Origin: Psilocybe cubensis
Taxonomy: Eukaryota
Direction of reading: 5' to 3'
DNA: 64,000 bases
Assembly (NCBI GenBank): GCA_017499595.2
Contig: CM039004.1
Location: 744,001 to 808,000, forward strand
Part shown: positions 1-64,000 of the stretch, in pieces
How positions within the stretch are numbered: the first letter of the stretch is position 1
Layout of the letters: each line of letters opens with the position of its first letter
The notes under the pieces: model-generated
Seen by the model: only the letters and a program-made list of their open reading frames with translations
The model's database searches: none
What the model was told of the DNA's origin: nothing
Position numbers and translations under genes: made by a program

Positions 1-100
1 TGCGCGCGCCACGCGTGTGTTGCGTATGCGCGCGCCACGCGTGTGTTGCGTATTGCGCGCGCCACGCGTGTGTTGCGTATGCGCGCGCCACGCGTGTGCG
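1..100. repeat. Tandem repeat, about 3.8 copies of a 26-27 bp unit (TGCGCGCGCCACGCGTGTGTTGCGTA); may run off the window edge
   Basis: Units start at 1, 27, 54 and 80. Confidence 0.9.
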
Positions 101-239
101 TGTTCGTCCAGATACAAAGAGGCGTCGATACGGGGAGGGAGGGGTATACAAATCTCACATGGATGTGTTTTGAAAAATAAAACTTGATTTCATTGTACAC
201 GCGTCACGGTAAACTCAGAGTGCCTGTCGAACGGGCCCT

Positions 240-626
240 TTATTCCATCATCTCAACGTCCTGATCATTCCCCTCCCCATCGCGCATCTCGACGTCGCTG
301 TCTTCGACGGTCCCCGAGTCCTCGATACGATTTTCGACTGCGACAACCTGTTCCTCCCGCTCTCGAATTTTGCCGTGAATCGAAACGACGGGTTTGGTGT
401 CGACTCGCCCGGTTGCGGGCTCTTCTACGCTGACAACGATCTCGACCTTGTTGTCGGTATCGACGTTGACGCCGATTTTTGCGTGCCCGTTGCGGCCATC
501 GACGGCGACGTTGAGCCTGAGGCCGTCGCGATCGATCGCGAGGCCGAATTGTACTCCTTGGGGTGCAAAAAAAAATTAACAGTGAGTACTTACTTTGAAT
601 ATTGAAGACTCACCTTGCTCATCCAT
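240..626 (-). CDS. Small hypothetical protein, two exons (MDEQG|VQFGLAIDRDGLRLNVAVDG...DVEMME*)
   Basis: ATG near 626, then a GTGAGT donor, a pyrimidine-rich intron ending in AG near 557, and an open frame to TAA at 240. No family recognised. Confidence 0.5.
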
Positions 627-1162
627 TTGTCGTCTTCCGTTAACTCTTGTTATGCCGTTAGAATGCAGTGGTGACTCGCTGGCGCGCTGTGGCGGGTTTG
701 GTGGTGGTGGTGGTGGTGGTGGTAGTTGAAAAGAAGCACGCGCCGCCATCGTTGATGACTGCGGCGCGCTTTTCCACGCCCGTTTTGGTCATCGTTGTCG
801 ACGATGAGCTCGATATCGACGAATTTTGAACGGATTAATGTAGTTATTACATGTATACGTAGAGAAATATAACGCTTACCGTGATTGGAACTTCGTTTGA
901 GCAATCGTATGTTATATTTAACACACGCGCCGGGCCAAGACATACGGCCCCTATGTCGCCCGGTTATGTAATGGCCGGTCAACCGGACTTATTGTAAACA
1001 TACGAAAATTATTACTTGAATTTGCATTGGTGAGCCAATAATTGTTTGGACATTTTAAAGCTAATAAAAATATTGCTTAACATTGTAAACCGGGCCCCGA
1101 AAATTGGGTGGGTTTGTAAGACTAAAAAAATATTGTATTGGATTACATTGCTTTGTAATCTA

Positions 1163-1180
1163 CTGTCTGTTTAGTTGATG
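1163..1180. mobile_element. Putative right terminus of a CATC-ended (CACTA/Plavaka-like) transposon extending to the left
   Basis: Reverse complement reads CATCAACTAAACAGACAG, the same CATC-N4-AAAC pattern as the ends verified elsewhere. It follows an AT-rich subterminal-like stretch and abuts the truncated zinc-finger ORF. The partner end is not in the window. Confidence 0.4.
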
Positions 1181-1489
1181 CATGCACTGTACTTTCGGTG
1201 CTGCGTGACTATCTGTATAATCAGTGCCAAATAAATCACCGGCAAAGACATCAGGTGTAATATTGGGTGCGACATCGGGTGCATCAGTTTGAGCATGGAC
1301 CCCTAAACCACCATCCGGACGGCGGTTGCATTGCACGGGAGGACAAATAGAAGCTTCAAATAAAATGCGGGCCTGATTGCACGCATTGGACAGGCTAGAT
1401 CCTTTTTGAAAATGCTGGATGAGATGGCCAGGGCGCTTGAATACTGTGAGACAACCCGTGCACTGCAGAGAATTTGCAGCATAAGACAT
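1181..1489 (-). pseudogene. Truncated N-terminus of a C2H2-type zinc-finger protein, probably a Plavaka transposase N-terminus
   Basis: CTGCLTVFKRPGHLIQHFQ..C resembles the finger at the start of the transposase at 15794 (C-P-x-C..F..ESRLLNHMNQ...C). The ORF is cut at the putative terminus at 1180. Confidence 0.5.
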
Positions 1490-2605
1490 CGTCCGAATGG
1501 TTGAGATAGAGCACTAGCAATCATATTCAAGTCATCTATGTAGGAACATCTGAACAGTAAACTGATTGAAATGCAAATCTACGCTCCGAATTTGGTAAGC
1601 CAGCATTCAAGTGCATCAATTGGGAAAAGGCCGTTCTGCGTACCTGAATGTCCCTCCAACCATGCATGTCGCATGTACTGCCAGCCACTGTCCTTGTATT
1701 CAAACCACTACTAAGTACCCACCATCGATATTTTTTCACCACCACAGGCCCTCTGTCGTCCCAATGCCGCAACAAAACTTGAATGTGCCACGGCCAAACA
1801 GAAGGCCAGGTGGTCGAGGAATTGGCACACTTACACCCAGTGCGGCGGTAATTGCAGACTCAGTGGTGGAAGGTGACGTGGCAGAGTATGCAGCTGGTGG
1901 ACCCCCAGTTCAGAGACGTCGTATGTATAAAGCATCACAATGGTGATTAGATACTCACCTCAGTCCAGCTCGCCGTGAAACCGCAGAAAGACTGTTAGAA
2001 AAACCAAGTCAGTAGTCAATGTGTGATATTATGCTGAATTTCCGAACTGATCTAGATGCCAAATGATAGCTTGGGTTCCAAAAAAGCCTCCCGTACCAAG
2101 AAAACCAAAAACTACAGCTCCAAATACCAAAAAATTGCAAGTTTTGCACAAGCAAGCAGCGTCCAGCGTAGCTGAACAGGATTTCAAACGAAGAAAATCT
2201 GACAAACAAGTGTTGAGTGAGCTGATATTGTCACATAATCAATTGATGCACAATATATTGACTATCCTGTAACAGATGAATCGGATTTTGATCAGGAAAG
2301 TGTTGCAGAATCCACGACAAGAAAAACAAATCTTAGCTCGCACACTGGCATGCGCCGTCACGCTCCTGCAGTAATTGATATTGAGGGACTTGATTCCAGC
2401 CACAATAGGCCAGAGCACTGGAAAGGACACCGCCTGCCTCCAAAATTGAGGGCAAAACACGATGCAAGGGCAGACAACACAATCTGTGAGTGCAATACCC
2501 ATCAACTTGTCAGGTGCCATGTGTTGTGTAGTAATTACAGTTATTTACCAGCAACACCCGCGGCAGCATTGCTTGACGGCACCGTCAAACCCAGCCTGCC
2601 TCGCA

Positions 2606-3789
2606 CATCGCGAAAACCGCCATAAGTTTGCCAGATAATACATTGCTAATAAAGGTAACAAATGGCACTAAGGACACAAAGATTATAAATGGCCTTACTT
2701 GTAAGCACTTACAAGTAAGGACACATTATAATTAGCAACATTGCAAATCCTTAGTAACTTTCGGTCATTCTTAGTTGACCTTTGAAGGCAGGGCAAATCT
2801 TTAATTGCCCTTGCAAAGCTGGGTAAGTTTGCAAAGATGTGCGCTCATTAATGAATCTTATTTCACTCTTTCTGGTTTGGCCGCCGGTATCCAGAAATGT
2901 ACAAATTGCTTATTAACCAACTAAATACAAATACACGTGTAGTAAAAAAAGCTACTGTAGAAGTCAAAACAGCAGAGCAAAAAAACTACACTAAAAGCAA
3001 GAATGAGACCGAGTGCGAGAATCAGATAGTTGGTCACCTTTGTGTTGAAAATGAGTACATTGTGGAATAGATGGTACAGAATATGATGTGCACTTACTAT
3101 CTGACCAGCCAAACCCAGTCCCACATGTGTGCTAGTACTGTTAGAACTGTATATGCTAGAGGTTATAAGGCAGGAATCTCACAAGTTAGGAAGAAATTCT
3201 TACCATTTAATTTCTTGAAGATGGGGGAAGTGAAAAGCCTTGACAGAGTCATTTTGAGTTGTGCGACGGTCTTTTAGAGTCCCCGTCCCCAATTTCCGTG
3301 GCCCCAATGTCTGACTCTATGTCATGTGATCTCTCACGGAACTTTGTCTCTGAGCTTGCTCTGAGCAGTGAGGAGCGCCCCGTGGTTATAAATATTGAAC
3401 AATCAATATAATAACTAAAAATCAATGAATAACCTACACTACTAATCTAGATATTGGTTTGCCTTTCAATTTTTAGGGAAGATTTCATTAACAAGGAAAT
3501 ATTTTTCTAAAGCTTTACAACACAATATAAGGCAAAGCATATAATTATATTGGAAAATAAGGTAGAATTTATAATTCTCTGATTATACATACATCTGAAA
3601 TCTTTTGCTATGACTTACAATAAGAACAAATATTAAAATCCCAAGCAAAGATCAGTTAATAATTCACTAACCTTTCAAAGGCAATCCAAGGTCAACAAAT
3701 GTTTTGATTGGCTTGGTAAGGTCGGCTAATTCCTGACTTACCTTAAAAGGGTACAAAGGCAATGCATGTTTTTGGCGGTTTTCGCGATG
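2606..3789. mobile_element. 1,184-bp non-autonomous CATC-ended TIR element with a 2-bp TSD
   Basis: Perfect 17-bp TIR CATCGCGAAAACCGCCA at 2606-2622 and 3773-3789. TSD CA at 2604-2605 and 3790-3791. The interior is AT-rich and noncoding, and excision restores the flanking reading frame. Confidence 0.9.
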
Positions 3790-3937
3790 CACAACAACAG
3801 ATAATCATCAACACGACGATTTTGATACCAACGATTTTGGTGACAAGGACCATCTTGAGGGGTGTTACAAAGAAGATGATGGCCTGTCTGCGGACAACAG
3901 CGAGACCCACGATGACGATGCGGAGGATACTCGAGAG

Positions 3938-6705
3938 GAGTGGTACCTACCATCTTTTTGATAAAACAATAGCAAGTGTTAGCACACTCTTTTTATAACT
4001 GTTGATGGTTTTATCACAAAGCAAAATAATGAGAAGACTGGTCTATTTCTCATAAGTTTACTTCGCTTTTTCAAAGCCTTTTTCATTAGATAATACCCTT
4101 CTTTCTCATTATCTTTAGGGCGCTTTTTCATTACCTTTTGATTAGATACTAGCCTGGTTATTTGATAAGATTGTTCTATATCAATATATCTTATCTTTGC
4201 TTGGTCATTTCTGATGCCATGCCATCAAATCAGGAACACTGTGGGTACTTCTAGGCCATGTCTATCAATCCATCAAAGCTATTATTAAATAAACTTTTCT
4301 CTCCTCGGCCCTTGGTCTATAAATAGTGCTCATCCTATGCTATTTTTGTGCATTGCTGGCAATGGATTGGGCGCTTTTGGGGGCATTTCTGGACCGTTTC
4401 CCTTGGTGTTTTTTGGTAGACCTATAGTTTTAAAGTGTCCCAATCCGAATATGAAATCAGAATTGCAATATCTTTACTCATTATTGTGCAATTAAGCGTA
4501 CGATGTTTTGATCAAAAAGCGCACCTTGAATAGCACCATCCAGGGGCTGGTATGCACCATTTTGACTATGCAATTATTTTTCATTTATAATAGACGGAGT
4601 ACAAGCCAAGTTTCAGATCAATTGGAGCAGTGGAACCTATTGAACTAGCATATGCATCCTACTTCTCCTCCTACCCCTTGTATGAATACCTTCCTGATCA
4701 GATAAATTCAAGCCCAACTGGGATAAAGTAGGCGCTTATTATACCAATTTTTAAAGCCTGAAATATTGGTGAAACTTCAAGATTTAAGGGTACTACCCCC
4801 TACTCCCTCCAGAACTTGTGTATTTTATTATGGGATAGGATGGGCTCTCAGACCATTGAAAGACATGTAGATCCACTACTAACAGTACATAGAGTCCAAA
4901 ATTTACCCTTGAAAGCCCTCTTCAACAAGGAAACATACTGATTTAAGGGGGGGTATGAGGATAGGTATGGTAGGTTATTGATCAGGCCATATCTCTACAA
5001 ATACATTGTCATAAATCATGTTCTTGACGTCTACAGATACCTATAGATGCCTCCAAAATATCATTTTCAGTGCCTAAAAAGATCCATCCATTAGATGAGA
5101 TACTGCAGAGAGAATACCAATCTTCATCAAAATGCACAGTATTTTTGCATTTACCATATATAAACATTCAAGATCAGGAAATATTAAAGCAGTATAGTAT
5201 AGCCCCAAAATGTAGCTTTCCAGAACATCAAGGATGTTGTGCATTGGACCAGTGGGTGTTGAGATATGGAAAGAAAGGTGTTGAAGAACCCATCAGAGAC
5301 CAGGATGGATATTGGCCTTTATTTATGCTTTGTTTGTGGTCACCTCTTTGGCCTTTCTCCGAGATACATTTTGACATATCTCAGCTCATACTCATCGGAT
5401 TTCTATGAGGCTATATACCACAGATAGGTATCATTTAGGGCTACACAGCCATATAGTTTATGTATTTTATAAGTGTTATCTTTTACATCATATTTCGCTT
5501 TTCCTCCATTTTTGAACAACAATGCTTCTTCTTCTTGTACCATCTTGTTAAGCGTTCTGGTCATTTGGAAGTATGAATATAATATGTAGAGGACCTTAGT
5601 AGCTATCTGTGAATGTAAGATATGTGCATTTTGGTGAAGTATAAGCGGTGATATGGTCATATTATGTTGTACATCCAATACCTTTTTATTAGCCTCATAA
5701 CCAAGGTGTTCCCCTTGACTCTGAATGCTTCAAAGATATGTATTGCGTCTGTGGTACTATATAGAGCAGATTTACATACCTATATGTGCTGGGAATGACC
5801 ATTCTACCCCATAATAAAATATACAAATTCTGGAGAGGATGGGGGGTAGTACCCTTAAATCTTAGAATTGCACCAATATTTTGGGCTCTAAAAATTGGTA
5901 TAATGGACGCCTACCCAGCCCTGGTTGGGCATAAATTTATCTGATCAGGAAGGCATTTGTACAAGGGGTAGGAGGAGGGGTAGGGTGCACATCCTAGTTC
6001 AATAGGTTCCACTGCTCCAATTGATCTGAAACTTGGCTTGTACTCCGTCTATTATAAATGAAAAATAATTGCATAGTCAAAATGGTGCATACCAGCCCCT
6101 GGATGGTGCTATTCAAGGTGCGCTTTTTGATCAAAACATCGTACGCTTAATTGCACAATAATGAGTAAAGATATTGCAATTCTGATTTCATATTCGGATT
6201 GGGACACTTTAAAACTATAGGTCTACCAAAAAACACCAAGGGAAACGGTCCAGAAATGCCCCCAAAAGCGCCCAATCCATTGCCAGCAATGCACAAAAAT
6301 AGCATAGGATGAGCACTATTTATAGACCAAGGGCCGAGGAGAGAAAAGTTTATTTAATAATAGCTTTGATGGATTGATAGACATGGCCTAGAAGTACCCA
6401 CAGTGTTCCTGATTTGATGGCATGGCATCAGAAATGACCAAGCAAAGATAAGATATATTGATATAGAACAATCTTATCAAATAACCAGGCTAGTATCTAA
6501 TCAAAAGGTAATGAAAAAGCGCCCTAAAGATAATGAGAAAGAAGGGTATTATCTAATGAAAAAGGCTTTGAAAAAGCGAAGTAAACTTATGAGAAATAGA
6601 CCAGTCTTCTCATTATTTTGCTTTGTGATAAAACCATCAACAGTTATAAAAAGAGTGTGCTAACACTTGCTATTGTTTTATCATAAAAAGTGGTAGGGAC
6701 TAGTG
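3938..6705. mobile_element. 2,768-bp non-coding foldback (long inverted repeat) element with a 7-8 bp TSD
   Basis: Arms 3959-4648 and 5994-6683 (690 bp) look like exact reverse complements in spot checks, with diverged symmetry continuing inward. TSD TCGAGAG(G) at 3931 and 6706. Excision restores the host frame. Confidence 0.9.
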
Positions 6706-8774
6706 TCGAGAGGCTGATAGGGCATTGAGATCAGAGCATCTCATGATGGAGGTACGTCTGCAAATCATTATGCTAGCTGGGTGAATCATTTACTCGGTGT
6801 TCTACTCGGTGTTTTTTAGACTGTCATAGAACATCATCCCAAAAAATCACCTGGTACTCGTCGAGCATCATCTCCACCTCCAACCACACCGGCCCTCAAC
6901 TCTGATTGTCACCCGGGACCTCCAACAACTGACGATGAACAGTTTTTTGAGTCCGAAGATGACAACACTCCCAGTCAGGCCAGTTTATCAATTGTTGTTT
7001 AAATCCCAGGCCACCCGTTTTTTTGGATTCAGAATCAGATGGCGGCCAATTGCCCCCTCACAAACTACAGAAAGTGGTGTGTCTTACTGAACAGACACTG
7101 CGAACGCTGTTGACTAACATGCACATGGACTAGCAAAAGCAGAAAGCATTTGAGAAGAAACTCGATGACGAGGTATGTTTTATTCTAGTGCTTATTTCCG
7201 CTACTCAATGTTTTTGGCTCTAGCGTCCCAAAGAAAAGTCACAAAACATTACCAAACTGCATAAACCACCAGCATCAACAACATCAAACAATGCTGCTGT
7301 CCCAGTTGCTCATGACAACATGAATTGGATGCCCCACACAGCGCTGGTGCTCACCAAAAAAGGGAAGTCGGTATATGCTGTGGGTATTAAAGAGCAATAG
7401 CCCGAGGTTCAAAAGGTCCTTCGGCACGCTTTTGAGGTCAGTGAGTCGTATATCGCGTATGGAATTTCATCAGATATTATAGCGCATATCAAAAATTCCA
7501 ATCCCACCTTCGTTATCCCAACCCCAATAGCCACTAGAGGTCTGGATTTCATTTCGCTCCAAGCTCTGATATCTTCCGCAGAGGAACTTGGTTTTGGAGA
7601 GGAGTACAACATTGTGCGCCGCCTCGAAACGGGTGACTATGCAACATATGTCAGGCCATTAACCATGCATGTGTGTATCCCCTGATTCCTAATACTTTTT
7701 TTGTGTATAACTGGTCATATAGGTTAGCCATCGCCTTGGTATTTACAGAACCACCTTGAGATCCAAGATTGCTGCTGTCGTTCCTGTGCAACTTCGTCTT
7801 GATCGTAACGATAAACGTCGGATTGCCTCACTGCTTGAGATGTCTAATTATATTTACCCTGAGTTGGGAACAATGGTATGCTTCCTTGATCTTATGTGGT
7901 ACAAAACTGACAGTTCTATATAGGAGTATGAACGCTCCAAACCCTTCCAATCGGACCTCATCACGTCCGCTATTAAGGTCGCATTTTTTGGTCCTGATAG
8001 CACAGCCACAAAGTTCTTGACCTTGTTCAAGTCATCGCTACCTGACAAACCAAAGGAGTTGGAAGTTCCAGCTAGCATGATTTCCATGGCTGCTACTGCG
8101 GTGAGCTTCTTAATTTTTTTATGTCGCATTAACCTTAGGCTGAAGGTAACCCACAGATTCACGCATATTTACTTCAAATGCAATTCATCAACCCAAATCA
8201 GGTCCTCGAGTTCTCGGGCACGACATTCAACCATACATATGAAATTCACAGCGGTCTACTCAAGGAAATTCAGGAGCGTAAGCCGATTGTGTACCATAAG
8301 ATGGTGCATAATATGTATCTCAAAATCACATATGTCTTACTTTTGTCTGTTCAATGTGGTATTGAGAACTAATCTGCGTAAATTAGTGGACTGTCCTCAA
8401 CTGCTAGGCTGATGGCCCAGCAGGAGATTATCAATTCGGTTGACTGGGACAATATGATTGACGAGTAGAGGTAGTTTACTGTAGACTACTAATGTTTTTT
8501 CTGTGTCTCGTAAATAGTACTTGTTTCTTGTCTGTCTATTGAGTGGGCCCCTCAATACATTCCATCAATTGTGTACATTTCATAGATACTGATATGAATT
8601 GTCGCCAATTATGGGCATTTTGACAGCTAATATTGCCCAATTATCAGACATGCATGGTAAGGGGACCGGAGAATTAGACCCTAATACAATCCAAACCAGG
8701 TAATGAAACTAATGTATCGAAATTATGCTAAAGGGCTCAATTATCTACCAATTCTAATGGTTTACAACCTAATT

Positions 8775-8797
8775 GGCATGGGGGGGTTTCCCTGATG
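8775..8797. mobile_element. Putative right terminus of a second large CATC-ended element containing the 1181-8468 genes
   Basis: Reverse complement reads CATCAGGGAAACCCCCCCATGCC. It follows an AT-rich subterminal zone after the DUF6532-like stop and directly abuts the open recombinase frame. The left end is not visible. Confidence 0.5.
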
Positions 8798-9471
8798 TTG
8801 ACCATTGATTCTTACTATATTATACAATCTAGTGTGTCTACCTGTGTGCTGGGTAATCCTGTTACACCACGTCGGTCACGCGCTCTTCTCCTCTCCCCCC
8901 TGTGCCCCACCTCTGCCACTGACTCCCCTTCTCAATGTTGGGCGCGACCATACCGTGTGGATCTTACACCAATTCCATCCCTGCTTCGCCCACACTGCCC
9001 TGCTGCAGACCGCCTGCTCAAATGGGTCCCAGCAACATTGCAAACTGCCTCTGATGCTGCGGGTTGTGCTGTTCCACTGTCTGAAGGTGATCTGGAACGT
9101 GTCCTCACCGTTCTTGGTGCTCGCTACGCGGAGGGAACCAGCAGTGCGTATGGCAGCACCTTACTGGTCTTTCATGTTTGGTGTGACCTTCGTGAGGTTC
9201 CCGAAGAGCAGCAATGCCCTGTAAGCAATATCCTCCTTCTTGCATTTCTGTCTTCGTGCGCAGGCATGTATTCTGGGGCACAGGTCACCAATATATCCTA
9301 TGGTGTTCGCGCGTGGCACACGCTTCATGGACACCCGCTTGTATACAGCAAGCTCGAAGTCGATGCAGCCCTCGCTGCTGGCAAGAAACTTGCACCCCGT
9401 TCATCTCGCCGTCCCAAGCGTGCACCTTTCACTCCTTCTGTCATTGAGTCCATACGGACTCACCTTGATCT
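8798..9471 (+). pseudogene. 5' half of a DIRS/Ngaro-type tyrosine recombinase
   Basis: LRPHCPAADRLLKW, TSSAYGSTLLVFHVWCD, YGVRAWHTLHG and RPKRAPFT are typical of basidiomycete YR-retrotransposon recombinases. It joins 35563+ in frame. Confidence 0.85.
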
Positions 9472-11222
9472 CATCTGTAAACTCTGATTTTCGGGCTATA
9501 GCATGCGGCTAGCTTTAGCGCCAAGCTCGGCTAGCGTGGTAGCGCCAAAGTGTTACATAACTTTCTTTTGACTTCTCTATAGTGCTTGGTAGCACTTGAT
9601 AGTCATCGACTCGCTATATAACCGCTGTTTGATAAATTTGTAGCACTACCTAGTAAGCGTACTTATTGTACCACTACCTAGCAAGGATATATATCAGTAG
9701 TAATTCGAGGTTTTTGTGTAGTAGTTGATAGGTCATTGCCCAAATAAAGCTGCTTTCGGTACTTATGGGAGTTCCAGTGGATAAACATAATGAAAAGATG
9801 AATGAATTAACAAAAGTAAATACCACATTTCATGTGTTACCAATATAAAACTACAACTACCGACTAATCTATGGGCATTCCAACTCGCGCGGTGGACAGG
9901 TAATCGTATACTAATATGAGCGATCCTGCCAAGGTGTCTGCTCGAGGCAATGAATATCCAGGCCGCGGAAAGAGGGCATGCCGTGTCGGGGCGCAAGGTC
10001 GCTAAGCTGGTTGCGGCAAGGCGATATGTGGTGTCTATATAGGTGAGTACGCCTTCAGCGCATTATAAAAGCAAATGCTCACCTAGAAACGCCACTTGCA
10101 GACCCGATATATTCTCTTTGAGAGATCCTACAATCCAAATCCAAGGTGAGCACTACAAAAGGTCAGTATAATAGAACAAATACAAATTTACTTCAGCTTA
10201 CCGGAGTCGATGTAGTGGCTTGGGTGCAACCGTTATGGTTCACAATGGACTAGGAGACGCAAAGCGAGAGGGAAGAGGGAAGGAGTGGGGGGGACAAGAA
10301 ACGACTCCGAAGGCCGTGTTGTTTTGGCAGAGGATTTGTATGACCTATGTGCCAGAAAGTCTATGTAGTGAATACAGCAGACACTAGTAGTACGTACCTG
10401 GATGTACAACAGCGAACCAACCAACCACCCTTCAAGCTTCAAGGCTCACCAATACACCCGCATGGACTCGACTCACGATGGGATGCTGGACGAGGGACGT
10501 ACTCTGCACAGGTCAGTCGGTGTGGGTGGACAAAAGCAGACATTTCTGGTACGTACCTGCATTCCCTTTCACAACCACCCACCCTGATACCCCAAAACCC
10601 CGCCAGTCGTGTGTTTGGCGCCGTCCGGTATGTTCTATGACAGAGGTGCACCTGCATTATGTGGGTGTGAGGCTGTCGTATGACTGCAAGCCACGAACGT
10701 ACCACCAAGATAACCCCACCACGCATCTCTCGCGTCTAAAGTGACGACTTGATGCATTGCGCTGTTTTTGGCGATGTGGATATCAGGGATAAATGACAGA
10801 GTGCATAAGTACAATAGAATTCGACTAAAATGTATGAGCACTTAGCAAATTAATTTGATTCTGTGATCCCTCGGATTTTGAGTCGAAGCGTTACAAAAAT
10901 CCAATTTTGAGTCTGTTATAATGAGTCTTAATCATTGAAGCTTAGAAAATCTTACCGCCTTGTGAACCTTGAGTTCCTAATCATATTGAACTCGCTGCTG
11001 AATAAAATTGCCAGTCAGTGGATGTAGTAAAAAGGGTGATAGCGCTTCACCTGTTGTTTCGTTTGTCAACATTTGACAAAGGCTCCCGGTATCCGCACAG
11101 CTTTTCTCTTTTCACCTTCTCCAACCACCACCACCCACCACCTCGCTTTCTTCTCCAACCAACGCCCGACCACTGCTCTCTTTACTACCAATTCACTCAT
11201 CAACTCACTTGCTCCTCGTACC

Positions 11223-11713
11223 ATGCCTGACTTGACAAAAATCGTAGACAAGGCCAAGCAATACATCGGCCTGGTCAAGCTGTTCAAGATCTTGGTTTTT
11301 GGGATTCTGGTCTTCTGTACGACAATCTTCGGAGACGTAATCGAGATCTGCCGTGTTCTCAACCGTTGGGTACTCGTTCAGAGCACAAAAGAGCTACACA
11401 AGAGTATGGTTGAAGGGGTCAGTTATGAGCAGTTGAGGGAAGAGAGGGTGAGACGTACTTTCAACGTCAAGATGTGTTCACAGAATCGAGGTGCGTGTAT
11501 TCGGCTGTACTTTATCGACATTCATAACTCTTTGCAGAATCGCGGGTCGTTATCGAGGGATCGATCCAGGAAAATACCAACGTCACCATCGGGGAGTTGA
11601 CCCGCGAACATTCGGGCGTCCCATTCGCGTTACATTTGCGGCGTTCCCGACTGACTCAGCCACGTTCACCAGTCCTTCCCGCAACAGAGCTCATCGTTCC
11701 ATATGACGTTTAG
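11223..11713 (+). CDS. Small hypothetical protein with one hydrophobic segment (cargo of the giant element)
   Basis: ATG at 11223, LFKILVFGILVFCTTIFG hydrophobic stretch, probable intron at 11491-11537, TAG at 11711-11713. Confidence 0.45.
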
Positions 11714-11985
11714 CACCCTGTTCTACATACACCACCACTTTCCCTTCGTTTCCTCTCATCCACCACTCAATTTTCTTGGTACCTTGCAATCATTTCACAT
11801 ACTTCTGCACTCTGTCTTCCCATGCTTTTTAACTGCTTTTGCTGGTGTGTTCTTGTACATAATTCTATCTTACAATATCTTGTTTACTGCTTGTTCTATA
11901 ACGGTTATACCTAAATCAACATTCTTGGCATATGATGTAATTGATTTAAGCGCGCGCTTACAAAAATCTAATCACATCAGATCTG

Positions 11986-12352
11986 TTTTTTTTTGTTTTT
12001 TTTTTGGTGGAGCATGCCAGCTCGAGCATCACCCTACACCCACAAAAACCCCTGTAGGTCGGATCCAGGCTTCCTGCAGGCCATCTCTGTCTGCAAGGAC
12101 CCCCCCCACGTAGCCTCAACTAGCGCTCTGTTAAGGCTCAGGCGACCAGTGTCTGTACCCTGGTTAAATATTGTGTAAAGCCACCAACCTCCATATTAAG
12201 GATCAGAGTGCGACCGTTCTGTGTTGGGTGGGACTTATTCCACTGGGCGAGTTGGCATCTAGTTTGCCCAGTACAGGACCCCATATCGCTGTCTGGTCGA
12301 CTTCATTCCCCATGTATGCTCCGAGTATGCGGGTCAGCCATCCCTCCATCAC
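11986..12352 (-). mobile_element. 367-bp internally deleted, 5'-truncated L1-like LINE copy
   Basis: Poly(T) followed by GGTGGAGC, like the full LINE 3' end. Encodes RILGAYMGN..WNKSHPTQNGRTLILNMEVGGFTQY fused to LNRALVEATWGGVL..GVFVGVG*, both homologous to the nearby ORF2. TSD TCACATCAGAT(C/T)TG at 11972-11985 and 12353-12366. Confidence 0.8.
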
Positions 12353-12444
12353 TCACATCAGATTTGTTGTTTTTTGGTGGGGCGCTTAAGTGACTGGTCT
12401 TTTTTGTCTCGTTATTTGACAACTTTGCATTATATTATATGTTA

Positions 12445-15400
12445 CTAAGGAGGAGAGTTCCAGCCTGATGATAAAGCCCAATAAAACTCTTTTGTAAAAT
12501 ACCGGTTTAAGCGGAATTCCAGGCTTAAACTGTGACTGTTATTGGTGTTAAGCACAGGATTTGCTTTTACCCCCAACCGAGGGGTCAGGTCTGCGAGAGC
12601 GCAAAGTTGATCCAATGGGAGGATGTCGGCCATAGGATTGCCATCTGCGCGCTTGCTTCGTTTCAAAATATACATTGATGTGGACGGCTCTGGATAAAGA
12701 CCGCGGTCTCTCGATCCTGAGGCGGCTGGTTGAAGGACGACTTCGAAGCGCTGGGAGTATGTGAGAAACTTGTCAGTGACATATGGTATTGCCGTGTTTG
12801 GTGACGTAGGAACTGCACGAAAAATAAAACGAACGTCGACTACAATATGGCCTTTGATGACAAAATGTTAGCATGAGTTTTCTAGTAACAAATAAATTCT
12901 ACCTTTCAGACCACTTTGTGGCCATGTGTGGTCCAAGTCCACATTTGCAATCGCGGAATCAAAGAGACCGCAAGGATGTTTCTCTGAGGGTGGAAAGGCA
13001 CGCATGGTTACAGGAGGAAGACGGTTATGTGGATAAAAATATGAAGTGGATTGTAAACAAACTTTCTCCCACACCTCTAATGTTTTGACCGGCAGAATGG
13101 AGTCCATAGAGGCATATCGACGACCACCAATATAGTCTATGTGGCCACTTGGAGGCTGTGAATTTCCGGTAAAATTAGTATCGGCGATACGCGAGACCTT
13201 CTGGATGTAGTCTGCAAGTGCTGCTTGTAGATCTGGGAGGTTAAACATTTGGGCAACCTTCTGGATTGACATTCGTTTATAGCTAGAATCACGGGACAGA
13301 TGAAATGCCACGTTTTTTGAAATTTGCTGCGTTCTGAGTGGATAGGGATAGATTCCTGGGGAAGATTGTTTTAAGTATCTCGCGTCCTGGAAATAGTTGG
13401 CAATTTCGCGTGATTGCGATCCGGAGTAAGGTGTATAGTAGTTGAGGTAATGGAGGAGGTCATCCACGGTTTTAACGGTAGGACCAGTTTCAAGGTCCTC
13501 GAGTTCAGATAAGTCCGAGCCAGAGCCAGAGTCAGAGTCATCTTGAGGTGGTGGCGCATTGCCAAATTGAAGACCCGTCATTTGAACTGATGTTGCAAGG
13601 TCAAAATTACGGAGTTTTTCCATTCGGTCAAGGTAGCGGCATATCTGAGCTTCATATTTCTGGTTATTGCTGGCTGAGGCGGGCTCTTTCACCAATTCAA
13701 TGTGCGCATGTTCTGTGGTGTCCGCTGACCACTGGATCGCAGCGCCGTTGCACCTAATATTGGGTACTACGCTTTGAAGAATTTCTAGCTTTGGAATGAA
13801 CCAGTGATTGATTCCAATGCCCTTTTGTCCGCGCCGAGCACGAGCATCTATGATACTTTTCTTATACTGGTGGAATCCTTGGAGAGCATTTGAAATTTTG
13901 GTGCATTGTTCTTCGTCGATGACCGGGGCTTGTGCAAGATATCAAAAATCCATGAGAAAGCGGAGCGCAAAGAGAAAGTCATTGAGAACGGCATTGGCTA
14001 TAAGTGCTATCAAGTAGCGCTCTATATCACGATGTTCTCGGCCTGTCACCTGTTTCAGTGATGATATCCCTTCCTTAAAATGTCGAAAACCAGCATGGCC
14101 CTGAAGGACTTTGAAACGAAAGTCTAATTCGGCGCCACCAACAGCATTGATACACCATTTCACTTCGTGATCCCAAAAAAGCTTATGCCAATGGTGGAGG
14201 GGTTCTGGTGTGAGGAAGACCGAAGGGTCTGACAATGGCCAATCACGCCAAAATGGGCGATGTACACCATTCAGACGAAATTTATCGAATGCAGCCTTAC
14301 GGTAGGTCTCAAGCTCCCAAGGATTGAGGTTCAATGGGGGCTGTTCTAGGCTGTGTAAGGCCCTGAGGGTCGAAAGTCCTGTCCTAGGCGGGTGGCGAAA
14401 TGGGTCTCCAAATTGTTTGTTGTGTGCCATGGTGAGTGACAATGTTTTCCCCGCAACCCCTGAAATTAGAGCTGATTCGGGAGTATCCACGATATAGGCT
14501 GCGAGTGGAGTGTAACAGCGTCTTACATTTCCGACGGGGTCAGACATCATGACTCCAACTGCCGCTGCTACTTTCAAAGGGGCGAGTACAATGTCGAGGC
14601 ATTCGTGAGTGAGTCTAGCTTCCAGCATTCCGCGGATATTTCTTTGTGGATGATGAAAAATCGGGATAGGAAGAAGGGCCAGAAGAATGAAATGATGGCC
14701 TGTTCCTTTATTACGCACGTCCATAAATATATTTCCACTGCTAATAAGTAAAGGATGTGCCTGTCGATTGCCTGTTTGTGCAGAGATTGATGTTTTGTCG
14801 GAGGAAATGATAGCCCCAATAAGTGTTGCGCCATCCTCCAATTCATCCTTTTTAAAAAATAGGGCATTAGGCATTATTTAAAGAGCTCATAGGTGATTCG
14901 ATACGGACCTGCATAAAGTGCGCAGCATCGCCTGACAACCATTCAGTGTAGACCCGCGTAACCTTTGCTGCAGACTCCCACAAGCGAAAGGGAGTAAAAT
15001 GAATTTTATCGAGTAGGAGGGGAGAGCTAATAAGGACCTGCAAGCATTCCACAGGATTTCGATAGAAAAGATATACAGGCTTTTGTGTAGGAACCGCTGG
15101 TACCACTCTCTGACTTTTCCAAGCGGGGCCTGAAGGTAACATTTCTGCCCGATTTCGAAGTTCCTGGGCGGAACGGAAAGACAAGGATTGTGATTTCACC
15201 TATGGTCCAATGATTCATGATATGTATGTAGTAATTTTTATGAAGACTTACTATCCTCAGTTTGAGGTATTTATTAATTTTTTCCATACTCATTTGGGAA
15301 CGCAAAAGAAAGAGTGCCAATTCCCACTCTTGAGACGAAGCAAATGGATAAAACACATTTAATCTTCGCTTGTCGGCATTTTTGTCCTGATTGAACTTCT

Positions 15401-15794
15401 CCATGAAAGTGCTACCAACACTGTATACCCGACCAGCGTTGGGATAATTTTCCTTGAAATAGGGTGAGGCTGGTTTCGAATCACCGGTTTGGTTTTCTCT
15501 CTCTGTGTTATCGGATTCATCGGGGAAATCATCCGGGAAATCATCGGGGAAGGCTTCCTGCTCTTGTGGCGAGTCGTCCACATCCATGGAGTTGTCTTGC
15601 TGTTGCGGTGTATCTTCAAAGGTGTCAACCATCGGGGAAGGGTTAGTCTGAAAGATTATAACATCTTCAAACATGTAACGACAACAAACTCTCGGTTGAT
15701 TCATATGGTTAAGGAGCCTCGATTCATCCGGAAATCGGGCGGTACATCAAGGGCAAAGGTACACACGCTGCATAGTGCGTTATTGACCTTCCAT
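12445..15794 (-). pseudogene. Plavaka-family transposase (4 exons) with premature stops
   Basis: N-terminal C2H2-like finger, FYPFASSQEWELA, LFYRNPVECL, RVYTEWLSGD, GATLIGAIISSDKT, AAYIVDTPE, PEPLHHWHK, ELDFRF, WFIPKLE..WSADTTEHAHI. Introns at 15251-15200, 14908-14848 and about 12902-12852. In-frame stops at 15782-15780, 15749-15747 and 13944-13942. Confidence 0.9.
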
Positions 15795-16189
15795 GGAGGT
15801 AGATGGAGGTAGATGATAAGTTCTGATAACACGTATGATCAGACGACATTTTTATAGCATGATCCAAGCGTGAGTTACCTCCATTATTAGCACATTGTTA
15901 TCAATGCATGATCTATAAATAGAATGTGGTTGAATAAACGATGAAGTTCAAGGAAATTTGTGCAGTATACGCCCTCTTCCGCCTTCTGAACACCAACATG
16001 TGGTATAGATCCAGCCTCTTGACTGGCCCCATTGACGCTTTCGGTATAAAACACTGAGGAACAGGGACAAGGCGAGACATATGCTTGAGATCTTGTAATA
16101 TTTTGTATAGGGTATAGTTAACACAAAACGAAAGCCACCAATTGAGAGATACTATATGTATGCAAAGAAGCACAGGCTTCTCGTCAATC

Positions 16190-16925
16190 CAGTATCCGCC
16201 CTCTTGGTTGATTGTTCCTTGTTTACCAGCAATTCCTCATCAATCTTGTCATTGAGACTAGGAAATTTGCGCTTGAGATCCATGAAAGCTAGGCGCTTCT
16301 CCCAAACGACCTGAGATTTATGATTCGGTGTCCTTGTCGTTGTCAGGATTGCTTTTGCGAGTTTGAGTGGGTAGGAGAATTCTGCTTGGAGTCGGGCTAG
16401 CCTATCCGACGATGTGACTTGTGATGCACGAGTCTTTAGGACGGCTTTGCTTTCTTGTCTTCGGAAGCATATGTAGGATTCGTTGAGAGTATCGGATTCA
16501 TTGCCCTTAATTGATAGAATAAGTATATAGAGTAAGGAAAGAAAATGAATAACTTACATTTACGGTGGGTATGATTTGGTGTCCTCGTCGTTCCAATCTG
16601 CGCTCCTTCCAATAAGGGTAAATGGTTCTTGCGTTTTGAGCAAGGCTTGCGGTGTAGGTATCAAACTTGGCACACTGTATGTCGCGAACATCGTCACCCG
16701 AAGTGTCGCAGAGAAGACATCCTGATACTTTGAGAAAGCAGGGAATTCCATGCCTGTCTCCAAGCTCTACAAGACATTATAAGTAGCAAATTCTCTGTCA
16801 ATGGCAAGTCACGTACGTGATGCAGATACTCCGTCTTGTCGTGCATTACTTTCTTAAATATACCCATCACCAACTCGAACTCATCTTCAGAGATAACAAT
16901 AGGGACCGAAAATTTGGGCTTCTTG
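16190..16925 (-). pseudogene. EPL1: Captured internal fragment of Enhancer of polycomb-like protein 1 (NuA4 subunit)
   Basis: ISEDEFELVMGIF, IYPYWKERRLERRGHQIIP, ESYICFRRQESKAVLKTR and SSDRLARLQAE match the EPL1/EPC core. Two introns are retained (about 16817-16767 and 16557-16506), there is a frameshift near 16630, and both termini are missing. Confidence 0.8.
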
Positions 16926-17219
16926 ACCTTCACATTTATACTACAAGCTGAAGCCTAGGAAACATAGTCCAAAGTTGAGAACCAGTGTGAGATTAGTGTT
17001 GTCAGTGTGCATTAAAAGTCCTTTAACCAGATACACACTAAAATATTTGATGCGGGCTTAGGATAATCACCAAGTAGCGAAGGAAAGGGTAAATAAATGA
17101 ATAAACAGAGATTTAAAAAAAGTGTACATGTTCATTAACTAACTGTATAGAGAATGCATCAAGAAATAGGACGGGGCATGCATCAAAAAATGGGACAGGA
17201 TGTGCAATGACAAGAAGTT

Positions 17220-20183
17220 TCATTTCATATCGTGTGACTCCACAGGCAGGTGTTTGTCAAGGAATTTTTTAGCTTGCAGAGCATTGTTATCGATAAGCTC
17301 TCTGTTCACTTTCCCGCCTCTCAGTATTCGTTTCCAGGCATTGGCGGAGAGAGGCTGACCACCATTTTCGATTTCTTTGAGATGGTCAAGGAAAAAACGC
17401 TCATTCCGTTCAGTCCACCCCAGCCAATTGTACCCGTTGAATGTTGACCATACATAAGGCGGCGGAAACCACAATTTAAGAGTGACTTGGCCTTTGATTT
17501 CTGTAAAATATCAGAATGGGCAATGTTGAAATGACAGGAATAATGTACCAGTGTAGATTGAATAAGTTCCGCATATTACTGCCAGCTCATCTTCCGTCAT
17601 CTCATCATCGCAATACGCGCTACCGTCAGAGACTGAATGGAACACAAAGCCAGAATGATGTTCTGTGACTTCAATCGAGGGTCCTTCCAAAGCTCCGTCA
17701 AGACTAGTATGCTCTCGGGCAATGCGTGAAATGATTCCACCCTTTAACAATGCCGCACGGCCGCGAGGCTGGTTAACCATAGCTTTAGAGTATATCATGG
17801 AGGCCTGAAAATCGTGATGAGAAAATTCATATCCCGCCTTCCGAAACAATGTTGCTGCATAAGCTGCCCGTAATGTCTGAGTGTCGGGTGATAGCCGCAA
17901 TGGCACTAGAGTGCGAAATGCGATGCATTCCTTCAAAAGATGACGTGCAATTGTGAGCAGCGTGTATCGAGGGTTAGATAAAGCAAGACGGCAGATATAT
18001 AGTGCAATTGCAGGGGACTCAACTCCCAAAACCCAGTCCACCGCCGTTGTGAACGGTTTTGTGAATATAAACATGTTCGGCGATGGTCTTTGAATAGATG
18101 AAAAGTCCAGCAAATGGCTCAGGGAGGAGTGATTAGTGTCATTCAGATCACACAATTCGGCCAGCATCTGTGAATCTGACTTTACCAAGGCGGTGAAGAA
18201 TTTGATGATGCATTGCCGCTCCGTTGGTGAGAGCTGCTCATCCTGTCCGCCTACTTCGAATCCAAAGCATCTAGATACAGCTTTCCAGCTCTCTGATGAA
18301 GTTTCTGTTGCATTGACATTGGGTAAGGCCGGCACGTAACCATATCCATACTTCAAAGTGAGAATTGTGTCTTGCTTTGGCGTCTGGCGCACTGTGTCTG
18401 CTACGACAAACAGTTCCGGTGTGGAGTCAATTGTGGGCTTTTCAAGCTCCTGTCGACTATCGTCTACATGTGAAGAAGGCTGGGACAGCTGTTCAGAGAA
18501 GTACGGTGCCATATCGGAGCTTTCACTATCATCGACATCAGAAAGATCTTTAGGATCGCCGTAATCAACTTCATCGTCCATGTCGTCACCCTGTGCCAGT
18601 TCAAGAGGCGGTTTGAAGCCAGTGCAGAGATTCCACTCGTTGGTGATAGCGTCATAGACTCTTTGAGACTTTGGATAGCTATGGTACATCAATAGCTGAT
18701 TGTTCTTGTTCACGCGAAGTCTGAGGTAGAGTTTCTTCCCTCGCGAAGAACGAATTATCTTCCATTGGTAGATATTTGACTGTTCGAGAGGTGGGGGAGT
18801 CTTCTGGCATATTTTGAAGTATTCGATCATATCTTCCCTCTCGATAGCCAAAAATTCACTATTCCGTTTCGCTCTATTGTCAAAAAAGGCCTTCCAGTTA
18901 GCAAAAAGAGAACCCCTCTCCATTTCGTCCAGCCATCCAATCGCCTCTCGCATGGGTGCATTGGCCGCAAGATGAGCCACCTCTTTCTTAGCTGATGATT
19001 CAGCGGATACTTTTGACTCCAACCTCTTGAGTATCTCCGGAAATTGTGCTTCATTGGCCATGTCCTCGTTGGACATATACTCATAAAAAATATTTCTCAC
19101 CACTGTCGGTTTTTGTTTCCAATCCAGAGGAAAGATTTTTCGCGCATCTGCATTGTGTGGATTACAGTAGCGCTGTATTAGCAGCATGCACATCATTGCG
19201 TCAGAACCCTTGAGAATGGAACCCAGCGCTTTTCGAACCAAAGCTTCCGGGGGTTCAAAGGCCTTGAGAGAACGATCAAGAAGTACTGCTTCATCCTCGA
19301 CCATTGTCCATGGATAGTACACGGGGATGTGATGGTCAAAGAAGAACTGGATTGGCGGTCTGGATTTATCATGCTTGCTCAAGCGTAGAATGACACCGGC
19401 GCAAGGGGTGGTCCAGTCAAATGAAAGTACTGACGATGAGCATAACCCATCCAGCCAAGGGCCTTCAAGCGAACTTTGTTCTGAGAGTTTTTTGTACCAG
19501 TATGGATAAGGTTGATATGTGTGCTGCGGCTTGATAGCAACTTGATATTCGTGGCGCAATGCTTGAGTAATGAGATAAGAAAGATATCCCATCCAGACCA
19601 CAAACCAGCTCCTGGCCAAGGTTATCATTGTTCGAAGAATTTCAGGAGACTTCTGTGGTTTATTATAATGGAAAAACGACGGAGGTGGAGGAGAGGTACC
19701 GGGTATACCATGCTGCAACCGCAAGTAATGTGCTGCGCACAGTATGTTCCGTTCTGTGGTTTCCCAATGCAATCTATCGGCCTCCTGCATGACGTACTTG
19801 GGGTGTTCTTCTTTCTCTGAGTCTTCAGACTCTTTGGACGTTAAGGGTTCTATAATTGGGATCCAGCATAGGTTTTCAAAAGGATATGACAGAAAGGAAG
19901 GTGCAAGGGGGACGAAGGAAAGCCATCCAAATACATCCGACCACCAAACAGGTTGCTTGAACATTGCAGCGTTGAGGCGCTTGCCTTCAAAGGGACTGAC
20001 GACGTGTCCAGGTTCGGGAGGGATAACTACGGGGCGTTGCAAGTTTGGAGAGCAATAGATAGTCCCATCCTGGACAAATACACATCCTTGTTCCCAGTCA
20101 ATCTGAACGTTAGGATACTCCAGCATCAGGGCGAACTCTCTGATAAAAAATGGATTAAGGAACGAGTGAAGAGACGAAGACAA
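17220..20183 (-). CDS. Large hypothetical protein (about 950 aa), TE-associated; true start uncertain
   Basis: 890-codon open frame plus a final exon after an intron near 17550-17500. C-terminal motifs PRGRAALLKGGIISRIARE, DDEMTEDELAVICGTY, WFPPPYVW and GWTERNERFF. No named domain recognised. Confidence 0.75.
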
Positions 20184-20497
20184 TCATTTTTACTTACCGT
20201 TTAACAACACAAACAGGTTGTTTAGTCAAGTTACGGACGATATTGAGTCAAAAAAAGCTGAAGGACATTGAGTATTGGCTACGGATAACGATCGTGAACT
20301 TACAAAGTGATGCGAAGCCTTAGCTACCAGCTTTTCGAGATTTACTGCTTCTGACAACAGCGGTGCAGATTGCAAGATAGTGCGTCGGAAGGACACGAAG
20401 ATGGCGACGGCGGTAGAGGGATGACGGGCGCGACAGGTCGAAGAATGGAATCGCCACGGAATCGGAGCGAGATGAGAGGATCAGCTTAGTTGAAGAT

Positions 20498-21594
20498 ATA
20501 TAGACAAAACGTTCATCTATATCGCTTCAAAATAAGAAGTCCAGACCAGCGTGAGGTGTCTTGATTAACACTAGCGGGCAGAATACCAGGGGGGAAGTGG
20601 ATTCCACGGAATCACCACGGAATCGCAAGTTTGGCCAGAGGATTTAACGTGATTGACGATATACAGACGAAACGTTCATCTGTATATCTTCAATTGGCAT
20701 AAGCCGAGTTAGAGGATGACGGCGAATTGGCAAATACAGACAAAACGTTCATCTGTATTCCCAATATACGCGACGTTGATGGTTAAGGCAACTAAGCGAG
20801 ATCCAATAGTGCGCAGAGCAACAGTCACGTGATTTAATTTCAATCTCCGATTAAATTAACTTGGAGGAACGTTGATGCTTGCTCTGATTCCCACCCTATC
20901 TTCCCCGCACCCACTGGTGTCGATAAGGAATACAGAAGAACGTTTCTTCTGTATTTCTTTCTGACATTCAGTGGGCATGTTTTCCTCCAAATAAACCTCG
21001 ATCTGCCTCCTTCCTCTTCCCAACCATGTTTTTTACCCTATCCAAGTTGCCCGCGCGCCCACTGATATGATTGATAAGGAATACAGGAGAACGTTTCTTC
21101 TGTATTTCTTTCTGACATCCAGTGGGCGTGTTTTCCTCCAAGTAAACCTTGATCTGCTTTTCCTCTTCCCAACCATGTTTTTTTTACCCTATCTTGCCCG
21201 CGCCCACTGTTTGATCGATAAGAAATATAGAAGAACATTTCTTCTGTATTTCTTTCTGACATTCAGTCGTCGTTTCTCCTCCAAGTAAACCTTGTTCTGC
21301 CTCCTTCCTCTTCCCAACCAAGATTCTCACCCTATTTTACCCGCACCCCCTGATGTCGATGAGGAATACAGGAGAACATTTCTTCTCTATTTCTTTTTCA
21401 CATCAAATGTTCGTATGCCCCACCAAATACACGCATGCCTCCTTCTGCTTCCCAACCGACCAGTAATCCATCCCTCAACTCTGATCATCAACAGAATCCA
21501 AGGGCTAGTTCAGGCATTTGATAATTTACCCTCTTTTGTCCACCTTGTCGCAGGCGCTTCGATTCGACAGGGAATACAGAGTTTCTTCTATATT
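20498..21594. repeat. Array of 7-8 quasi-palindromic 25-bp motifs; the right-hand copies sit in tandem units of about 140-150 bp
   Basis: Consensus ATACAGAWGAACGTTTYKTCTGTAT. Inverted copies at 20498, 20661 and 20734; forward copies at 20930, 21081, 21225 and 21366; a degenerate copy at 21574. Confidence 0.85.
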
Positions 21595-21880
21595 CCTTGT
21601 TTGCTTGGTGAGCGTCTAGTCATGTTCGTTGTATCTTATTAGCGATCACTAACACCTCACGACTTCAGACAATGAACGCTTTACCAAATCTTATCAGCAG
21701 CCTATAGCATCTCTATCATGTGACTGCTGCCCTACATGTAGTAAACAGACTACTAGTACGTTCCCACACTGCTCTTTCTCTATTGCCTCGGTTCACTGTG
21801 TAGTACGTTTTGTACCTCCAGCTTCGCACCTCAATCTGATTCATTCTTCCTTAGTTAATCTAAATCTACAATTCACCACA

Positions 21881-22344
21881 ATGATCACCACATCGTTCGC
21901 GGTCGTTGACAATGAGGTGAGTATCAAATTGTCCCTCGAATTCATGACCATTTTGTACTGATTGTCTTCAGATAATTACCCTACAGCAAGCCTTCAAAAT
22001 GCTCAAACATGCGAAGGACGAGCTTGTTCAGCGCCGTGAAAAGCAACTTGAATTGTGCATTCGAGTTGATGAAGCCATCGCAGCAATGAAGAAGGCCGAC
22101 GTCGAACTATTTGAGGCAGAACTCGAGCTGGGGAGAGTCAGGCACATCATTTCAAAAATTGGTGTTGAGCTTCCCCTTCTTGACCGACAACGGACGCCCA
22201 ACAACATTGAGGAATTCTTGTTCAAAACTCACGGGTGTAAGTACTCACTTTCTCTTAACTCGTACCGCACGTCTTAACTTGTCAATAGCTTTGCATACGG
22301 TGGAGCACCCATCTTTTGGTGTCATGGGGATTGTGTTGGACTAG
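21881..22344 (+). CDS. Small coiled-coil hypothetical protein, 3 exons (cargo)
   Basis: ATG at 21881, two canonical introns (GTGAGT..CAG and GTAAGT..TAG), heptad-like LKHAKDELVQRREKQLEL, TAG ending at 22344. Confidence 0.65.
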
Positions 22345-22584
22345 TGTTGTAATACCAGTATAGTTAGACATATGTATATGCCACTTCTCTGTTTTTTTAT
22401 ATGTTTAATGTTGTTCTATGCCACCATCTAATAGCCCCTGAGCTTTGGGGATGATCAATGAATTAAATTGAGCGTCGACTACTACCAAATCAGGTATTCC
22501 AACTAAATGATTGGGGTTTTATTTTTTCTCATTCTTTCCTCTTACTTGTAAGGTTCTCTAGACTGGAGACACGACGCCAACCTG

Positions 22585-25500
22585 ATGTCTAACGATAAAT
22601 CGAAGAATACTGGAACTCGTAAGGCCAATGCCAACTCGAAAACCTCTCAACCTCAACCACGCGCTATGACGCAACAAACTGCAAGTAGGGTCCATCAAGC
22701 TAATGGCGACAAAGGTATGAGCTTTTTTTGATTTTTTCAATAGCTGACCTGTCCTCTTTTTCCGTCTTTTTTCAGACAACAATGCCATTGACATGCCAGC
22801 AAATGGACGGCCAGTCCAGAGCACTCGTGGCCAAGGCGGGAGCTTGACACAATTGCAAAAAACAAGCAATGTCGTGGGGCGCCAACTTGAACTCATGCAG
22901 CAGAAGCAACAGCAGAAGCGGCAGTGCTCTCGCGATGATCAACCTACGCCCACTCGCCTTGAAAAGGGTGGAGAATCCTTGGCTCGTAACGATCTGGCTC
23001 CTCCAGCTAAACGTGCTCGCGGTGAGGTAAGCCTGTATTGCTATACAATGTATTGACTCTGATATAACCCTCATCTGATCTTTCAAGGCCCGAGTCACCA
23101 TTGTCGATAGACACGATGCGCCGTTGTTTTCTGGTGTGTCCAATCTTGGCTATGCTTCATCCACTGCAAGGCAACAAAATTCTGGAGCAGCGCCACCAAA
23201 TGCATCAATACGTCTCGAGCAACCGGGTAGAACAAATCAAACAAGTCTCAACACCAGCGCACCCCCGTCTCAACCACAAAGTTTGGCCAGGGCGTCCAAT
23301 GGCAATGCGCCTCAACCTGCCCAACCTCAAGTCCAACAAAGAGGTCCTCAGGAACATCAGCGAGCTTCCACGGCAGCCATGCCCCTCCAGTATGAGCGTG
23401 TAGGCCAAACCGAACAAACTTTGATTCAGCAGCATGGTATGAGTTTTTCTTTGACTTTAACATGTCCACTTATATTGTAGGCGGGGCGCAACGAGCAGAG
23501 AATCAATATACTAATTATCAGCTCAATGTATGTTGATTATCACATTCTCTGCATTATTTCTGATAAATTTGTAGACTATTCATGACGATATTTACGGCTC
23601 CCCATCTAATGATCGCAATCACAATAACCACGCCGACGATTATGACGACAATCACGCCGGTGTCGAAAATGATATGGATGCTGATGGAGAGGAAGATGAA
23701 GAAGCAGGAGAAGTAGACAAGCCTGAGGAAAGCAATGGATATGACGATGGGTTGGAACATGCTTCGCAGGCTCGCCAGGGTCCGGCTGACGTTAGTCCTA
23801 GCCACTTCAAATTCTCTTCAGACTTTGTGCGTTGCTGACTATCATGTTAGATCACTCTGGACCTTAGTCAAGTAAATCCATTTGACAACCGATTTTACCC
23901 TGGAGGCGAATTCGACTACATGGGGCAACAGCAAACTGGCACCAACCTGGATGGTAATTCCGGTCTCCGTAAGTTTATCCTCAGAGTCCAGGCCTTTCCA
24001 CTTCTCTCAAACTCTGTGATATACCCAGGGGTTGTTGACCAAATCTCGGATGGTGAGGAGGAACGAAGGGCGATGCAACATCTTTGGGATTTTGTACCGG
24101 AAAGGAACGCACACAACAATGTAAGTGTCTTCTTATTCAATTTGAAGAACCTTTGTTATATTCATATTGGTCTAGGATGACTCAAATGTTCAAGATATTC
24201 TCCGGGAACACCACCTGCGAAACCCCCTCGTCGCCCTCCTTCTGTTCAGTACCTTGCTGAGGTAGCTGCTCGTCAAGAACCTCGTTGTCGAACCACTTCA
24301 AAATCGGCCGAGCTACCGGAAGAGGAGCAAGGCAAAGAGCAGGATGAAGAACAGTTCAAACAGCAGTTCGAGGACGATAGTGTCTCTTTTTCTGGTGACA
24401 ACAACAACAACAACAACAACAACAACGACAATGACAATGACAATGACAATGACAATGACAACAACAACGACAACAACAACAACAGCAAGAACAACAAAAA
24501 GAAAGGTAGCCGAAAGAGAGATCCCGACATGACATGCTTACGACCATATCCGAAACCAATTCAGACCGTGCTTGAGCATGCAAAGAATTTGTATAGAAAA
24601 CATATTGTTGAAGAACACTCATTTCCTTCTCGTAGAGTTGACCTGACAGATGCGACCACTTGCATCGCCCAAGCGTTCTCGGCTCACAAAAAAGAGCATA
24701 ACATGCGGTTTTCAGACAGTAAGTCAGATCATTGTTGTATTATTCTTCTCGTTGATTAACTGGTGTTCAGAATACGCTATCAACCGATCAATGTCGGTCC
24801 TGGTGAGTTTTATAATCGCAGTTTTAATTGCTGTACAAGGATTCATTTAATTGATCTCTAGGTTTTCAAAGAGGCTGCCTGCTATAGAGGCAGCCTCAAA
24901 ACAATGTGCCGAAACCTTGTACAAATTCATTATCGGGATGTGATTACCGTGTCAAAAGAAACTCGACGAGCATTTACCAGACCTCAATTGGTCCAGGAAC
25001 ATGAGAATGAAGATGCAATTCCGTTATCCGACGGGGTGCATCCAGTCAATAAGTATGGCGCACAGCAAGTCGACGACGACGATGACATTGAGGAGCCATT
25101 CCCGCAACAAAGGGATGAGCCGACTCTCATTTGTCAACAAGTGGAGCACGTACTTGGTGAAGATTGTCTATTTCTCGCTGGAAAAAACGATTCAAATGTT
25201 GGTATTTGCTTCTATTCTATGTTGATTCACACTGACTACTTATCTTTCTTTTTAGGAAAAACGGACTAACTTCGGCCATCCATGTGTGGAGGCCGCGGTC
25301 CTCCAGTTTTTTTATAATCCCCGCAATGGGATTGCGAAACTCTTCCCGGAATCATTCAAAGAAAGTATCTCTAACAATGCCCTCGCATTAGTGGCAACCA
25401 TTGTAAGTTGGCTTTCTTCTATTGAATATTGTATTACAACAATATCTCATTGTAATCCAGATAAAGTGCTGTCTCGATGAATACGCCACCGGGACCTTTA

Positions 25501-25762
25501 TCGGACTGGAACTAACAACAGCAAAGTATGGCAATGTCCATACTGGGATGCTCGCGTTTATTGATATGATTCAGAAGAATTCATATCATGGTGCCAAGCT
25601 CGAGCAGCGTTGTCGCCACTGGGCAAAGAAGGGCATGTGAGTATTGCTTTGGCATTGTTTGTTTTACTCATTTTCCCCTTCATTGACAACCTTTACAGGG
25701 AATTTCTCAGATCTTGTCCCAATGTCTCCAACCAACTTCAGTTCCGGCCTGTTCTGGACTGA
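22585..25762 (+). CDS. Multi-exon protein with a low-complexity N-terminus and a C-terminal DUF6532-like domain (may carry lesions)
   Basis: Many canonical introns. NFGHPCVEAAVLQFFY..GIAKLFPESF..ALALVATI|IKCCLDEYATG..YGNVHTGML..YHGAKLEQRCRHWA..FRPVLD*. Confidence 0.75.
24397..24497 (+). repeat. Coding (AAC)n/(GACAAT)n microsatellite (Asn/Asp tract)
   Basis: Directly visible inside the DUF6532-like gene. Confidence 0.9.
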
Positions 25763-26194
25763 AGTCGGTTGGTTGGCGGTTGGTTGGCAACATCAGCAGA
25801 AAAAGAAAAAACTCAGTAGTGCTATAGTTGTATAATAGACTGGGTAGTCTTGTTGACTGCCCCCCTATTTTATTGCTCCCGTAGCTTCCCACCTAAAGTC
25901 AGTAGACCCTGTAGATTTCTTAGTCATATATGTAGCTTTTGTAGTTTTCTATAATTCTAACAAATAGTATAATAATAATCTATAGATACTACTGGTACTA
26001 CATTGCTAATGCACAATTTGATATTGAGTAAAAATCATCAATAGGGCATTCTACTCCCTCCAACTAGTTGACTATGAATAGTAAGCATCCACCAAGTCCA
26101 ACAATACACTATACCTCTACTTAACTCTTTTTAACCCATCCACTATTAGAATTAGTTAATTAGATAACAACAGAAAAGATATGGTTATGACTGG

Positions 26195-26228
<34 letters not shown>

Positions 26229-26370
26229 GTGGAGCCTTTAGGATCCTGGACAATCAACAAGGTTGACCTCCAAGATCGGCTTTTTTTACGTCACACGTAG
26301 TGACGTTTAACCCCGGGGAAATGTCTTAGCACGCTCTGTGTGAGAGCAGTGTAGGACTGGGGAACCGTTT

Positions 26371-29300
26371 TCAACGGTTGCGTCCAGACGGACACCCCTC
26401 TATACCCACTAAAACCCCGGCGGCTGTGAGCCAGTCATCACCCAGGTCTCCCTGGTTGAGTAGCACCCCCCACCAGGTTTTTTGAACCAGTGAGGGGTTG
26501 AGTGCTCTTTTTCCGTAGCGTCTCTCATTTGTTGAGAGGCAGTCGATTTTGAGTCGTCTGTTTATGGTTTGTATCCATTTTTGTCGGATTCCGTCGTCAC
26601 TAATTATTTTGTCGTCTCGTGCTCCGTGTTCAATTTTCCACTTGCATCTCATTTTCCAGATGAGGTGTGCGCTCTCAGATATCAGTATCGCGTAGAGCCT
26701 GTTCGCTCCCGTTAATGTGGTTCTTTTCTTTTCCGGATGGAAGTTTGCGAGGCCGCACCCAAGTATGTGTCCAATTTTTGGTTTTTTCCAGTCGAGTTTA
26801 CGGAGGCTCCATAGTTCTTCGGCTGCTTGCCATACTGCTTCTTGGCCTGTCGCTCTGCACTCGGTGAGTATGTGTTCCATTGTGTCTGTTGTTTGGCAGA
26901 CGTGGCAGTAGCCTCTGATTTCGTAGCCTGGGATCCGTTCCCAGTATTCGCCCACTTTGTAGGCATCGTGCATGGTTTTCCAGAGGAAGGCTCTTCCTCG
27001 GACTGAGATGTCTCTTTTCTTTATGGCCGCCCAGATTTGTTTATCTGTTGGCAGACATCTTCCTATTTCTTCTGCAGCGTATCGTGTCTTGTCTAGGTTT
27101 ATTAGGGTTTGTCTCCTCGGTTCTACTTTTTCCTTTTCTCTTCTCATTATAGCTTTGTATGCGGTTGACTGGGACATCGCCTGTATCTTAATCCCAATTT
27201 GGTGTTGTGTGGTAGGTTGTTCCCTTGGTGGTTCATCTGGTCTGTCATTTCTTACTTCTCCGTGTGCAGGAGAGATCAGGTTTTGGGCCTCTTCGAGGGT
27301 CGTCCACTCATCTGGTTCGTCCTCGGTTATTGTCTGGAAAGTTGTTTGAGCTTTCCTCTGTCGTAGAAGGTTTAGTATTTCTTGCAGAATGTCTGCATCG
27401 TGGTCCTTTGTCCACCCACAGTCTTCTAGGTGGTGAATTTGTTCATGGAGCATTTTTGTCAGGTGGGGTGATTTTGATTTGAAGTCAAGTTTAACGGTAT
27501 GTTGCTCGTCGCGTAGTATGAGTTGGAGCAGGGTTAGCATGCTGCGTCTTGCTGTCTGCGTGGGGCCTGTTCTTTTAATGGTGAAGTTCTTTGCGTTATT
27601 TCCTGCATACCAGGCTACTCCAGATGATGTTGCCGTCTCAGTGTTAGTGTTCTTACACGTGCTGGCTAAGTATATGACTTGTTTGTCTTCCGGGTCTGGT
27701 TCTGGTTCTGGTTCCTCCTCGAATACGGGGGGATAGGCTTGTACTTGTCTGTCTCCTGGTTCCGGCGTGGGCGGCTTACTTCTGAAAACTCTCAGGTTGG
27801 ACAGAGGTGTTCCGTTTGTTGAAGTTTTTGGATTGAAGATAACTGGCTTGTTTGTCATTATGTTCCGGTTGTTTGTCTCCACATCCTGTGCTGATAAGCT
27901 GGGGATGTCTTCTGCCTTCCTTGGGTCCCAATTTGGGAGTAGGATGTCCAATACTTTTGCAGCTGCCTCGCGACATAGTGCTGGGTTGTTGCAGCCGGCG
28001 GCTCTGTCTTCTTTACATAATGCACATTTGCAGTTTCTACGTCGCAGGTGGCCTCTGCCGTTATTTCGGTGGGCAAAGGCCGCCATCTGGCCTGTCAGCG
28101 ATATATGGTGGTTTTGCTGCTGGCATCTTACCCATTTGTGTGTTCTGTACGACCTTTTGTTCGGGTCGAAGCCTATGTGGTGCCAGATTGGCATTTGTTC
28201 TCTCATTTGTTTGCCTGGGTTCACGTCGTGGACTCCAACATTGTACTTTCTTGCTGTTGCTAGCATGTCTCGTAGGCTGTCTGGTATGTTAGGGTTACTT
28301 TGTAGTTTCGCTGTCCAGTTTTGCAGGAAGTAGTTGTCTTCTTTTGCAACATCGGGGACGTCAAAGGCCTGGTTTGCGTTTAGGACAAGGATTTGGTCTG
28401 CTACTTTAGCCCATCTCGGCCTATCTTTTGGGGGCTTTGTAAAGTTTCGGAGTTTCATGAGCTCTATGGCTTCGTTTCGCGCTTTTATATCTAGTAGGTT
28501 TCTGCCTCCCTCATTTATTGGTAGGCGTATTGTGTTAATATTTACGGTGGCGGATTTGTCGTCCCAGAAGAATTTGTGGATCTTCTTTTCAATCTGGTCA
28601 GCTACTTCTTTGGGCATACTTTGTACTTGGGCCTTGTATTGGGTGAGTCCCCCAACGACCATGTTTATGATTAGTCGGCGGCCTTCTTGGGTTGGATGGC
28701 TTCTTCCCCATCTCGCAAGTTGCTTATCGATTTTTTCAAGTGTAGGCGTCCACACTGACAGGTTTTTAATGTCGTTTCCAATGTAGGCTCCCAGGAGTCT
28801 TACTGGTTCTGAGTCTCTTGCTATTTTAATGCTTGGGTCAATGTGTGTGGTGTTGGACGGTTTAAGTTTTCGGGTGTCTATTACATTCTTACGGTATTGT
28901 GGTGATCCCGCTGGTATTATTACTGTCTTGTTCTGATTGAACTTTGCCCCCGACACTTTGCACCATTTCTGTAGGACACCAAAAAGAGTTTGTATGTCAT
29001 CGTCTTTGCATAGGTAGACCGTCGTGTCATCAGCAAACAGGGTTGTAATCAGCCTTTCTGTTTCTCCCTTGATTTTGAATCCTTGTAGAGGTGAGTCCCG
29101 GAGTAGTTGCGCTAGAGACTCTATTGCTAAGTTGAAAATAAGGCAGGAGAGGGGGTCTCCTTGGCGGACTCCTCTGGTTATTTTGTACGGTTCGCCTATT
29201 TCTCCATTTATAATGATTACAGTTTCTCCATTTTCATATAGTGTTCTTACTGAATTTATAAAGTGCTGCGGGAGATTTAGTTTCTCCAGTGTTAGCCATA

Positions 29301-31365
29301 TAAATTTGTGTTGTATTTTGTCGTATGCCTTCTCTTGGTCTAAGCAGATGATGACTCCATCCTGTTCTTCTGCTTCACAGTTGCTTAGCATGAGTCGAGC
29401 TAGTTCTGTTTGGTCTGTTATTGACCTTCCTTTCATAAATCCTGCTTGGTCGGGATGTACCAGAGTAGGTGCTACGCGGGAGAGGCGGTTTGTTAGTATT
29501 CTTGTGAAGATCTTATAGTCTGTGTTTAGGACCGTGATGGGTCTGTAGTTACTAATGTGGGTTTTATCCCCTTTTTTATATATGGGGCACATCCATCCTT
29601 TAGGGAAGTCGGACCCGTTTTCGAGTCCTCGCTTTTCTATGTCGTTGAAAACCTTGGTGAGTAGTGTAATAACGTCAAAGGTAGGGTTATTGTGTTTTTT
29701 GTCATTTTCGTGTTGTGCGATTAGCATCTTCCACAGTTCATGGGGGATGCCGTCTATACCCGCCGCCTTTCCATCGGGTAGGTCTTTGCAGGCTTGGCTG
29801 ACCTCTTCCTTTTTCATGAGGGTCGCTAGGGTTGCCTTTTCATTGTTGGATAGTTTTGGTCTTAGGTGGCTTAGGACGTCATTGTAGTCCTCGTTACTGG
29901 GGTTAGTGTCTCCTCCATCTTGTTGTAGGTTGTTGTGGTATGTGGTTGCAATTTTTGTCATCTCTCTCGTACTTCTGGTATACATTTTGTTTCCTGGTGT
30001 GGACTCTAGTGTTTGGAGTTGTGGTAGTGTATCCCGGGGCAGTCGGTCTTTATTTGCCTGTACCCAGAATTTTCCTATGCGCTCGCTCTCAAGCGCTCCT
30101 TTAACTGCAATGTTATCTCTCGTTTTTGTGTGGCGGAGAGTTTCGAGTTGTTTTATTTTTTCCTCTATGGCTGCTAAGTCCGCTTGTATCATTTCTAGTG
30201 GTTTACCTGGTGTGTTATTCAATGTTTGCTTTAGGTCGTCTTTTAGCTTTGCAATTCTTGCGTCCATCTTAGGGGTTTCACGTCTGGAGAACTCACGCGT
30301 GAACTTTAATATGTCTATTTTCAGCTTTTTAAAAATGCTCTGGGGGGTGTCGTGGCCCTGTCTTATGTCAGCCGGGAGTGTGTCAATCTTTTCAAGTGCT
30401 TGTCTGCCTAGTTTTTTTATTTCTGTAATGACTTTCTTGTCTTTTATGAGGTAGAGTGGTATAGCCCACCTGCCTTTTCCAATGAAGGGGGAGCCGGGGC
30501 TTGTGAACTCCATAGACACCATTTGGTGGTCCGTTTTGATAGCGGTATGGTTTATTTCCCAGTTTCTGCTATGGTTAAATATCTGTTCGGATACATAGAT
30601 TCTATCTATGCGTGATCTTGCTTGTGTAGCATCTTGCGTATATGTGAAGGCTATCGTGTTCGTGTTTGTGCGGCGCCATCCGTCTATAAGTCTGAAGTAG
30701 CTTTTAAGGTTTACTAAGCCATCCGTTTGCGTGTGGTTGTCTTGGTGCATAGGAAGGCGATCTATAGCTTCTTCTACCATGTTTAGGTCTCCCAGCATTA
30801 TGTCAGGGATTGGTAGGTTGCGTGTATCCCATTCTGTAACTAGTTTGTCCCAGAACTCTGCATTTTCATTTGATGGGTTAGGTGCATAGACCGCCAGGAT
30901 ATTTATCATTGAGTCATTTTTCCATGGGAGGGTCATCAGTGTTGCCCTTCCTGGTATTACCTTTATGGTTTTTGCCTCTTTCCAGGCGGTTAGCTGTTTG
31001 TTTAGGATAAGGGCAACCCCTTTAGCATTTGGTTGGGTAGGGTCACTGTTGTTTAAGATGTGGAGTCTGCCCGGGAATTGCTCGTGGAGACTATCTACAT
31101 CATCTGGCTTTAAGTGAGTTTCTTGAATCGCTAGGATTCCAATTTTGTTGTCTCTTATGATTTGGTTAACGTGACCCCACTTATGCCTTGTGTTGTTCGA
31201 TCCGCCCCCTCTTATGTTTAGGGAGGCGACTTTCAGGCTACCTCTGGTTGTTTTCATGTGTAGCTTATGGTTTTGGGCCCTAGGTTGAGTGGTCCGTCTA
31301 TTATTTTGGTTCTGGGTTGGTTGCCTCTGCGGCTGGTGTGTTGCATTTGCATTAGCATTACTCAT
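26371..31365 (-). CDS. LINE ORF2: APE endonuclease, reverse transcriptase, degenerate RNase H-like region, C-terminal zinc finger
   Basis: SLNIRG, IQETH, GDLN, SRIDRIY and TDH (APE); NYRPI, DQEKAYD, GVRQGDPLS and LFADDT (RT); CHVC..DTMEHILTEC. 1664 aa with no stops. Confidence 0.95.
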   Translation of the reverse strand: MSNANANATHQPQRQPTQNQNNRRTTQPRAQNHKLHMKTTRGSLKVASLNIRGGGSNNTRHKWGHVNQIIRDNKIGILAIQETHLKPDDVDSLHEQFPGRLHILNNSDPTQPNAKGVALILNKQLTAWKEAKTIKVIPGRATLMTLPWKNDSMINILAVYAPNPSNENAEFWDKLVTEWDTRNLPIPDIMLGDLNMVEEAIDRLPMHQDNHTQTDGLVNLKSYFRLIDGWRRTNTNTIAFTYTQDATQARSRIDRIYVSEQIFNHSRNWEINHTAIKTDHQMVSMEFTSPGSPFIGKGRWAIPLYLIKDKKVITEIKKLGRQALEKIDTLPADIRQGHDTPQSIFKKLKIDILKFTREFSRRETPKMDARIAKLKDDLKQTLNNTPGKPLEMIQADLAAIEEKIKQLETLRHTKTRDNIAVKGALESERIGKFWVQANKDRLPRDTLPQLQTLESTPGNKMYTRSTREMTKIATTYHNNLQQDGGDTNPSNEDYNDVLSHLRPKLSNNEKATLATLMKKEEVSQACKDLPDGKAAGIDGIPHELWKMLIAQHENDKKHNNPTFDVITLLTKVFNDIEKRGLENGSDFPKGWMCPIYKKGDKTHISNYRPITVLNTDYKIFTRILTNRLSRVAPTLVHPDQAGFMKGRSITDQTELARLMLSNCEAEEQDGVIICLDQEKAYDKIQHKFIWLTLEKLNLPQHFINSVRTLYENGETVIIINGEIGEPYKITRGVRQGDPLSCLIFNLAIESLAQLLRDSPLQGFKIKGETERLITTLFADDTTVYLCKDDDIQTLFGVLQKWCKVSGAKFNQNKTVIIPAGSPQYRKNVIDTRKLKPSNTTHIDPSIKIARDSEPVRLLGAYIGNDIKNLSVWTPTLEKIDKQLARWGRSHPTQEGRRLIINMVVGGLTQYKAQVQSMPKEVADQIEKKIHKFFWDDKSATVNINTIRLPINEGGRNLLDIKARNEAIELMKLRNFTKPPKDRPRWAKVADQILVLNANQAFDVPDVAKEDNYFLQNWTAKLQSNPNIPDSLRDMLATARKYNVGVHDVNPGKQMREQMPIWHHIGFDPNKRSYRTHKWVRCQQQNHHISLTGQMAAFAHRNNGRGHLRRRNCKCALCKEDRAAGCNNPALCREAAAKVLDILLPNWDPRKAEDIPSLSAQDVETNNRNIMTNKPVIFNPKTSTNGTPLSNLRVFRSKPPTPEPGDRQVQAYPPVFEEEPEPEPDPEDKQVIYLASTCKNTNTETATSSGVAWYAGNNAKNFTIKRTGPTQTARRSMLTLLQLILRDEQHTVKLDFKSKSPHLTKMLHEQIHHLEDCGWTKDHDADILQEILNLLRQRKAQTTFQTITEDEPDEWTTLEEAQNLISPAHGEVRNDRPDEPPREQPTTQHQIGIKIQAMSQSTAYKAIMRREKEKVEPRRQTLINLDKTRYAAEEIGRCLPTDKQIWAAIKKRDISVRGRAFLWKTMHDAYKVGEYWERIPGYEIRGYCHVCQTTDTMEHILTECRATGQEAVWQAAEELWSLRKLDWKKPKIGHILGCGLANFHPEKKRTTLTGANRLYAILISESAHLIWKMRCKWKIEHGARDDKIISDDGIRQKWIQTINRRLKIDCLSTNERRYGKRALNPSLVQKTWWGVLLNQGDLGDDWLTAAGVLVGIEGCPSGRNR

Positions 31366-32142
31366 TTGTAGCGGTGGTCTTTGCTCTATGTGGGCACCCG
31401 GGTTTGGGGAGGCGGCCGTGGTTGACCTGTCTGGGCATTGCCCTACACTGGCAGGGTTTCTTGAGGATTGACTTATGTCGCGGTCCTCACCCTCCGTTTG
31501 TGTTTGCGGCCTTACGGCTGCGCTGAAATAGCATCTGTCTCCGTGAAATCCAGAACCTTCATTGGAGTGTAGACCGACAGTGGAGTCTACAGTACCTCTG
31601 GTTTCTGAAAGTGCTGTGCCAATACAGGTGTTAACTACCGATGATTGGGAAAGACGAATATACGAAGAAGTCGGTTTCGAGGATTCCGGCAGTAACGACT
31701 ATCTAACCGGGTCCGGAGCCAATTTACCAAGGCTGCCTCAGGCAGAGCATGTTGGGAAGTACTTTCTGATTCTATTCCTAGATAATAGTTATCAGTATTC
31801 CATCGCAACTTCAGTCTCTCGACACGGCACGTCATTGACCTAAATAGGTCGCCGTTTGCGCTTCATATGAAGCTGCTTTTCACTCGGGCTTTCCTGTCCC
31901 AATTTGCATTAGTCAGTATGTGTGGGCCCTAGTGTCGATTATGAGCAAAGCACTTGTTTGTACCTTACCTCAATCTGAGGGGTTCGTCAATCTAGGTGCG
32001 AGTATGTGGCATGTACGACATGTCATTGTTCTATGTATGGTACACCAGTTACGTTACATAGAAGGGTACGGTGGGGTTCATATAGGTGGTAGTACAAAAA
32101 AATAAAGAGGAGAAAAAAAAAGAGGGAGGGGAGGGGAGGGTC

Positions 32143-33928
32143 TCAACGCCTCTTGACCTGGCCCTTGAAGTCCTTGTGGCTTGTTGCCTTGAAACCCCCT
32201 CCCTTTGGCTTGCTGGAGCCTTCGCCGCGGGTCGTCTTCCGAGGGGGTGGTTTTGTTGTGGGTGGAGGGTGGCGGTGGATGTGACGTGAGGTGCCGAGGG
32301 GGCAGAGGCCAGTAGGGTGATCGCGTCCCATGCAGAAGGAGCACTCAAAATCTGGGAGAGGGATGGCTGCCCCACGCGGGGTAGAGTACCGGCCTTGGCG
32401 AAGCAGCTGCCTGATGCGGTTCATGACGACGTTGTTAGTACATATTGGGGCAACATACACTCTGAAGACGACGCGCGTTGCCTTCCCCCCGGGTTGGAGG
32501 ACTTCCAGAGCATGGACTGCTACTGTCGAAGCCATGTCTCTCTGGATGCGGGAGCCAGTGATCTCGGGGTCAGACGTGATAGTGGCCATTTCACGGGAGA
32601 GGTGGTTCTTGAGCTCGTTGTTTGTTGTGATATGGTTGCGGATAGTCTCCTCAATGACCCTCTCGCTGGGGCGGGTAGCCTTATAGTTAAGGTTACCTAG
32701 AGTCATCACGTAGTGGGTCTGGAAGGGGGTTGTTTTGAAAGTGAGGAAAGTGAAGCCCGGGAGAAGGGACCATGCGACTCGTTGTTCAGTGATTTTGCGA
32801 TCGTGACGCTCGAGGCCGGAGATAAGGAGGGGGCAGGGGAGTTTGGGGTTTGTAGAGATGTATATGCCGGGAGCGACGTTGATGTTGGGGTTATGTGGGA
32901 ACGCCTTGTTAAGGCAGGTATTAACCGCATCTGCGATGTCGGGGGCATCACCTTCAGGTATACCCCCAACTGGCACTGCATAACATGTCCCCCCTCTAGT
33001 GATTACCCTTTTCCAGTCTTCGAGAACTTTCGGGTCAAGGTTCGCGGTGATGATGTCTAGCGTCACCCCTTGCACAACATCGTAGCCATCCTCTGGCGTG
33101 GGGTGGAGGCCTTTGACCTCTCCATAGGCCTGGTCGGTGAGCGCTTCGCTATACATGCTGAGGTAGCTCAGCGCGTCGTCGTCGTCGTCCCCTTCGCTGT
33201 CGTGGTCATCAGGCGAGATGTGACGTTCGGACTGTGGTTTGTCGCGGAAAGGGTTTGGGATGGGGGGATGAGGGGGTAGTTCGAGAGTGACGCTGGGGAG
33301 CACCCCTCCGGTATGGGTAGGGATATGAGGTTCACGTGGAGGGGGAGGTGGGGGGTGGTCGCGGCTAGCGCGTTTTGCAGGTTGGTTGTCGGTGGGATCG
33401 GCTGCCCGCTGGCGCTTGCGATTGTCTGGGTAGCGTGTTAGCAATGTACGGCATAATTATGTTGTGGTTTTTACCTGTTTCTCCTGCCTTGGGGGCAGGA
33501 GCTTTCGCCTGGGAGCGTCCTATGGCAGGGGCTCTTGCGGTTGGCACCATGTTCGACGACGAGGGGGGGGGAAGAGGGGGGAAGTCCGCTGGGGTGGTAC
33601 CAGGGGGTGTGTTTGGGCGTCGTTTGAAGGGGATCTGGATGGTCCGCCATACTTTCTTAGGTGGGGTGGCGGGTTCGTGCTCTGTCTGAGGGGGTTGAGG
33701 AGAGGGCTCCCTCATAACTTTGTCGGCCTGCGACATCTGGGTTTCGGTGCGGGCACTCCCGGTGAAGAACTCTTCAAGTTCGTCTTCGGGGGTGCCTGCG
33801 TAGTCGGCCGTCTCGTCCATGATAGGTGACGCATGCATGGACCTATTGGTGTCTACGCGTTGTTGGGAGCAAAGGACGCGCGGGGTGTTATCGAGGTTGT
33901 TGTTAACGTTGGTGTTGGAGTGGGACAT
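32143..33928 (-). CDS. LINE ORF1 (gag-like, CCHC knuckle), 578 aa after removing a 49-nt intron
   Basis: The two overlapping ORFs join in frame by splicing 33474-33426 (GTAAAA..GCTAAC..CCAG). C-terminal CSFCMGRDHPTGLC. Confidence 0.8.
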
Positions 33929-35562
33929 GTTTGAGAGTGGAGTGCGGCTGGGTTAGTTTGTAGGTTAAACTGGGGGGTATAGGAGTTGTCCTTACAGTAT
34001 ATATGTTTGCCTGCTACGTCGGCTGGGCGTTGTGCAGTGCGGAGGGACGCGTAATCCTCTGTTGGTGGCGTAGGTCTCCTTTGAAAGAAGGGTTAATGCT
34101 TTCTGCTTCTCACCTTTGTTTGTGACGTCTTCCAATTTTCCAAGACATAGGCTCTTTGTCCCATTGCCAAAGGGGTGTGTCTGCTCCGGTGTCTGGACCG
34201 TCTTTCAGTTGGGTGGCGATTTACTCTGGGTAGTGGCGTCTGGTGGCATGTCGTCTGTACCACTATGCCCTCTGGAGAGCTCTCTGGGTGTCGTGCGGGG
34301 GCTACATGGTGGATCGAAGGCAGCGGTTGATGGAGGAGAGGACAGCTAGTGTCTTTCCTGTACGTGGTACCGTCTTACGTCCTCGCCTTGCTCCAAATCT
34401 ACCCGTGGCACAGCTAGTGGACCATGGGAAAATTTAGCGAACATGGTGGTTCTGGAACAAGGAGCCCCCCCGGTTATGACTGGAATTGAACCAGTGACTC
34501 CTGAACATATATGCCAATACTTTACCACTGAGCTACATGACCTATAAATAGATAGAGAGTTGTATGTTAATATCCACTATTGCATCCATTGTTTTGACTC
34601 TGTATTGTGCTCTTTAATATTGACATTAGTATTGTAGTCATTCCACCCTTTCTATTCCATCCAATCTCATACCATAAAACCCCACAACCCAATCCACATT
34701 TACACTATAGTCTATATTATTTTGTAAAGTCTTGTGGTCTACTGGTTTAAGCACTATCTATTTTTGGCTAAGGTTGATGGTTCAATCCTCAACCAGGCCA
34801 TTTATTTCGCGCACAGACTATTAAGTCTACAGGCATATTGTAAGTACTGCCATATGTTGCATGGGCCTTGGTTATATATTCTCTGTAGATTGCTGTATAT
34901 TGTAAATACAATATATTAAACCTATGTAATGAAAACATATTGCATAATGATATTATATAAGGCTACTAAGTATAAAAAAGGCTACTGGGAAGTGGCCATT
35001 ATTATAGTATCTACTGTAAATTAAGCCTATGCTACTGAAAAAAACCTTTCCTGCAGATGAAGTTAGTACATTAGCTTATAGACATAGCTTCATATATATA
35101 TATATAATATTACAATCAATTATTTTCAGTGCTATTAAATTTGGACGAGCATGAATGTGAGCTGTATGGGGCAAGCCTATCATTGGAATAAATGCTACCA
35201 ATTACCTATTTCAACTAAGCACTGTAGTGTTCTGTAGCTAACTGCGCTATGCTACACAGTGCCATAAAGCTTGATATTGACCTCTACAGATAATCAAGTG
35301 ATGCCTTCTGTAGTACTACAGAGAATTATATGTCATACTACTTACTGCTTTACAGCATTCCTATAAGGACTACTGACTCCATTATGAGTCGCTATATAGC
35401 ATTTGGTAGCACGCTACCAAATGCTATACATCGCTACATAGTAACCTCATCTGACCACAGCATTACATAGTCATGTGAGGCAGTTACCTAAACAGGGACC
35501 CTTGCTACCGGAAGGTACATAGCGCTACAGATCGTCGGCTAGCAAATCACAGTTTACAGATG

Positions 35563-36192
35563 CTTGCCGTTCCGCTTGACACCGCAGTCTATGCTTGCCT
35601 GACATCAACCTTTTGGTCAGCCGCATGCTTAGGCCAATTCACAGTTCGTAACCTCTCTTCCTTTGACCCCGGTGCTCATGTGAAGAAGTCAAACATTTCT
35701 CGTGCTACTGACCGTGCCAGTAATGCAACAACCGTCTTCCTCATCCCGCGCACAAAGTGTGCCCCTGCGGAGGGCGAGGAGGTCTACTGGGCCCGCCAGG
35801 ATGGCCCGTCCGACCCCGAAGCTGCCCTTGCAAACCACTTCATGGTCAATTGCCCGCTCGATGAAGAGTTTCTTTTCTCTTATACACATGCAACGTCTGG
35901 CAAGCGGCGACCACTCACGAGGACCGCCTTTTTGGACCGCATCAAAAAGGCTGCTTTAGCTGCGGGTCTTGAACCGCTACATGGGCATGGCCTGCGCATT
36001 GGTGCCGTGTTGGAGCATTTACTCCGCGGTGTCCCTTTCGAGGTTGTAAAAGCGCTGGGCCGCTGGTCTAGTGAAGCGTTTGCCAACTATCTCCGCCAAC
36101 ACGCAAAAGTCCTGTCGCCTTACATTCAGAATTCCGCTTGTTTTTCGGAATTTAATCGCATTACGCTCAATATTCCGCCTGTGCGGAGGTAG
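35563..36192 (+). pseudogene. 3' (catalytic) half of the DIRS/Ngaro tyrosine recombinase
   Basis: HGHGLRIG, LGRWSS and ANYLR motifs. The first catalytic Arg position reads SAACLGQF (TGC at 35626). Confidence 0.9.
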
Positions 36193-36372
36193 CCTAACGC
36201 CCTGAACCAAAAAAGCTTGCGGCTCTTGTGAGTGTTGTTTCAGCTTTTTCACTGTTTTTTTTTTCAACTCGTTCTCTGGTCCCTGTGTTGCCCGCCTCCT
36301 GATTTGTGGGGGTCCTTTTGTTTCGCACGACGCGTCGTCGGGCATTGCTTTTCCCTCCTTCTTTGTTTCTTC

Positions 36373-37021
36373 GGGGGTCCTTGCTCACTTTGGACTCTTC
36401 CACAGACTCACGGAGTATTCCCTCGCATTTCGAGTTGGTTGCACCGTCCAAATCTGCGAGTGTCAGTGTCTTGCACAGCGTGTCCACACGCGCACAGATT
36501 TTGGTGGTGCTCCCCACCCAAACCCTGATATCATTGACATCAGGTTACTAGCTATATACAATCATTACTTACTCACTCTCCTTCGCATATCTACACGTAA
36601 CGCGAGATTCTCTCGCTCCTCATCTCTGTTCACCTGCTAAAGACACATAGTTTATGTTCAACGTGAAGTATAACGAAGTGTTACGATCGCAGAACGGCTA
36701 CTATGTGCTGAGTCAGCGGGTGAGATCAACACCGCTTTCCCTCTCACCACATAGACGAAGCACCACATACAGACGCATCCACCCTCAGAGCGTCAAAGAA
36801 AATTTTCTTTCCCCACCCGCCATCCCTTTGCACACCTTTTTGGAGTCACTCGACGTGTCTTGGGTATCACTCCTTCCACAGTCTGGGGGTCCTTGCTCAC
36901 TTTGGACTCTTTCACAGACTCACGGAGTATTCTCTCGCATTTCGAGTTGGTTGCACCGTCCAAATCTGCGAGTGTCAGTGTCTTGCACAGCGTGTCCACA
37001 CGCGCACAGATTTTGGTGGTG
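36373..37021 (+). repeat. Two direct repeats of about 137 bp (36373-36509 and 36885-37021), probably the B1-A2-B2 split direct repeat end of an Ngaro element
   Basis: Near-identical GGGGGTCCTTGCTCAC...GATTTTGGTGGTG copies downstream of the recombinase. Split direct repeats are the known Ngaro/PAT architecture. Confidence 0.8.
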
Positions 37022-37201
37022 TGGAGAGCAGCCAAGGCGGCGTACTAACTTTGTCCATGTTTGCCAACATGGTCACGTGTACGTAATTTAGGTCGCGTCG
37101 GTTGACTCTTTTCGCTTCTTTGTTCCTTCCCGCCACTCACCCGCGACGACGACACATATCCTCCACTTCATCATCTCAAGGGTACCTGCGAAACCTGAAA
37201 A

Positions 37202-38488
37202 ATGCCTCTCCAATGCTCGATCTGCCTCTTTGTGTTCAGAGAGCCTGTGTCTCTTCCGTGCGGTAAGTTGAAATTGTGGCATTCAACCACCCCATGGCCC
37301 GTGTTTTGACCTTTTTCTGATCCGCAGGCCACATCTACTGCAAAATCTGCCTTACGGCTCACGTTAATGTGCCTACGAATAAAGGGATGACCTCGACGTG
37401 CCCAGAGTGTCGCAAGCCCTTCCATCTCAGTGAGCCGTGCCCCCCACACACCCACTCTATCCTCACTTATCGCGTTTCTTGATCCCATCGATAGCTGTTC
37501 CGGATGTACGTACTCTTACCCAATTTCTTCTCACCCTAGACTGATCCCCCTTTGGTTATCAGGTAACATACCTGCCCGAGAAATACCGCCCGTTCATCGC
37601 ACATGCCATCCGCCGCGTCTACATCGACACCGCGCCAACAGAAGCCGAAGCCGACGTTGCATTACTCACTGAAAAAGTCGCCGAGCTCTCAAGGCAGGTA
37701 GTCAAGCTCCAAGGCAAGCTCACGCGCAAGGCCGAGATCGAGGCAATGCTCGTGCGGGAGTGCGAAAGCCTCTCGGAGGACGTCACAGAGCACCGTGATG
37801 CGCTTAAAGCGGAGCACGAGCGCGCAACGGAGTACGTGGGGAAGCTACAGCAGCTCAAGGAGGAGCTGAAGTATCAGAAGGAGAGGAGCAAGAAGAAGCA
37901 TTTGGATATGACGTCTGGTCTCGCGGTGTTGCAAGAACAGAAGCAGAACTATCGAGATGCGCTCAATGAGTCTTTGAAAGAGTACGTGACTTGCTTTCTT
38001 TCTATGCTTTGCTGACGCGTTGATTTTGTAGAAACGCCCAGCTGACGAAAAAGTTGACGCGCTCTGAGGAAGAAAAAGCGCGCATGGAAGTTGAACTGCG
38101 CGAGCTCCGCGAAGCAGTCACAGCCGCCGGACTCACAGACCGTGCCAAATCTTCATCCAGCGCACCAAAAACTGCCTCCCACTCGCCCAAAGCAGGCCCC
38201 AGCCGCAACCGCGTCCGCGCCTCTGCCTCTGCATCTGTCCCCTCTTCTGACAACGAGTCCATTTCCGACACCGACGACATTGCACATCTGATCGCGGCGT
38301 TCACGCCTATCCGTGCACGCACCTCTGCTTCCGCCTCGGGCTCTGGCTCCAGCTCCGGGTCAGGGTCGGGTTCTGGCTTGAGACTCATCAAGCCTCTGCC
38401 CAAGAGACTGCGCGTCACGCGTGCCAGAGAGGACGACTCAGCGGTGTTGAGTGCCAGTGCTAAGCGGGCGCGGGTGTTGAGGGGGTAA
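37202..38488 (+). CDS. RING-HC finger / coiled-coil protein (paralog 1)
   Basis: Spliced MPLQCSICLFVFREPVSLPC|GHIYCKICL..TCPECRKPF, an 11-nt microexon at 37495-37505, a coiled coil and a Ser-rich tail. Confidence 0.85.
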
Positions 38489-40148
38489 GGGGTGCATGCC
38501 ATTTTATGTCGCTGTCTTGTTTCTGGGTTGTTCTTCGACTTTGGCTTTGGCCCGGGTTTGGACTTCGCCTTACCAGACGCTTTTCTTCGTCTGTCCTCTT
38601 GTCACTCCATTTTGTCCTTGCGTACCAGGGACATGGAATTCTTGATTCATCGCTCATCGTTTATAAATCCTCATTTTATATCTGTTTGTATCTTCTACCC
38701 ACTCTTTCCTTCTCTTCCCACTCGTCTCGCCTCACTCTCCTTCCCACTTGTTGTGCAGTTATCGTTATCGTTATTGTATCGACTCATGTTCCTATTCTCC
38801 TATCCTCTTTCCAAACTCTCATTCCTAGTTTAACTTTCCTCGTTCCTCGTTCTTTCACTCCTAGTGTCTCAATCATCCTACACCCATCCCAACATCCCTA
38901 TAAACTATAACTCAAAATTCTAAATCCCTCCTTTTCTTCGTCATTGTCTACGTCTATCTCATTCTCTATCTCTCGGCTTTTTATTTCTCTTTCTATCTCT
39001 CAAACCCGAAAAAAAATTCAAAAATTCCAAATTCAAACATCCAAAATTCAAAATTCAACCTTTAACCTTACATTTAAACACTAAAATACATGTTCTTTTA
39101 TAACAATGGACATTATGTAGTATACAATGTATGTATCCTATGTATCATTGTACTCGAACTCGAATTCATACATATCTCTCCATCTTCAGAGTCGGAATCG
39201 GAATCAGAATAAGTGTATCGCAGAATCGCTTTCGTTACTTTCATTATCTTGTTCTTTCCCTGCCATGCACCCGACTTTGTTAAATTGAAACGTTTAAGAA
39301 AATAAAATCCGAATTTTTTTGCGTGCGTGTCTGAAATTATAAGATCATAACTACGACACGAATGCGAATGTGATTTCAGCTCGTTTGAACACACATAACA
39401 TTAGTATCACTAAGTATTACCTATTTTGCGTATAAGCCCCTCATCTTGTCTTTTGCATTTTCATCTTTATCTCTGTCACCGTCTCTTTTTCTATTGTGAT
39501 GTAAATTCGCGTTAGCGCATCCAATGGTTGCTGTTCATTTTGGCTGATCAAAACGGATGAGTCTATGGGTAAAAAATGGGTCTGATGGGATTGTGGGAAC
39601 GGTCATGAATCAAATACTTATAGAGTGTTCGAGTTGGAGGGGATTTTAATTTCTCGCTCTCTGATGAGAATGTTTAAACGTTCATGAGTCAACGAATTCA
39701 TGAGTGTTTGAGTCGCCGAAGTATTACAATTTACATGTAAGGTTTCAGCTGTACTTTCCATCCACCAAAATATTTTTTAAAAAATAGCATATGTATGTAT
39801 CGTCGGCATCACTGTAATTCAACGCCATCAAAACCACCACACAAATAAGTTAATAACGCATCCCCACGAATGCCATATTAGGCAGAAGTGCCATCTGTGG
39901 CAATTTTGCGTGGGACGGTCTGCGATCACGTGTGCGCGGTGCATTCTGTGCCCTTTTGCGTGCCGTGAAATTTGGCGGGTCGTTGATTCTTTCCTTCTCT
40001 TCAGCTTTTCTTCTTACGTTTACCTATACATATACCCTGTAGCTTGGTGCTGCGCACCTTGATATACCCGCTCTCTAACACTGTTTTTTTTTTGCTCTGT
40101 ATTATCGGACTTGTAGTATCATACCTGTACACTCTTTCCTATCGAGCC

Positions 40149-41588
40149 ATGTCCTGTGTACTCTGCATCCAGTCTTTTTCAACATCAGAAAAGAAGGCAA
40201 TTGCACTGCCCTGTGGTGTGTATTTTTATTTTCTTACCTAGATGATTGACGTGTCTAACCTTTGGTTCTGGTACGCCGTACAGGGCATGTGTTCTGTATT
40301 GACTGCACTTCTCGGTGGACGGAGCAGCAGGATGAGGATCGAGGCTACTATGAGTGCCCCAATCGGTGCTCAATAAAGTACACTCCTTTTGGTGCGCGTG
40401 ATTTCTCCTAGTATTCCTCAAATGGCTACTTACCAGTGCCATGAACCATGGCATTCCGCACTCAGATACCAAAAATGTATGTAATCTCCCCCCGTGCTCG
40501 TAAATTGTGGCTAGACCAACGCCAGTACATATTACTGATCACATATATTCCCACAGTATAGACAGCCAGAAGCCGACGAAGTTCTGGTCGGACATTATGT
40601 ACCTCTTTTTGTCGACTTCTCATCCGAAGCCGACGAGAATCAGGCCTTGCTCTCAAAAATCGCGCGGCTGGAGGCCGCCCTTGCAGAGAGCGAAAGTTTA
40701 AACGAGCAGCTGCGTATGGACAACAATCTACTTGAGGGGTCGGTCAAACGTGGTGCTGCGGTCGTTGAAACCATGGTCTCGGGGATGAAGGCTCTCGAGG
40801 CGCAGCTTGAGGAAGTTAAGCAGGAAAAAGGGCAGCTCGAGTCGCAGTAAGCTTGCTTTCTTTTCTTTCTCTTCTCCCATGATTTAGTCAGTGGAATTTG
40901 CTCCACTGCCGTTTGTCTGGACACTGTACCTTACTGGTTGAATGTGTGACTGTGCCGAAGGCTGTGAAAGGGCCCGTTACGATGCCTTTTAAACGCTCCA
41001 TGCCACCGGCGACGCATCTTAGACTTGTACTCATACCAGCCATCTGAATCCAGGTTACAAGAAGTGGCTACGCTCGCAATGGCATTCATCAAACATCAAG
41101 ACCAGTCTAACTCCTCATCGACATCACACACTATGGTACAAGAACGGCAAATAGTCGAGACTGCCTCTACGGATGTCTCACCCACCACATCCGTAGAACA
41201 TTTGGAAGATGAGATCTCCGCTGCAGTCACCGAGGCGCTCGAGCCCAAGGTCCCATCGGCCAAATTGCGTAGGGACGCAGCAGCAGCTATTTATGATGGC
41301 CTTCGACACCGTCAGGCTGCAGTCGAAGGCGGCAAGGAGAATATCGCCCCTGTGGCATCAACCTCACGCTTGCCGCCTGGATCGTGCAGACCTTCTTCAA
41401 CTTCACTGGCAGGGACGGCGGTCGCGTCTATTCAGGATCAAGTAGGAGTTAGGACTGGGGGGAGACCTATGAGGCCACTACCTCGCAGAGCTGGGTCTTC
41501 AGTGGTGGCCCAAGGTAGCGCCTCTGCAGAACGTGCCGCCGACGGCACTGAAGATTACGACCGGGTGAGAATCGCTATACAAGAGTGA
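40149..41588 (+). CDS. RING finger / coiled-coil protein (paralog 2)
   Basis: MSCVLCIQSF..ALPC|GHVFCIDC..YECPNRC, then a coiled-coil exon (KIARLEAALAESE) and a last exon ending at TGA 41588. Confidence 0.8.
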
Positions 41589-42852
41589 TAGAGCCATGCA
41601 TGGCAGAAGGAGGTTGGAACAGACGACGTGTCGCTTTAAGAGATTCACGAGTTCATGACCCATGCGACGTCGTCCTTCACGGATTTCTAAGTGTTTTTGG
41701 GTTTTGATTTATTTCATCATGACTTTCACGTTCTTTTAGCATTATTAACTCATTTATTTCTTTTATGCTTTCCTAATTATGGTCCTGTGCTTTACCATGT
41801 AAATCATAATCTAAATGTTGTACATGTACCGCTATTTTGTTATCTAATTAATCATTGATTTCAATCACATTCTCAATTGCATTCTTAGATATCAGAAATA
41901 AATTAGACAGTGTACAATCCCACAATTAGCAATAGCAATGCATATTATTGTATAATGTCTATCTTATGAGAGTTGCTGACAAATATAATCATGGATTAAA
42001 ACTGGTTTACGAGCTAAAACCCCAATCCAGCATGTAGGCGAAGATCAGAAAGAATCTCTTTGTGTGCCAATTGACAATACCAATGCTCGCTCCAGGTCAC
42101 CCGCTGGCAATTTGGTCTCTCGTAGATAGACCTTGATACCATGTGATAGTAAAAGTACACGATGAATATGAAGCTAGTGTTCTACCGTGTCCCTGGTTGC
42201 CGATGTAGAACTTGAGTGAGTGACTGGAATAGTTCAATGTACCAATCTCCGTGGCAGCGGTAAATTCCGCAATTTTCGCACAGTCACGAGTGATCTAACT
42301 TTGCGTCTTTTCGACACGTCCGAGTCAATTTTGTTTGTTTGCCTGATGCACGGTATGTCGAGAGCATTTTTAGCGATTTGTAGCCCACAATATCAAAAGA
42401 GCACTTTGAAAGTACAGGTTCTGCTGATCCCCGACCAAGGTGTGTTTCCAATGATGCTTTGATTCGTTGAAAGGATTCTTTGTTGATAATATATATTAAT
42501 ATAATCAATGTTGGTCACTTTTTGCTCTTTCTTCGCCTTGTTGAATTTTATTATAATGGTATTTGTATATTCCCCTTTTATAGTTGAACAAAATGGCTCT
42601 CAAAGAGTATCATTGTCCAAAAGACCTTATTTGATTCTTTGCGGCCTCGCCACTGATCATGTAAATCAACAATTTCCAAGCAATCCTGGTCAAAGGGCAG
42701 CTTGAATAGTGAAAGAACCGGTTGGTTTACTCGTCTTTATCACTTCAACACGATCTATGTTGTCTTAACACCCGTCGGAAGTACTTAAAATTCCTTAATC
42801 CATCACCTCCACTCTCATACCACACCCACTTCATTTTATCCTTCTCCCTACA

Positions 42853-44447
42853 ATGCCTCCTATACCTCCAAACAAGAAGCCCCCCATCCTCAACAGCAAA
42901 TTGTTCAGTCTAACGCCTCTTCAGCACACCTCGATGGGTCCTGCACCCGACACCTTTCTCTCCCTATATCACCCAGCTGTACACACTGCAAACGGGCGCA
43001 TGCACCATTCAGGTGGCACTCGGCAACCGACCCCGAGTTGCAGTGGAATTCGATGGAAACAAGCTATTCTACAGGAATTTGCTGCTCTGTCCTGTGTAAT
43101 TTGTCTCCAATCTTTTGTAGCATCTGAGAAGCAGCCAGTAGCACTGCCCTGCAGTACGTAATCTTATTCTGTTACTTAGAATATCAACGTATCTGATTTC
43201 TGGTTCTACTTCGCCAACAGGGCATGTGTTCTGTATTGGCTGCATTTCTCGGTGGACGGAGCAGCAGGATGAGGATCGAGGGTACTATGAGTGCCCCAAT
43301 CGATGCTCAATAAAGTACACTCCTTTTGGTGCGCGTGATTTCTCCTAGTATTCCTCAAATGGCTACTTACCAGTGCCATGAACCATGGCATTCCGCACTC
43401 AGATGCCAAAAATGTATGTAATCTCCCCCCGTGCTCGTAAATTGTGGCTAGACCAACGCCAGTACATATTACTGATCACATACTCTCCCACAGTATAGAC
43501 AGCCGGAAGCCGACGAAGTTCTGGTCGGACATTATGTACCTCTCTTTGTCAACTTCTCATCCGAAGCCGACAAGAATCAGGCCTTTCTCTCAAAAATTGC
43601 GCGGTTGGAGGCCGCCCTTGAAGAGAGCAAGAGTTTAAACAAGCAGCTGCGTGTGGACAACAGCGTACTTGAGGGGTCTGTCAGGCGTGGTGCAGCGGTC
43701 GTTGAAACCATGGTCTCGGGGATGAAGGCTCTCGAGGCGCAGCTTGAGGAATTAAAGCAGGAAAAAGGGCAACTCGAGTCGCAGTAAGTTCGCTTTCTTT
43801 TCTTTCTCTTCTCCCATCTTTTAGTCAGTGGAATTTTCGCCACTGCCGTTTGTCTGGACGCTGTACCTTACTGGTTGAATGTGTGCCTGTGCCGACGGCT
43901 GTGAAAGGGCCCGTTACGATTCCTTTTAAACGCTCCATGCCACCGGCAACGCATCATAGACTTGTACTCATACCAGCCATCTTAATCCAGGTTACAAGAA
44001 GTGGCTACGCTCGCAATGGCATTCATCGAACAACACAACCAGTCTAACTCCTCCTCCTTACACACTACGGTACAAGAACGGCAAATCGTCGACACTGCCT
44101 CTACGGATGTCTCACCCACCACACCCGTAGAACCTTTGGAAGATGAGATCTCCGTTGCAGTTGCCGAGGCGCTCGAGCCCACGGTCCCATCGGCCAAATT
44201 GCGCAGGGACGCGGCAGCAGCTATTTATGACGGCCTTCGACACCGTCAGGCTGCAGTCGAAGGCGGCAAGGAGAATGTCGCCCCTGTGGCATCCACCTCA
44301 CGCTTGCCGCCTGCCTCGTGCAGACCTCCTTTAACTTCCGGGACGTACCTTTGCTGCAACTTCGACCACACTACCACTAGGGGCATCAGAAGAGGGGACA
44401 TCCACTGCAACTTCCAATGTGCTCGAGCACTCAATCCCATCGGATAA
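42853..44447 (+). CDS. RING finger / coiled-coil protein (paralog 3, recent duplicate of paralog 2 with new ends; possibly a pseudogene)
   Basis: 43089-44338 closely matches 40150-41405, introns included. The ancestral ATG reads CTG here, with an upstream in-frame ATG at 42853. Confidence 0.65.
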
Positions 44448-44992
44448 TTTGCGAGATGACGCGGATATTCTGTTTTTTTATTCTCTCTTTTCGTGACTTC
44501 CTTTTTTCCTTGTAATCTTACATCTGAATCTCCCTTACATCTACATGTATGGCTCCGAATTTGGAAGTCGTAGTCGTACAAGTACTACTATTTCGCTATC
44601 TGATTACTGTTGCATCGTAATGATATAAAAATCTGATTGCTGCTCACAATGTCATCCTATCAGTCACATTCTTTACACGCATAAGGGCATACATAAATAT
44701 TGACGACACCTCTGAGTATGTGTGTGTGCGCCTGAGTCACACGCAATTACCAGTTACAATGCTTGTAGACTTAAACCCTAAAATGCTTATAACAGACATT
44801 TTCTGATTTAGGGGTTATATGGGCATGCACTTGACCTTTTGGGGGATGGGTCACGCTTCCAAGTCGCGCCAGCGATTCGTGTCGTAAGTTCATTTCGCGC
44901 GAATTCCGCAATTGGTCCTTTGACCTTTTCACCACTTCCACGAAATATCACCTCTCAGAGTCGCAAGCTGTTTTCGATATATACATTGAAGA

Positions 44993-46125
44993 ATGGCGTT
45001 AGAGTGCCCAATTTGCTTAGCCAAGTTCAAGGAGCCAGTTTGTCTCCCATGCGGTGAGCAAGTCCATTGTATACCCGGCGAGGTGAACTCTGACTTTGGA
45101 AGAAATATAGGCCACATATTCTGTCAACCTTGTCTTGTAGCGCACACCACTAGATCAACATGCCCTAACATGACATCTACTTGCCCCCAATGCCGATACG
45201 CATTCCACATAAGTATGTTCAGCATCAATATTATGTCCACGTTGCACCTTTCTCATCAAATCCTGCCATTGCCCATAGCCGTACCGGATGTATGATCTGA
45301 CATGGCTTTACTTGGACGTTCCTGAAATTCTTTTTTTCCAGCTGGCGTACCTGCCTGAACAATACCGCCCATTTATCTCCCACGCAATGCGACGCATCTA
45401 CCTTGATGTCTCCACTCATGTGGATAAAAATAAAGCTCTATTAAATCAGATTGCGCAACTTCAGTCAAAACTTACAGAGAAATCAAAGTGCGAACAAACT
45501 CTCCGCCAAGAATGCCACCGATTACAGCTCGAGGCGATCAACGCACGTGCGGCAGAGCGCAAACAGCTTGCAGAACTGTACATGGCACAAGACGCAGTGT
45601 CTTATGAAAAATTTATTCGCGCAAAAGACAAGAAACAGATGGAGTCCAAGGCTGCATTACTGCAGAAACTCAATACAGAATTGCACAATAAATGTTCCAA
45701 TATGCAATCTATGTGAGCAATTTCAATCCCTCGTCTTCTGATGTGTGTTTTATGATCATCCCAGGTCGCAACTTGCATCGTCGAGAATTCAGTCTTTGGA
45801 ATCCACCATGCGCCAGGCGGAGCAAACCATACGGGGCCTTAGGGAAGAAGTTTCTAAACTCAACGCACAGAAAAGGCATACGGACACCTCTTCTACTCCC
45901 AATCCGCCGCACCCTCAATCTGACACCCGATCAGTATACAATTTGCGGTCTCGCTTAAACAAGAATGGCTCATTGTCGGTATCTGGCCCCTCACCTGCGC
46001 CCATGGAATCGTCGACGGTCAGTAGGACTGTCAGCGAACCACTTCTGAAGAAGCAGGGTACCAAACGCAGTCTCGCCGAAGATAAGACTATGAAGAGTAT
46101 GAAGCGTATAAAGGTGCATGTTTAA
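44993..46125 (+). CDS. RING-HC finger / coiled-coil protein (paralog 4)
   Basis: MALECPICLAKFKEPVCLPC|GHIFCQPCL..TCPQCRYAF, an 11-nt microexon at 45279-45289, and YLPEQYRPFI..MRRIYLD shared with paralog 1. Confidence 0.85.
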
Positions 46126-46180
46126 CAACCGGACCCGAGGATCTTGTCGATCTACCAGCTCCTACTACACTAGTATACTA

Positions 46181-49100
46181 TGTTGGAATGATAGTCGGCG
46201 AGCGACTTGGTCGCTAAGTCGTTATCTTCCTCTTGTAGTTTATCTTATCATATTTTTTCTAGATTATTCTACTATAGGTTCCGTAGTTACTGTAGGTACA
46301 ACCGTGTAGCTACGTCGTGAATCTACATCTTTTACCACCACTGCGCATTATACTTACAACAGGTTATGGGCCCCGAGAGGTCATAACTAAAGCTCGCTTT
46401 GTTCTAAACTCGTTCTATTCTTATCGATCTATATCTAAACTTGTACTCGACGTCAAATGGCTGACTCGACAACCGCGGAAGTCAACATCGGCGGATATCG
46501 CATCGACACACTGAAGGCCCACAATTGGATGCCGTGGAAGCGGCGCATGCTAGCAGTACTGGTGGACCTCGGACTGGAGAAATACGTGGACGGCACGTCG
46601 CTTCGACCAGGATCAGCGAAACCGAACGCACCCACGGCGGAAGAAATCGCAGCTCAGACAGCGTGGGATAAGGGAGATGCGAAAGCGCGATGCAGGATCG
46701 AACTCGCGTTAAGCGATGCGGAGATGGTACACGTCCTGGGAGCGCGCACGGCGCGCGAGATGTGGACGCAGTTGTGCACAGTGAAGGAATCCAAGGGACG
46801 ACTCGGTGTTTTGGCGACACGACGAGCACTTTTCCGGGCAACCGCAGAGGAGGGATGCGACATGGCAGAGCATATCGCAAAGCTACGTCAATTCCAGGAG
46901 GAGCTGCACATCATGGGCAGCATTGTATCGGACGAAGATTTCGTCATGATTTTGCTCACCTCGTTGCCGGAATCTTGGGAGAATTATGCGTCATCCTTTT
47001 TGGGCTCGAGCGGGAATCGTCCTACGCTCACTTCGCAAGAGCTCGTTGGTGTTCTCCTTGAAGAAGCTCGTCGTCGGAAGGAGCGTGGAGGTGATGGTGC
47101 CGGAGGGACTACGCTTCAAGTTCGTGGAGGTCAAGGGTCGTCGGATGGAAAGGGTAATGGTTCGAGGGATGGCAGCGGCGGGAAGGAGTGCTATAATTGC
47201 CACAAGATGGGGCACATTTCGAAGGATTGCTGGGCGAAGGGCGGAGGTCGTGAAGGAAAGGGTCCGAGGGGGCGGAAGACGAAGAATAGAGGGCGGACGA
47301 ATCAGGCTCGGGAGGACGTCAACACTACGCTCAACGATGAGGTTGCGTACCACACGTACTCGACGTCAAACTTCTCTCGTTACGACTGGCTTTACGATTC
47401 TGCAACCACCAGTCACGTTTGTCCCGTCCGTGAAGCCTTCATCGAGTATACGCCACTCGTTAATTCCTCCGTTCGTGGTGTCGGAAAGAGTCCAGCTATC
47501 ATTGCAGGCCGCGGAACAGTCATCCTCAACTTCGATGTCGACGGGCAGACGATTACTCATCGTTTGAAAGACGTTTTACACATCCCTGAAGCCGAAAATG
47601 CTTTGATGTCGCTCGGAAGGTTTGAGAGGGATGGGAGGAGCTCGTCGTTTAAGAATGGGAAGGTTCTTTTGATGGATGCGAAGGATAAGGTTATTGGAAA
47701 AGGGTCGAAACGCGGTCAGATGTATATTCTTCACGCTCGCGCTCAGCTTAATTCAGGGGAACAGGTCAACTACGTCTCGCCAAAACTCACCTGGGATCAA
47801 TGGCATCGTCGTTTTGGCCATATCTCAGTGTCGTCGTTGCAGAAACTCGTCCGGAACGATCTTGTCGTCGGTCTTTCCGTGGACGAAACGTCTATTCCAT
47901 CCCCATCGTGCGAGGCGTGCATCCAAGCGAAGCAGACGCATAAACCTTTCCCTGGAGAAGCAGAAAATCGATCCACGGTTCCTGGAGAGCGAACCATGAG
48001 CGACGTATGGGGTCCTATCGGAACACGCTCGGTAAATGGATTTTATTACTACATTACGTTTATGGACGACGCGAAGCGATACAACGGCGTGGTTTTCTTG
48101 AAGGACAAGAAGGAGGCGGCGAAGGCGATTGAGAATCATGGGGAGCGAGTGAAGAGGAGGTTTGGGCAGTATCCGAGGTACATTCGCATGGACAATGGCA
48201 AGGAACTCGTGAACGAGCGGATTAAGAAGTGGGCGGCGGAGAGAGGCATTGAAATCGAGACGACGGCGCCATATTCCCCATCTCAGAACGGCGTCGCAGA
48301 GCGCTACAATCGTACGCTGTTGGAGCTAGCACGTGCGATGATTATTGCGAAGAATTTACCTCTCTTTCTCTGGGACGAGGCGGTCAATTACGCGAATTAT
48401 TTACGCAACCGCGCGCCTACTCGAGCACTCGACGACAAGACACCATATGAAGGCTGGCACAACAAGAAACCGGATGTTTCTCACCTTCGGGAGTTCGGAT
48501 GCGATGTATGGGTGTTAGACGAGACGAAGGGGCTTTCGAAGCTCAAGCCACGGTCGAAGAAGATGGTATTCGTTGGTTTTAACGAAGGCTCGAAGTCTGT
48601 GCGTTATTACGATCCCAAATCGCGCACAGTGAAGTCATCGCGAAACGTATCGTTTAACGAAAACGAAACGCCGCAGAACGTCGAAATTCCTGGATTATCG
48701 TCTGAGGGGGAGCGTAACGAATCGACAGACGTTAAATCCAGCGAAAACGAGCCAGAAACCGTCAAGAACGAACCTATTTCGTCTACAGCATCGATTCCAC
48801 AGCCCAGCATACGTCGATCAGCTCGTGAACACAATTTTGTTGATTACAAGAAGGCAAACAACCCGAATGCTCGTTTACCGACTACACGATCCCAAACGAC
48901 TCTAAACGCACCACAAATCGCTACAAAATCGACCGAGACCTCGAGCGCAAAGTCTACAGCAACGGAGCAAGCAAACATTGTCAAAGAACAGCTGTGGGGC
49001 GCGATTTTAGACGATTCGGAACGTGTCTTTGCCATGCGCGAATTGGACGTACCTCGGACACTTGAAGAAGCTTTGGAAAGCTGTGAGGCAGCTGCGTGGA

Positions 49101-50814
49101 AGGCAGCTATGGACGAAGAAATTGAGACGCTTTTACGGATGGGTACTTGGGAGATGATGAAGATTCCGGATGGAAGGAAACTGGTTGGATGCCGTTGGGT
49201 CTACGCGAAGAAACGGGACGAAAACGGGAACGTCATCAAGTACAAGGCCCGACTAGTCGTTCAGGGATGCTCTCAGAGACCTGGTACAGACTACAGCGAG
49301 GACGGAACATTCGCACCAGTCATGCGATTCGACACGCTACGCTCGCTACTCGCATATTCGGCCGTACACAATCTCAAGATGCGTCAATTCGATATAAAGG
49401 GTGCATATTTGCATGGTTACATCTCGGAGGAGATATATATGGTCCAACCACCCGGTTATGACGATGGCACTGGTCAGGCATGCCGTCTCATTCGTTCGCT
49501 TTACGGTCTCAAGCAGGCAGGAAACGTATGGAACCATGAACTCGATAACGCTCTCACTTCATTCGGTTTTACGAAACTCAAGAGCGATTACTGCTGCTAC
49601 ATCCGTCGAGCTGAAAACGGCGATTTTACGATTTTGGTTACCTGGGTGGACGACATAATCAGTTTCTCAACAAACGACTCGCTCAACGACCAGCTGGAGC
49701 GAGAATTAGGCTCGAAATTCGACGTTAAATCGATGGGTCAGCCCTCGATGATGCTAGGATTCAAGCTCGAGCAAAAGGACCATTACATTTCGCTCTCGCA
49801 AGCACACTACATCGACAAACTCCTCGAGAAGTTTGGTTTACAAGACGCGAACCCCGTTTCGACGCCTATGGACCCGAACGTGCGATTGGATAAGGATGAA
49901 GGTGTTCGGGAGGATGGAGACGGTCAGGGGGAGGTTAATTCGCGTTTAGGATTCAGTTATGCAACGGTCATCGGCTCGCTCATGTATCTGGCACTCGGAA
50001 CTCGTCCAGACATCGCGTTTGCGGTATACAAACTCGCGCAATTCACCAGCAAGCCGAAATCGACTCATTGGACCGCTGTCAAACGTATATTTCGTTATCT
50101 GAAGGGCACGCGCAATCACAAACTTACTTACGGCGGCGATTCGCAAGTTTTGGACGTAAATCTCAATGTTTATTGCGACGCCGATTGGGCTGAAAACTAC
50201 GATCGGAAATCAACTAGCGGATACGTGGTTACGATAGCAGGCGGCGCTGTGGCATGGAGCTCGAAGAAACAGAATACGGTCGCACTTTCAACCGCTGAAG
50301 CCGAATACGTTTCCACAACGCATGCGGCGAAGCAAGTCTTATGGCACCGCTCACTCTTCACGGAGCTCGGTTTCCACATTCCATCAACGTCAACCATCTT
50401 TACCGACAATACGGCAGCCATTTCGATTGCGCATCATCCAGAATTCCATGCCCGTACGAAGCACATTGACATTGCATTTCATTTCCTACGCGACTTGGTG
50501 GAGAAGAAGACGCTCGACACGGTTTACATCAACACTTCAAACAATTTGGCAGACGTTTTCACAAAGGCTTTACCTCGCGTTGCACACGATGGTTTCACGT
50601 TGCAGTTGGGAGTTTTGGCCGACTAAGGGGGAGTGTTGGAATGATAGTCGGCGAGCGACTTGGTCGCTAAGTCGTTATCTTCCTCTTGTAGTTTATCTTA
50701 TCATATTTTTTCTAGATTATTCTACTATAGGTTCCGTAGTTACTGTAGGTACAACCGTGTAGCTACGTCGTGAATCTACATCTTTTACCACCACTGCGCA
50801 TTATACTTACAACA
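46181..50814 (+). mobile_element. Intact Ty1/copia LTR retrotransposon (4,634 bp)
   Basis: 181-bp TG..CA LTRs at 46181-46361 and 50634-50814 that appear identical. TSD TACTA at 46176-46180 and 50815-50819. PBS GGTTATGGGCCC at 46362 and PPT AAGGGGGAG before the 3' LTR. Confidence 0.97.
46457..50626 (+). CDS. Copia Gag-Pol polyprotein (gag, CCHC, protease, integrase, RT, RNase H)
   Basis: CYNCHKMGHISKDC, WLYDSATTSH, WHRRFGH..CEAC, SDVWGP/RMDNGKE/QNGVAERYN, LYGLKQAG/WVDD, YCDADW..RTKHID in copia order. Confidence 0.97.
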   Translation: MADSTTAEVNIGGYRIDTLKAHNWMPWKRRMLAVLVDLGLEKYVDGTSLRPGSAKPNAPTAEEIAAQTAWDKGDAKARCRIELALSDAEMVHVLGARTAREMWTQLCTVKESKGRLGVLATRRALFRATAEEGCDMAEHIAKLRQFQEELHIMGSIVSDEDFVMILLTSLPESWENYASSFLGSSGNRPTLTSQELVGVLLEEARRRKERGGDGAGGTTLQVRGGQGSSDGKGNGSRDGSGGKECYNCHKMGHISKDCWAKGGGREGKGPRGRKTKNRGRTNQAREDVNTTLNDEVAYHTYSTSNFSRYDWLYDSATTSHVCPVREAFIEYTPLVNSSVRGVGKSPAIIAGRGTVILNFDVDGQTITHRLKDVLHIPEAENALMSLGRFERDGRSSSFKNGKVLLMDAKDKVIGKGSKRGQMYILHARAQLNSGEQVNYVSPKLTWDQWHRRFGHISVSSLQKLVRNDLVVGLSVDETSIPSPSCEACIQAKQTHKPFPGEAENRSTVPGERTMSDVWGPIGTRSVNGFYYYITFMDDAKRYNGVVFLKDKKEAAKAIENHGERVKRRFGQYPRYIRMDNGKELVNERIKKWAAERGIEIETTAPYSPSQNGVAERYNRTLLELARAMIIAKNLPLFLWDEAVNYANYLRNRAPTRALDDKTPYEGWHNKKPDVSHLREFGCDVWVLDETKGLSKLKPRSKKMVFVGFNEGSKSVRYYDPKSRTVKSSRNVSFNENETPQNVEIPGLSSEGERNESTDVKSSENEPETVKNEPISSTASIPQPSIRRSAREHNFVDYKKANNPNARLPTTRSQTTLNAPQIATKSTETSSAKSTATEQANIVKEQLWGAILDDSERVFAMRELDVPRTLEEALESCEAAAWKAAMDEEIETLLRMGTWEMMKIPDGRKLVGCRWVYAKKRDENGNVIKYKARLVVQGCSQRPGTDYSEDGTFAPVMRFDTLRSLLAYSAVHNLKMRQFDIKGAYLHGYISEEIYMVQPPGYDDGTGQACRLIRSLYGLKQAGNVWNHELDNALTSFGFTKLKSDYCCYIRRAENGDFTILVTWVDDIISFSTNDSLNDQLERELGSKFDVKSMGQPSMMLGFKLEQKDHYISLSQAHYIDKLLEKFGLQDANPVSTPMDPNVRLDKDEGVREDGDGQGEVNSRLGFSYATVIGSLMYLALGTRPDIAFAVYKLAQFTSKPKSTHWTAVKRIFRYLKGTRNHKLTYGGDSQVLDVNLNVYCDADWAENYDRKSTSGYVVTIAGGAVAWSSKKQNTVALSTAEAEYVSTTHAAKQVLWHRSLFTELGFHIPSTSTIFTDNTAAISIAHHPEFHARTKHIDIAFHFLRDLVEKKTLDTVYINTSNNLADVFTKALPRVAHDGFTLQLGVLAD

Positions 50815-51205
50815 TACTAGAACCCTAATGTCTTTCCCGTATGATACATCCCCATTAAAATCTATTAAGAGTTATTTTACATTCAGAACTACCTTACTGC
50901 CTCAAGAAGAGAAATTGTTTCTTGATCGGGTCAGGGGAGCGTTGTAGGTTATGGATTAAAATCATGGTCTTAGGTTATAGGTGCAGTAAATTTAGTATAC
51001 ATCCCAAACACGATGAAAAGTTGAATAGACAACTATCCAATAAATTTTATATATCCAACTTCCTGACTGGAAGTTTTAACGCGTCTACCGGCCCACCTTT
51101 CCTTTGTCCCAGAAAGCGGTTCTGTATCGTTTCATTAACAAAATTCTCGTTACAGTAAGTACAACAATATGGCTAAGCGTGATATATAGCCAGACACTCG
51201 TAATA

Positions 51206-52936
51206 TCAGGCAGTGCTTACACTCTCTACACCTGAGCTATTCCCTCCTGAGGAATTGTAACTGGCTCTCTTCTTGATCCCAAGAGCAGGCAAAATTTCCG
51301 CTGTTGAATATTTTAGAGATGTAGATATTATCAGTAAGGTGTAGGACGCACGCTTGACCATTTTCCAGGTTAGTTCTTCTTTTTGCGTGGGGTCTGTGAT
51401 CAACAACGCTCCCAGCGTCAAAGCGCACTAAGAATAATCAAAATAAGTTTTGAGTACAGACAAAGAGGGACATACTGAGAAGCTGAGAATCCCGAGGCAT
51501 GGTAAAAGGCCGACAAAGTCTGTAAAAAACAATAATTAGGATATCGAAATATCAGTCCAGCGAAGCGGATACCAACCAAGGACGTCGCCTGTAAAGGTGG
51601 TATGAGTAAGTTGCGAATTTGAACCACAACGATCGCAGAACATACCGAAACCGGGTGGGGCGCCTGGCATGCTGGCACGCAGCTGGGTAAAGGCAAACAC
51701 AGTGGCGACGGGAATAATCAAGACTTCCGTACGCTGACGGAAACCAAACACAACAGCAGTAAACGAAAGAAGGAATAACGCCAGTGTGATAATCCCTAGA
51801 GCAGCAGCATTCATGAGTAAAAGTATTCTGTTACAAAGAAAGTGAGTAGCTGACAGATCGCAATGGTGATGATGATGCAGAATGCGATAATCAGGGCACC
51901 CCGCCGAACGCTGATTTCTGTCGCAATGATCTCCGCATCCAACCCAAAGTTGGATTGGTCAATATACAGCAAGGATGCTGTAAAACCGCTGATTATTATA
52001 TTGTCAACAGCCTGGATGTATTTCATCGATTACGCGACCTACACAGCAGTACCCCCCACAACGTCGAGATGGAGATTTACTGATTTGTTGTTACTATCTT
52101 GTGCATACATGAATATGTTGGCAGCATAGCTGTTTTTTGTGGAATAGAGTAGAAGTGAGTATCACTTGTCAAGAAAAATAAATTGAAAAGGCACTTACGT
52201 ATCGAATGGGTAATTTACCAGGGAGAGGCGGCGAGGCGATCCGGATTGAAATAACCGAATATTAGTTCGGAAGGTGGGCGTATTGGATCTAAAGTCCGAC
52301 GAAGAGGCAGTAGCGTTGAAGCGAAATAACGGTGTCGAGGGAACGTCACTGCTAGGTACTCCATTACCGATGTCGTCTGAATTGTCCAAAAGGTTACTGA
52401 GAGAGTTAAGAAAATTCAGATATTATGAGGATTATCAGGTATATGAAAACTTACTTGTCGAAGAAAATACTAACATCGGTGCATTCGCCAACGGCCTTGG
52501 AGTCTCTTACACATGTATCAGAGTCCACACCCCAATCGAAAGTTATAATTGATGATGTAGGATCTGCTGAGACAAGGAACGCGCTGATCGACAAATTCCT
52601 CCCTGCAAAGCCACCCGAAGGAGGGATATAACTGAGCCCCTTTGTGTGTAAGAAAAAGCCGAGAAGAATGGATATCAAAGGCGCAATGATGCAGAATGCG
52701 ATGGAGGAGAGAATCCAGTACTTGATGAGTCGGCGTTGCTTGGTGTTGGCGCAAGGGACTTCCTTGGATGGCTCCTCAGCTTGAGAATCCGTCTGAGTTG
52801 GGGATGTGGGGAGACCTGGTGTCGTCGCTGACAACTGGTTAGTATTGCTGTACCGGCATGGTTCCAATTTGATCGGCGTCGTCTCTTTCGAGAGCGACGA
52901 ATCGGGACGCCCTAACTCGGGGGCTGCACTGTCCAT
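51206..52936 (-). CDS. DUF4436-like multi-pass membrane protein, multi-exon
   Basis: N-terminal TM segment, SLVNYPFD, and a C-terminal TM bundle with PVATVFAFTQLRASMPGAPPGFG..D..GLLPCL. Confidence 0.75.
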
Positions 52937-53479
52937 GTTCGGCCTCAGTCCGTGGGGTCATGATAGAATCTGTTGGCTGTATTATATATCCACGCAACCA
53001 CTTCTCTCCCAAGTCGTGCTAACCTGACATGATGGAAAATTTGCCGATGAAAACATAAGCGCCTGCGCCCATCCGAATCAACCAGTGAACTGACAATCAT
53101 GTCATCCGGCACTGTTATATATAGCAACGGTACTTCATTTCGGCTCCCGTCGAGCCGGTGCTAGTACAACGAGGCAATTATTTCGTTCGTATCCTTGACT
53201 CTTGATTCTTTCCGCTGGAATGGATATACCGCCCATTACTGCGGCACACAATTCATGCACATGCCAGTTTCGTGACATAGATGACAGCCTTTCGGAACAA
53301 GCGCCGTTGCAGAGCCATTATGATGTTAGGTCATAGTTCAACATTCATTAGGGTCCGGCTTTCTTGGCCCTTGCCTATAACTGTCAATAATGACTCCCAG
53401 AAGCGTGCACAATGAGGTTATACGTACAATGCAAGTAATGGTATCTTCTGTTTTCCCAGCATCAACGGAGGTTTCAATG

Positions 53480-53628
53480 CGCTCGTCTAGTCTATCGTTC
53501 CCGCGTTAAAAGCGTGCGTGATTATTGATAGTTGTGAAGATATGTCATGAAACCGTTTCATGACATATCTTCACAACTATCAATAATCACGCACGCTTTT
53601 AACGCGGGAACGATAGACTAGACGAGCG
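53480..53628. repeat. Perfect 149-bp palindrome (74-bp arms, 1-nt spacer at 53554)
   Basis: CGCTCGTCTAG...CATGAAAC-C-GTTTCATG...CTAGACGAGCG. Confidence 0.95.
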
Positions 53629-54502
53629 TCTATGGGGATTCCAAAAACAAACGGCGTTTATGCGCACCCGGATGGAAACGACGATGGAAAACGAGCTATT
53701 CACGAGGACTATTCTTAATTCCCGCATCCACGACCACCAATGATCGACACGGCCTTTCGGCGCGATCAGATTGTTGCCAGCACTCAGGCAGGTAACAATC
53801 ATTGACAATGGACTCTGGGAAGTGGGATGGATGGGCCGTGGTCGTGGAATCGTGATGATCATGGCGCTGCACCCTTGCAAAGAGATTCCAACTGAAAACA
53901 TAGAGCGTTTCGACGATCAGTAAAAGCGACATCATGATATCGCAAAGATTTATGTGCCACGTACACATGTATACATACTTGTTCACGCGTCTGAACGCGA
54001 GCAGCAGCCATGACCGTATTCTCTCCGTTACACATAGATAACACAAGTAAGGTACAAACACACCCCAACCTCAAAAAGACAAGTTAGGGAAGTAACAAGC
54101 GCATCCGAGTCAACCAAGCCATTTCGGCTACACATACAACACCCGGCTGACGCGCACAGGTCGCGCGCGCTAAAAGAAGTCAAAAAGACAAAAATAGCCT
54201 AGCCACGAGTTAAACGACAAAGTGTTGAACGTTGAACGTTGAACATTGGCAATCAAAAATAAAAAGAGCGCTGTCGCAATCACATTAGCACGCATATAAA
54301 ACAAATCAATAAAGTCCACAAACGAAACCGAAAAAAAGTAAACTCACCGAGGAGTAGAAATTGTAAGTATCCAGTCAACCAGTTCTTTTAATCAGTCATT
54401 CCGTAGTAAGTTAGTTAGTAAAACCACAACGTCCTCATACCACTTCCAAACACAAACACGGTACACTCCCCCTTCCTTCCCCTCCCAGAACGGCCACTAA
54501 AC

Positions 54503-56076
54503 CTAAACCTGTCCATAAAACACAGACTGGACATATTCATCCATCGTCCGGCCCTCAATCGTGCTCAAAATCTCATCGATCTATAAACAGCGACACAGTC
54601 AGCACACCGAACCCCCATGACACGAATTAGCGCGCATATAATTATATCAATCGAGTCTTGGACTTGGACGGACGTACCTCCTTAGGTGGGTTAAGTCCCA
54701 GTGCCTGCGCACGATCCCACCGCTCTCGGCGCGTCACACCCACACATGGTCCATACGCGTAGTCGCTGCACATACGCGACAGAGAGGTAACAGAGACGCA
54801 CAATGAGCAACGAGCGACGAGAAACGAGGCGAGCATAATCAGCAAAAAGTGTAGATATTGGAAAAGTGAAGGACTCAGTACTCACTTGTCAAAGTACCGC
54901 AGAATCTGATGTATCCTGTTCTCATTCTCCCCGTGAACTACAAGAACCACAATAATCGTCGTCAGCTCACTGTGCACAAGAGAGACAGAAGATGAGACGT
55001 AGAATGGAGTGGACGTGGATGGGGATGGGGAACCAAAAAGAAGGGTAAAGAGACTCACTATCCGACACGTCGCCGTACTTCTCCTTCAGCTTGTCGAGGT
55101 ACTTGCGCCACTTGATAGCTTTCACCTTGAGCTGCGTCGGCTCCTTCTCATTCTCATTCTCCTTCTCCATTGCTTTCTCCACCGCTTTCTCTTTCTCTTT
55201 ATCCTCCTTAACCTCCATCGCCTTCAAATCTTTAACCCCAGGATTTCCATTCAGCGTCGCCTTGACACCACTTTCCAGCCGCGCGTTCGCCTCTACGCGC
55301 TTCGCGACATCGTCCTCTGTCCGATTCGACGGCTTGAACATCCCCGCGTCTTTCCCCGTCGCCCCAGCATCGTCAACGTCCATCTCCCCCGCACTCTCTA
55401 TCTCATCCACCACCTCGTCTTTGATGACCTTGCGCTTCTTCGGCGTCGGCGTCTGGATCGGTGTGCCCACATCCTTATCCTTATCTATACCACCAATACC
55501 ACTACCATTCCCATTCACGTTCTTCCCCGCAGGCGAAGCCGTCTCAGCAGCAGCAGCTTGCGCGCGCGTCGTACGTCCCTGTACCACCGACACAGGCTTC
55601 TCCTCAACAGTCTCGAACGTCGACACGGAGCTCTCCGTGTCGCTCGCGATATACTCGACATCCTCGTCCTCGTCCGCGTCAAAGTCGTCCGCTGGCTCGA
55701 TGTCGTCGCGATAATCTGCGTCCGTGTCTTTAGCGGTCGGCTTGTCTTTGGCCTTGAGCCTTGATGATGCCGTGTCAGCCTTTGTGCTGCTCGAAGGGCG
55801 CTTGGAACCGGGTGTTTGAGCCGCTTCCTCTTGGACTTGAACTTGGAATTCAGCTGTATCTTGGTCTTGAGCGTGTTCTTGAGGAGGAGCGGGAGGGGGA
55901 GCAGCAGCAGAGGCCGCGCCGGCGTTGAAGAACGCCGCAATCGACCCGCCACTGCCCGCTTTCGCCTGGGGCTTCCCAGTCGCAGCAGTCGACCCCGTAC
56001 GCTTCGCGGTGTTGAAGGAAAGCGTGCTTTGTTTCATCGCTGAAGCTGCACCAGATGACGTTTTCTTTGGGGACAT
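54503..56076 (-). CDS. DNA polymerase delta subunit 4 (POLD4/Cdm1) family protein with a long disordered N-terminus
   Basis: Spliced C-terminus HGENENRIHQILRYFD|NDYAYGPCVGVTRRERWDRAQALGLNPPKE|IDEILST. N-terminal KQSTLSF is PIP-box-like. Confidence 0.85.
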
Positions 56077-56655
56077 GGGGTCAAGTCAAAAGGCGACGTG
56101 GAGTTCAGAGCTTTCAAGCTGCGAGCTTCAAGAGTTGGAGTGGATAGGTCGATGAGTGGTGGGTAAAGTTTGCGAAAGGGTTTATATGCTACCTGAGAAG
56201 GATATATGCGGTAGATCCTGTAAAACAAAGCAGCGGCGAACAAAACGTTCGTCAGTTTTGGATGTATGTAGTAGTAGTAGTAGTTTTGGTTCAAGTCAAA
56301 GAGGGCTCGAGCGGAGTGGGTGGATGACGGAACCAATTTAGATTTATCTCCTATTTTGGAAGTCGCACCCCCTATTCCGACTCTGCTACCCCGTTACACT
56401 TTGAAAATCTTATATAAATCTTATTTAGATTGTTCTCAAGTATAGTTATTACACTATAGATAGCCAGGAACTAGATATATGCGCATAGATGTACACTCTA
56501 TATAAATATGTACAAAACATATAATAACATATAGCATTTACAGCTTAAATATGCAACCAACCCACCCAATAAAATACAAAAAAAAACATATCCAACTCTC
56601 CAAAGAACATGGAACAAAGAAAGAGCTCAAAAAGTCCCATCCAGCAAAATCTCAA

Positions 56656-57857
56656 TTAGGCGCTCGTCCTCGACGCGCGCCCCTTCCCCGTCCCGCACGA
56701 ATGCTCAATATCCTCCTCCTCCTTCCTCAGCCGGTTCATCGTCGCAGCCAACACACGCATCCTCCTCTCCTCCTGCGTCTCCACATCAAACGCAGCCATA
56801 CTATCTGAAACAGCTCTTGACGAAGAGGCGCCGCCGCCGAGGGTGTACGCGCGCGCCTCGGCCTCGAGTTCAGCTGCTGGCTCGTACACCTCGCCAGGCC
56901 GCCCGGAGAGGTAATGCGTTCCCTGCGCCACAGCGCGTTCGTACTCCGCAACCTCCCTATTCAGCTTCGAATTAAGCGCCTTGAACTACAAAAAACCCCA
57001 AAATCAGTTAAACATCAAACAAAAGAGAAAAAGAAAACGCACATTCTCATCATGGTCACCCCACACATTATGCGTCAGCTCATGACACAGCACCCTCCTC
57101 ACATCACTATACAATCTAAACCCATCATACTTATCCGTCCTCAACCGCAACTTGATCTTCTCGCCTCTATTCTCATTCAACCCAAGCAGCTCCGGGTGCT
57201 CGTGCGGCGCGAGCTCCGTCAGCAGCCCGACGGAGAACTGGTGCGTGTGCATGATGTGCAGGATCGCGGGGTCCGAGGAGAGTTTAGTTAGCAAAGCATG
57301 TGCAGCGTCGGGGTTGGGGAGGTGTGCGAGTGGCTGGAGGGCGTGGAAGCGGTGTTGGAGCGAGCTGGATGAAGAGGAGGAAGAAAGGGTAGATATCGAG
57401 TTTCCCGCTGGCCCTGTAGTCCCCACCTAGACACCAGAAAAAGAAAACTAGTCAGCCGTGGTCCAACAGTCCAAGAAGCTTACAAACGCACCTTGACAGC
57501 AGGCTTCATCGCCCTCTTGTGCATCACACCCTCCCTGCGCGCCCTCTCCCCTTCCACAGCTCTAACACCCTCAACCTCGCGCATCGTCGAGCCAAGCATC
57601 TGTACCTTCACCCCATCCCTCAATCCCACCGCTTCCACAGTCGCATCTCCACCAGCCGCTATCGAGCGCTTACCCTTGTACAACAGCTTCTGCAGCGCAG
57701 GCGGCACCTCCGTGAGCTCCTCGATCCGCGCATGTAGCGCATCGAGCGGTGTGTCGGGTGGAAGCGAGAGCGTGTGTGTTGTACCCCGGAAGGCTACGTG
57801 CAGGGTTATTGGGTTTGGGTGCGATGAGCTAGACGCAGAAGATGGGGATGACGACAT
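56656..57857 (-). CDS. Ubiquitin-like plus WLM (Wss1-like) metalloprotease
   Basis: UBL (LHVAFRG..QKLLYKG..VQMLGS) and WLM (FSVGLLTEL, LLGLNENRGEKIKLRLRTD, LCHELTHNVWGDHD with an HExxH motif). Two introns. Confidence 0.9.
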
Positions 57858-58320
57858 CGTCTAAATCGTGAGTGTGTGTATGCGTGCGCTTAGAATCGGT
57901 TATGTGTTCGGATGGATTAAACGTAGTTGTGTCGTTATCAAGTGATAATAATCGTTATGGTGGTGGTGGTGGTGGTATACACTCAAGCTGTTATCCCGGG
58001 GGTATAGAGTCCAACGACGTTCGTGGACAAGAGCTGTTGTATATCTATCATCCCGAGGCCCGAGGCCCGAGTCCGCGTCATCGCGAGCCATAACGTGATC
58101 TAATTAGGTGAGTAAGCAAGCAAAGCACTGCCACATCTACGACATTCTCGAACGCACTCGTCTACAAAACTGTAGAAGATGGGGTTTATAAAGCATATAA
58201 AATATTCCCGCCTAATCCTATGTTTTTAACTAAATAATAAACTAGATACTACATACATTTTGTACAAAAATCCTGTATCAGCACCTCCCCCGGCCTCCTC
58301 AAAACCATGCTTCAAATAAA

Positions 58321-59705
58321 TCACAGCTTAGGCCCGACCTTGACAAGCCCAGCATTGCGCTGCAGAATCGCAGCGGCGTCGCGGACCATGTTGTCCACGA
58401 TAACCTGCGCAGGGAGGATATCCTTGATCACAGACGAAACGCTGCCCATGAGCCAGGGTCGTCCCGCAACAGACTTCTCGGGGTGCTTCTCGAGCTCATT
58501 GTAGTGGGGGATGATACCCTTGGACGTCAGCTCCTTGATCTCAGCCTGTCTGTTCTCCTCCCTATATCATGTATGTATTATTAGCATTCACCGTCGAATG
58601 TGTTAAAGAAGGCAGAGGGGGGAAACGTACCAGTCGGCGACGTAGGGCGTCTTGCGGACGCGCATGGGACGACCAGTGAAGATGACTGTGCGCGCAACGT
58701 CCTCGAATCCAGCGCTGACAACGAGCTCCTTATGGAGCTTAGGCGCACCAGCCTCAACTGAAGCCACAAAGCGCGTTCCGACCCCTAAAAAACAAACAAA
58801 ATCATAAACCCATGGCTCTCAGCCAAAAAAAGAAAAAACCATCAACTCACAAACAGCCTGAGCGCCCCACGCCAAATTCGCAGCAAGCCCACGTCCATCA
58901 AACACCGCGCCCGCACCGACCACATACACATCCTTCCCCGTCAACGGGCTCTTAGCGCCCTTCACAGCATCCACACACGCCGGGATCAAAATGCTCGCCG
59001 CAATATCACCCGTGTGCCCTCCTCCCTCGCCCGCCTGCGCGCAGATGAGATCAACGCCGACATCCAGCGCCTTCTTCACGTGCTTCGGGTGCCCGACCAT
59101 GTTCATCACGAGGATGCCCGCTTTGTGCAGCTCCTGCACGGCCCAGGCGGGCGGGACGCCCACTGCGGAGACGAAGAGCGTCGCTTTTTCCTCGATGATG
59201 ACTTGGATTAGCTCTGGGAGCTGGCCTTTGGTGTAGTCGGTCTGTAAGGGAGGGTGTTGAGCGGGGCTCGGGCTGTGTGCAGAGCTGGTTCAAGGGGACG
59301 TACGTTGGTCTTGCGCGCACTGCCGCCGACTTGGGGCAAGAGCAGGTCGACGCCGAACGGCGCATTGGGGTTCTTCAAGTCCTTCTTCAGGAGTTGAATC
59401 TGGCAAAGAGTCCGTTAGCACCACCGCATAACTTGGACGACATGGGAGAGAGGCAGCACGTACCTGCTGGCGGAGGATCTTGGGTGTGTATCCAATACCA
59501 CCGATGACTCCCAGTCCTCCCGCATTAGTGACGGCCGCTGCGAGCTCAGGGCCAGCAGCGACGTTCATTCTGACAAAAACCGAGCACAGATGAGAAACTC
59601 CTGATACTTCTGATACAAGAAGCACGGAACATGCACATACCCAGCGAGGAGAATGGGATGCTTGATCCCGAAGAGCTCAGTAATAGGTGTAGTGATCACA
59701 GCCAT
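58321..59705 (-). CDS. Nitronate monooxygenase / 2-nitropropane dioxygenase family flavoenzyme
   Basis: ITELFGIKHPILLA|GMNVAAGPELAAAVTNAGGLGVIGG, PFGVDL, AQAGEGGGHTG, GAVFDGRGLAA, VGTRFVAS, WLMGSV. Confidence 0.92.
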
Positions 59706-62131
59706 CTCGTTTGTCTTTTGCTCTCGTTGCGTTGCGCGCGGGATATCAAATAGTCAAGAAGGTATCAAGAAGTACAAGATACAAGATCCAAGTCCCAAGA
59801 AAACAAACAAAATCCCGTAAACGAGAAAAGTGAGAGGTGGTGGAGGTGGTGGAGGTGGGTACAAAGAGAAAGAGGAGCGCAGGCCGCGGGGTATTATATG
59901 CAAGACGGCAGCGAGAGGTGCATGATTTCTATTTGCTGGGCTGGGAAGGTGGACCGGCTTTGGTATGCACCCGACCCGGCGGGGACCGAGCCCGGCTTCT
60001 CTGCTCTTACATATTGCCCCAAATTGGGTCTTGGCTGCCATTTTTGCACCCGAGAAATGTGGGGGCACCTCCCCAGTGGTCAGTGAACGCGGCGCTGGAG
60101 GGGTTATACAGACTGACTTTAACTTTTCTTACATCTCGAGGACGCCGACAATGGTATTGTGGAACGATGGATCAATACGCTAGCTCTCCCGCTCGGGGAT
60201 GCCGCGTCTAAATAATTCAATCGACTGATGCCGCTGTATGCATATATGATGTTCAATCAACTAGCCGCACTGCAACTTGAATCTCAACAACAGCACCGAC
60301 CGAGGGCAACGCGACCACCTGCATTGATCAATCCAATATTACCGGACATACATACTACATCTTCCCCTCGCCCTTCTCGTATCTCAGTCACCCACCCACC
60401 CAACCGTACCCGCACTGATAATTCAGACAAATCAAAAAACCCTCATCATACCTACCCACCCAGCACGCCCCAATGTACATAGAATCACCATGCATGTACA
60501 TACCCGTACATACCCCATGGCCAGAACACAGGAGCCCTCTTATCCCTCCTTATCCTGCCGTACCCCACTTGACACTGCATGACATGGGGAAATTTGCAAA
60601 TGGCACGGGCTGAGTGAGGGGAAATTATGCAATTGCCTACAGGCTGCAATTGTGTTAAATGGAATTCATAAAATTTTTAAATGGATTGACTTGCATCTAC
60701 CTCGAGCCCCTGTCACCCTATCCCCTGCGTGTGCGTACGTCCGTTGTGTTTTCATGTCACGGAATTCGGACTCGGGACATTGGAATCCGGATGAGGAGAT
60801 ATAGGGACGAAGACGAGGATGAGATGAAGATTAACATTAACCGACGATTAGTATTACGCGGTGCGCACTGTCCAGTGTCCAATGCAAGCTTGAGCACTCG
60901 GGGGGAGAGGATTGATATCAGACAGATACCGTAACCTCTAAGCCTGCCACTGCCAATGAAGAGAACAGCGTTTTATATAAAATATTATGAGAGGAGTCGA
61001 CGGTCGATTTCATTCTCGAGGCTGGTACTGGCTGGTAAGCTTGAGCTTAAGTCTTCAATTTTGTTGACTCCCAATCGGACGCGATACTGAAGTCTTCGAG
61101 CTTCAGGTATCACTGCAAGTTCAAAACCAACAGGCTCAAGTTTTCGTCGTTCAATTTACTCTGAATCTATGTCTTCAAGTCTCCGACGCTTGTCGAGTTG
61201 TTGCCGATGTATACATATGCGATATTACACGACGAACAACGACACGATAGCTTTACTTTTGAACCAGTATCACACTGTCCCAGGATTCCCAGTTGAGCCA
61301 CGGATCCGCGTACCAGCCTGCTGCCTTGACCTATGTACCTTCTACAGCGTACGCCCCACCAGAACGCTATGGACTATCTATCTATCATACCAGTCTATAA
61401 ATATCTCATCACAGGGGCACAAGCTTCAAGGCACAGACAATCAAACTTCGATAATGATTTCACAGTTTTCCCAAATTACTGAGTATACCACTGGGTTCAT
61501 TAACGTTCGCATTAAACATTAAATATTAATCGAAATCATTTGCACTCAACAGTTAAAACGTTCAATGAGCCAATAACATTAAACAGACCATTGACAGAAC
61601 AACCCACAGCGATAACAAGAACAAGAACCCACGCCTCCCTCGACGAGTCGACATTTAAATTGCCCTCTGCCCATTACCGACATGTCAATATCTTCGCGAC
61701 GCGACGTCACCCTCTTCCCTCTCTCCCAGGACCCAAGGCAGGCACAAAAGTTCAACCATAATCAAAGCACAGCCCACAGTCAACAGTCAACGTTCACGTT
61801 CACGTTCAGCAGCTTCAGCATTCCCACCGCCCCAAATACATCGACGGTCCGTTTGCCCCTCTTTCTCCCTTCTCCCTTCTCCCTCTCCCCCTTCCTTCGT
61901 CCTCTCACACCTTCACGTCGTCTCTCTGATAGTTGACCCCGCACGCAGCTACCCAGCGCGTCGACTAACCCTCCACACCCACGCCCATACGCGCTTCACT
62001 CGACATCGTACGCACACCAACAACCCACACCTCCATCATCTTCGCAGCTCAGAGCTACGCACCGAAATAACGATACCACTTCAAACTTCACTTGAATCTT
62101 GACCTTGACCTTGATTTTGACTTTAATTACG

Positions 62132-64000
62132 ATGCCAGCCGACCGCCGCGAACCACACAGCGCCAGCCCCCGCAAAGCTCAAACTAACGCAAGACTTCAC
62201 CCCACATCTCCAGTATCTCCCGCACCACTCGCCTACCTCGCCGCCAAACACAACGCCCCCGCGAACCAGCGCTCAAAGGGCTTTCGCCCTGCGCGCGTTA
62301 TCGCGCCTCCCGTTACCGTCGAGGGAGAGCGTGATGGCTTGGGAGGTGCGGACGCAGAGGGTGAGTGGGATGGGGATGGGGAGGGGAGGGGGAGTGGGGA
62401 TGAAGGATATGCGAGAGGAGGAGGAGGGGGCAGAAGAAGAGGGGGAGCAGGGGAGAGCGACTCGGACTCGGACTCAGATGTGGAGAGTGTGAATGAGATC
62501 GACGCGTTTGAGACAGAGACGGAGGAAGTTGACTATCTACAGCAGCACAATGAAGAGGATGAGGAGGAAGCAAGAGACATGCACGATTCAGAATCAAAAG
62601 CCCGATATGAGCATGAACCCGCCAGTCCTCCCGCCGCCGCCGCCGCAGCAGCAGCAGCAGCACCTCGACAAGGGACGCAGTCCAACACGACACCCAAACC
62701 CATCAAGTTCCGGCCCTTACGCATCCTCGCACGGCCCACAACGCCCGAGCCCAACCCACATACTGAAGAGCGGGGGTCCTCTGACTCTGGTTCGTCTCAC
62801 GAGGACTCCTATGAGGATGACGAGGACGAAGACGACTATTCGGACTACGAAGGCAGCGAACGGAGAAGGAGGAGGAGGCGCTTGGACTCGGACTCGGACT
62901 CGGAAGTGTCCAGCGTGAATGAGGCGGAGGCGTGGGAGACGGATGATGTCGATGAGCAGTGGGAGTTGGAGTTGGAGTATGAGGCCATGGAGAGGGCCTA
63001 TTATGCTGAGATGGCTGAGATGGAGTGGGAGATGGAAAGGGAGATGGAAAGGGAGATGGAAATCCCTCCAGAAGAACCAGAACCAGAGCTAGCGTCGAAC
63101 CTCGGAGACGACGACGACGACGACGACGACACAGCGCGTCTCGCAGAGGTAGAAGCAAAAATCGACGCGCTGTTGAAAGAAAGAAACGCGATTCTAGCCG
63201 CGCGCGCCCGGGACGGAAAGAAGAAGAAGCAGGCGCCTAACACTTCCCCTGTCCCTGGCCCTAATCCTATCCTTATCTTTACTCTGGGGCCTGCACCTAC
63301 ACCTACACCTGCACCCGTACAGATACCCGTACGGACACCCAAAACGCCTACACCTACGGACCCCACCAACACCAACACCGACAAGGACACGGACCCCGCC
63401 GCGCTGGACGTCAAAGCCGAAAAATGGGTCGCGTATCACGCAACGCTGGTGCAGAAATACGGGGATCAGTATCCCGGTTCGTACTCCTCTCTCCTCTAAG
63501 GTCTCTTTCTCCTTCTTGCGTATATGAAAACCTCTGTCTGTCCATGTACTTATCGCCTTACCATTTATATTTCCCTCTTACCAGCAAGCAAGAGCGAGAA
63601 CAAGATCCACCAGATCCTGCGCTACTTCGACAAGTGAGTGACTTTCCTCCAAACACACACAGAGCATCGATCATGGTTCATGGTTCACCTCCTTCCCGTC
63701 CTGCTTAATCTGACCAACTTCCAACCTCGTCAGCATGACAGAGTACGGACCATGCAGTACAACTTCAACGCGTCTTGAGCGGTGGGAGCGGGCGCGGGAT
63801 ATAGGGTTGAATCCTCCGATGGAGGTACGTACGTCTGTCTGTCTTGTGTCCAGTGTCCAGAGCCCACTCCACTTTGCACTTTCCATCGCGCGGTTGCTGA
63901 CTGGATCGGAATAACAGATCTTCGAGATCCTCAACACAGTACAGGGAAAAACGGACGAGAGATATGCTATGTCCGTGTTCAACCTGAAAGCCAAAGCGAA
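62132..64000 (+). CDS. Second POLD4/Cdm1-domain protein with a long acidic N-terminus; runs off the window
   Basis: A long first exon, then spliced ENKIHQILRYFD|NMTEYGPCSTTSTRLERWERARDIGLNPPME|IFEILNTVQG, with the same intron positions as the 54503-56076 gene. Confidence 0.8.

Follow-up and report, generated by a model that had tools for sequence, protein, structure and literature searches.

A 26-kb transposable element sits precisely inside a tyrosine-recombinase gene of Psilocybe cubensis. It was found in the window, the whole stretch of 64,000 nucleotides that was analysed (GCA_017499595.2 CM039004.1:744001-808000), and its features are collected in Table 1. The sequence of its transposase identifies it as a DDE transposon of the Plavaka type, related to CACTA/EnSpm, and the locus is now a decaying and probably single-copy relic.

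Table 1. Features of the Plavaka locus and its surroundings, in positions of the window
Feature	Position	Strand	Remarks
DUF6532-domain ORF outside the element	7924-8409	+	Just upstream of the recombinase; Pfam E 1.2e-6
Tyrosine-recombinase ORF, left half	8732-9471	+	246 codons plus CT, the first 2 bases of a Leu codon
Left TSD copy, CT	9470-9471		Backed by the one-residue junction in homologs
Left TIR	9472-9490	+	Begins CATCTG
Left subterminal region	9491-9700		TGGTAGC at 9537 and 9587
Fragment of second, diverged LINE	12147-12331	-	ORF2 residues 967-1028; tblastn E 3e-14, 48-64% identity
Plavaka transposase gene	12466-15761	-	Spans full-length homologs; introns ~15200-15248 and 12.87-12.92 kb
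Enhancer-of-polycomb (Epl1)-like gene fragment	16155-16954	-	P0001 mapping; the public model fuses it with the gene upstream
Intact ~950-aa gene	17235-20126	-	One intron near 17511-17560; upstream of the transposase on the same strand
Four tandem ~145-bp units	20922-21442		Each unit contains a palindrome; array ~0.8 kb upstream of the ~950-aa gene
DUF6532-domain gene or gene remnant	24181-25637	+	Domain in ORFs 25256-25477 and 25407-25637, two frames
LINE TSD copies, 16 bp	26183-26198 and 34472-34487
Nested full-length LINE	26199-34471	-	8,273 bp; poly-A tail; exact 16-bp TSD
LINE ORF2	31698-26374	-	1775 aa; endonuclease, RT, zf-RVT
LINE ORF1	33952-32146	-	Cys/His knuckle
tRNA-like sequence	34471-34542	-	ARAGORN: tRNA-Tyr, anticodon ATA
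Right subterminal region	35190-35543		TGGTAGC at 35194, 35404 and 35413
Right TIR	35544-35562	-	Inverted match to the left TIR
Right TSD copy, CT	35563-35564		Flanks the right TIR
Tyrosine-recombinase ORF, right half	35565-36192	+	Catalytic domain; Pfam Phage_integrase E 8.1e-7

The boundaries of the element are exact. Its terminal inverted repeats (TIRs) are 19 bp long and identical at 18 of 19 positions, their likeness ends beyond these 19 bp, and they give the termini 5'-CATCT..AGATG-3'. Allowing up to three mismatches, the two TIRs are the sole matches to CATCTGTAAACTSTGATTT in the window, against 0.03 expected by chance. Each is flanked by CT, as the initial annotation had stated, and the claim that removing the element together with one CT restores a tyrosine recombinase was likewise borne out. 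Indeed, excision of 9472-35564 leaves an open frame of 455 codons, and shifting the deletion by -2, -1, +1 or +2 breaks that frame (+3 merely loses one codon). The left half of the recombinase has 1069 homologs at E<=1e-3, and the junction was tested on the 150 best of them, all of which matched the left half, with the match continuing into the right half in 84. In 79 of these 84 (the deviating homologs being P0050, P0060, P0088, P0145 and P0150), exactly one residue, corresponding to the CT|T leucine codon, separates the projected halves, and of the 67 homologs aligned as far as the junction, 45 have leucine there. Nearly all homologs matching both halves are thus collinear across the junction, a check that the initial annotation had named, and because the recombinase junction is codon-exact, the target-site duplication (TSD) of CT is confirmed. 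In addition, of the seven TGGTAGC sites of the window, five are no more than 370 bp away from one of the two element ends.

The region is repeat-rich, which could raise the suspicion that the assembly created the 26-kb block by a chimeric join. Nevertheless, TIRs that match each other, a 2-bp duplication and a conserved gene split with codon precision are not what a misassembly would yield. Moreover, at least two public annotation records contain gene models that run across 20126->12448 alike, with P0284, P0001 and P0285 covering this interval in the same arrangement as in the window. We therefore regard an assembly artefact as extremely improbable.

The transposase gene, publicly annotated as P0284, maps onto full-length homologs and onto the homolog HMM over positions 1-993. 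The HMM search that the initial annotation had proposed supports its Plavaka assignment, with Pfam matches to Plavaka (PF18759, E 6.8e-68) and to DUF6830 (PF20722, E 4.5e-46), and an N-terminal part of the protein gives a match at E 1.2e-16. A PF18759 domain usually followed by DUF6830, together with TIRs and a TSD of 2-3 bp, characterizes Plavaka elements, and both features are present here (19-bp TIRs, CT). The Pfam family would also place the element in the CMCT clade (EnSpm, Mirage, Chapaev, Transib and Plavaka). The best relatives of the transposase are 67% identical, whereas other P. cubensis Plavaka proteins reach only ~50-60%. Its frame is interrupted by two in-frame TGA codons (15747-15749 and 13942-13944), and homologs align straight across both, with arginine at these conserved positions. 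Therefore, this copy lacks the uninterrupted transposase frame of an autonomous element and is no longer self-mobile. Searches with the transposase and the ~950-aa protein revealed no close second copy among annotated P. cubensis proteins, the sole match of the latter being the locus itself; no second copy was thus seen that would show the interior to have moved together.

Part of the present size of the element was acquired secondarily. The initial annotation counted two nested LINEs, one of which is indeed a full-length LINE, inserted at the 3' end of the tRNA-like sequence, while the other is a short fragment of a different LINE. Without the full-length LINE and its TSD, the element measures 17,802 bp, which corrects the earlier value of about 17.4 kb. 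The earlier view that the block arrived as one unit is not supported: the LINE added no less than 8.3 kb afterwards, and further parts may also be younger than the insertion. This accretion could have gone further: a modest Plavaka element (the transposase with or without the ~950-aa gene) might have inserted first, and the DUF6532 gene, the tRNA-like region, the Epl1-like fragment and the 9.5-12.4 kb segment might have been added by nested insertion or local rearrangement, in which case the mobile unit itself would not have been giant. One later insertion is proven, namely the 8.27-kb LINE flanked by its own TSD, the second LINE fragment points in the same direction, and a DUF6532 ORF also lies outside the element beside the recombinase, making it possible that genes of this kind are part of other mobile units. 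However, TSDs or termini of additional nested elements were not recognised, no DNA or tblastx similarity was detected between the inner and outer DUF6532 regions, and one short motif is shared by the two subterminal regions, as it would be by intact ends. Consequently, we consider this more extensive accretion rather unlikely. A comparison of the interior (9472-26198) with the rest of the window also revealed no DNA or tblastx similarity.

The initial annotation further reported other genes or gene fragments besides the transposase and read the element as a gene shuttle resembling Starships. Genes beyond the transposase do exist, but they are not recognisable as host cargo. Outside LINE ORF2, the interior was scanned in 75 ORFs of 70 aa or more; their matches were restricted to Plavaka, DUF6532 and marginal ones, and no metabolic, resistance or other host-function domain was recognisable among them. 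The Epl1-like fragment has no Pfam match, and its matches among PDB sequences are five Epl1 chains only (E 0.003-0.018). The inner DUF6532 matches have Pfam E-values of 4.9e-8 and 8e-4, and the ORF upstream of them (24862-25266) retrieved no homolog when compared with longer proteins. In Ganoderma genomes, DUF6532 is described as co-expanding with KDZ and Plavaka domains (PMC8955403), suggesting that DUF6532 belongs to transposons. A giant DDE element that is active, or was until recently, and that shuttles host-gene cargo as a basidiomycete functional analogue of Starships would fit the large size before the LINE insertion (17.8 kb), the exact boundaries, the presence of several non-transposase ORFs, one of them intact and conserved, and the host-gene fragment aboard. 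Nevertheless, this fragment is only a piece of an Epl1-like gene, DUF6532 may be transposon-borne according to the co-expansion reported in Ganoderma, and the interior as a whole consists of transposon-associated or unknown families and fragments, with none of the 75 ORFs bearing a recognisable host-function domain. Together with the two nonsense codons and a second copy not detected in protein databases, these observations make a cargo shuttle unlikely.

Considering the locus as a whole, it is very probable that a PlavakaB-like element inserted into the recombinase and later decayed through the LINE insertion and the TGA codons. A single PlavakaB-like DDE cut-and-paste transposon would have entered the recombinase coding sequence, duplicating CT. 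The original element would have measured at most ~17.8 kb, with 19-bp TIRs, short subterminal motifs, a full-length Plavaka+DUF6830 transposase and, directly upstream on the same strand, the ~950-aa gene. After this insertion, the full-length LINE would have entered the tRNA-like sequence inside the element, adding 8.3 kb, and the transposase would also have acquired its two TGA codons at conserved arginines, ending self-movement. We infer that the remaining interior (the Epl1-like fragment, the DUF6532 gene and the repeats) travelled with the element.

The ~950-aa gene deserves separate attention. Its protein aligns end to end with 13 homologs (29-45% identity) in a family with many invariant residues, whose members carry the label PF28437 in precomputed protein-database Pfam annotations; the protein itself had no match in our local Pfam copy. 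The ESM Atlas offered nothing usable, and the AlphaFold2 model (mean pLDDT 65.5) found no PDB structure with Foldseek at E<=0.001 (best E 1.2), nor did a profile search against PDB sequences give a match. No fusion with Plavaka was found among 120 listed Plavaka proteins. The gene is present in 36 metagenome loci, three of which pair it with a divergent Plavaka transposase: in L004 the transposase lies downstream on the same strand, as in the window, and in L030/L031 it lies beside the gene in divergent orientation. These represent two independent soil-metagenome contigs. Of the 15 metagenome loci whose flank reaches 2.5 kb or more, only these 3 (2 independent) place Plavaka next to the gene, a weak linkage. 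The L004 and L030 transposases were missed by our custom Plavaka HMMs and detected by Pfam and phmmer. Seven other loci share a different neighbour-gene set, which the window lacks, and none of the neighbour families A-I of the metagenome loci was found in the window; in most of these seven, however, the contig breaks off within 0-2 kb on the expected transposase side. When 25 interior ORF translations were compared with the 36 loci by tblastn, the ~950-aa gene alone was matched, and the first 11 bases of the TIR were found in none of the 36. The palindromic array upstream of the gene, recovered by find_repeats, went unreported by TRF at min_score 40. Tandem arrays within ~1 kb upstream of the gene were found in 4 of the 23 loci examined, in addition to the window, which is suggestive only.

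From this, the ~950-aa gene may be accessory to the element instead of having been captured from the host as cargo. A bolder reading of the comparative analysis, which we offer tentatively and consider possible rather than likely, is that fungal Plavaka elements have a second, previously undescribed conserved gene (~950 aa, PF28437) that would move with different Plavaka transposase lineages, often flanked by tandem palindromic arrays. Its product could be a factor comparable to TnpA of En/Spm or to the algal PAG proteins, binding the element's own DNA.

Among known systems, plant En/Spm (CACTA) elements have CA..TG termini, a 3-bp TSD, subterminal repeats, and a Transposase_21/tnp2 transposase accompanied by a second element protein. 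The P. cubensis element resembles them in its CA..TG termini, short TSD, subterminal motifs and putative second element-encoded protein, but its TSD is of 2 bp instead of 3 bp and its transposase belongs to the Plavaka family instead of Transposase_21/tnp2. In Starships, mobilisation depends on a tyrosine-recombinase "captain" (DUF3435) located at one end. As large fungal mobile elements with non-transposase genes, those of Pezizomycotina (PMC11162782) are broadly similar to the element described here. In contrast, no captain lies at one end of the latter: its insertion split the tyrosine recombinase, which is the target gene and falls outside the TIRs. The element itself carries TIRs and a transposase of the DDE type, is 17.8-26 kb in size, and has internal genes that are not recognisable host cargo. 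The label "Ngaro", initially given to this interrupted recombinase, could not be maintained. The reverse transcriptase (RT) or RNase H that would stand beside the tyrosine recombinase in a Ngaro/DIRS retrotransposon was found neither in 58 ORFs (80 aa or longer) across 1-9221 and 36022-46122 nor in 5 further ORFs of these intervals, and seven long recombinase homologs (767-1445 aa) contain no RT domain.

A close likeness exists to the PlavakaB families of Agaricomycotina, described with termini 5'-CATCA..TGATG-3', a TSD of 2 or 3 bp and TET/JBP cargo (Kojima 2025, Biology 14:1741, PMC12730594). Shared features are the Plavaka-domain transposase, the CATC..GATG ends, the 2-bp TSD, the Agaricales host and the presence of non-transposase genes; the fifth terminal base is T here and A in the published termini, so that four of five terminal bases agree. 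The termini and TSD thus nearly match the PlavakaB pattern. Instead of a TET/JBP gene, the element carries the ~950-aa gene: a scan of 10 + 75 interior ORFs gave no Tet_JBP match (Pfam could miss a PE-type enzyme that is very divergent), and, as the ~950-aa protein also lacks a fold or PDB profile match, the element was not assigned to the TET/JBP-carrying (TET+) Plavaka. Giant Plavaka elements of 17.4-19.1 kb with three accessory genes, PAG1-3, corresponding to methylase/SET and a 2OG-oxygenase-like protein, are reported from the red alga Bostrychia (bioRxiv 10.1101/2025.02.11.637652). These algal elements also combine a Plavaka transposase, 17-19 kb and several accessory genes, and their tandem inverted-repeat arrays by an accessory gene recall the palindromic units found here. 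However, they are highly multi-copy, whereas ours is apparently single-copy, and their accessory genes are PAG1-3, whereas the candidate accessory gene here is the ~950-aa one. The name Plavaka goes back to Iyer et al. 2014 (cited via PMC12730594 and PMC8290104), and TIR motifs of Marasmius Plavaka are given in the supplement of PMC8290104. The ends and cargo of such elements, which the initial annotation had believed undescribed, are therefore already in print (PMC12730594; PMC8290104; bioRxiv 10.1101/2025.02.11.637652). The locus is an example of the described Plavaka type and not a new class of gene shuttle, and published supplements may already show near-identical termini.

What the locus offers is a large Plavaka insertion known to the base, with a built-in empty-site control in the form of a split gene with hundreds of homologs. 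It can be used in the curation of Agaricales Plavaka families and in the repeat annotation of Psilocybe, where public models currently fuse these transposon genes and mislabel them as "Enhancer of polycomb-like protein 1". The recurrent ~950-aa gene beside Plavaka transposases adds a modest new lead.

The 19-bp terminal inverted repeat (TIR) proposed in the initial annotation occurs at just two sites in the 64-kb window, 9472–9490 on the plus strand and 35544–35562 on the minus strand, which remain the only two when three mismatches are allowed (0.03 matches expected from shuffled sequences). The arms differ at one position, their likeness stops at 19 bp, and CT stands directly before the left arm and directly after the right arm, as had been noticed. 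When the element and one CT (9472–35564) are removed in silico, the frame starting at 8732 stays open over 455 codons, in agreement with the proposal that this deletion rejoins a tyrosine recombinase, and shifting the cut by −2, −1, +1, or +2 closes the frame.

The alignment of intact recombinase homologs across this junction, suggested in the same annotation, points in the same direction. The left half alone (246 aa), searched against 1.84 billion representative proteins, gave 1069 matches at E ≤ 1e-3, and both halves were then compared separately with the best 150 of these. Every one of the 150 aligned with the left half, and 84 had a right-half match as well; for 79 of these 84, projection places exactly one residue between where the left match stops and where the right match begins, the homologs departing from this being P0050, P0060, P0088, P0145, and P0150. 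The single residue corresponds to a leucine codon formed by CT and the T at 35565. The left alignment extends to its last residue in 67 homologs, 45 of which have Leu at the next position, and the homolog consensus at the junction, L-D/N-L-x-x-P-L-D-A-A, agrees with the rejoined window sequence. Because the homologs are collinear across the junction with one residue between the halves, the element boundaries and the 2-bp duplication can be regarded as established, about as securely as sequence alone permits.

Main features of the Plavaka element (window positions)
Feature	Position	Strand	Description
Plavaka transposase gene	15761–12466	minus	Pfam Plavaka (E 6.8e-68), then DUF6830 (E 4.5e-46)
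~950-aa gene	20126–17235	minus	one intron, intact
Full-length LINE	26199–34471	minus	poly-A tail, exact 16-bp target duplication
Fragment of a different LINE	12147–12331		at least 185 bp
tRNA-like sequence	34471–34542		ARAGORN: Tyr, unusual anticodon ATA

The right half of the interrupted recombinase matches Phage_integrase (E 8.1e-7). Its earlier assignment to Ngaro is unsupported, since no reverse transcriptase or RNase H turned up in 58 ORFs of the flanks (80 aa or longer), in five further flank ORFs, or in seven long homologs. A DUF6532 ORF lies directly upstream of the recombinase, with no detectable relatedness to the DUF6532 remnant inside the element, which consists of domain matches in two short ORFs (25256–25637) on the strand opposite to the ~950-aa gene and the transposase. 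A 137-nt direct repeat of 99% identity (36373–36509 and 36885–37021) follows closely after the recombinase ORF and possibly belongs to the terminal structure of the interrupted element. On the left side of the recombinase gene, a 934-nt inverted repeat is embedded in AT-rich sequence (GC 0.38), with arms at 3955–4888 and 5754–6687 that are 94% complementary and 865 nt apart.

Other repeats lie further out in the window. An LTR retrotransposon at 46181–50814, with two identical 181-bp LTRs (46181–46361 and 50634–50814) and an open frame of 1395 aa (46439–50626), looks very young. A direct duplication at 40280–44338, with blocks of 300 and 291 nt at 97% and 92% identity and a spacing of ~2.93 kb, suggests a tandemly duplicated unit. 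There is also a perfect 74-nt palindrome (arms 53480–53553 and 53555–53628, 100% complementary, 1 nt apart), and the window starts with at least three copies of a GC-rich tandem repeat of ~27 bp (1–98).

The profile search advised for the Plavaka domain identified the transposase gene. It spans the full length of its homologs of 860–1040 aa and covers positions 1–993 of an HMM built from full-length homologs. Homologs align straight across two in-frame TGA codons (15747–15749 and 13942–13944), with Arg at both positions; therefore, the transposase has kept its full extent but is inactivated. C-to-T transitions in CGA codons could account for both changes. The third in-frame stop sits in a short insertion relative to the homologs, read here as an intron. 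The closest relatives, from Flammula alnicola and metagenomes, are 67% identical, and further P. cubensis Plavaka proteins reach only ~50–60% identity.

The full-length LINE retains an intact ORF2 (1775 aa with endonuclease, RT, and zf-RVT) and an ORF1 carrying a Cys/His knuckle, and it is inserted at the 3′ end of the tRNA-like sequence. Subtracting this LINE and its target duplication leaves an element of 17,802 bp. An Epl1-like fragment separates the ~950-aa gene from the transposase; its sole PDB sequence matches are five Enhancer-of-polycomb chains (E 0.003–0.018). Of the interior ORFs with 70 aa or more outside the LINE ORF2, 75 in all, not one matches Tet_JBP or has a domain of recognisable host function, be it metabolic, resistance-related, or another, and protein database searches gave no close paralog and no second copy of the element. 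The analogy drawn with Starships fails on mechanism, cargo, and evidence of mobility.

The view that the ends and cargo of such elements had not been described is out of date, because Plavaka termini, target-site duplications (TSDs), and accessory genes have been published. Plavaka families of Agaricomycotina were reconstructed in PMC12730594, which gives TGT..ACA termini with 2-bp TSDs for PlavakaA and CATCA..TGATG termini with 2- or 3-bp TSDs for PlavakaB, some families of the latter carrying TET/JBP genes. The present element agrees with these PlavakaB termini at four of five terminal bases, and its TSD length fits. According to PMC8290104, TIR motifs of Marasmius Plavaka have been characterised in a supplement. 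Finally, bioRxiv 10.1101/2025.02.11.637652 describes giant Plavaka families of 17.4–19.1 kb with three accessory genes, and states that TET/JBP was the only accessory gene reported until then in basidiomycetes.

The ~950-aa gene belongs to a conserved family: alignments along its length, at 25–46% identity and with many invariant residues, were obtained for 36 metagenome loci and for 13 database proteins, whose sources are Pholiota, Agrocybe, Gymnopilus, and metagenomes. The protein has no match in the local Pfam copy, the database label of its relatives being PF28437, and no usable Atlas match. A profile search against the PDB found no match, and neither did Foldseek at E ≤ 0.001 with a moderately confident AlphaFold2 model (pLDDT 65.5).

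The soil-metagenome contig L004 encodes a Plavaka-domain ORF (E 1.1e-11) less than 1 kb downstream of the family gene and on its strand, which is also the arrangement in the window. L030 and L031, one sequence from two samples, contain a homolog of this ORF that is oriented divergently and lies ~1 kb upstream of the family gene. Among the 15 metagenome loci whose flanks reach 2.5 kb or more, Plavaka is therefore found beside the gene in 3, representing two independent cases. Since Plavaka ORFs adjoin these family members, the ~950-aa gene is probably an element-associated accessory gene. Seven other loci (L003, L008, L009, L013, L016, L018, and L036) share a different recurring neighbour set of at least five other gene families (A–F), with no counterpart in the window, which could represent a conserved cluster or else a further large mobile unit of several genes; in most of them, the contig stops 0–2 kb away on the expected transposase side.

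Upstream of the ~950-aa gene, the window contains a palindrome-bearing tandem array (20922–21442). L004 has arrays on both sides of its gene (3100–3440 and 6760–6965 of that contig), with units of ~70–100 bp and a ~25-bp palindrome in each, and arrays within about 1 kb upstream were seen in 4 of 23 metagenome loci examined. Arrays also accompany PAG3 in algal Plavaka, a likeness that is not decisive.

The window gives 100% matches to public P. cubensis gene models, P0284 being that of the transposase. Two other models, P0001 and the 2095-aa P0285, fuse neighbouring genes, joining the ~950-aa transposon gene to the Epl1-like fragment (16155–20126), and one record adds the transposase. The locus is therefore named "Enhancer of polycomb-like protein 1" (P0001), which is probably a misannotation.

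Altogether, the locus holds a genuine large Plavaka insertion with exact boundaries, which is now dead and has grown through a LINE, and its ~950-aa companion gene may be the part that is new.

Follow-up and report, generated by a model that had tools for sequence, protein, structure and literature searches.

A Plavaka DNA transposon of Psilocybe cubensis carrying a decayed, intron-bearing copy of part of the host gene EPL1

Introduction

How did a broken, intron-containing piece of EPL1, a gene for a chromatin protein, come to lie beside a transposase gene in Psilocybe cubensis, and does it do anything there? The locus lies in a 64,000-nt stretch of contig CM039004.1 (assembly GCA_017499595.2, positions 744,001–808,000 of the forward strand), hereafter called the window. 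A first-pass annotation, made from the sequence of the window, had proposed that a transposon captured the piece at the DNA level, in the style of Pack-CACTA elements, and that the capture is either neutral or of consequence for silencing. Here, we describe the piece, its donor and its carrier element, and we estimate the relative age of the capture.

The EPL1 fragment and its donor

Translation of the minus strand of 16190–16951 yields three EPL1-like protein pieces separated by two GT..AG introns, the middle piece changing frame. The motifs from which the EPL1-like core had been recognized are all found on this strand: SEDEFELVM in 16817–16951, IYPYWKERR in 16558–16632, and YICFRR in 16190–16505. 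The similarity is not a matter of chance, as exon 3 matches host EPL1 with an E-value of 3.5e-43 and 80% identity. In the protein search with the third piece, 94 of 219 candidates had E-values of 0.001 or better. The top match, with complete identity, is P0001 (KAH9479207.1, named EPL1, 1163 aa), the public model of the window locus itself. The next match, P0002 (KAH9475176.1, 1028 aa, 80% identity), is the true host EPL1; it is encoded on a different contig and carries PF10513 (E 5.8e-29). The donor gene is thus located on another contig than the element (2.56 Mb versus 3.52 Mb).

From 16190 to ~16953, the minus strand of the window is a genomic copy of P. cubensis EPL1 that corresponds to host residues ~182–405. 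When an X was placed at the frameshift, host residues 182–404 of 1028 were aligned, with 181 of 223 columns identical. In the reading direction, the copy begins with a 5'-truncated exon (16817–16953, host residues ~182–226), in which homology to the host extends to 16930 by local alignment and, as a degenerate match read by eye, to ~16953. This exon is followed by a retained host intron of 50 nt (16767–16816), which is absent from the spliced host contig, an exon copy (16558–16766, host residues 227–296) with a 1-nt deletion frameshift near 16633, a second retained host intron of 52 nt (16506–16557), and a third exon copy (16190–16505, host residues ~297–405). The third exon copy contains a scrambled stretch at 16319–16341 with a net loss of 9 nt, and it appears to end ~1 nt short of the next intron of the host. 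The frameshift is real and is the copy's own, because the host carries one more base behind 16633. The fragment lacks host residues 1–181 and 406–1028, i.e. both termini are missing as had been reported, and it lies on the same strand as the transposase gene and upstream of it, ~420 bp from the likely transposase start codon (15773).

The comparison with the host locus was based on sequencing runs, four of the 14 listed runs being aligned to window positions 14000–19000 at 80% likeness. A genomic host contig of run X10 (8,918 bp) aligns through 16190–16930, including both introns, with 58 substitutions and 14 gap letters (~92% identity), and both introns lie at the host splice positions. In run X13, which is RNA by guess and contains host EPL1 only, an apparently spliced contig lacks precisely the 50 and 52 nt of the two introns and shows 51 substitutions in 639 exon nucleotides. 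Outside the scrambled stretch, the cubensis residue is present in the fragment at five, and the cyanescens residue at none, of the six sites where the two differ; judged from these residues, the donor is of the cubensis lineage.

A second captured piece of 41 nt (16081–16121, minus strand) is separated from the main fragment by an unassigned filler of 68 nt (16122–16189, minus strand), for which no convincing match was found elsewhere in the window. The 41-nt piece comes from the EPL1 locus ~2.45 kb further 3' in the host and is matched by the same X10 host contig, as judged by depth (87.5), with 166 letters left over. Since the stop codon is located 1,971–2,017 nt after the same codon in five related EPL1 loci, an offset of ~2.45 kb would place the origin of this piece ~440 nt past the host stop codon.

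A partial copy of EPL1 was also seen elsewhere. In one metagenome EPL1 locus (L014:770–1071), the same exon is immediately preceded by a partial duplicate of itself (a local duplication), and no Plavaka gene was found on this 2.9-kb contig. Several short or odd EPL1-like proteins of other mushrooms (P0072, P0092, and P0093) may be further partial duplicates.

The carrier element and its insertion site

The ends of the carrier were found by scanning for terminal pairs that enclose the EPL1 locus. They delimit a whole PlavakaB-type DNA transposon of 26,091 bp (9472–35562), which measures ~17.4 kb when two nested LINE insertions are subtracted. The left terminal inverted repeat (TIR; 9472–9491, plus strand) starts with CATCTGTAAA and resembles the terminus of PlavakaB-2_SLL, CATCAGTAAA (Fig. 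S2 of PMC12730594), matching it at 9 of the first 10 bases, and is unlike the TGT..ACA ends of PlavakaA. The right TIR (35543–35562, minus strand) matches the left one in inverted orientation at 18 of 20 bases, and the element is flanked by a 2-bp target-site duplication (TSD), CT, at 9470–9471 and 35563–35564. The chance expectation for such terminal pairs is ~0.08, and 0.005 when the duplication is included. PlavakaB elements are described as having CATCA..TGATG ends and duplications of 2–3 bp (Kojima 2025, PMC12730594). The 2-bp TSD fits this description, and the element ends in CATCT..AGATG at both sides, with T at the fifth base versus A in PlavakaB. No TIR-plus-TSD pair starting with CAC stood out in the terminal-pair scan. 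Plavaka has been placed in the CACTA-related CMCT clade (PMC12730594), and the carrier belongs to the Plavaka lineage, not to CACTA proper.

The element is inserted into a tyrosine-recombinase gene on the plus strand, the 5' half of which (8732–9471) gave no Pfam match on its own, while the 3' half (35563–36192) matches PF00589 (E 6.3e-07) and is in frame with the 5' half. Excision of 9472–35562 in silico restores an open tyrosine-recombinase frame of 458 codons. Because the split gene is otherwise fully open, the insertion appears to be recent in comparison with the capture of EPL1 sequence.

Gene content of the element and its surroundings

The EPL1 fragment sits between the Plavaka transposase gene and a partner gene of ~950 aa. 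The former (12445–15773, minus strand) encodes a Plavaka transposase with DUF6830 (PF18759, E 5.5e-88, and PF20722, E 7.4e-47, on protein P0095; PF18759 on the window exons, E 6.8e-68 and 1.2e-16). Compared with its homologues, it has two nonsense codons (15747–15749 and 13942–13944) and no frameshift. The partner gene (17220–20126, minus strand) is intact and has one intron, and its own stop codon (17220–17222) coincides with the C-terminal end of three homologues. PF28437 is present in eight of the nine other homologues of this gene, and EPL1 is listed for none of them.

Two arrays of palindromic repeats (20447–21457) lie between divergent genes and consist of two families, one with ~41-nt units and the other with ~145–150-nt units containing an internal palindrome; they are possible binding sites for an element protein. 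On the plus strand follow a small spliced ORF (21880–22341, exons read by eye), negative in the Pfam search, and a multi-exon DUF6532 gene with approximate ends (22585–25762; PF20149, E 8.9e-08, on exon 25259–25408). An ORF in the left arm of the element (11223–11600, 126 codons) has a hydrophobic stretch and no Pfam match. As for further captured genes, none of 88 frames of at least 38 aa in the regions of the element left without annotation had a Pfam match above the cut-off, and a frame in the spacer (15890–16117) had only two weak matches, to repetitive proteins, among 1.84 billion sequences.

The two nested insertions are both on the minus strand: a short LINE fragment (11983–12352) with an 11-bp TSD, similar to the ORF2 of the window's LINE (blastx, E 1.7e-16), and a full-length LINE (26199–34471) with RVT_1 and endonuclease matches, an open ORF2 frame of 1775 codons, and a 16-bp TSD, one copy of which is at 26183–26198. 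The latter is inserted into tRNA-like sequence of the Plavaka element and may be a tRNA-targeting LINE; ARAGORN predicts a tRNA-Tyr at 34471–34542, and a second tRNA-like stretch near 34770 was read by eye.

Several other features were identified in the window outside the Plavaka element. These include an AT-rich, foldback-like element (3943–6700) with 900-bp inverted arms of 94–96% identity, of which one frame was tested and had no Pfam match; a second DUF6532 gene (7100–8450, E 1.2e-06), which is probably left over from a different element; and a 1.25-kb direct duplication (40150–44338) of 91% identity with 2.9 kb spacing. A Copia-type LTR element (46181–50814) with identical 181-bp LTRs, an open frame of 1395 codons, and a CpG observed/expected ratio of 1.4 is a very recent insertion.

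Capture at the DNA level

Since the introns are kept, the EPL1 fragment is of genomic and not of cDNA origin. Both captured pieces (16081–16953) lie between the TIRs of 9472–35562. In a contig of a sister family from run X10 (9,484 bp), the transposase and partner genes are collinear with those of the window (80–85% alike in matched pieces), and the spacer between them measures 995 letters versus 2,011 in the window; as the sister family is distant, its shorter spacer cannot be taken as a genuine allele from before the capture. TE boundaries belonging to the fragment itself were searched for, and no TSD, TIR, or Helitron 3' end was found. The retention of introns at host positions, the location within TIR- and TSD-bounded ends, and the sister spacer shorter by ~1 kb show that the Plavaka lineage copied genomic EPL1 DNA into the spacer between the partner gene and the transposase gene. 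The DNA-level capture proposed earlier is thus upheld. Its label, 'Pack-CACTA style', holds as an analogy and fails as a classification: the carrier is a Plavaka with CATC..GATG ends that bears a transposase gene, whereas Pack-TYPE elements are non-autonomous.

The likely route would be a break inside the element, followed by repair synthesis that switched its template onto EPL1. There may have been two such switches, or a single one of at least 3.3 kb, an inner part of which was deleted afterwards; repair of this kind would account for two pieces that keep the order and orientation of the host.

Decay and relative age of the fragment

Conservation was assessed over 202 codons (host residues 191–404 minus 351–361 and the frameshift) with 64 full-length homologues. 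The copy differs from the host at 26 of these codons, and 11 of the 26 are in columns conserved at 90% or more, which make up 84 of the 202 columns (Fisher p 1.0). In four orthologues, 0 of 7, 0 of 31, 0 of 31, and 0 of 29 changes fall in such columns. Three invariant EPL1 residues are altered in the fragment (D298N, R313Q, and R319L), and PF10513, which represents the EPcA region, was detected neither on P0001 nor on the exon pieces. Changes at chance rate in conserved columns, together with the frameshift, favour the neutral outcome that the first-pass annotation had offered as one option and show that the fragment has no function as a protein and has decayed neutrally.

Rates of change were derived from 28 of the 35 listed differences in the fragment (the seven in the scrambled stretch being dropped), out of ~58 differing sites. 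The direction of change was taken from the mutation class and not from an outgroup, metagenome EPL1 loci (64–81% DNA identity) being too distant to serve as such. Among the listed differences, transitions with T or A in the copy comprise 10 non-synonymous, one synonymous, and one intronic change, versus one, seven, and one, respectively, for those with T or A in the host (Fisher p 0.001), as would be expected if the copy decays and the donor is conserved. Decay of the copy amounts to ~3.6% per site from the listed sites, and the amino acid changes imply a value nearer 6%.

At the decay rate of the fragment, the ~6 kb of transposase and partner gene would be expected to contain ~10.9 stops, and two are present, both in the transposase gene and none in the partner gene. 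In simulations at the full rate, this deficit had a P of 0.0007 without indels and was reached in 0 of 1,500 runs with indels; at half the rate, P was 0.10 without indels (not significant) and 0.002 with them. Because the fragment has decayed far more than the element's own genes, the capture probably predates this insertion, and the fragment would have travelled with an active lineage, riding along while selection held the element's own genes open. Error-prone copying at the time of capture could mimic such age, which would weaken the argument. Later, the present copy was deprived of its transposase by two nonsense changes, and it received the two LINE insertions.

Copy number and presence/absence among isolates

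In the raw reads of run X8, the mean depth is 16.5x over the 17 of 30 bins in which neither EPL1 nor the sister family is matched, and at 28 sites host alleles and copy alleles are covered 28.9x and 16.1x, respectively. This ratio of 0.56 would be consistent with a dikaryon in which one of the two nuclei has a single copy. In run X5, two allele contigs have depths of 9.4 and 8.8, i.e. ~1:1. No extra copies of the EPL1 fragment were detected by depth in X8 and X5. Since no second copy carrying it was seen by read depth, movement of the fragment is inferred and not observed. None of five aligned records from X10 reaches 95%, and the host EPL1 locus is one unbroken contig in this run, which points to an isolate without the element copy, although contigs cannot prove it. 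X4 contains the window stretch, while hardly any of its sequence words recur in X10–X12, runs with an identical species label. The element is polymorphic among isolates, and the EPL1 fragment is a low-copy presence/absence passenger, not amplified cargo.

Alternative explanations

Two other origins of the fragment were weighed. Arrival on a nested carrier of its own, Pack-MULE-like or a Helitron, inserted into the Plavaka spacer, would explain why a 9-bp direct repeat (15931 and 17098) brackets the insert and why ~140 bp of the extra ~1,016 bp are not attributed to EPL1. As 0.48 such repeats are expected by chance, no inverted repeat of at least 9 bp is present between the insert flanks, none of 30 CTRR sites has a Helitron-type hairpin, and the read depth of the spacer is flat and single-copy, we give this origin very little credence. 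It is also conceivable that EPL1 DNA was patched by ectopic break repair into a copy that had already landed, and never moved with the element. There is at most one copy per carrier haplotype, the protein cluster at 90% identity has three members that are all models of this locus by sequence, and the best other P. cubensis transposase is only 51% identical, all of which agrees with such a patch. A patch on a static copy should, however, decay no more than its surroundings, and the fragment is far more decayed than the transposase gene, the partner gene, and the interrupted recombinase frame; we therefore regard patching in place as unlikely. We consider it likely that a Plavaka lineage captured the DNA from EPL1, that the fragment decayed neutrally, that the capture is older than this insertion, and that the fragment is a low-copy passenger.

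With regard to function, public gene models fuse the partner gene to the EPL1 fragment (P0001, i.e. KAH9479207.1, and P0096), and a UniRef model joins the partner gene, the fragment, and the transposase into 2095 aa. Most of KAH9479207.1, which bears the name 'Enhancer of polycomb-like protein 1', corresponds to a transposon gene. If the partner gene were spliced into the fragment, the 1163-aa fusion could recruit piccolo-NuA4 subunits to the element, and the fragment does cover host residues 200–398, which can be aligned with the Epl1 chains of solved piccolo-NuA4 structures. The model nevertheless passes over the stop codon of the partner gene and avoids the frameshift through a 44-nt intron that is not skipped in the host contig, the N-terminal nucleosome-anchoring part (PMC11962513) is absent, and the altered invariant residues and undetectable PF10513 noted above also count against such a role, to which we attach hardly any probability. 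As the frame of the partner gene closes at 17220, at the point where three of its homologues also terminate, the fusion models look like prediction artefacts.

The first-pass annotation had also raised a possible role in silencing, as small RNAs or methylation directed at the element would match EPL1, an essential host gene. On an extended version of this idea, the host would temper silencing and the element would be shielded. CpG methylation and 21-nt RNAs act against transposons in Pleurotus (PMC6191308), and a documented example of cross-talk that reaches donor genes comes from maize (10.1101/777037). The 13 stretches of 21–48 nt between the listed differences, one of which is the scrambled stretch, are long enough for 21-nt small RNAs. 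In addition, 6 of 12 copy-side transitions among the listed differences are at CpG, versus a background of 22% (p 0.034), a weak sign of CpG decay by which the fragment has probably been methylated. On the host side, 2 of 9 changes among the listed differences are at CpG (p 0.63 against the same background), i.e. without a CpG-decay signal. Furthermore, the fragment drifts from the host at a neutral rate so that identity is not kept, the element is not amplified, and the maize study itself reports no copy-number gain for capturing elements (10.1101/777037). Recurrent capture was searched for with the transposase, partner gene, DUF6532 pieces, and small ORFs (tblastn, E 1e-4 or better), and no Plavaka gene was found to adjoin any of the best 80 of 123 metagenome EPL1 loci, the flanks being at most 6 kb and many contigs short. 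A protective role of this kind would thus appear very improbable. The broader proposal that mushroom Plavaka elements habitually capture host DNA and that this lineage stayed active because sequence shared with a chromatin gene that the host needs blunted methylation or small-RNA silencing would, at best, rate scarcely higher. If the conflict reading were true, the locus would be a fungal case of epigenetic conflict.

Comparison with known systems

Plants and an ascomycete already provide examples of gene fragments captured by DNA transposons, and in kind the event is therefore not new; no printed report pairing Plavaka with EPL1 was found in a search in which subscription papers were outside the coverage. 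What the locus adds is a cleanly bounded host-DNA capture by a transposase-bearing Plavaka, for which donor, breakpoints, retained introns, and relative age can be described. It also flags a misleading public annotation, the second 'EPL1' KAH9479207.1. With its carrier and non-carrier isolates, the locus is a natural experiment, in a basidiomycete, for asking whether silencing is attracted to a donor gene by the piece captured from it.

With plant Pack-TYPE and Pack-CACTA elements (PMC8903248), the P. cubensis element shares fragments of host DNA between the TIRs of a CACTA-related element, which are easily misannotated as a gene. Elements of the Pack-TYPE class are non-autonomous, and their acquisition of DNA has been proposed to proceed via neighbouring insertions (PMC8903248), whereas the P. 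cubensis element encodes a transposase (a full-length gene with two nonsense codons) as well as partner genes, and its cargo edges were found to be free of internal TIR remnants. The Epl1/EPC scaffold of piccolo NuA4 is known from solved structures (PDB 5J9T, 5J9Q, 7ZVW, and 7VVU); the fragment matches the C-terminal half of the structured region but is truncated at both ends, frameshifted, and without some invariant residues.

Among fungi, Helitrons of Pleurotus ostreatus with captured genes (PMC4289320) are likewise cargo-carrying class II elements in an agaric. The hAT element of Pyrenophora tritici-repentis with a histone H3-like gene (PMC3538342) is also a TIR-bounded, transposase-encoding fungal element in which a chromatin-gene sequence lies beside the transposase and an unknown ORF. 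Its cargo is described as a mostly intact ORF with 10 and 16 copies, ESTs, and an unclear donor (PMC3538342), whereas the cargo in P. cubensis is broken, retains introns, derives from a gene of the host itself, and is present in one copy in a basidiomycete Plavaka. With the PlavakaB elements of Agaricomycotina, the carrier shares the PF18759 transposase, CATC..GATG ends, a short TIR, and a 2-bp TSD (PMC12730594), and it differs from them in its fifth terminal base. The cargo described for PlavakaB is a whole TET/JBP gene, which has been proposed to aid escape from silencing (PMC12730594), whereas the cargo of the P. cubensis element is a dead fragment of a host gene.
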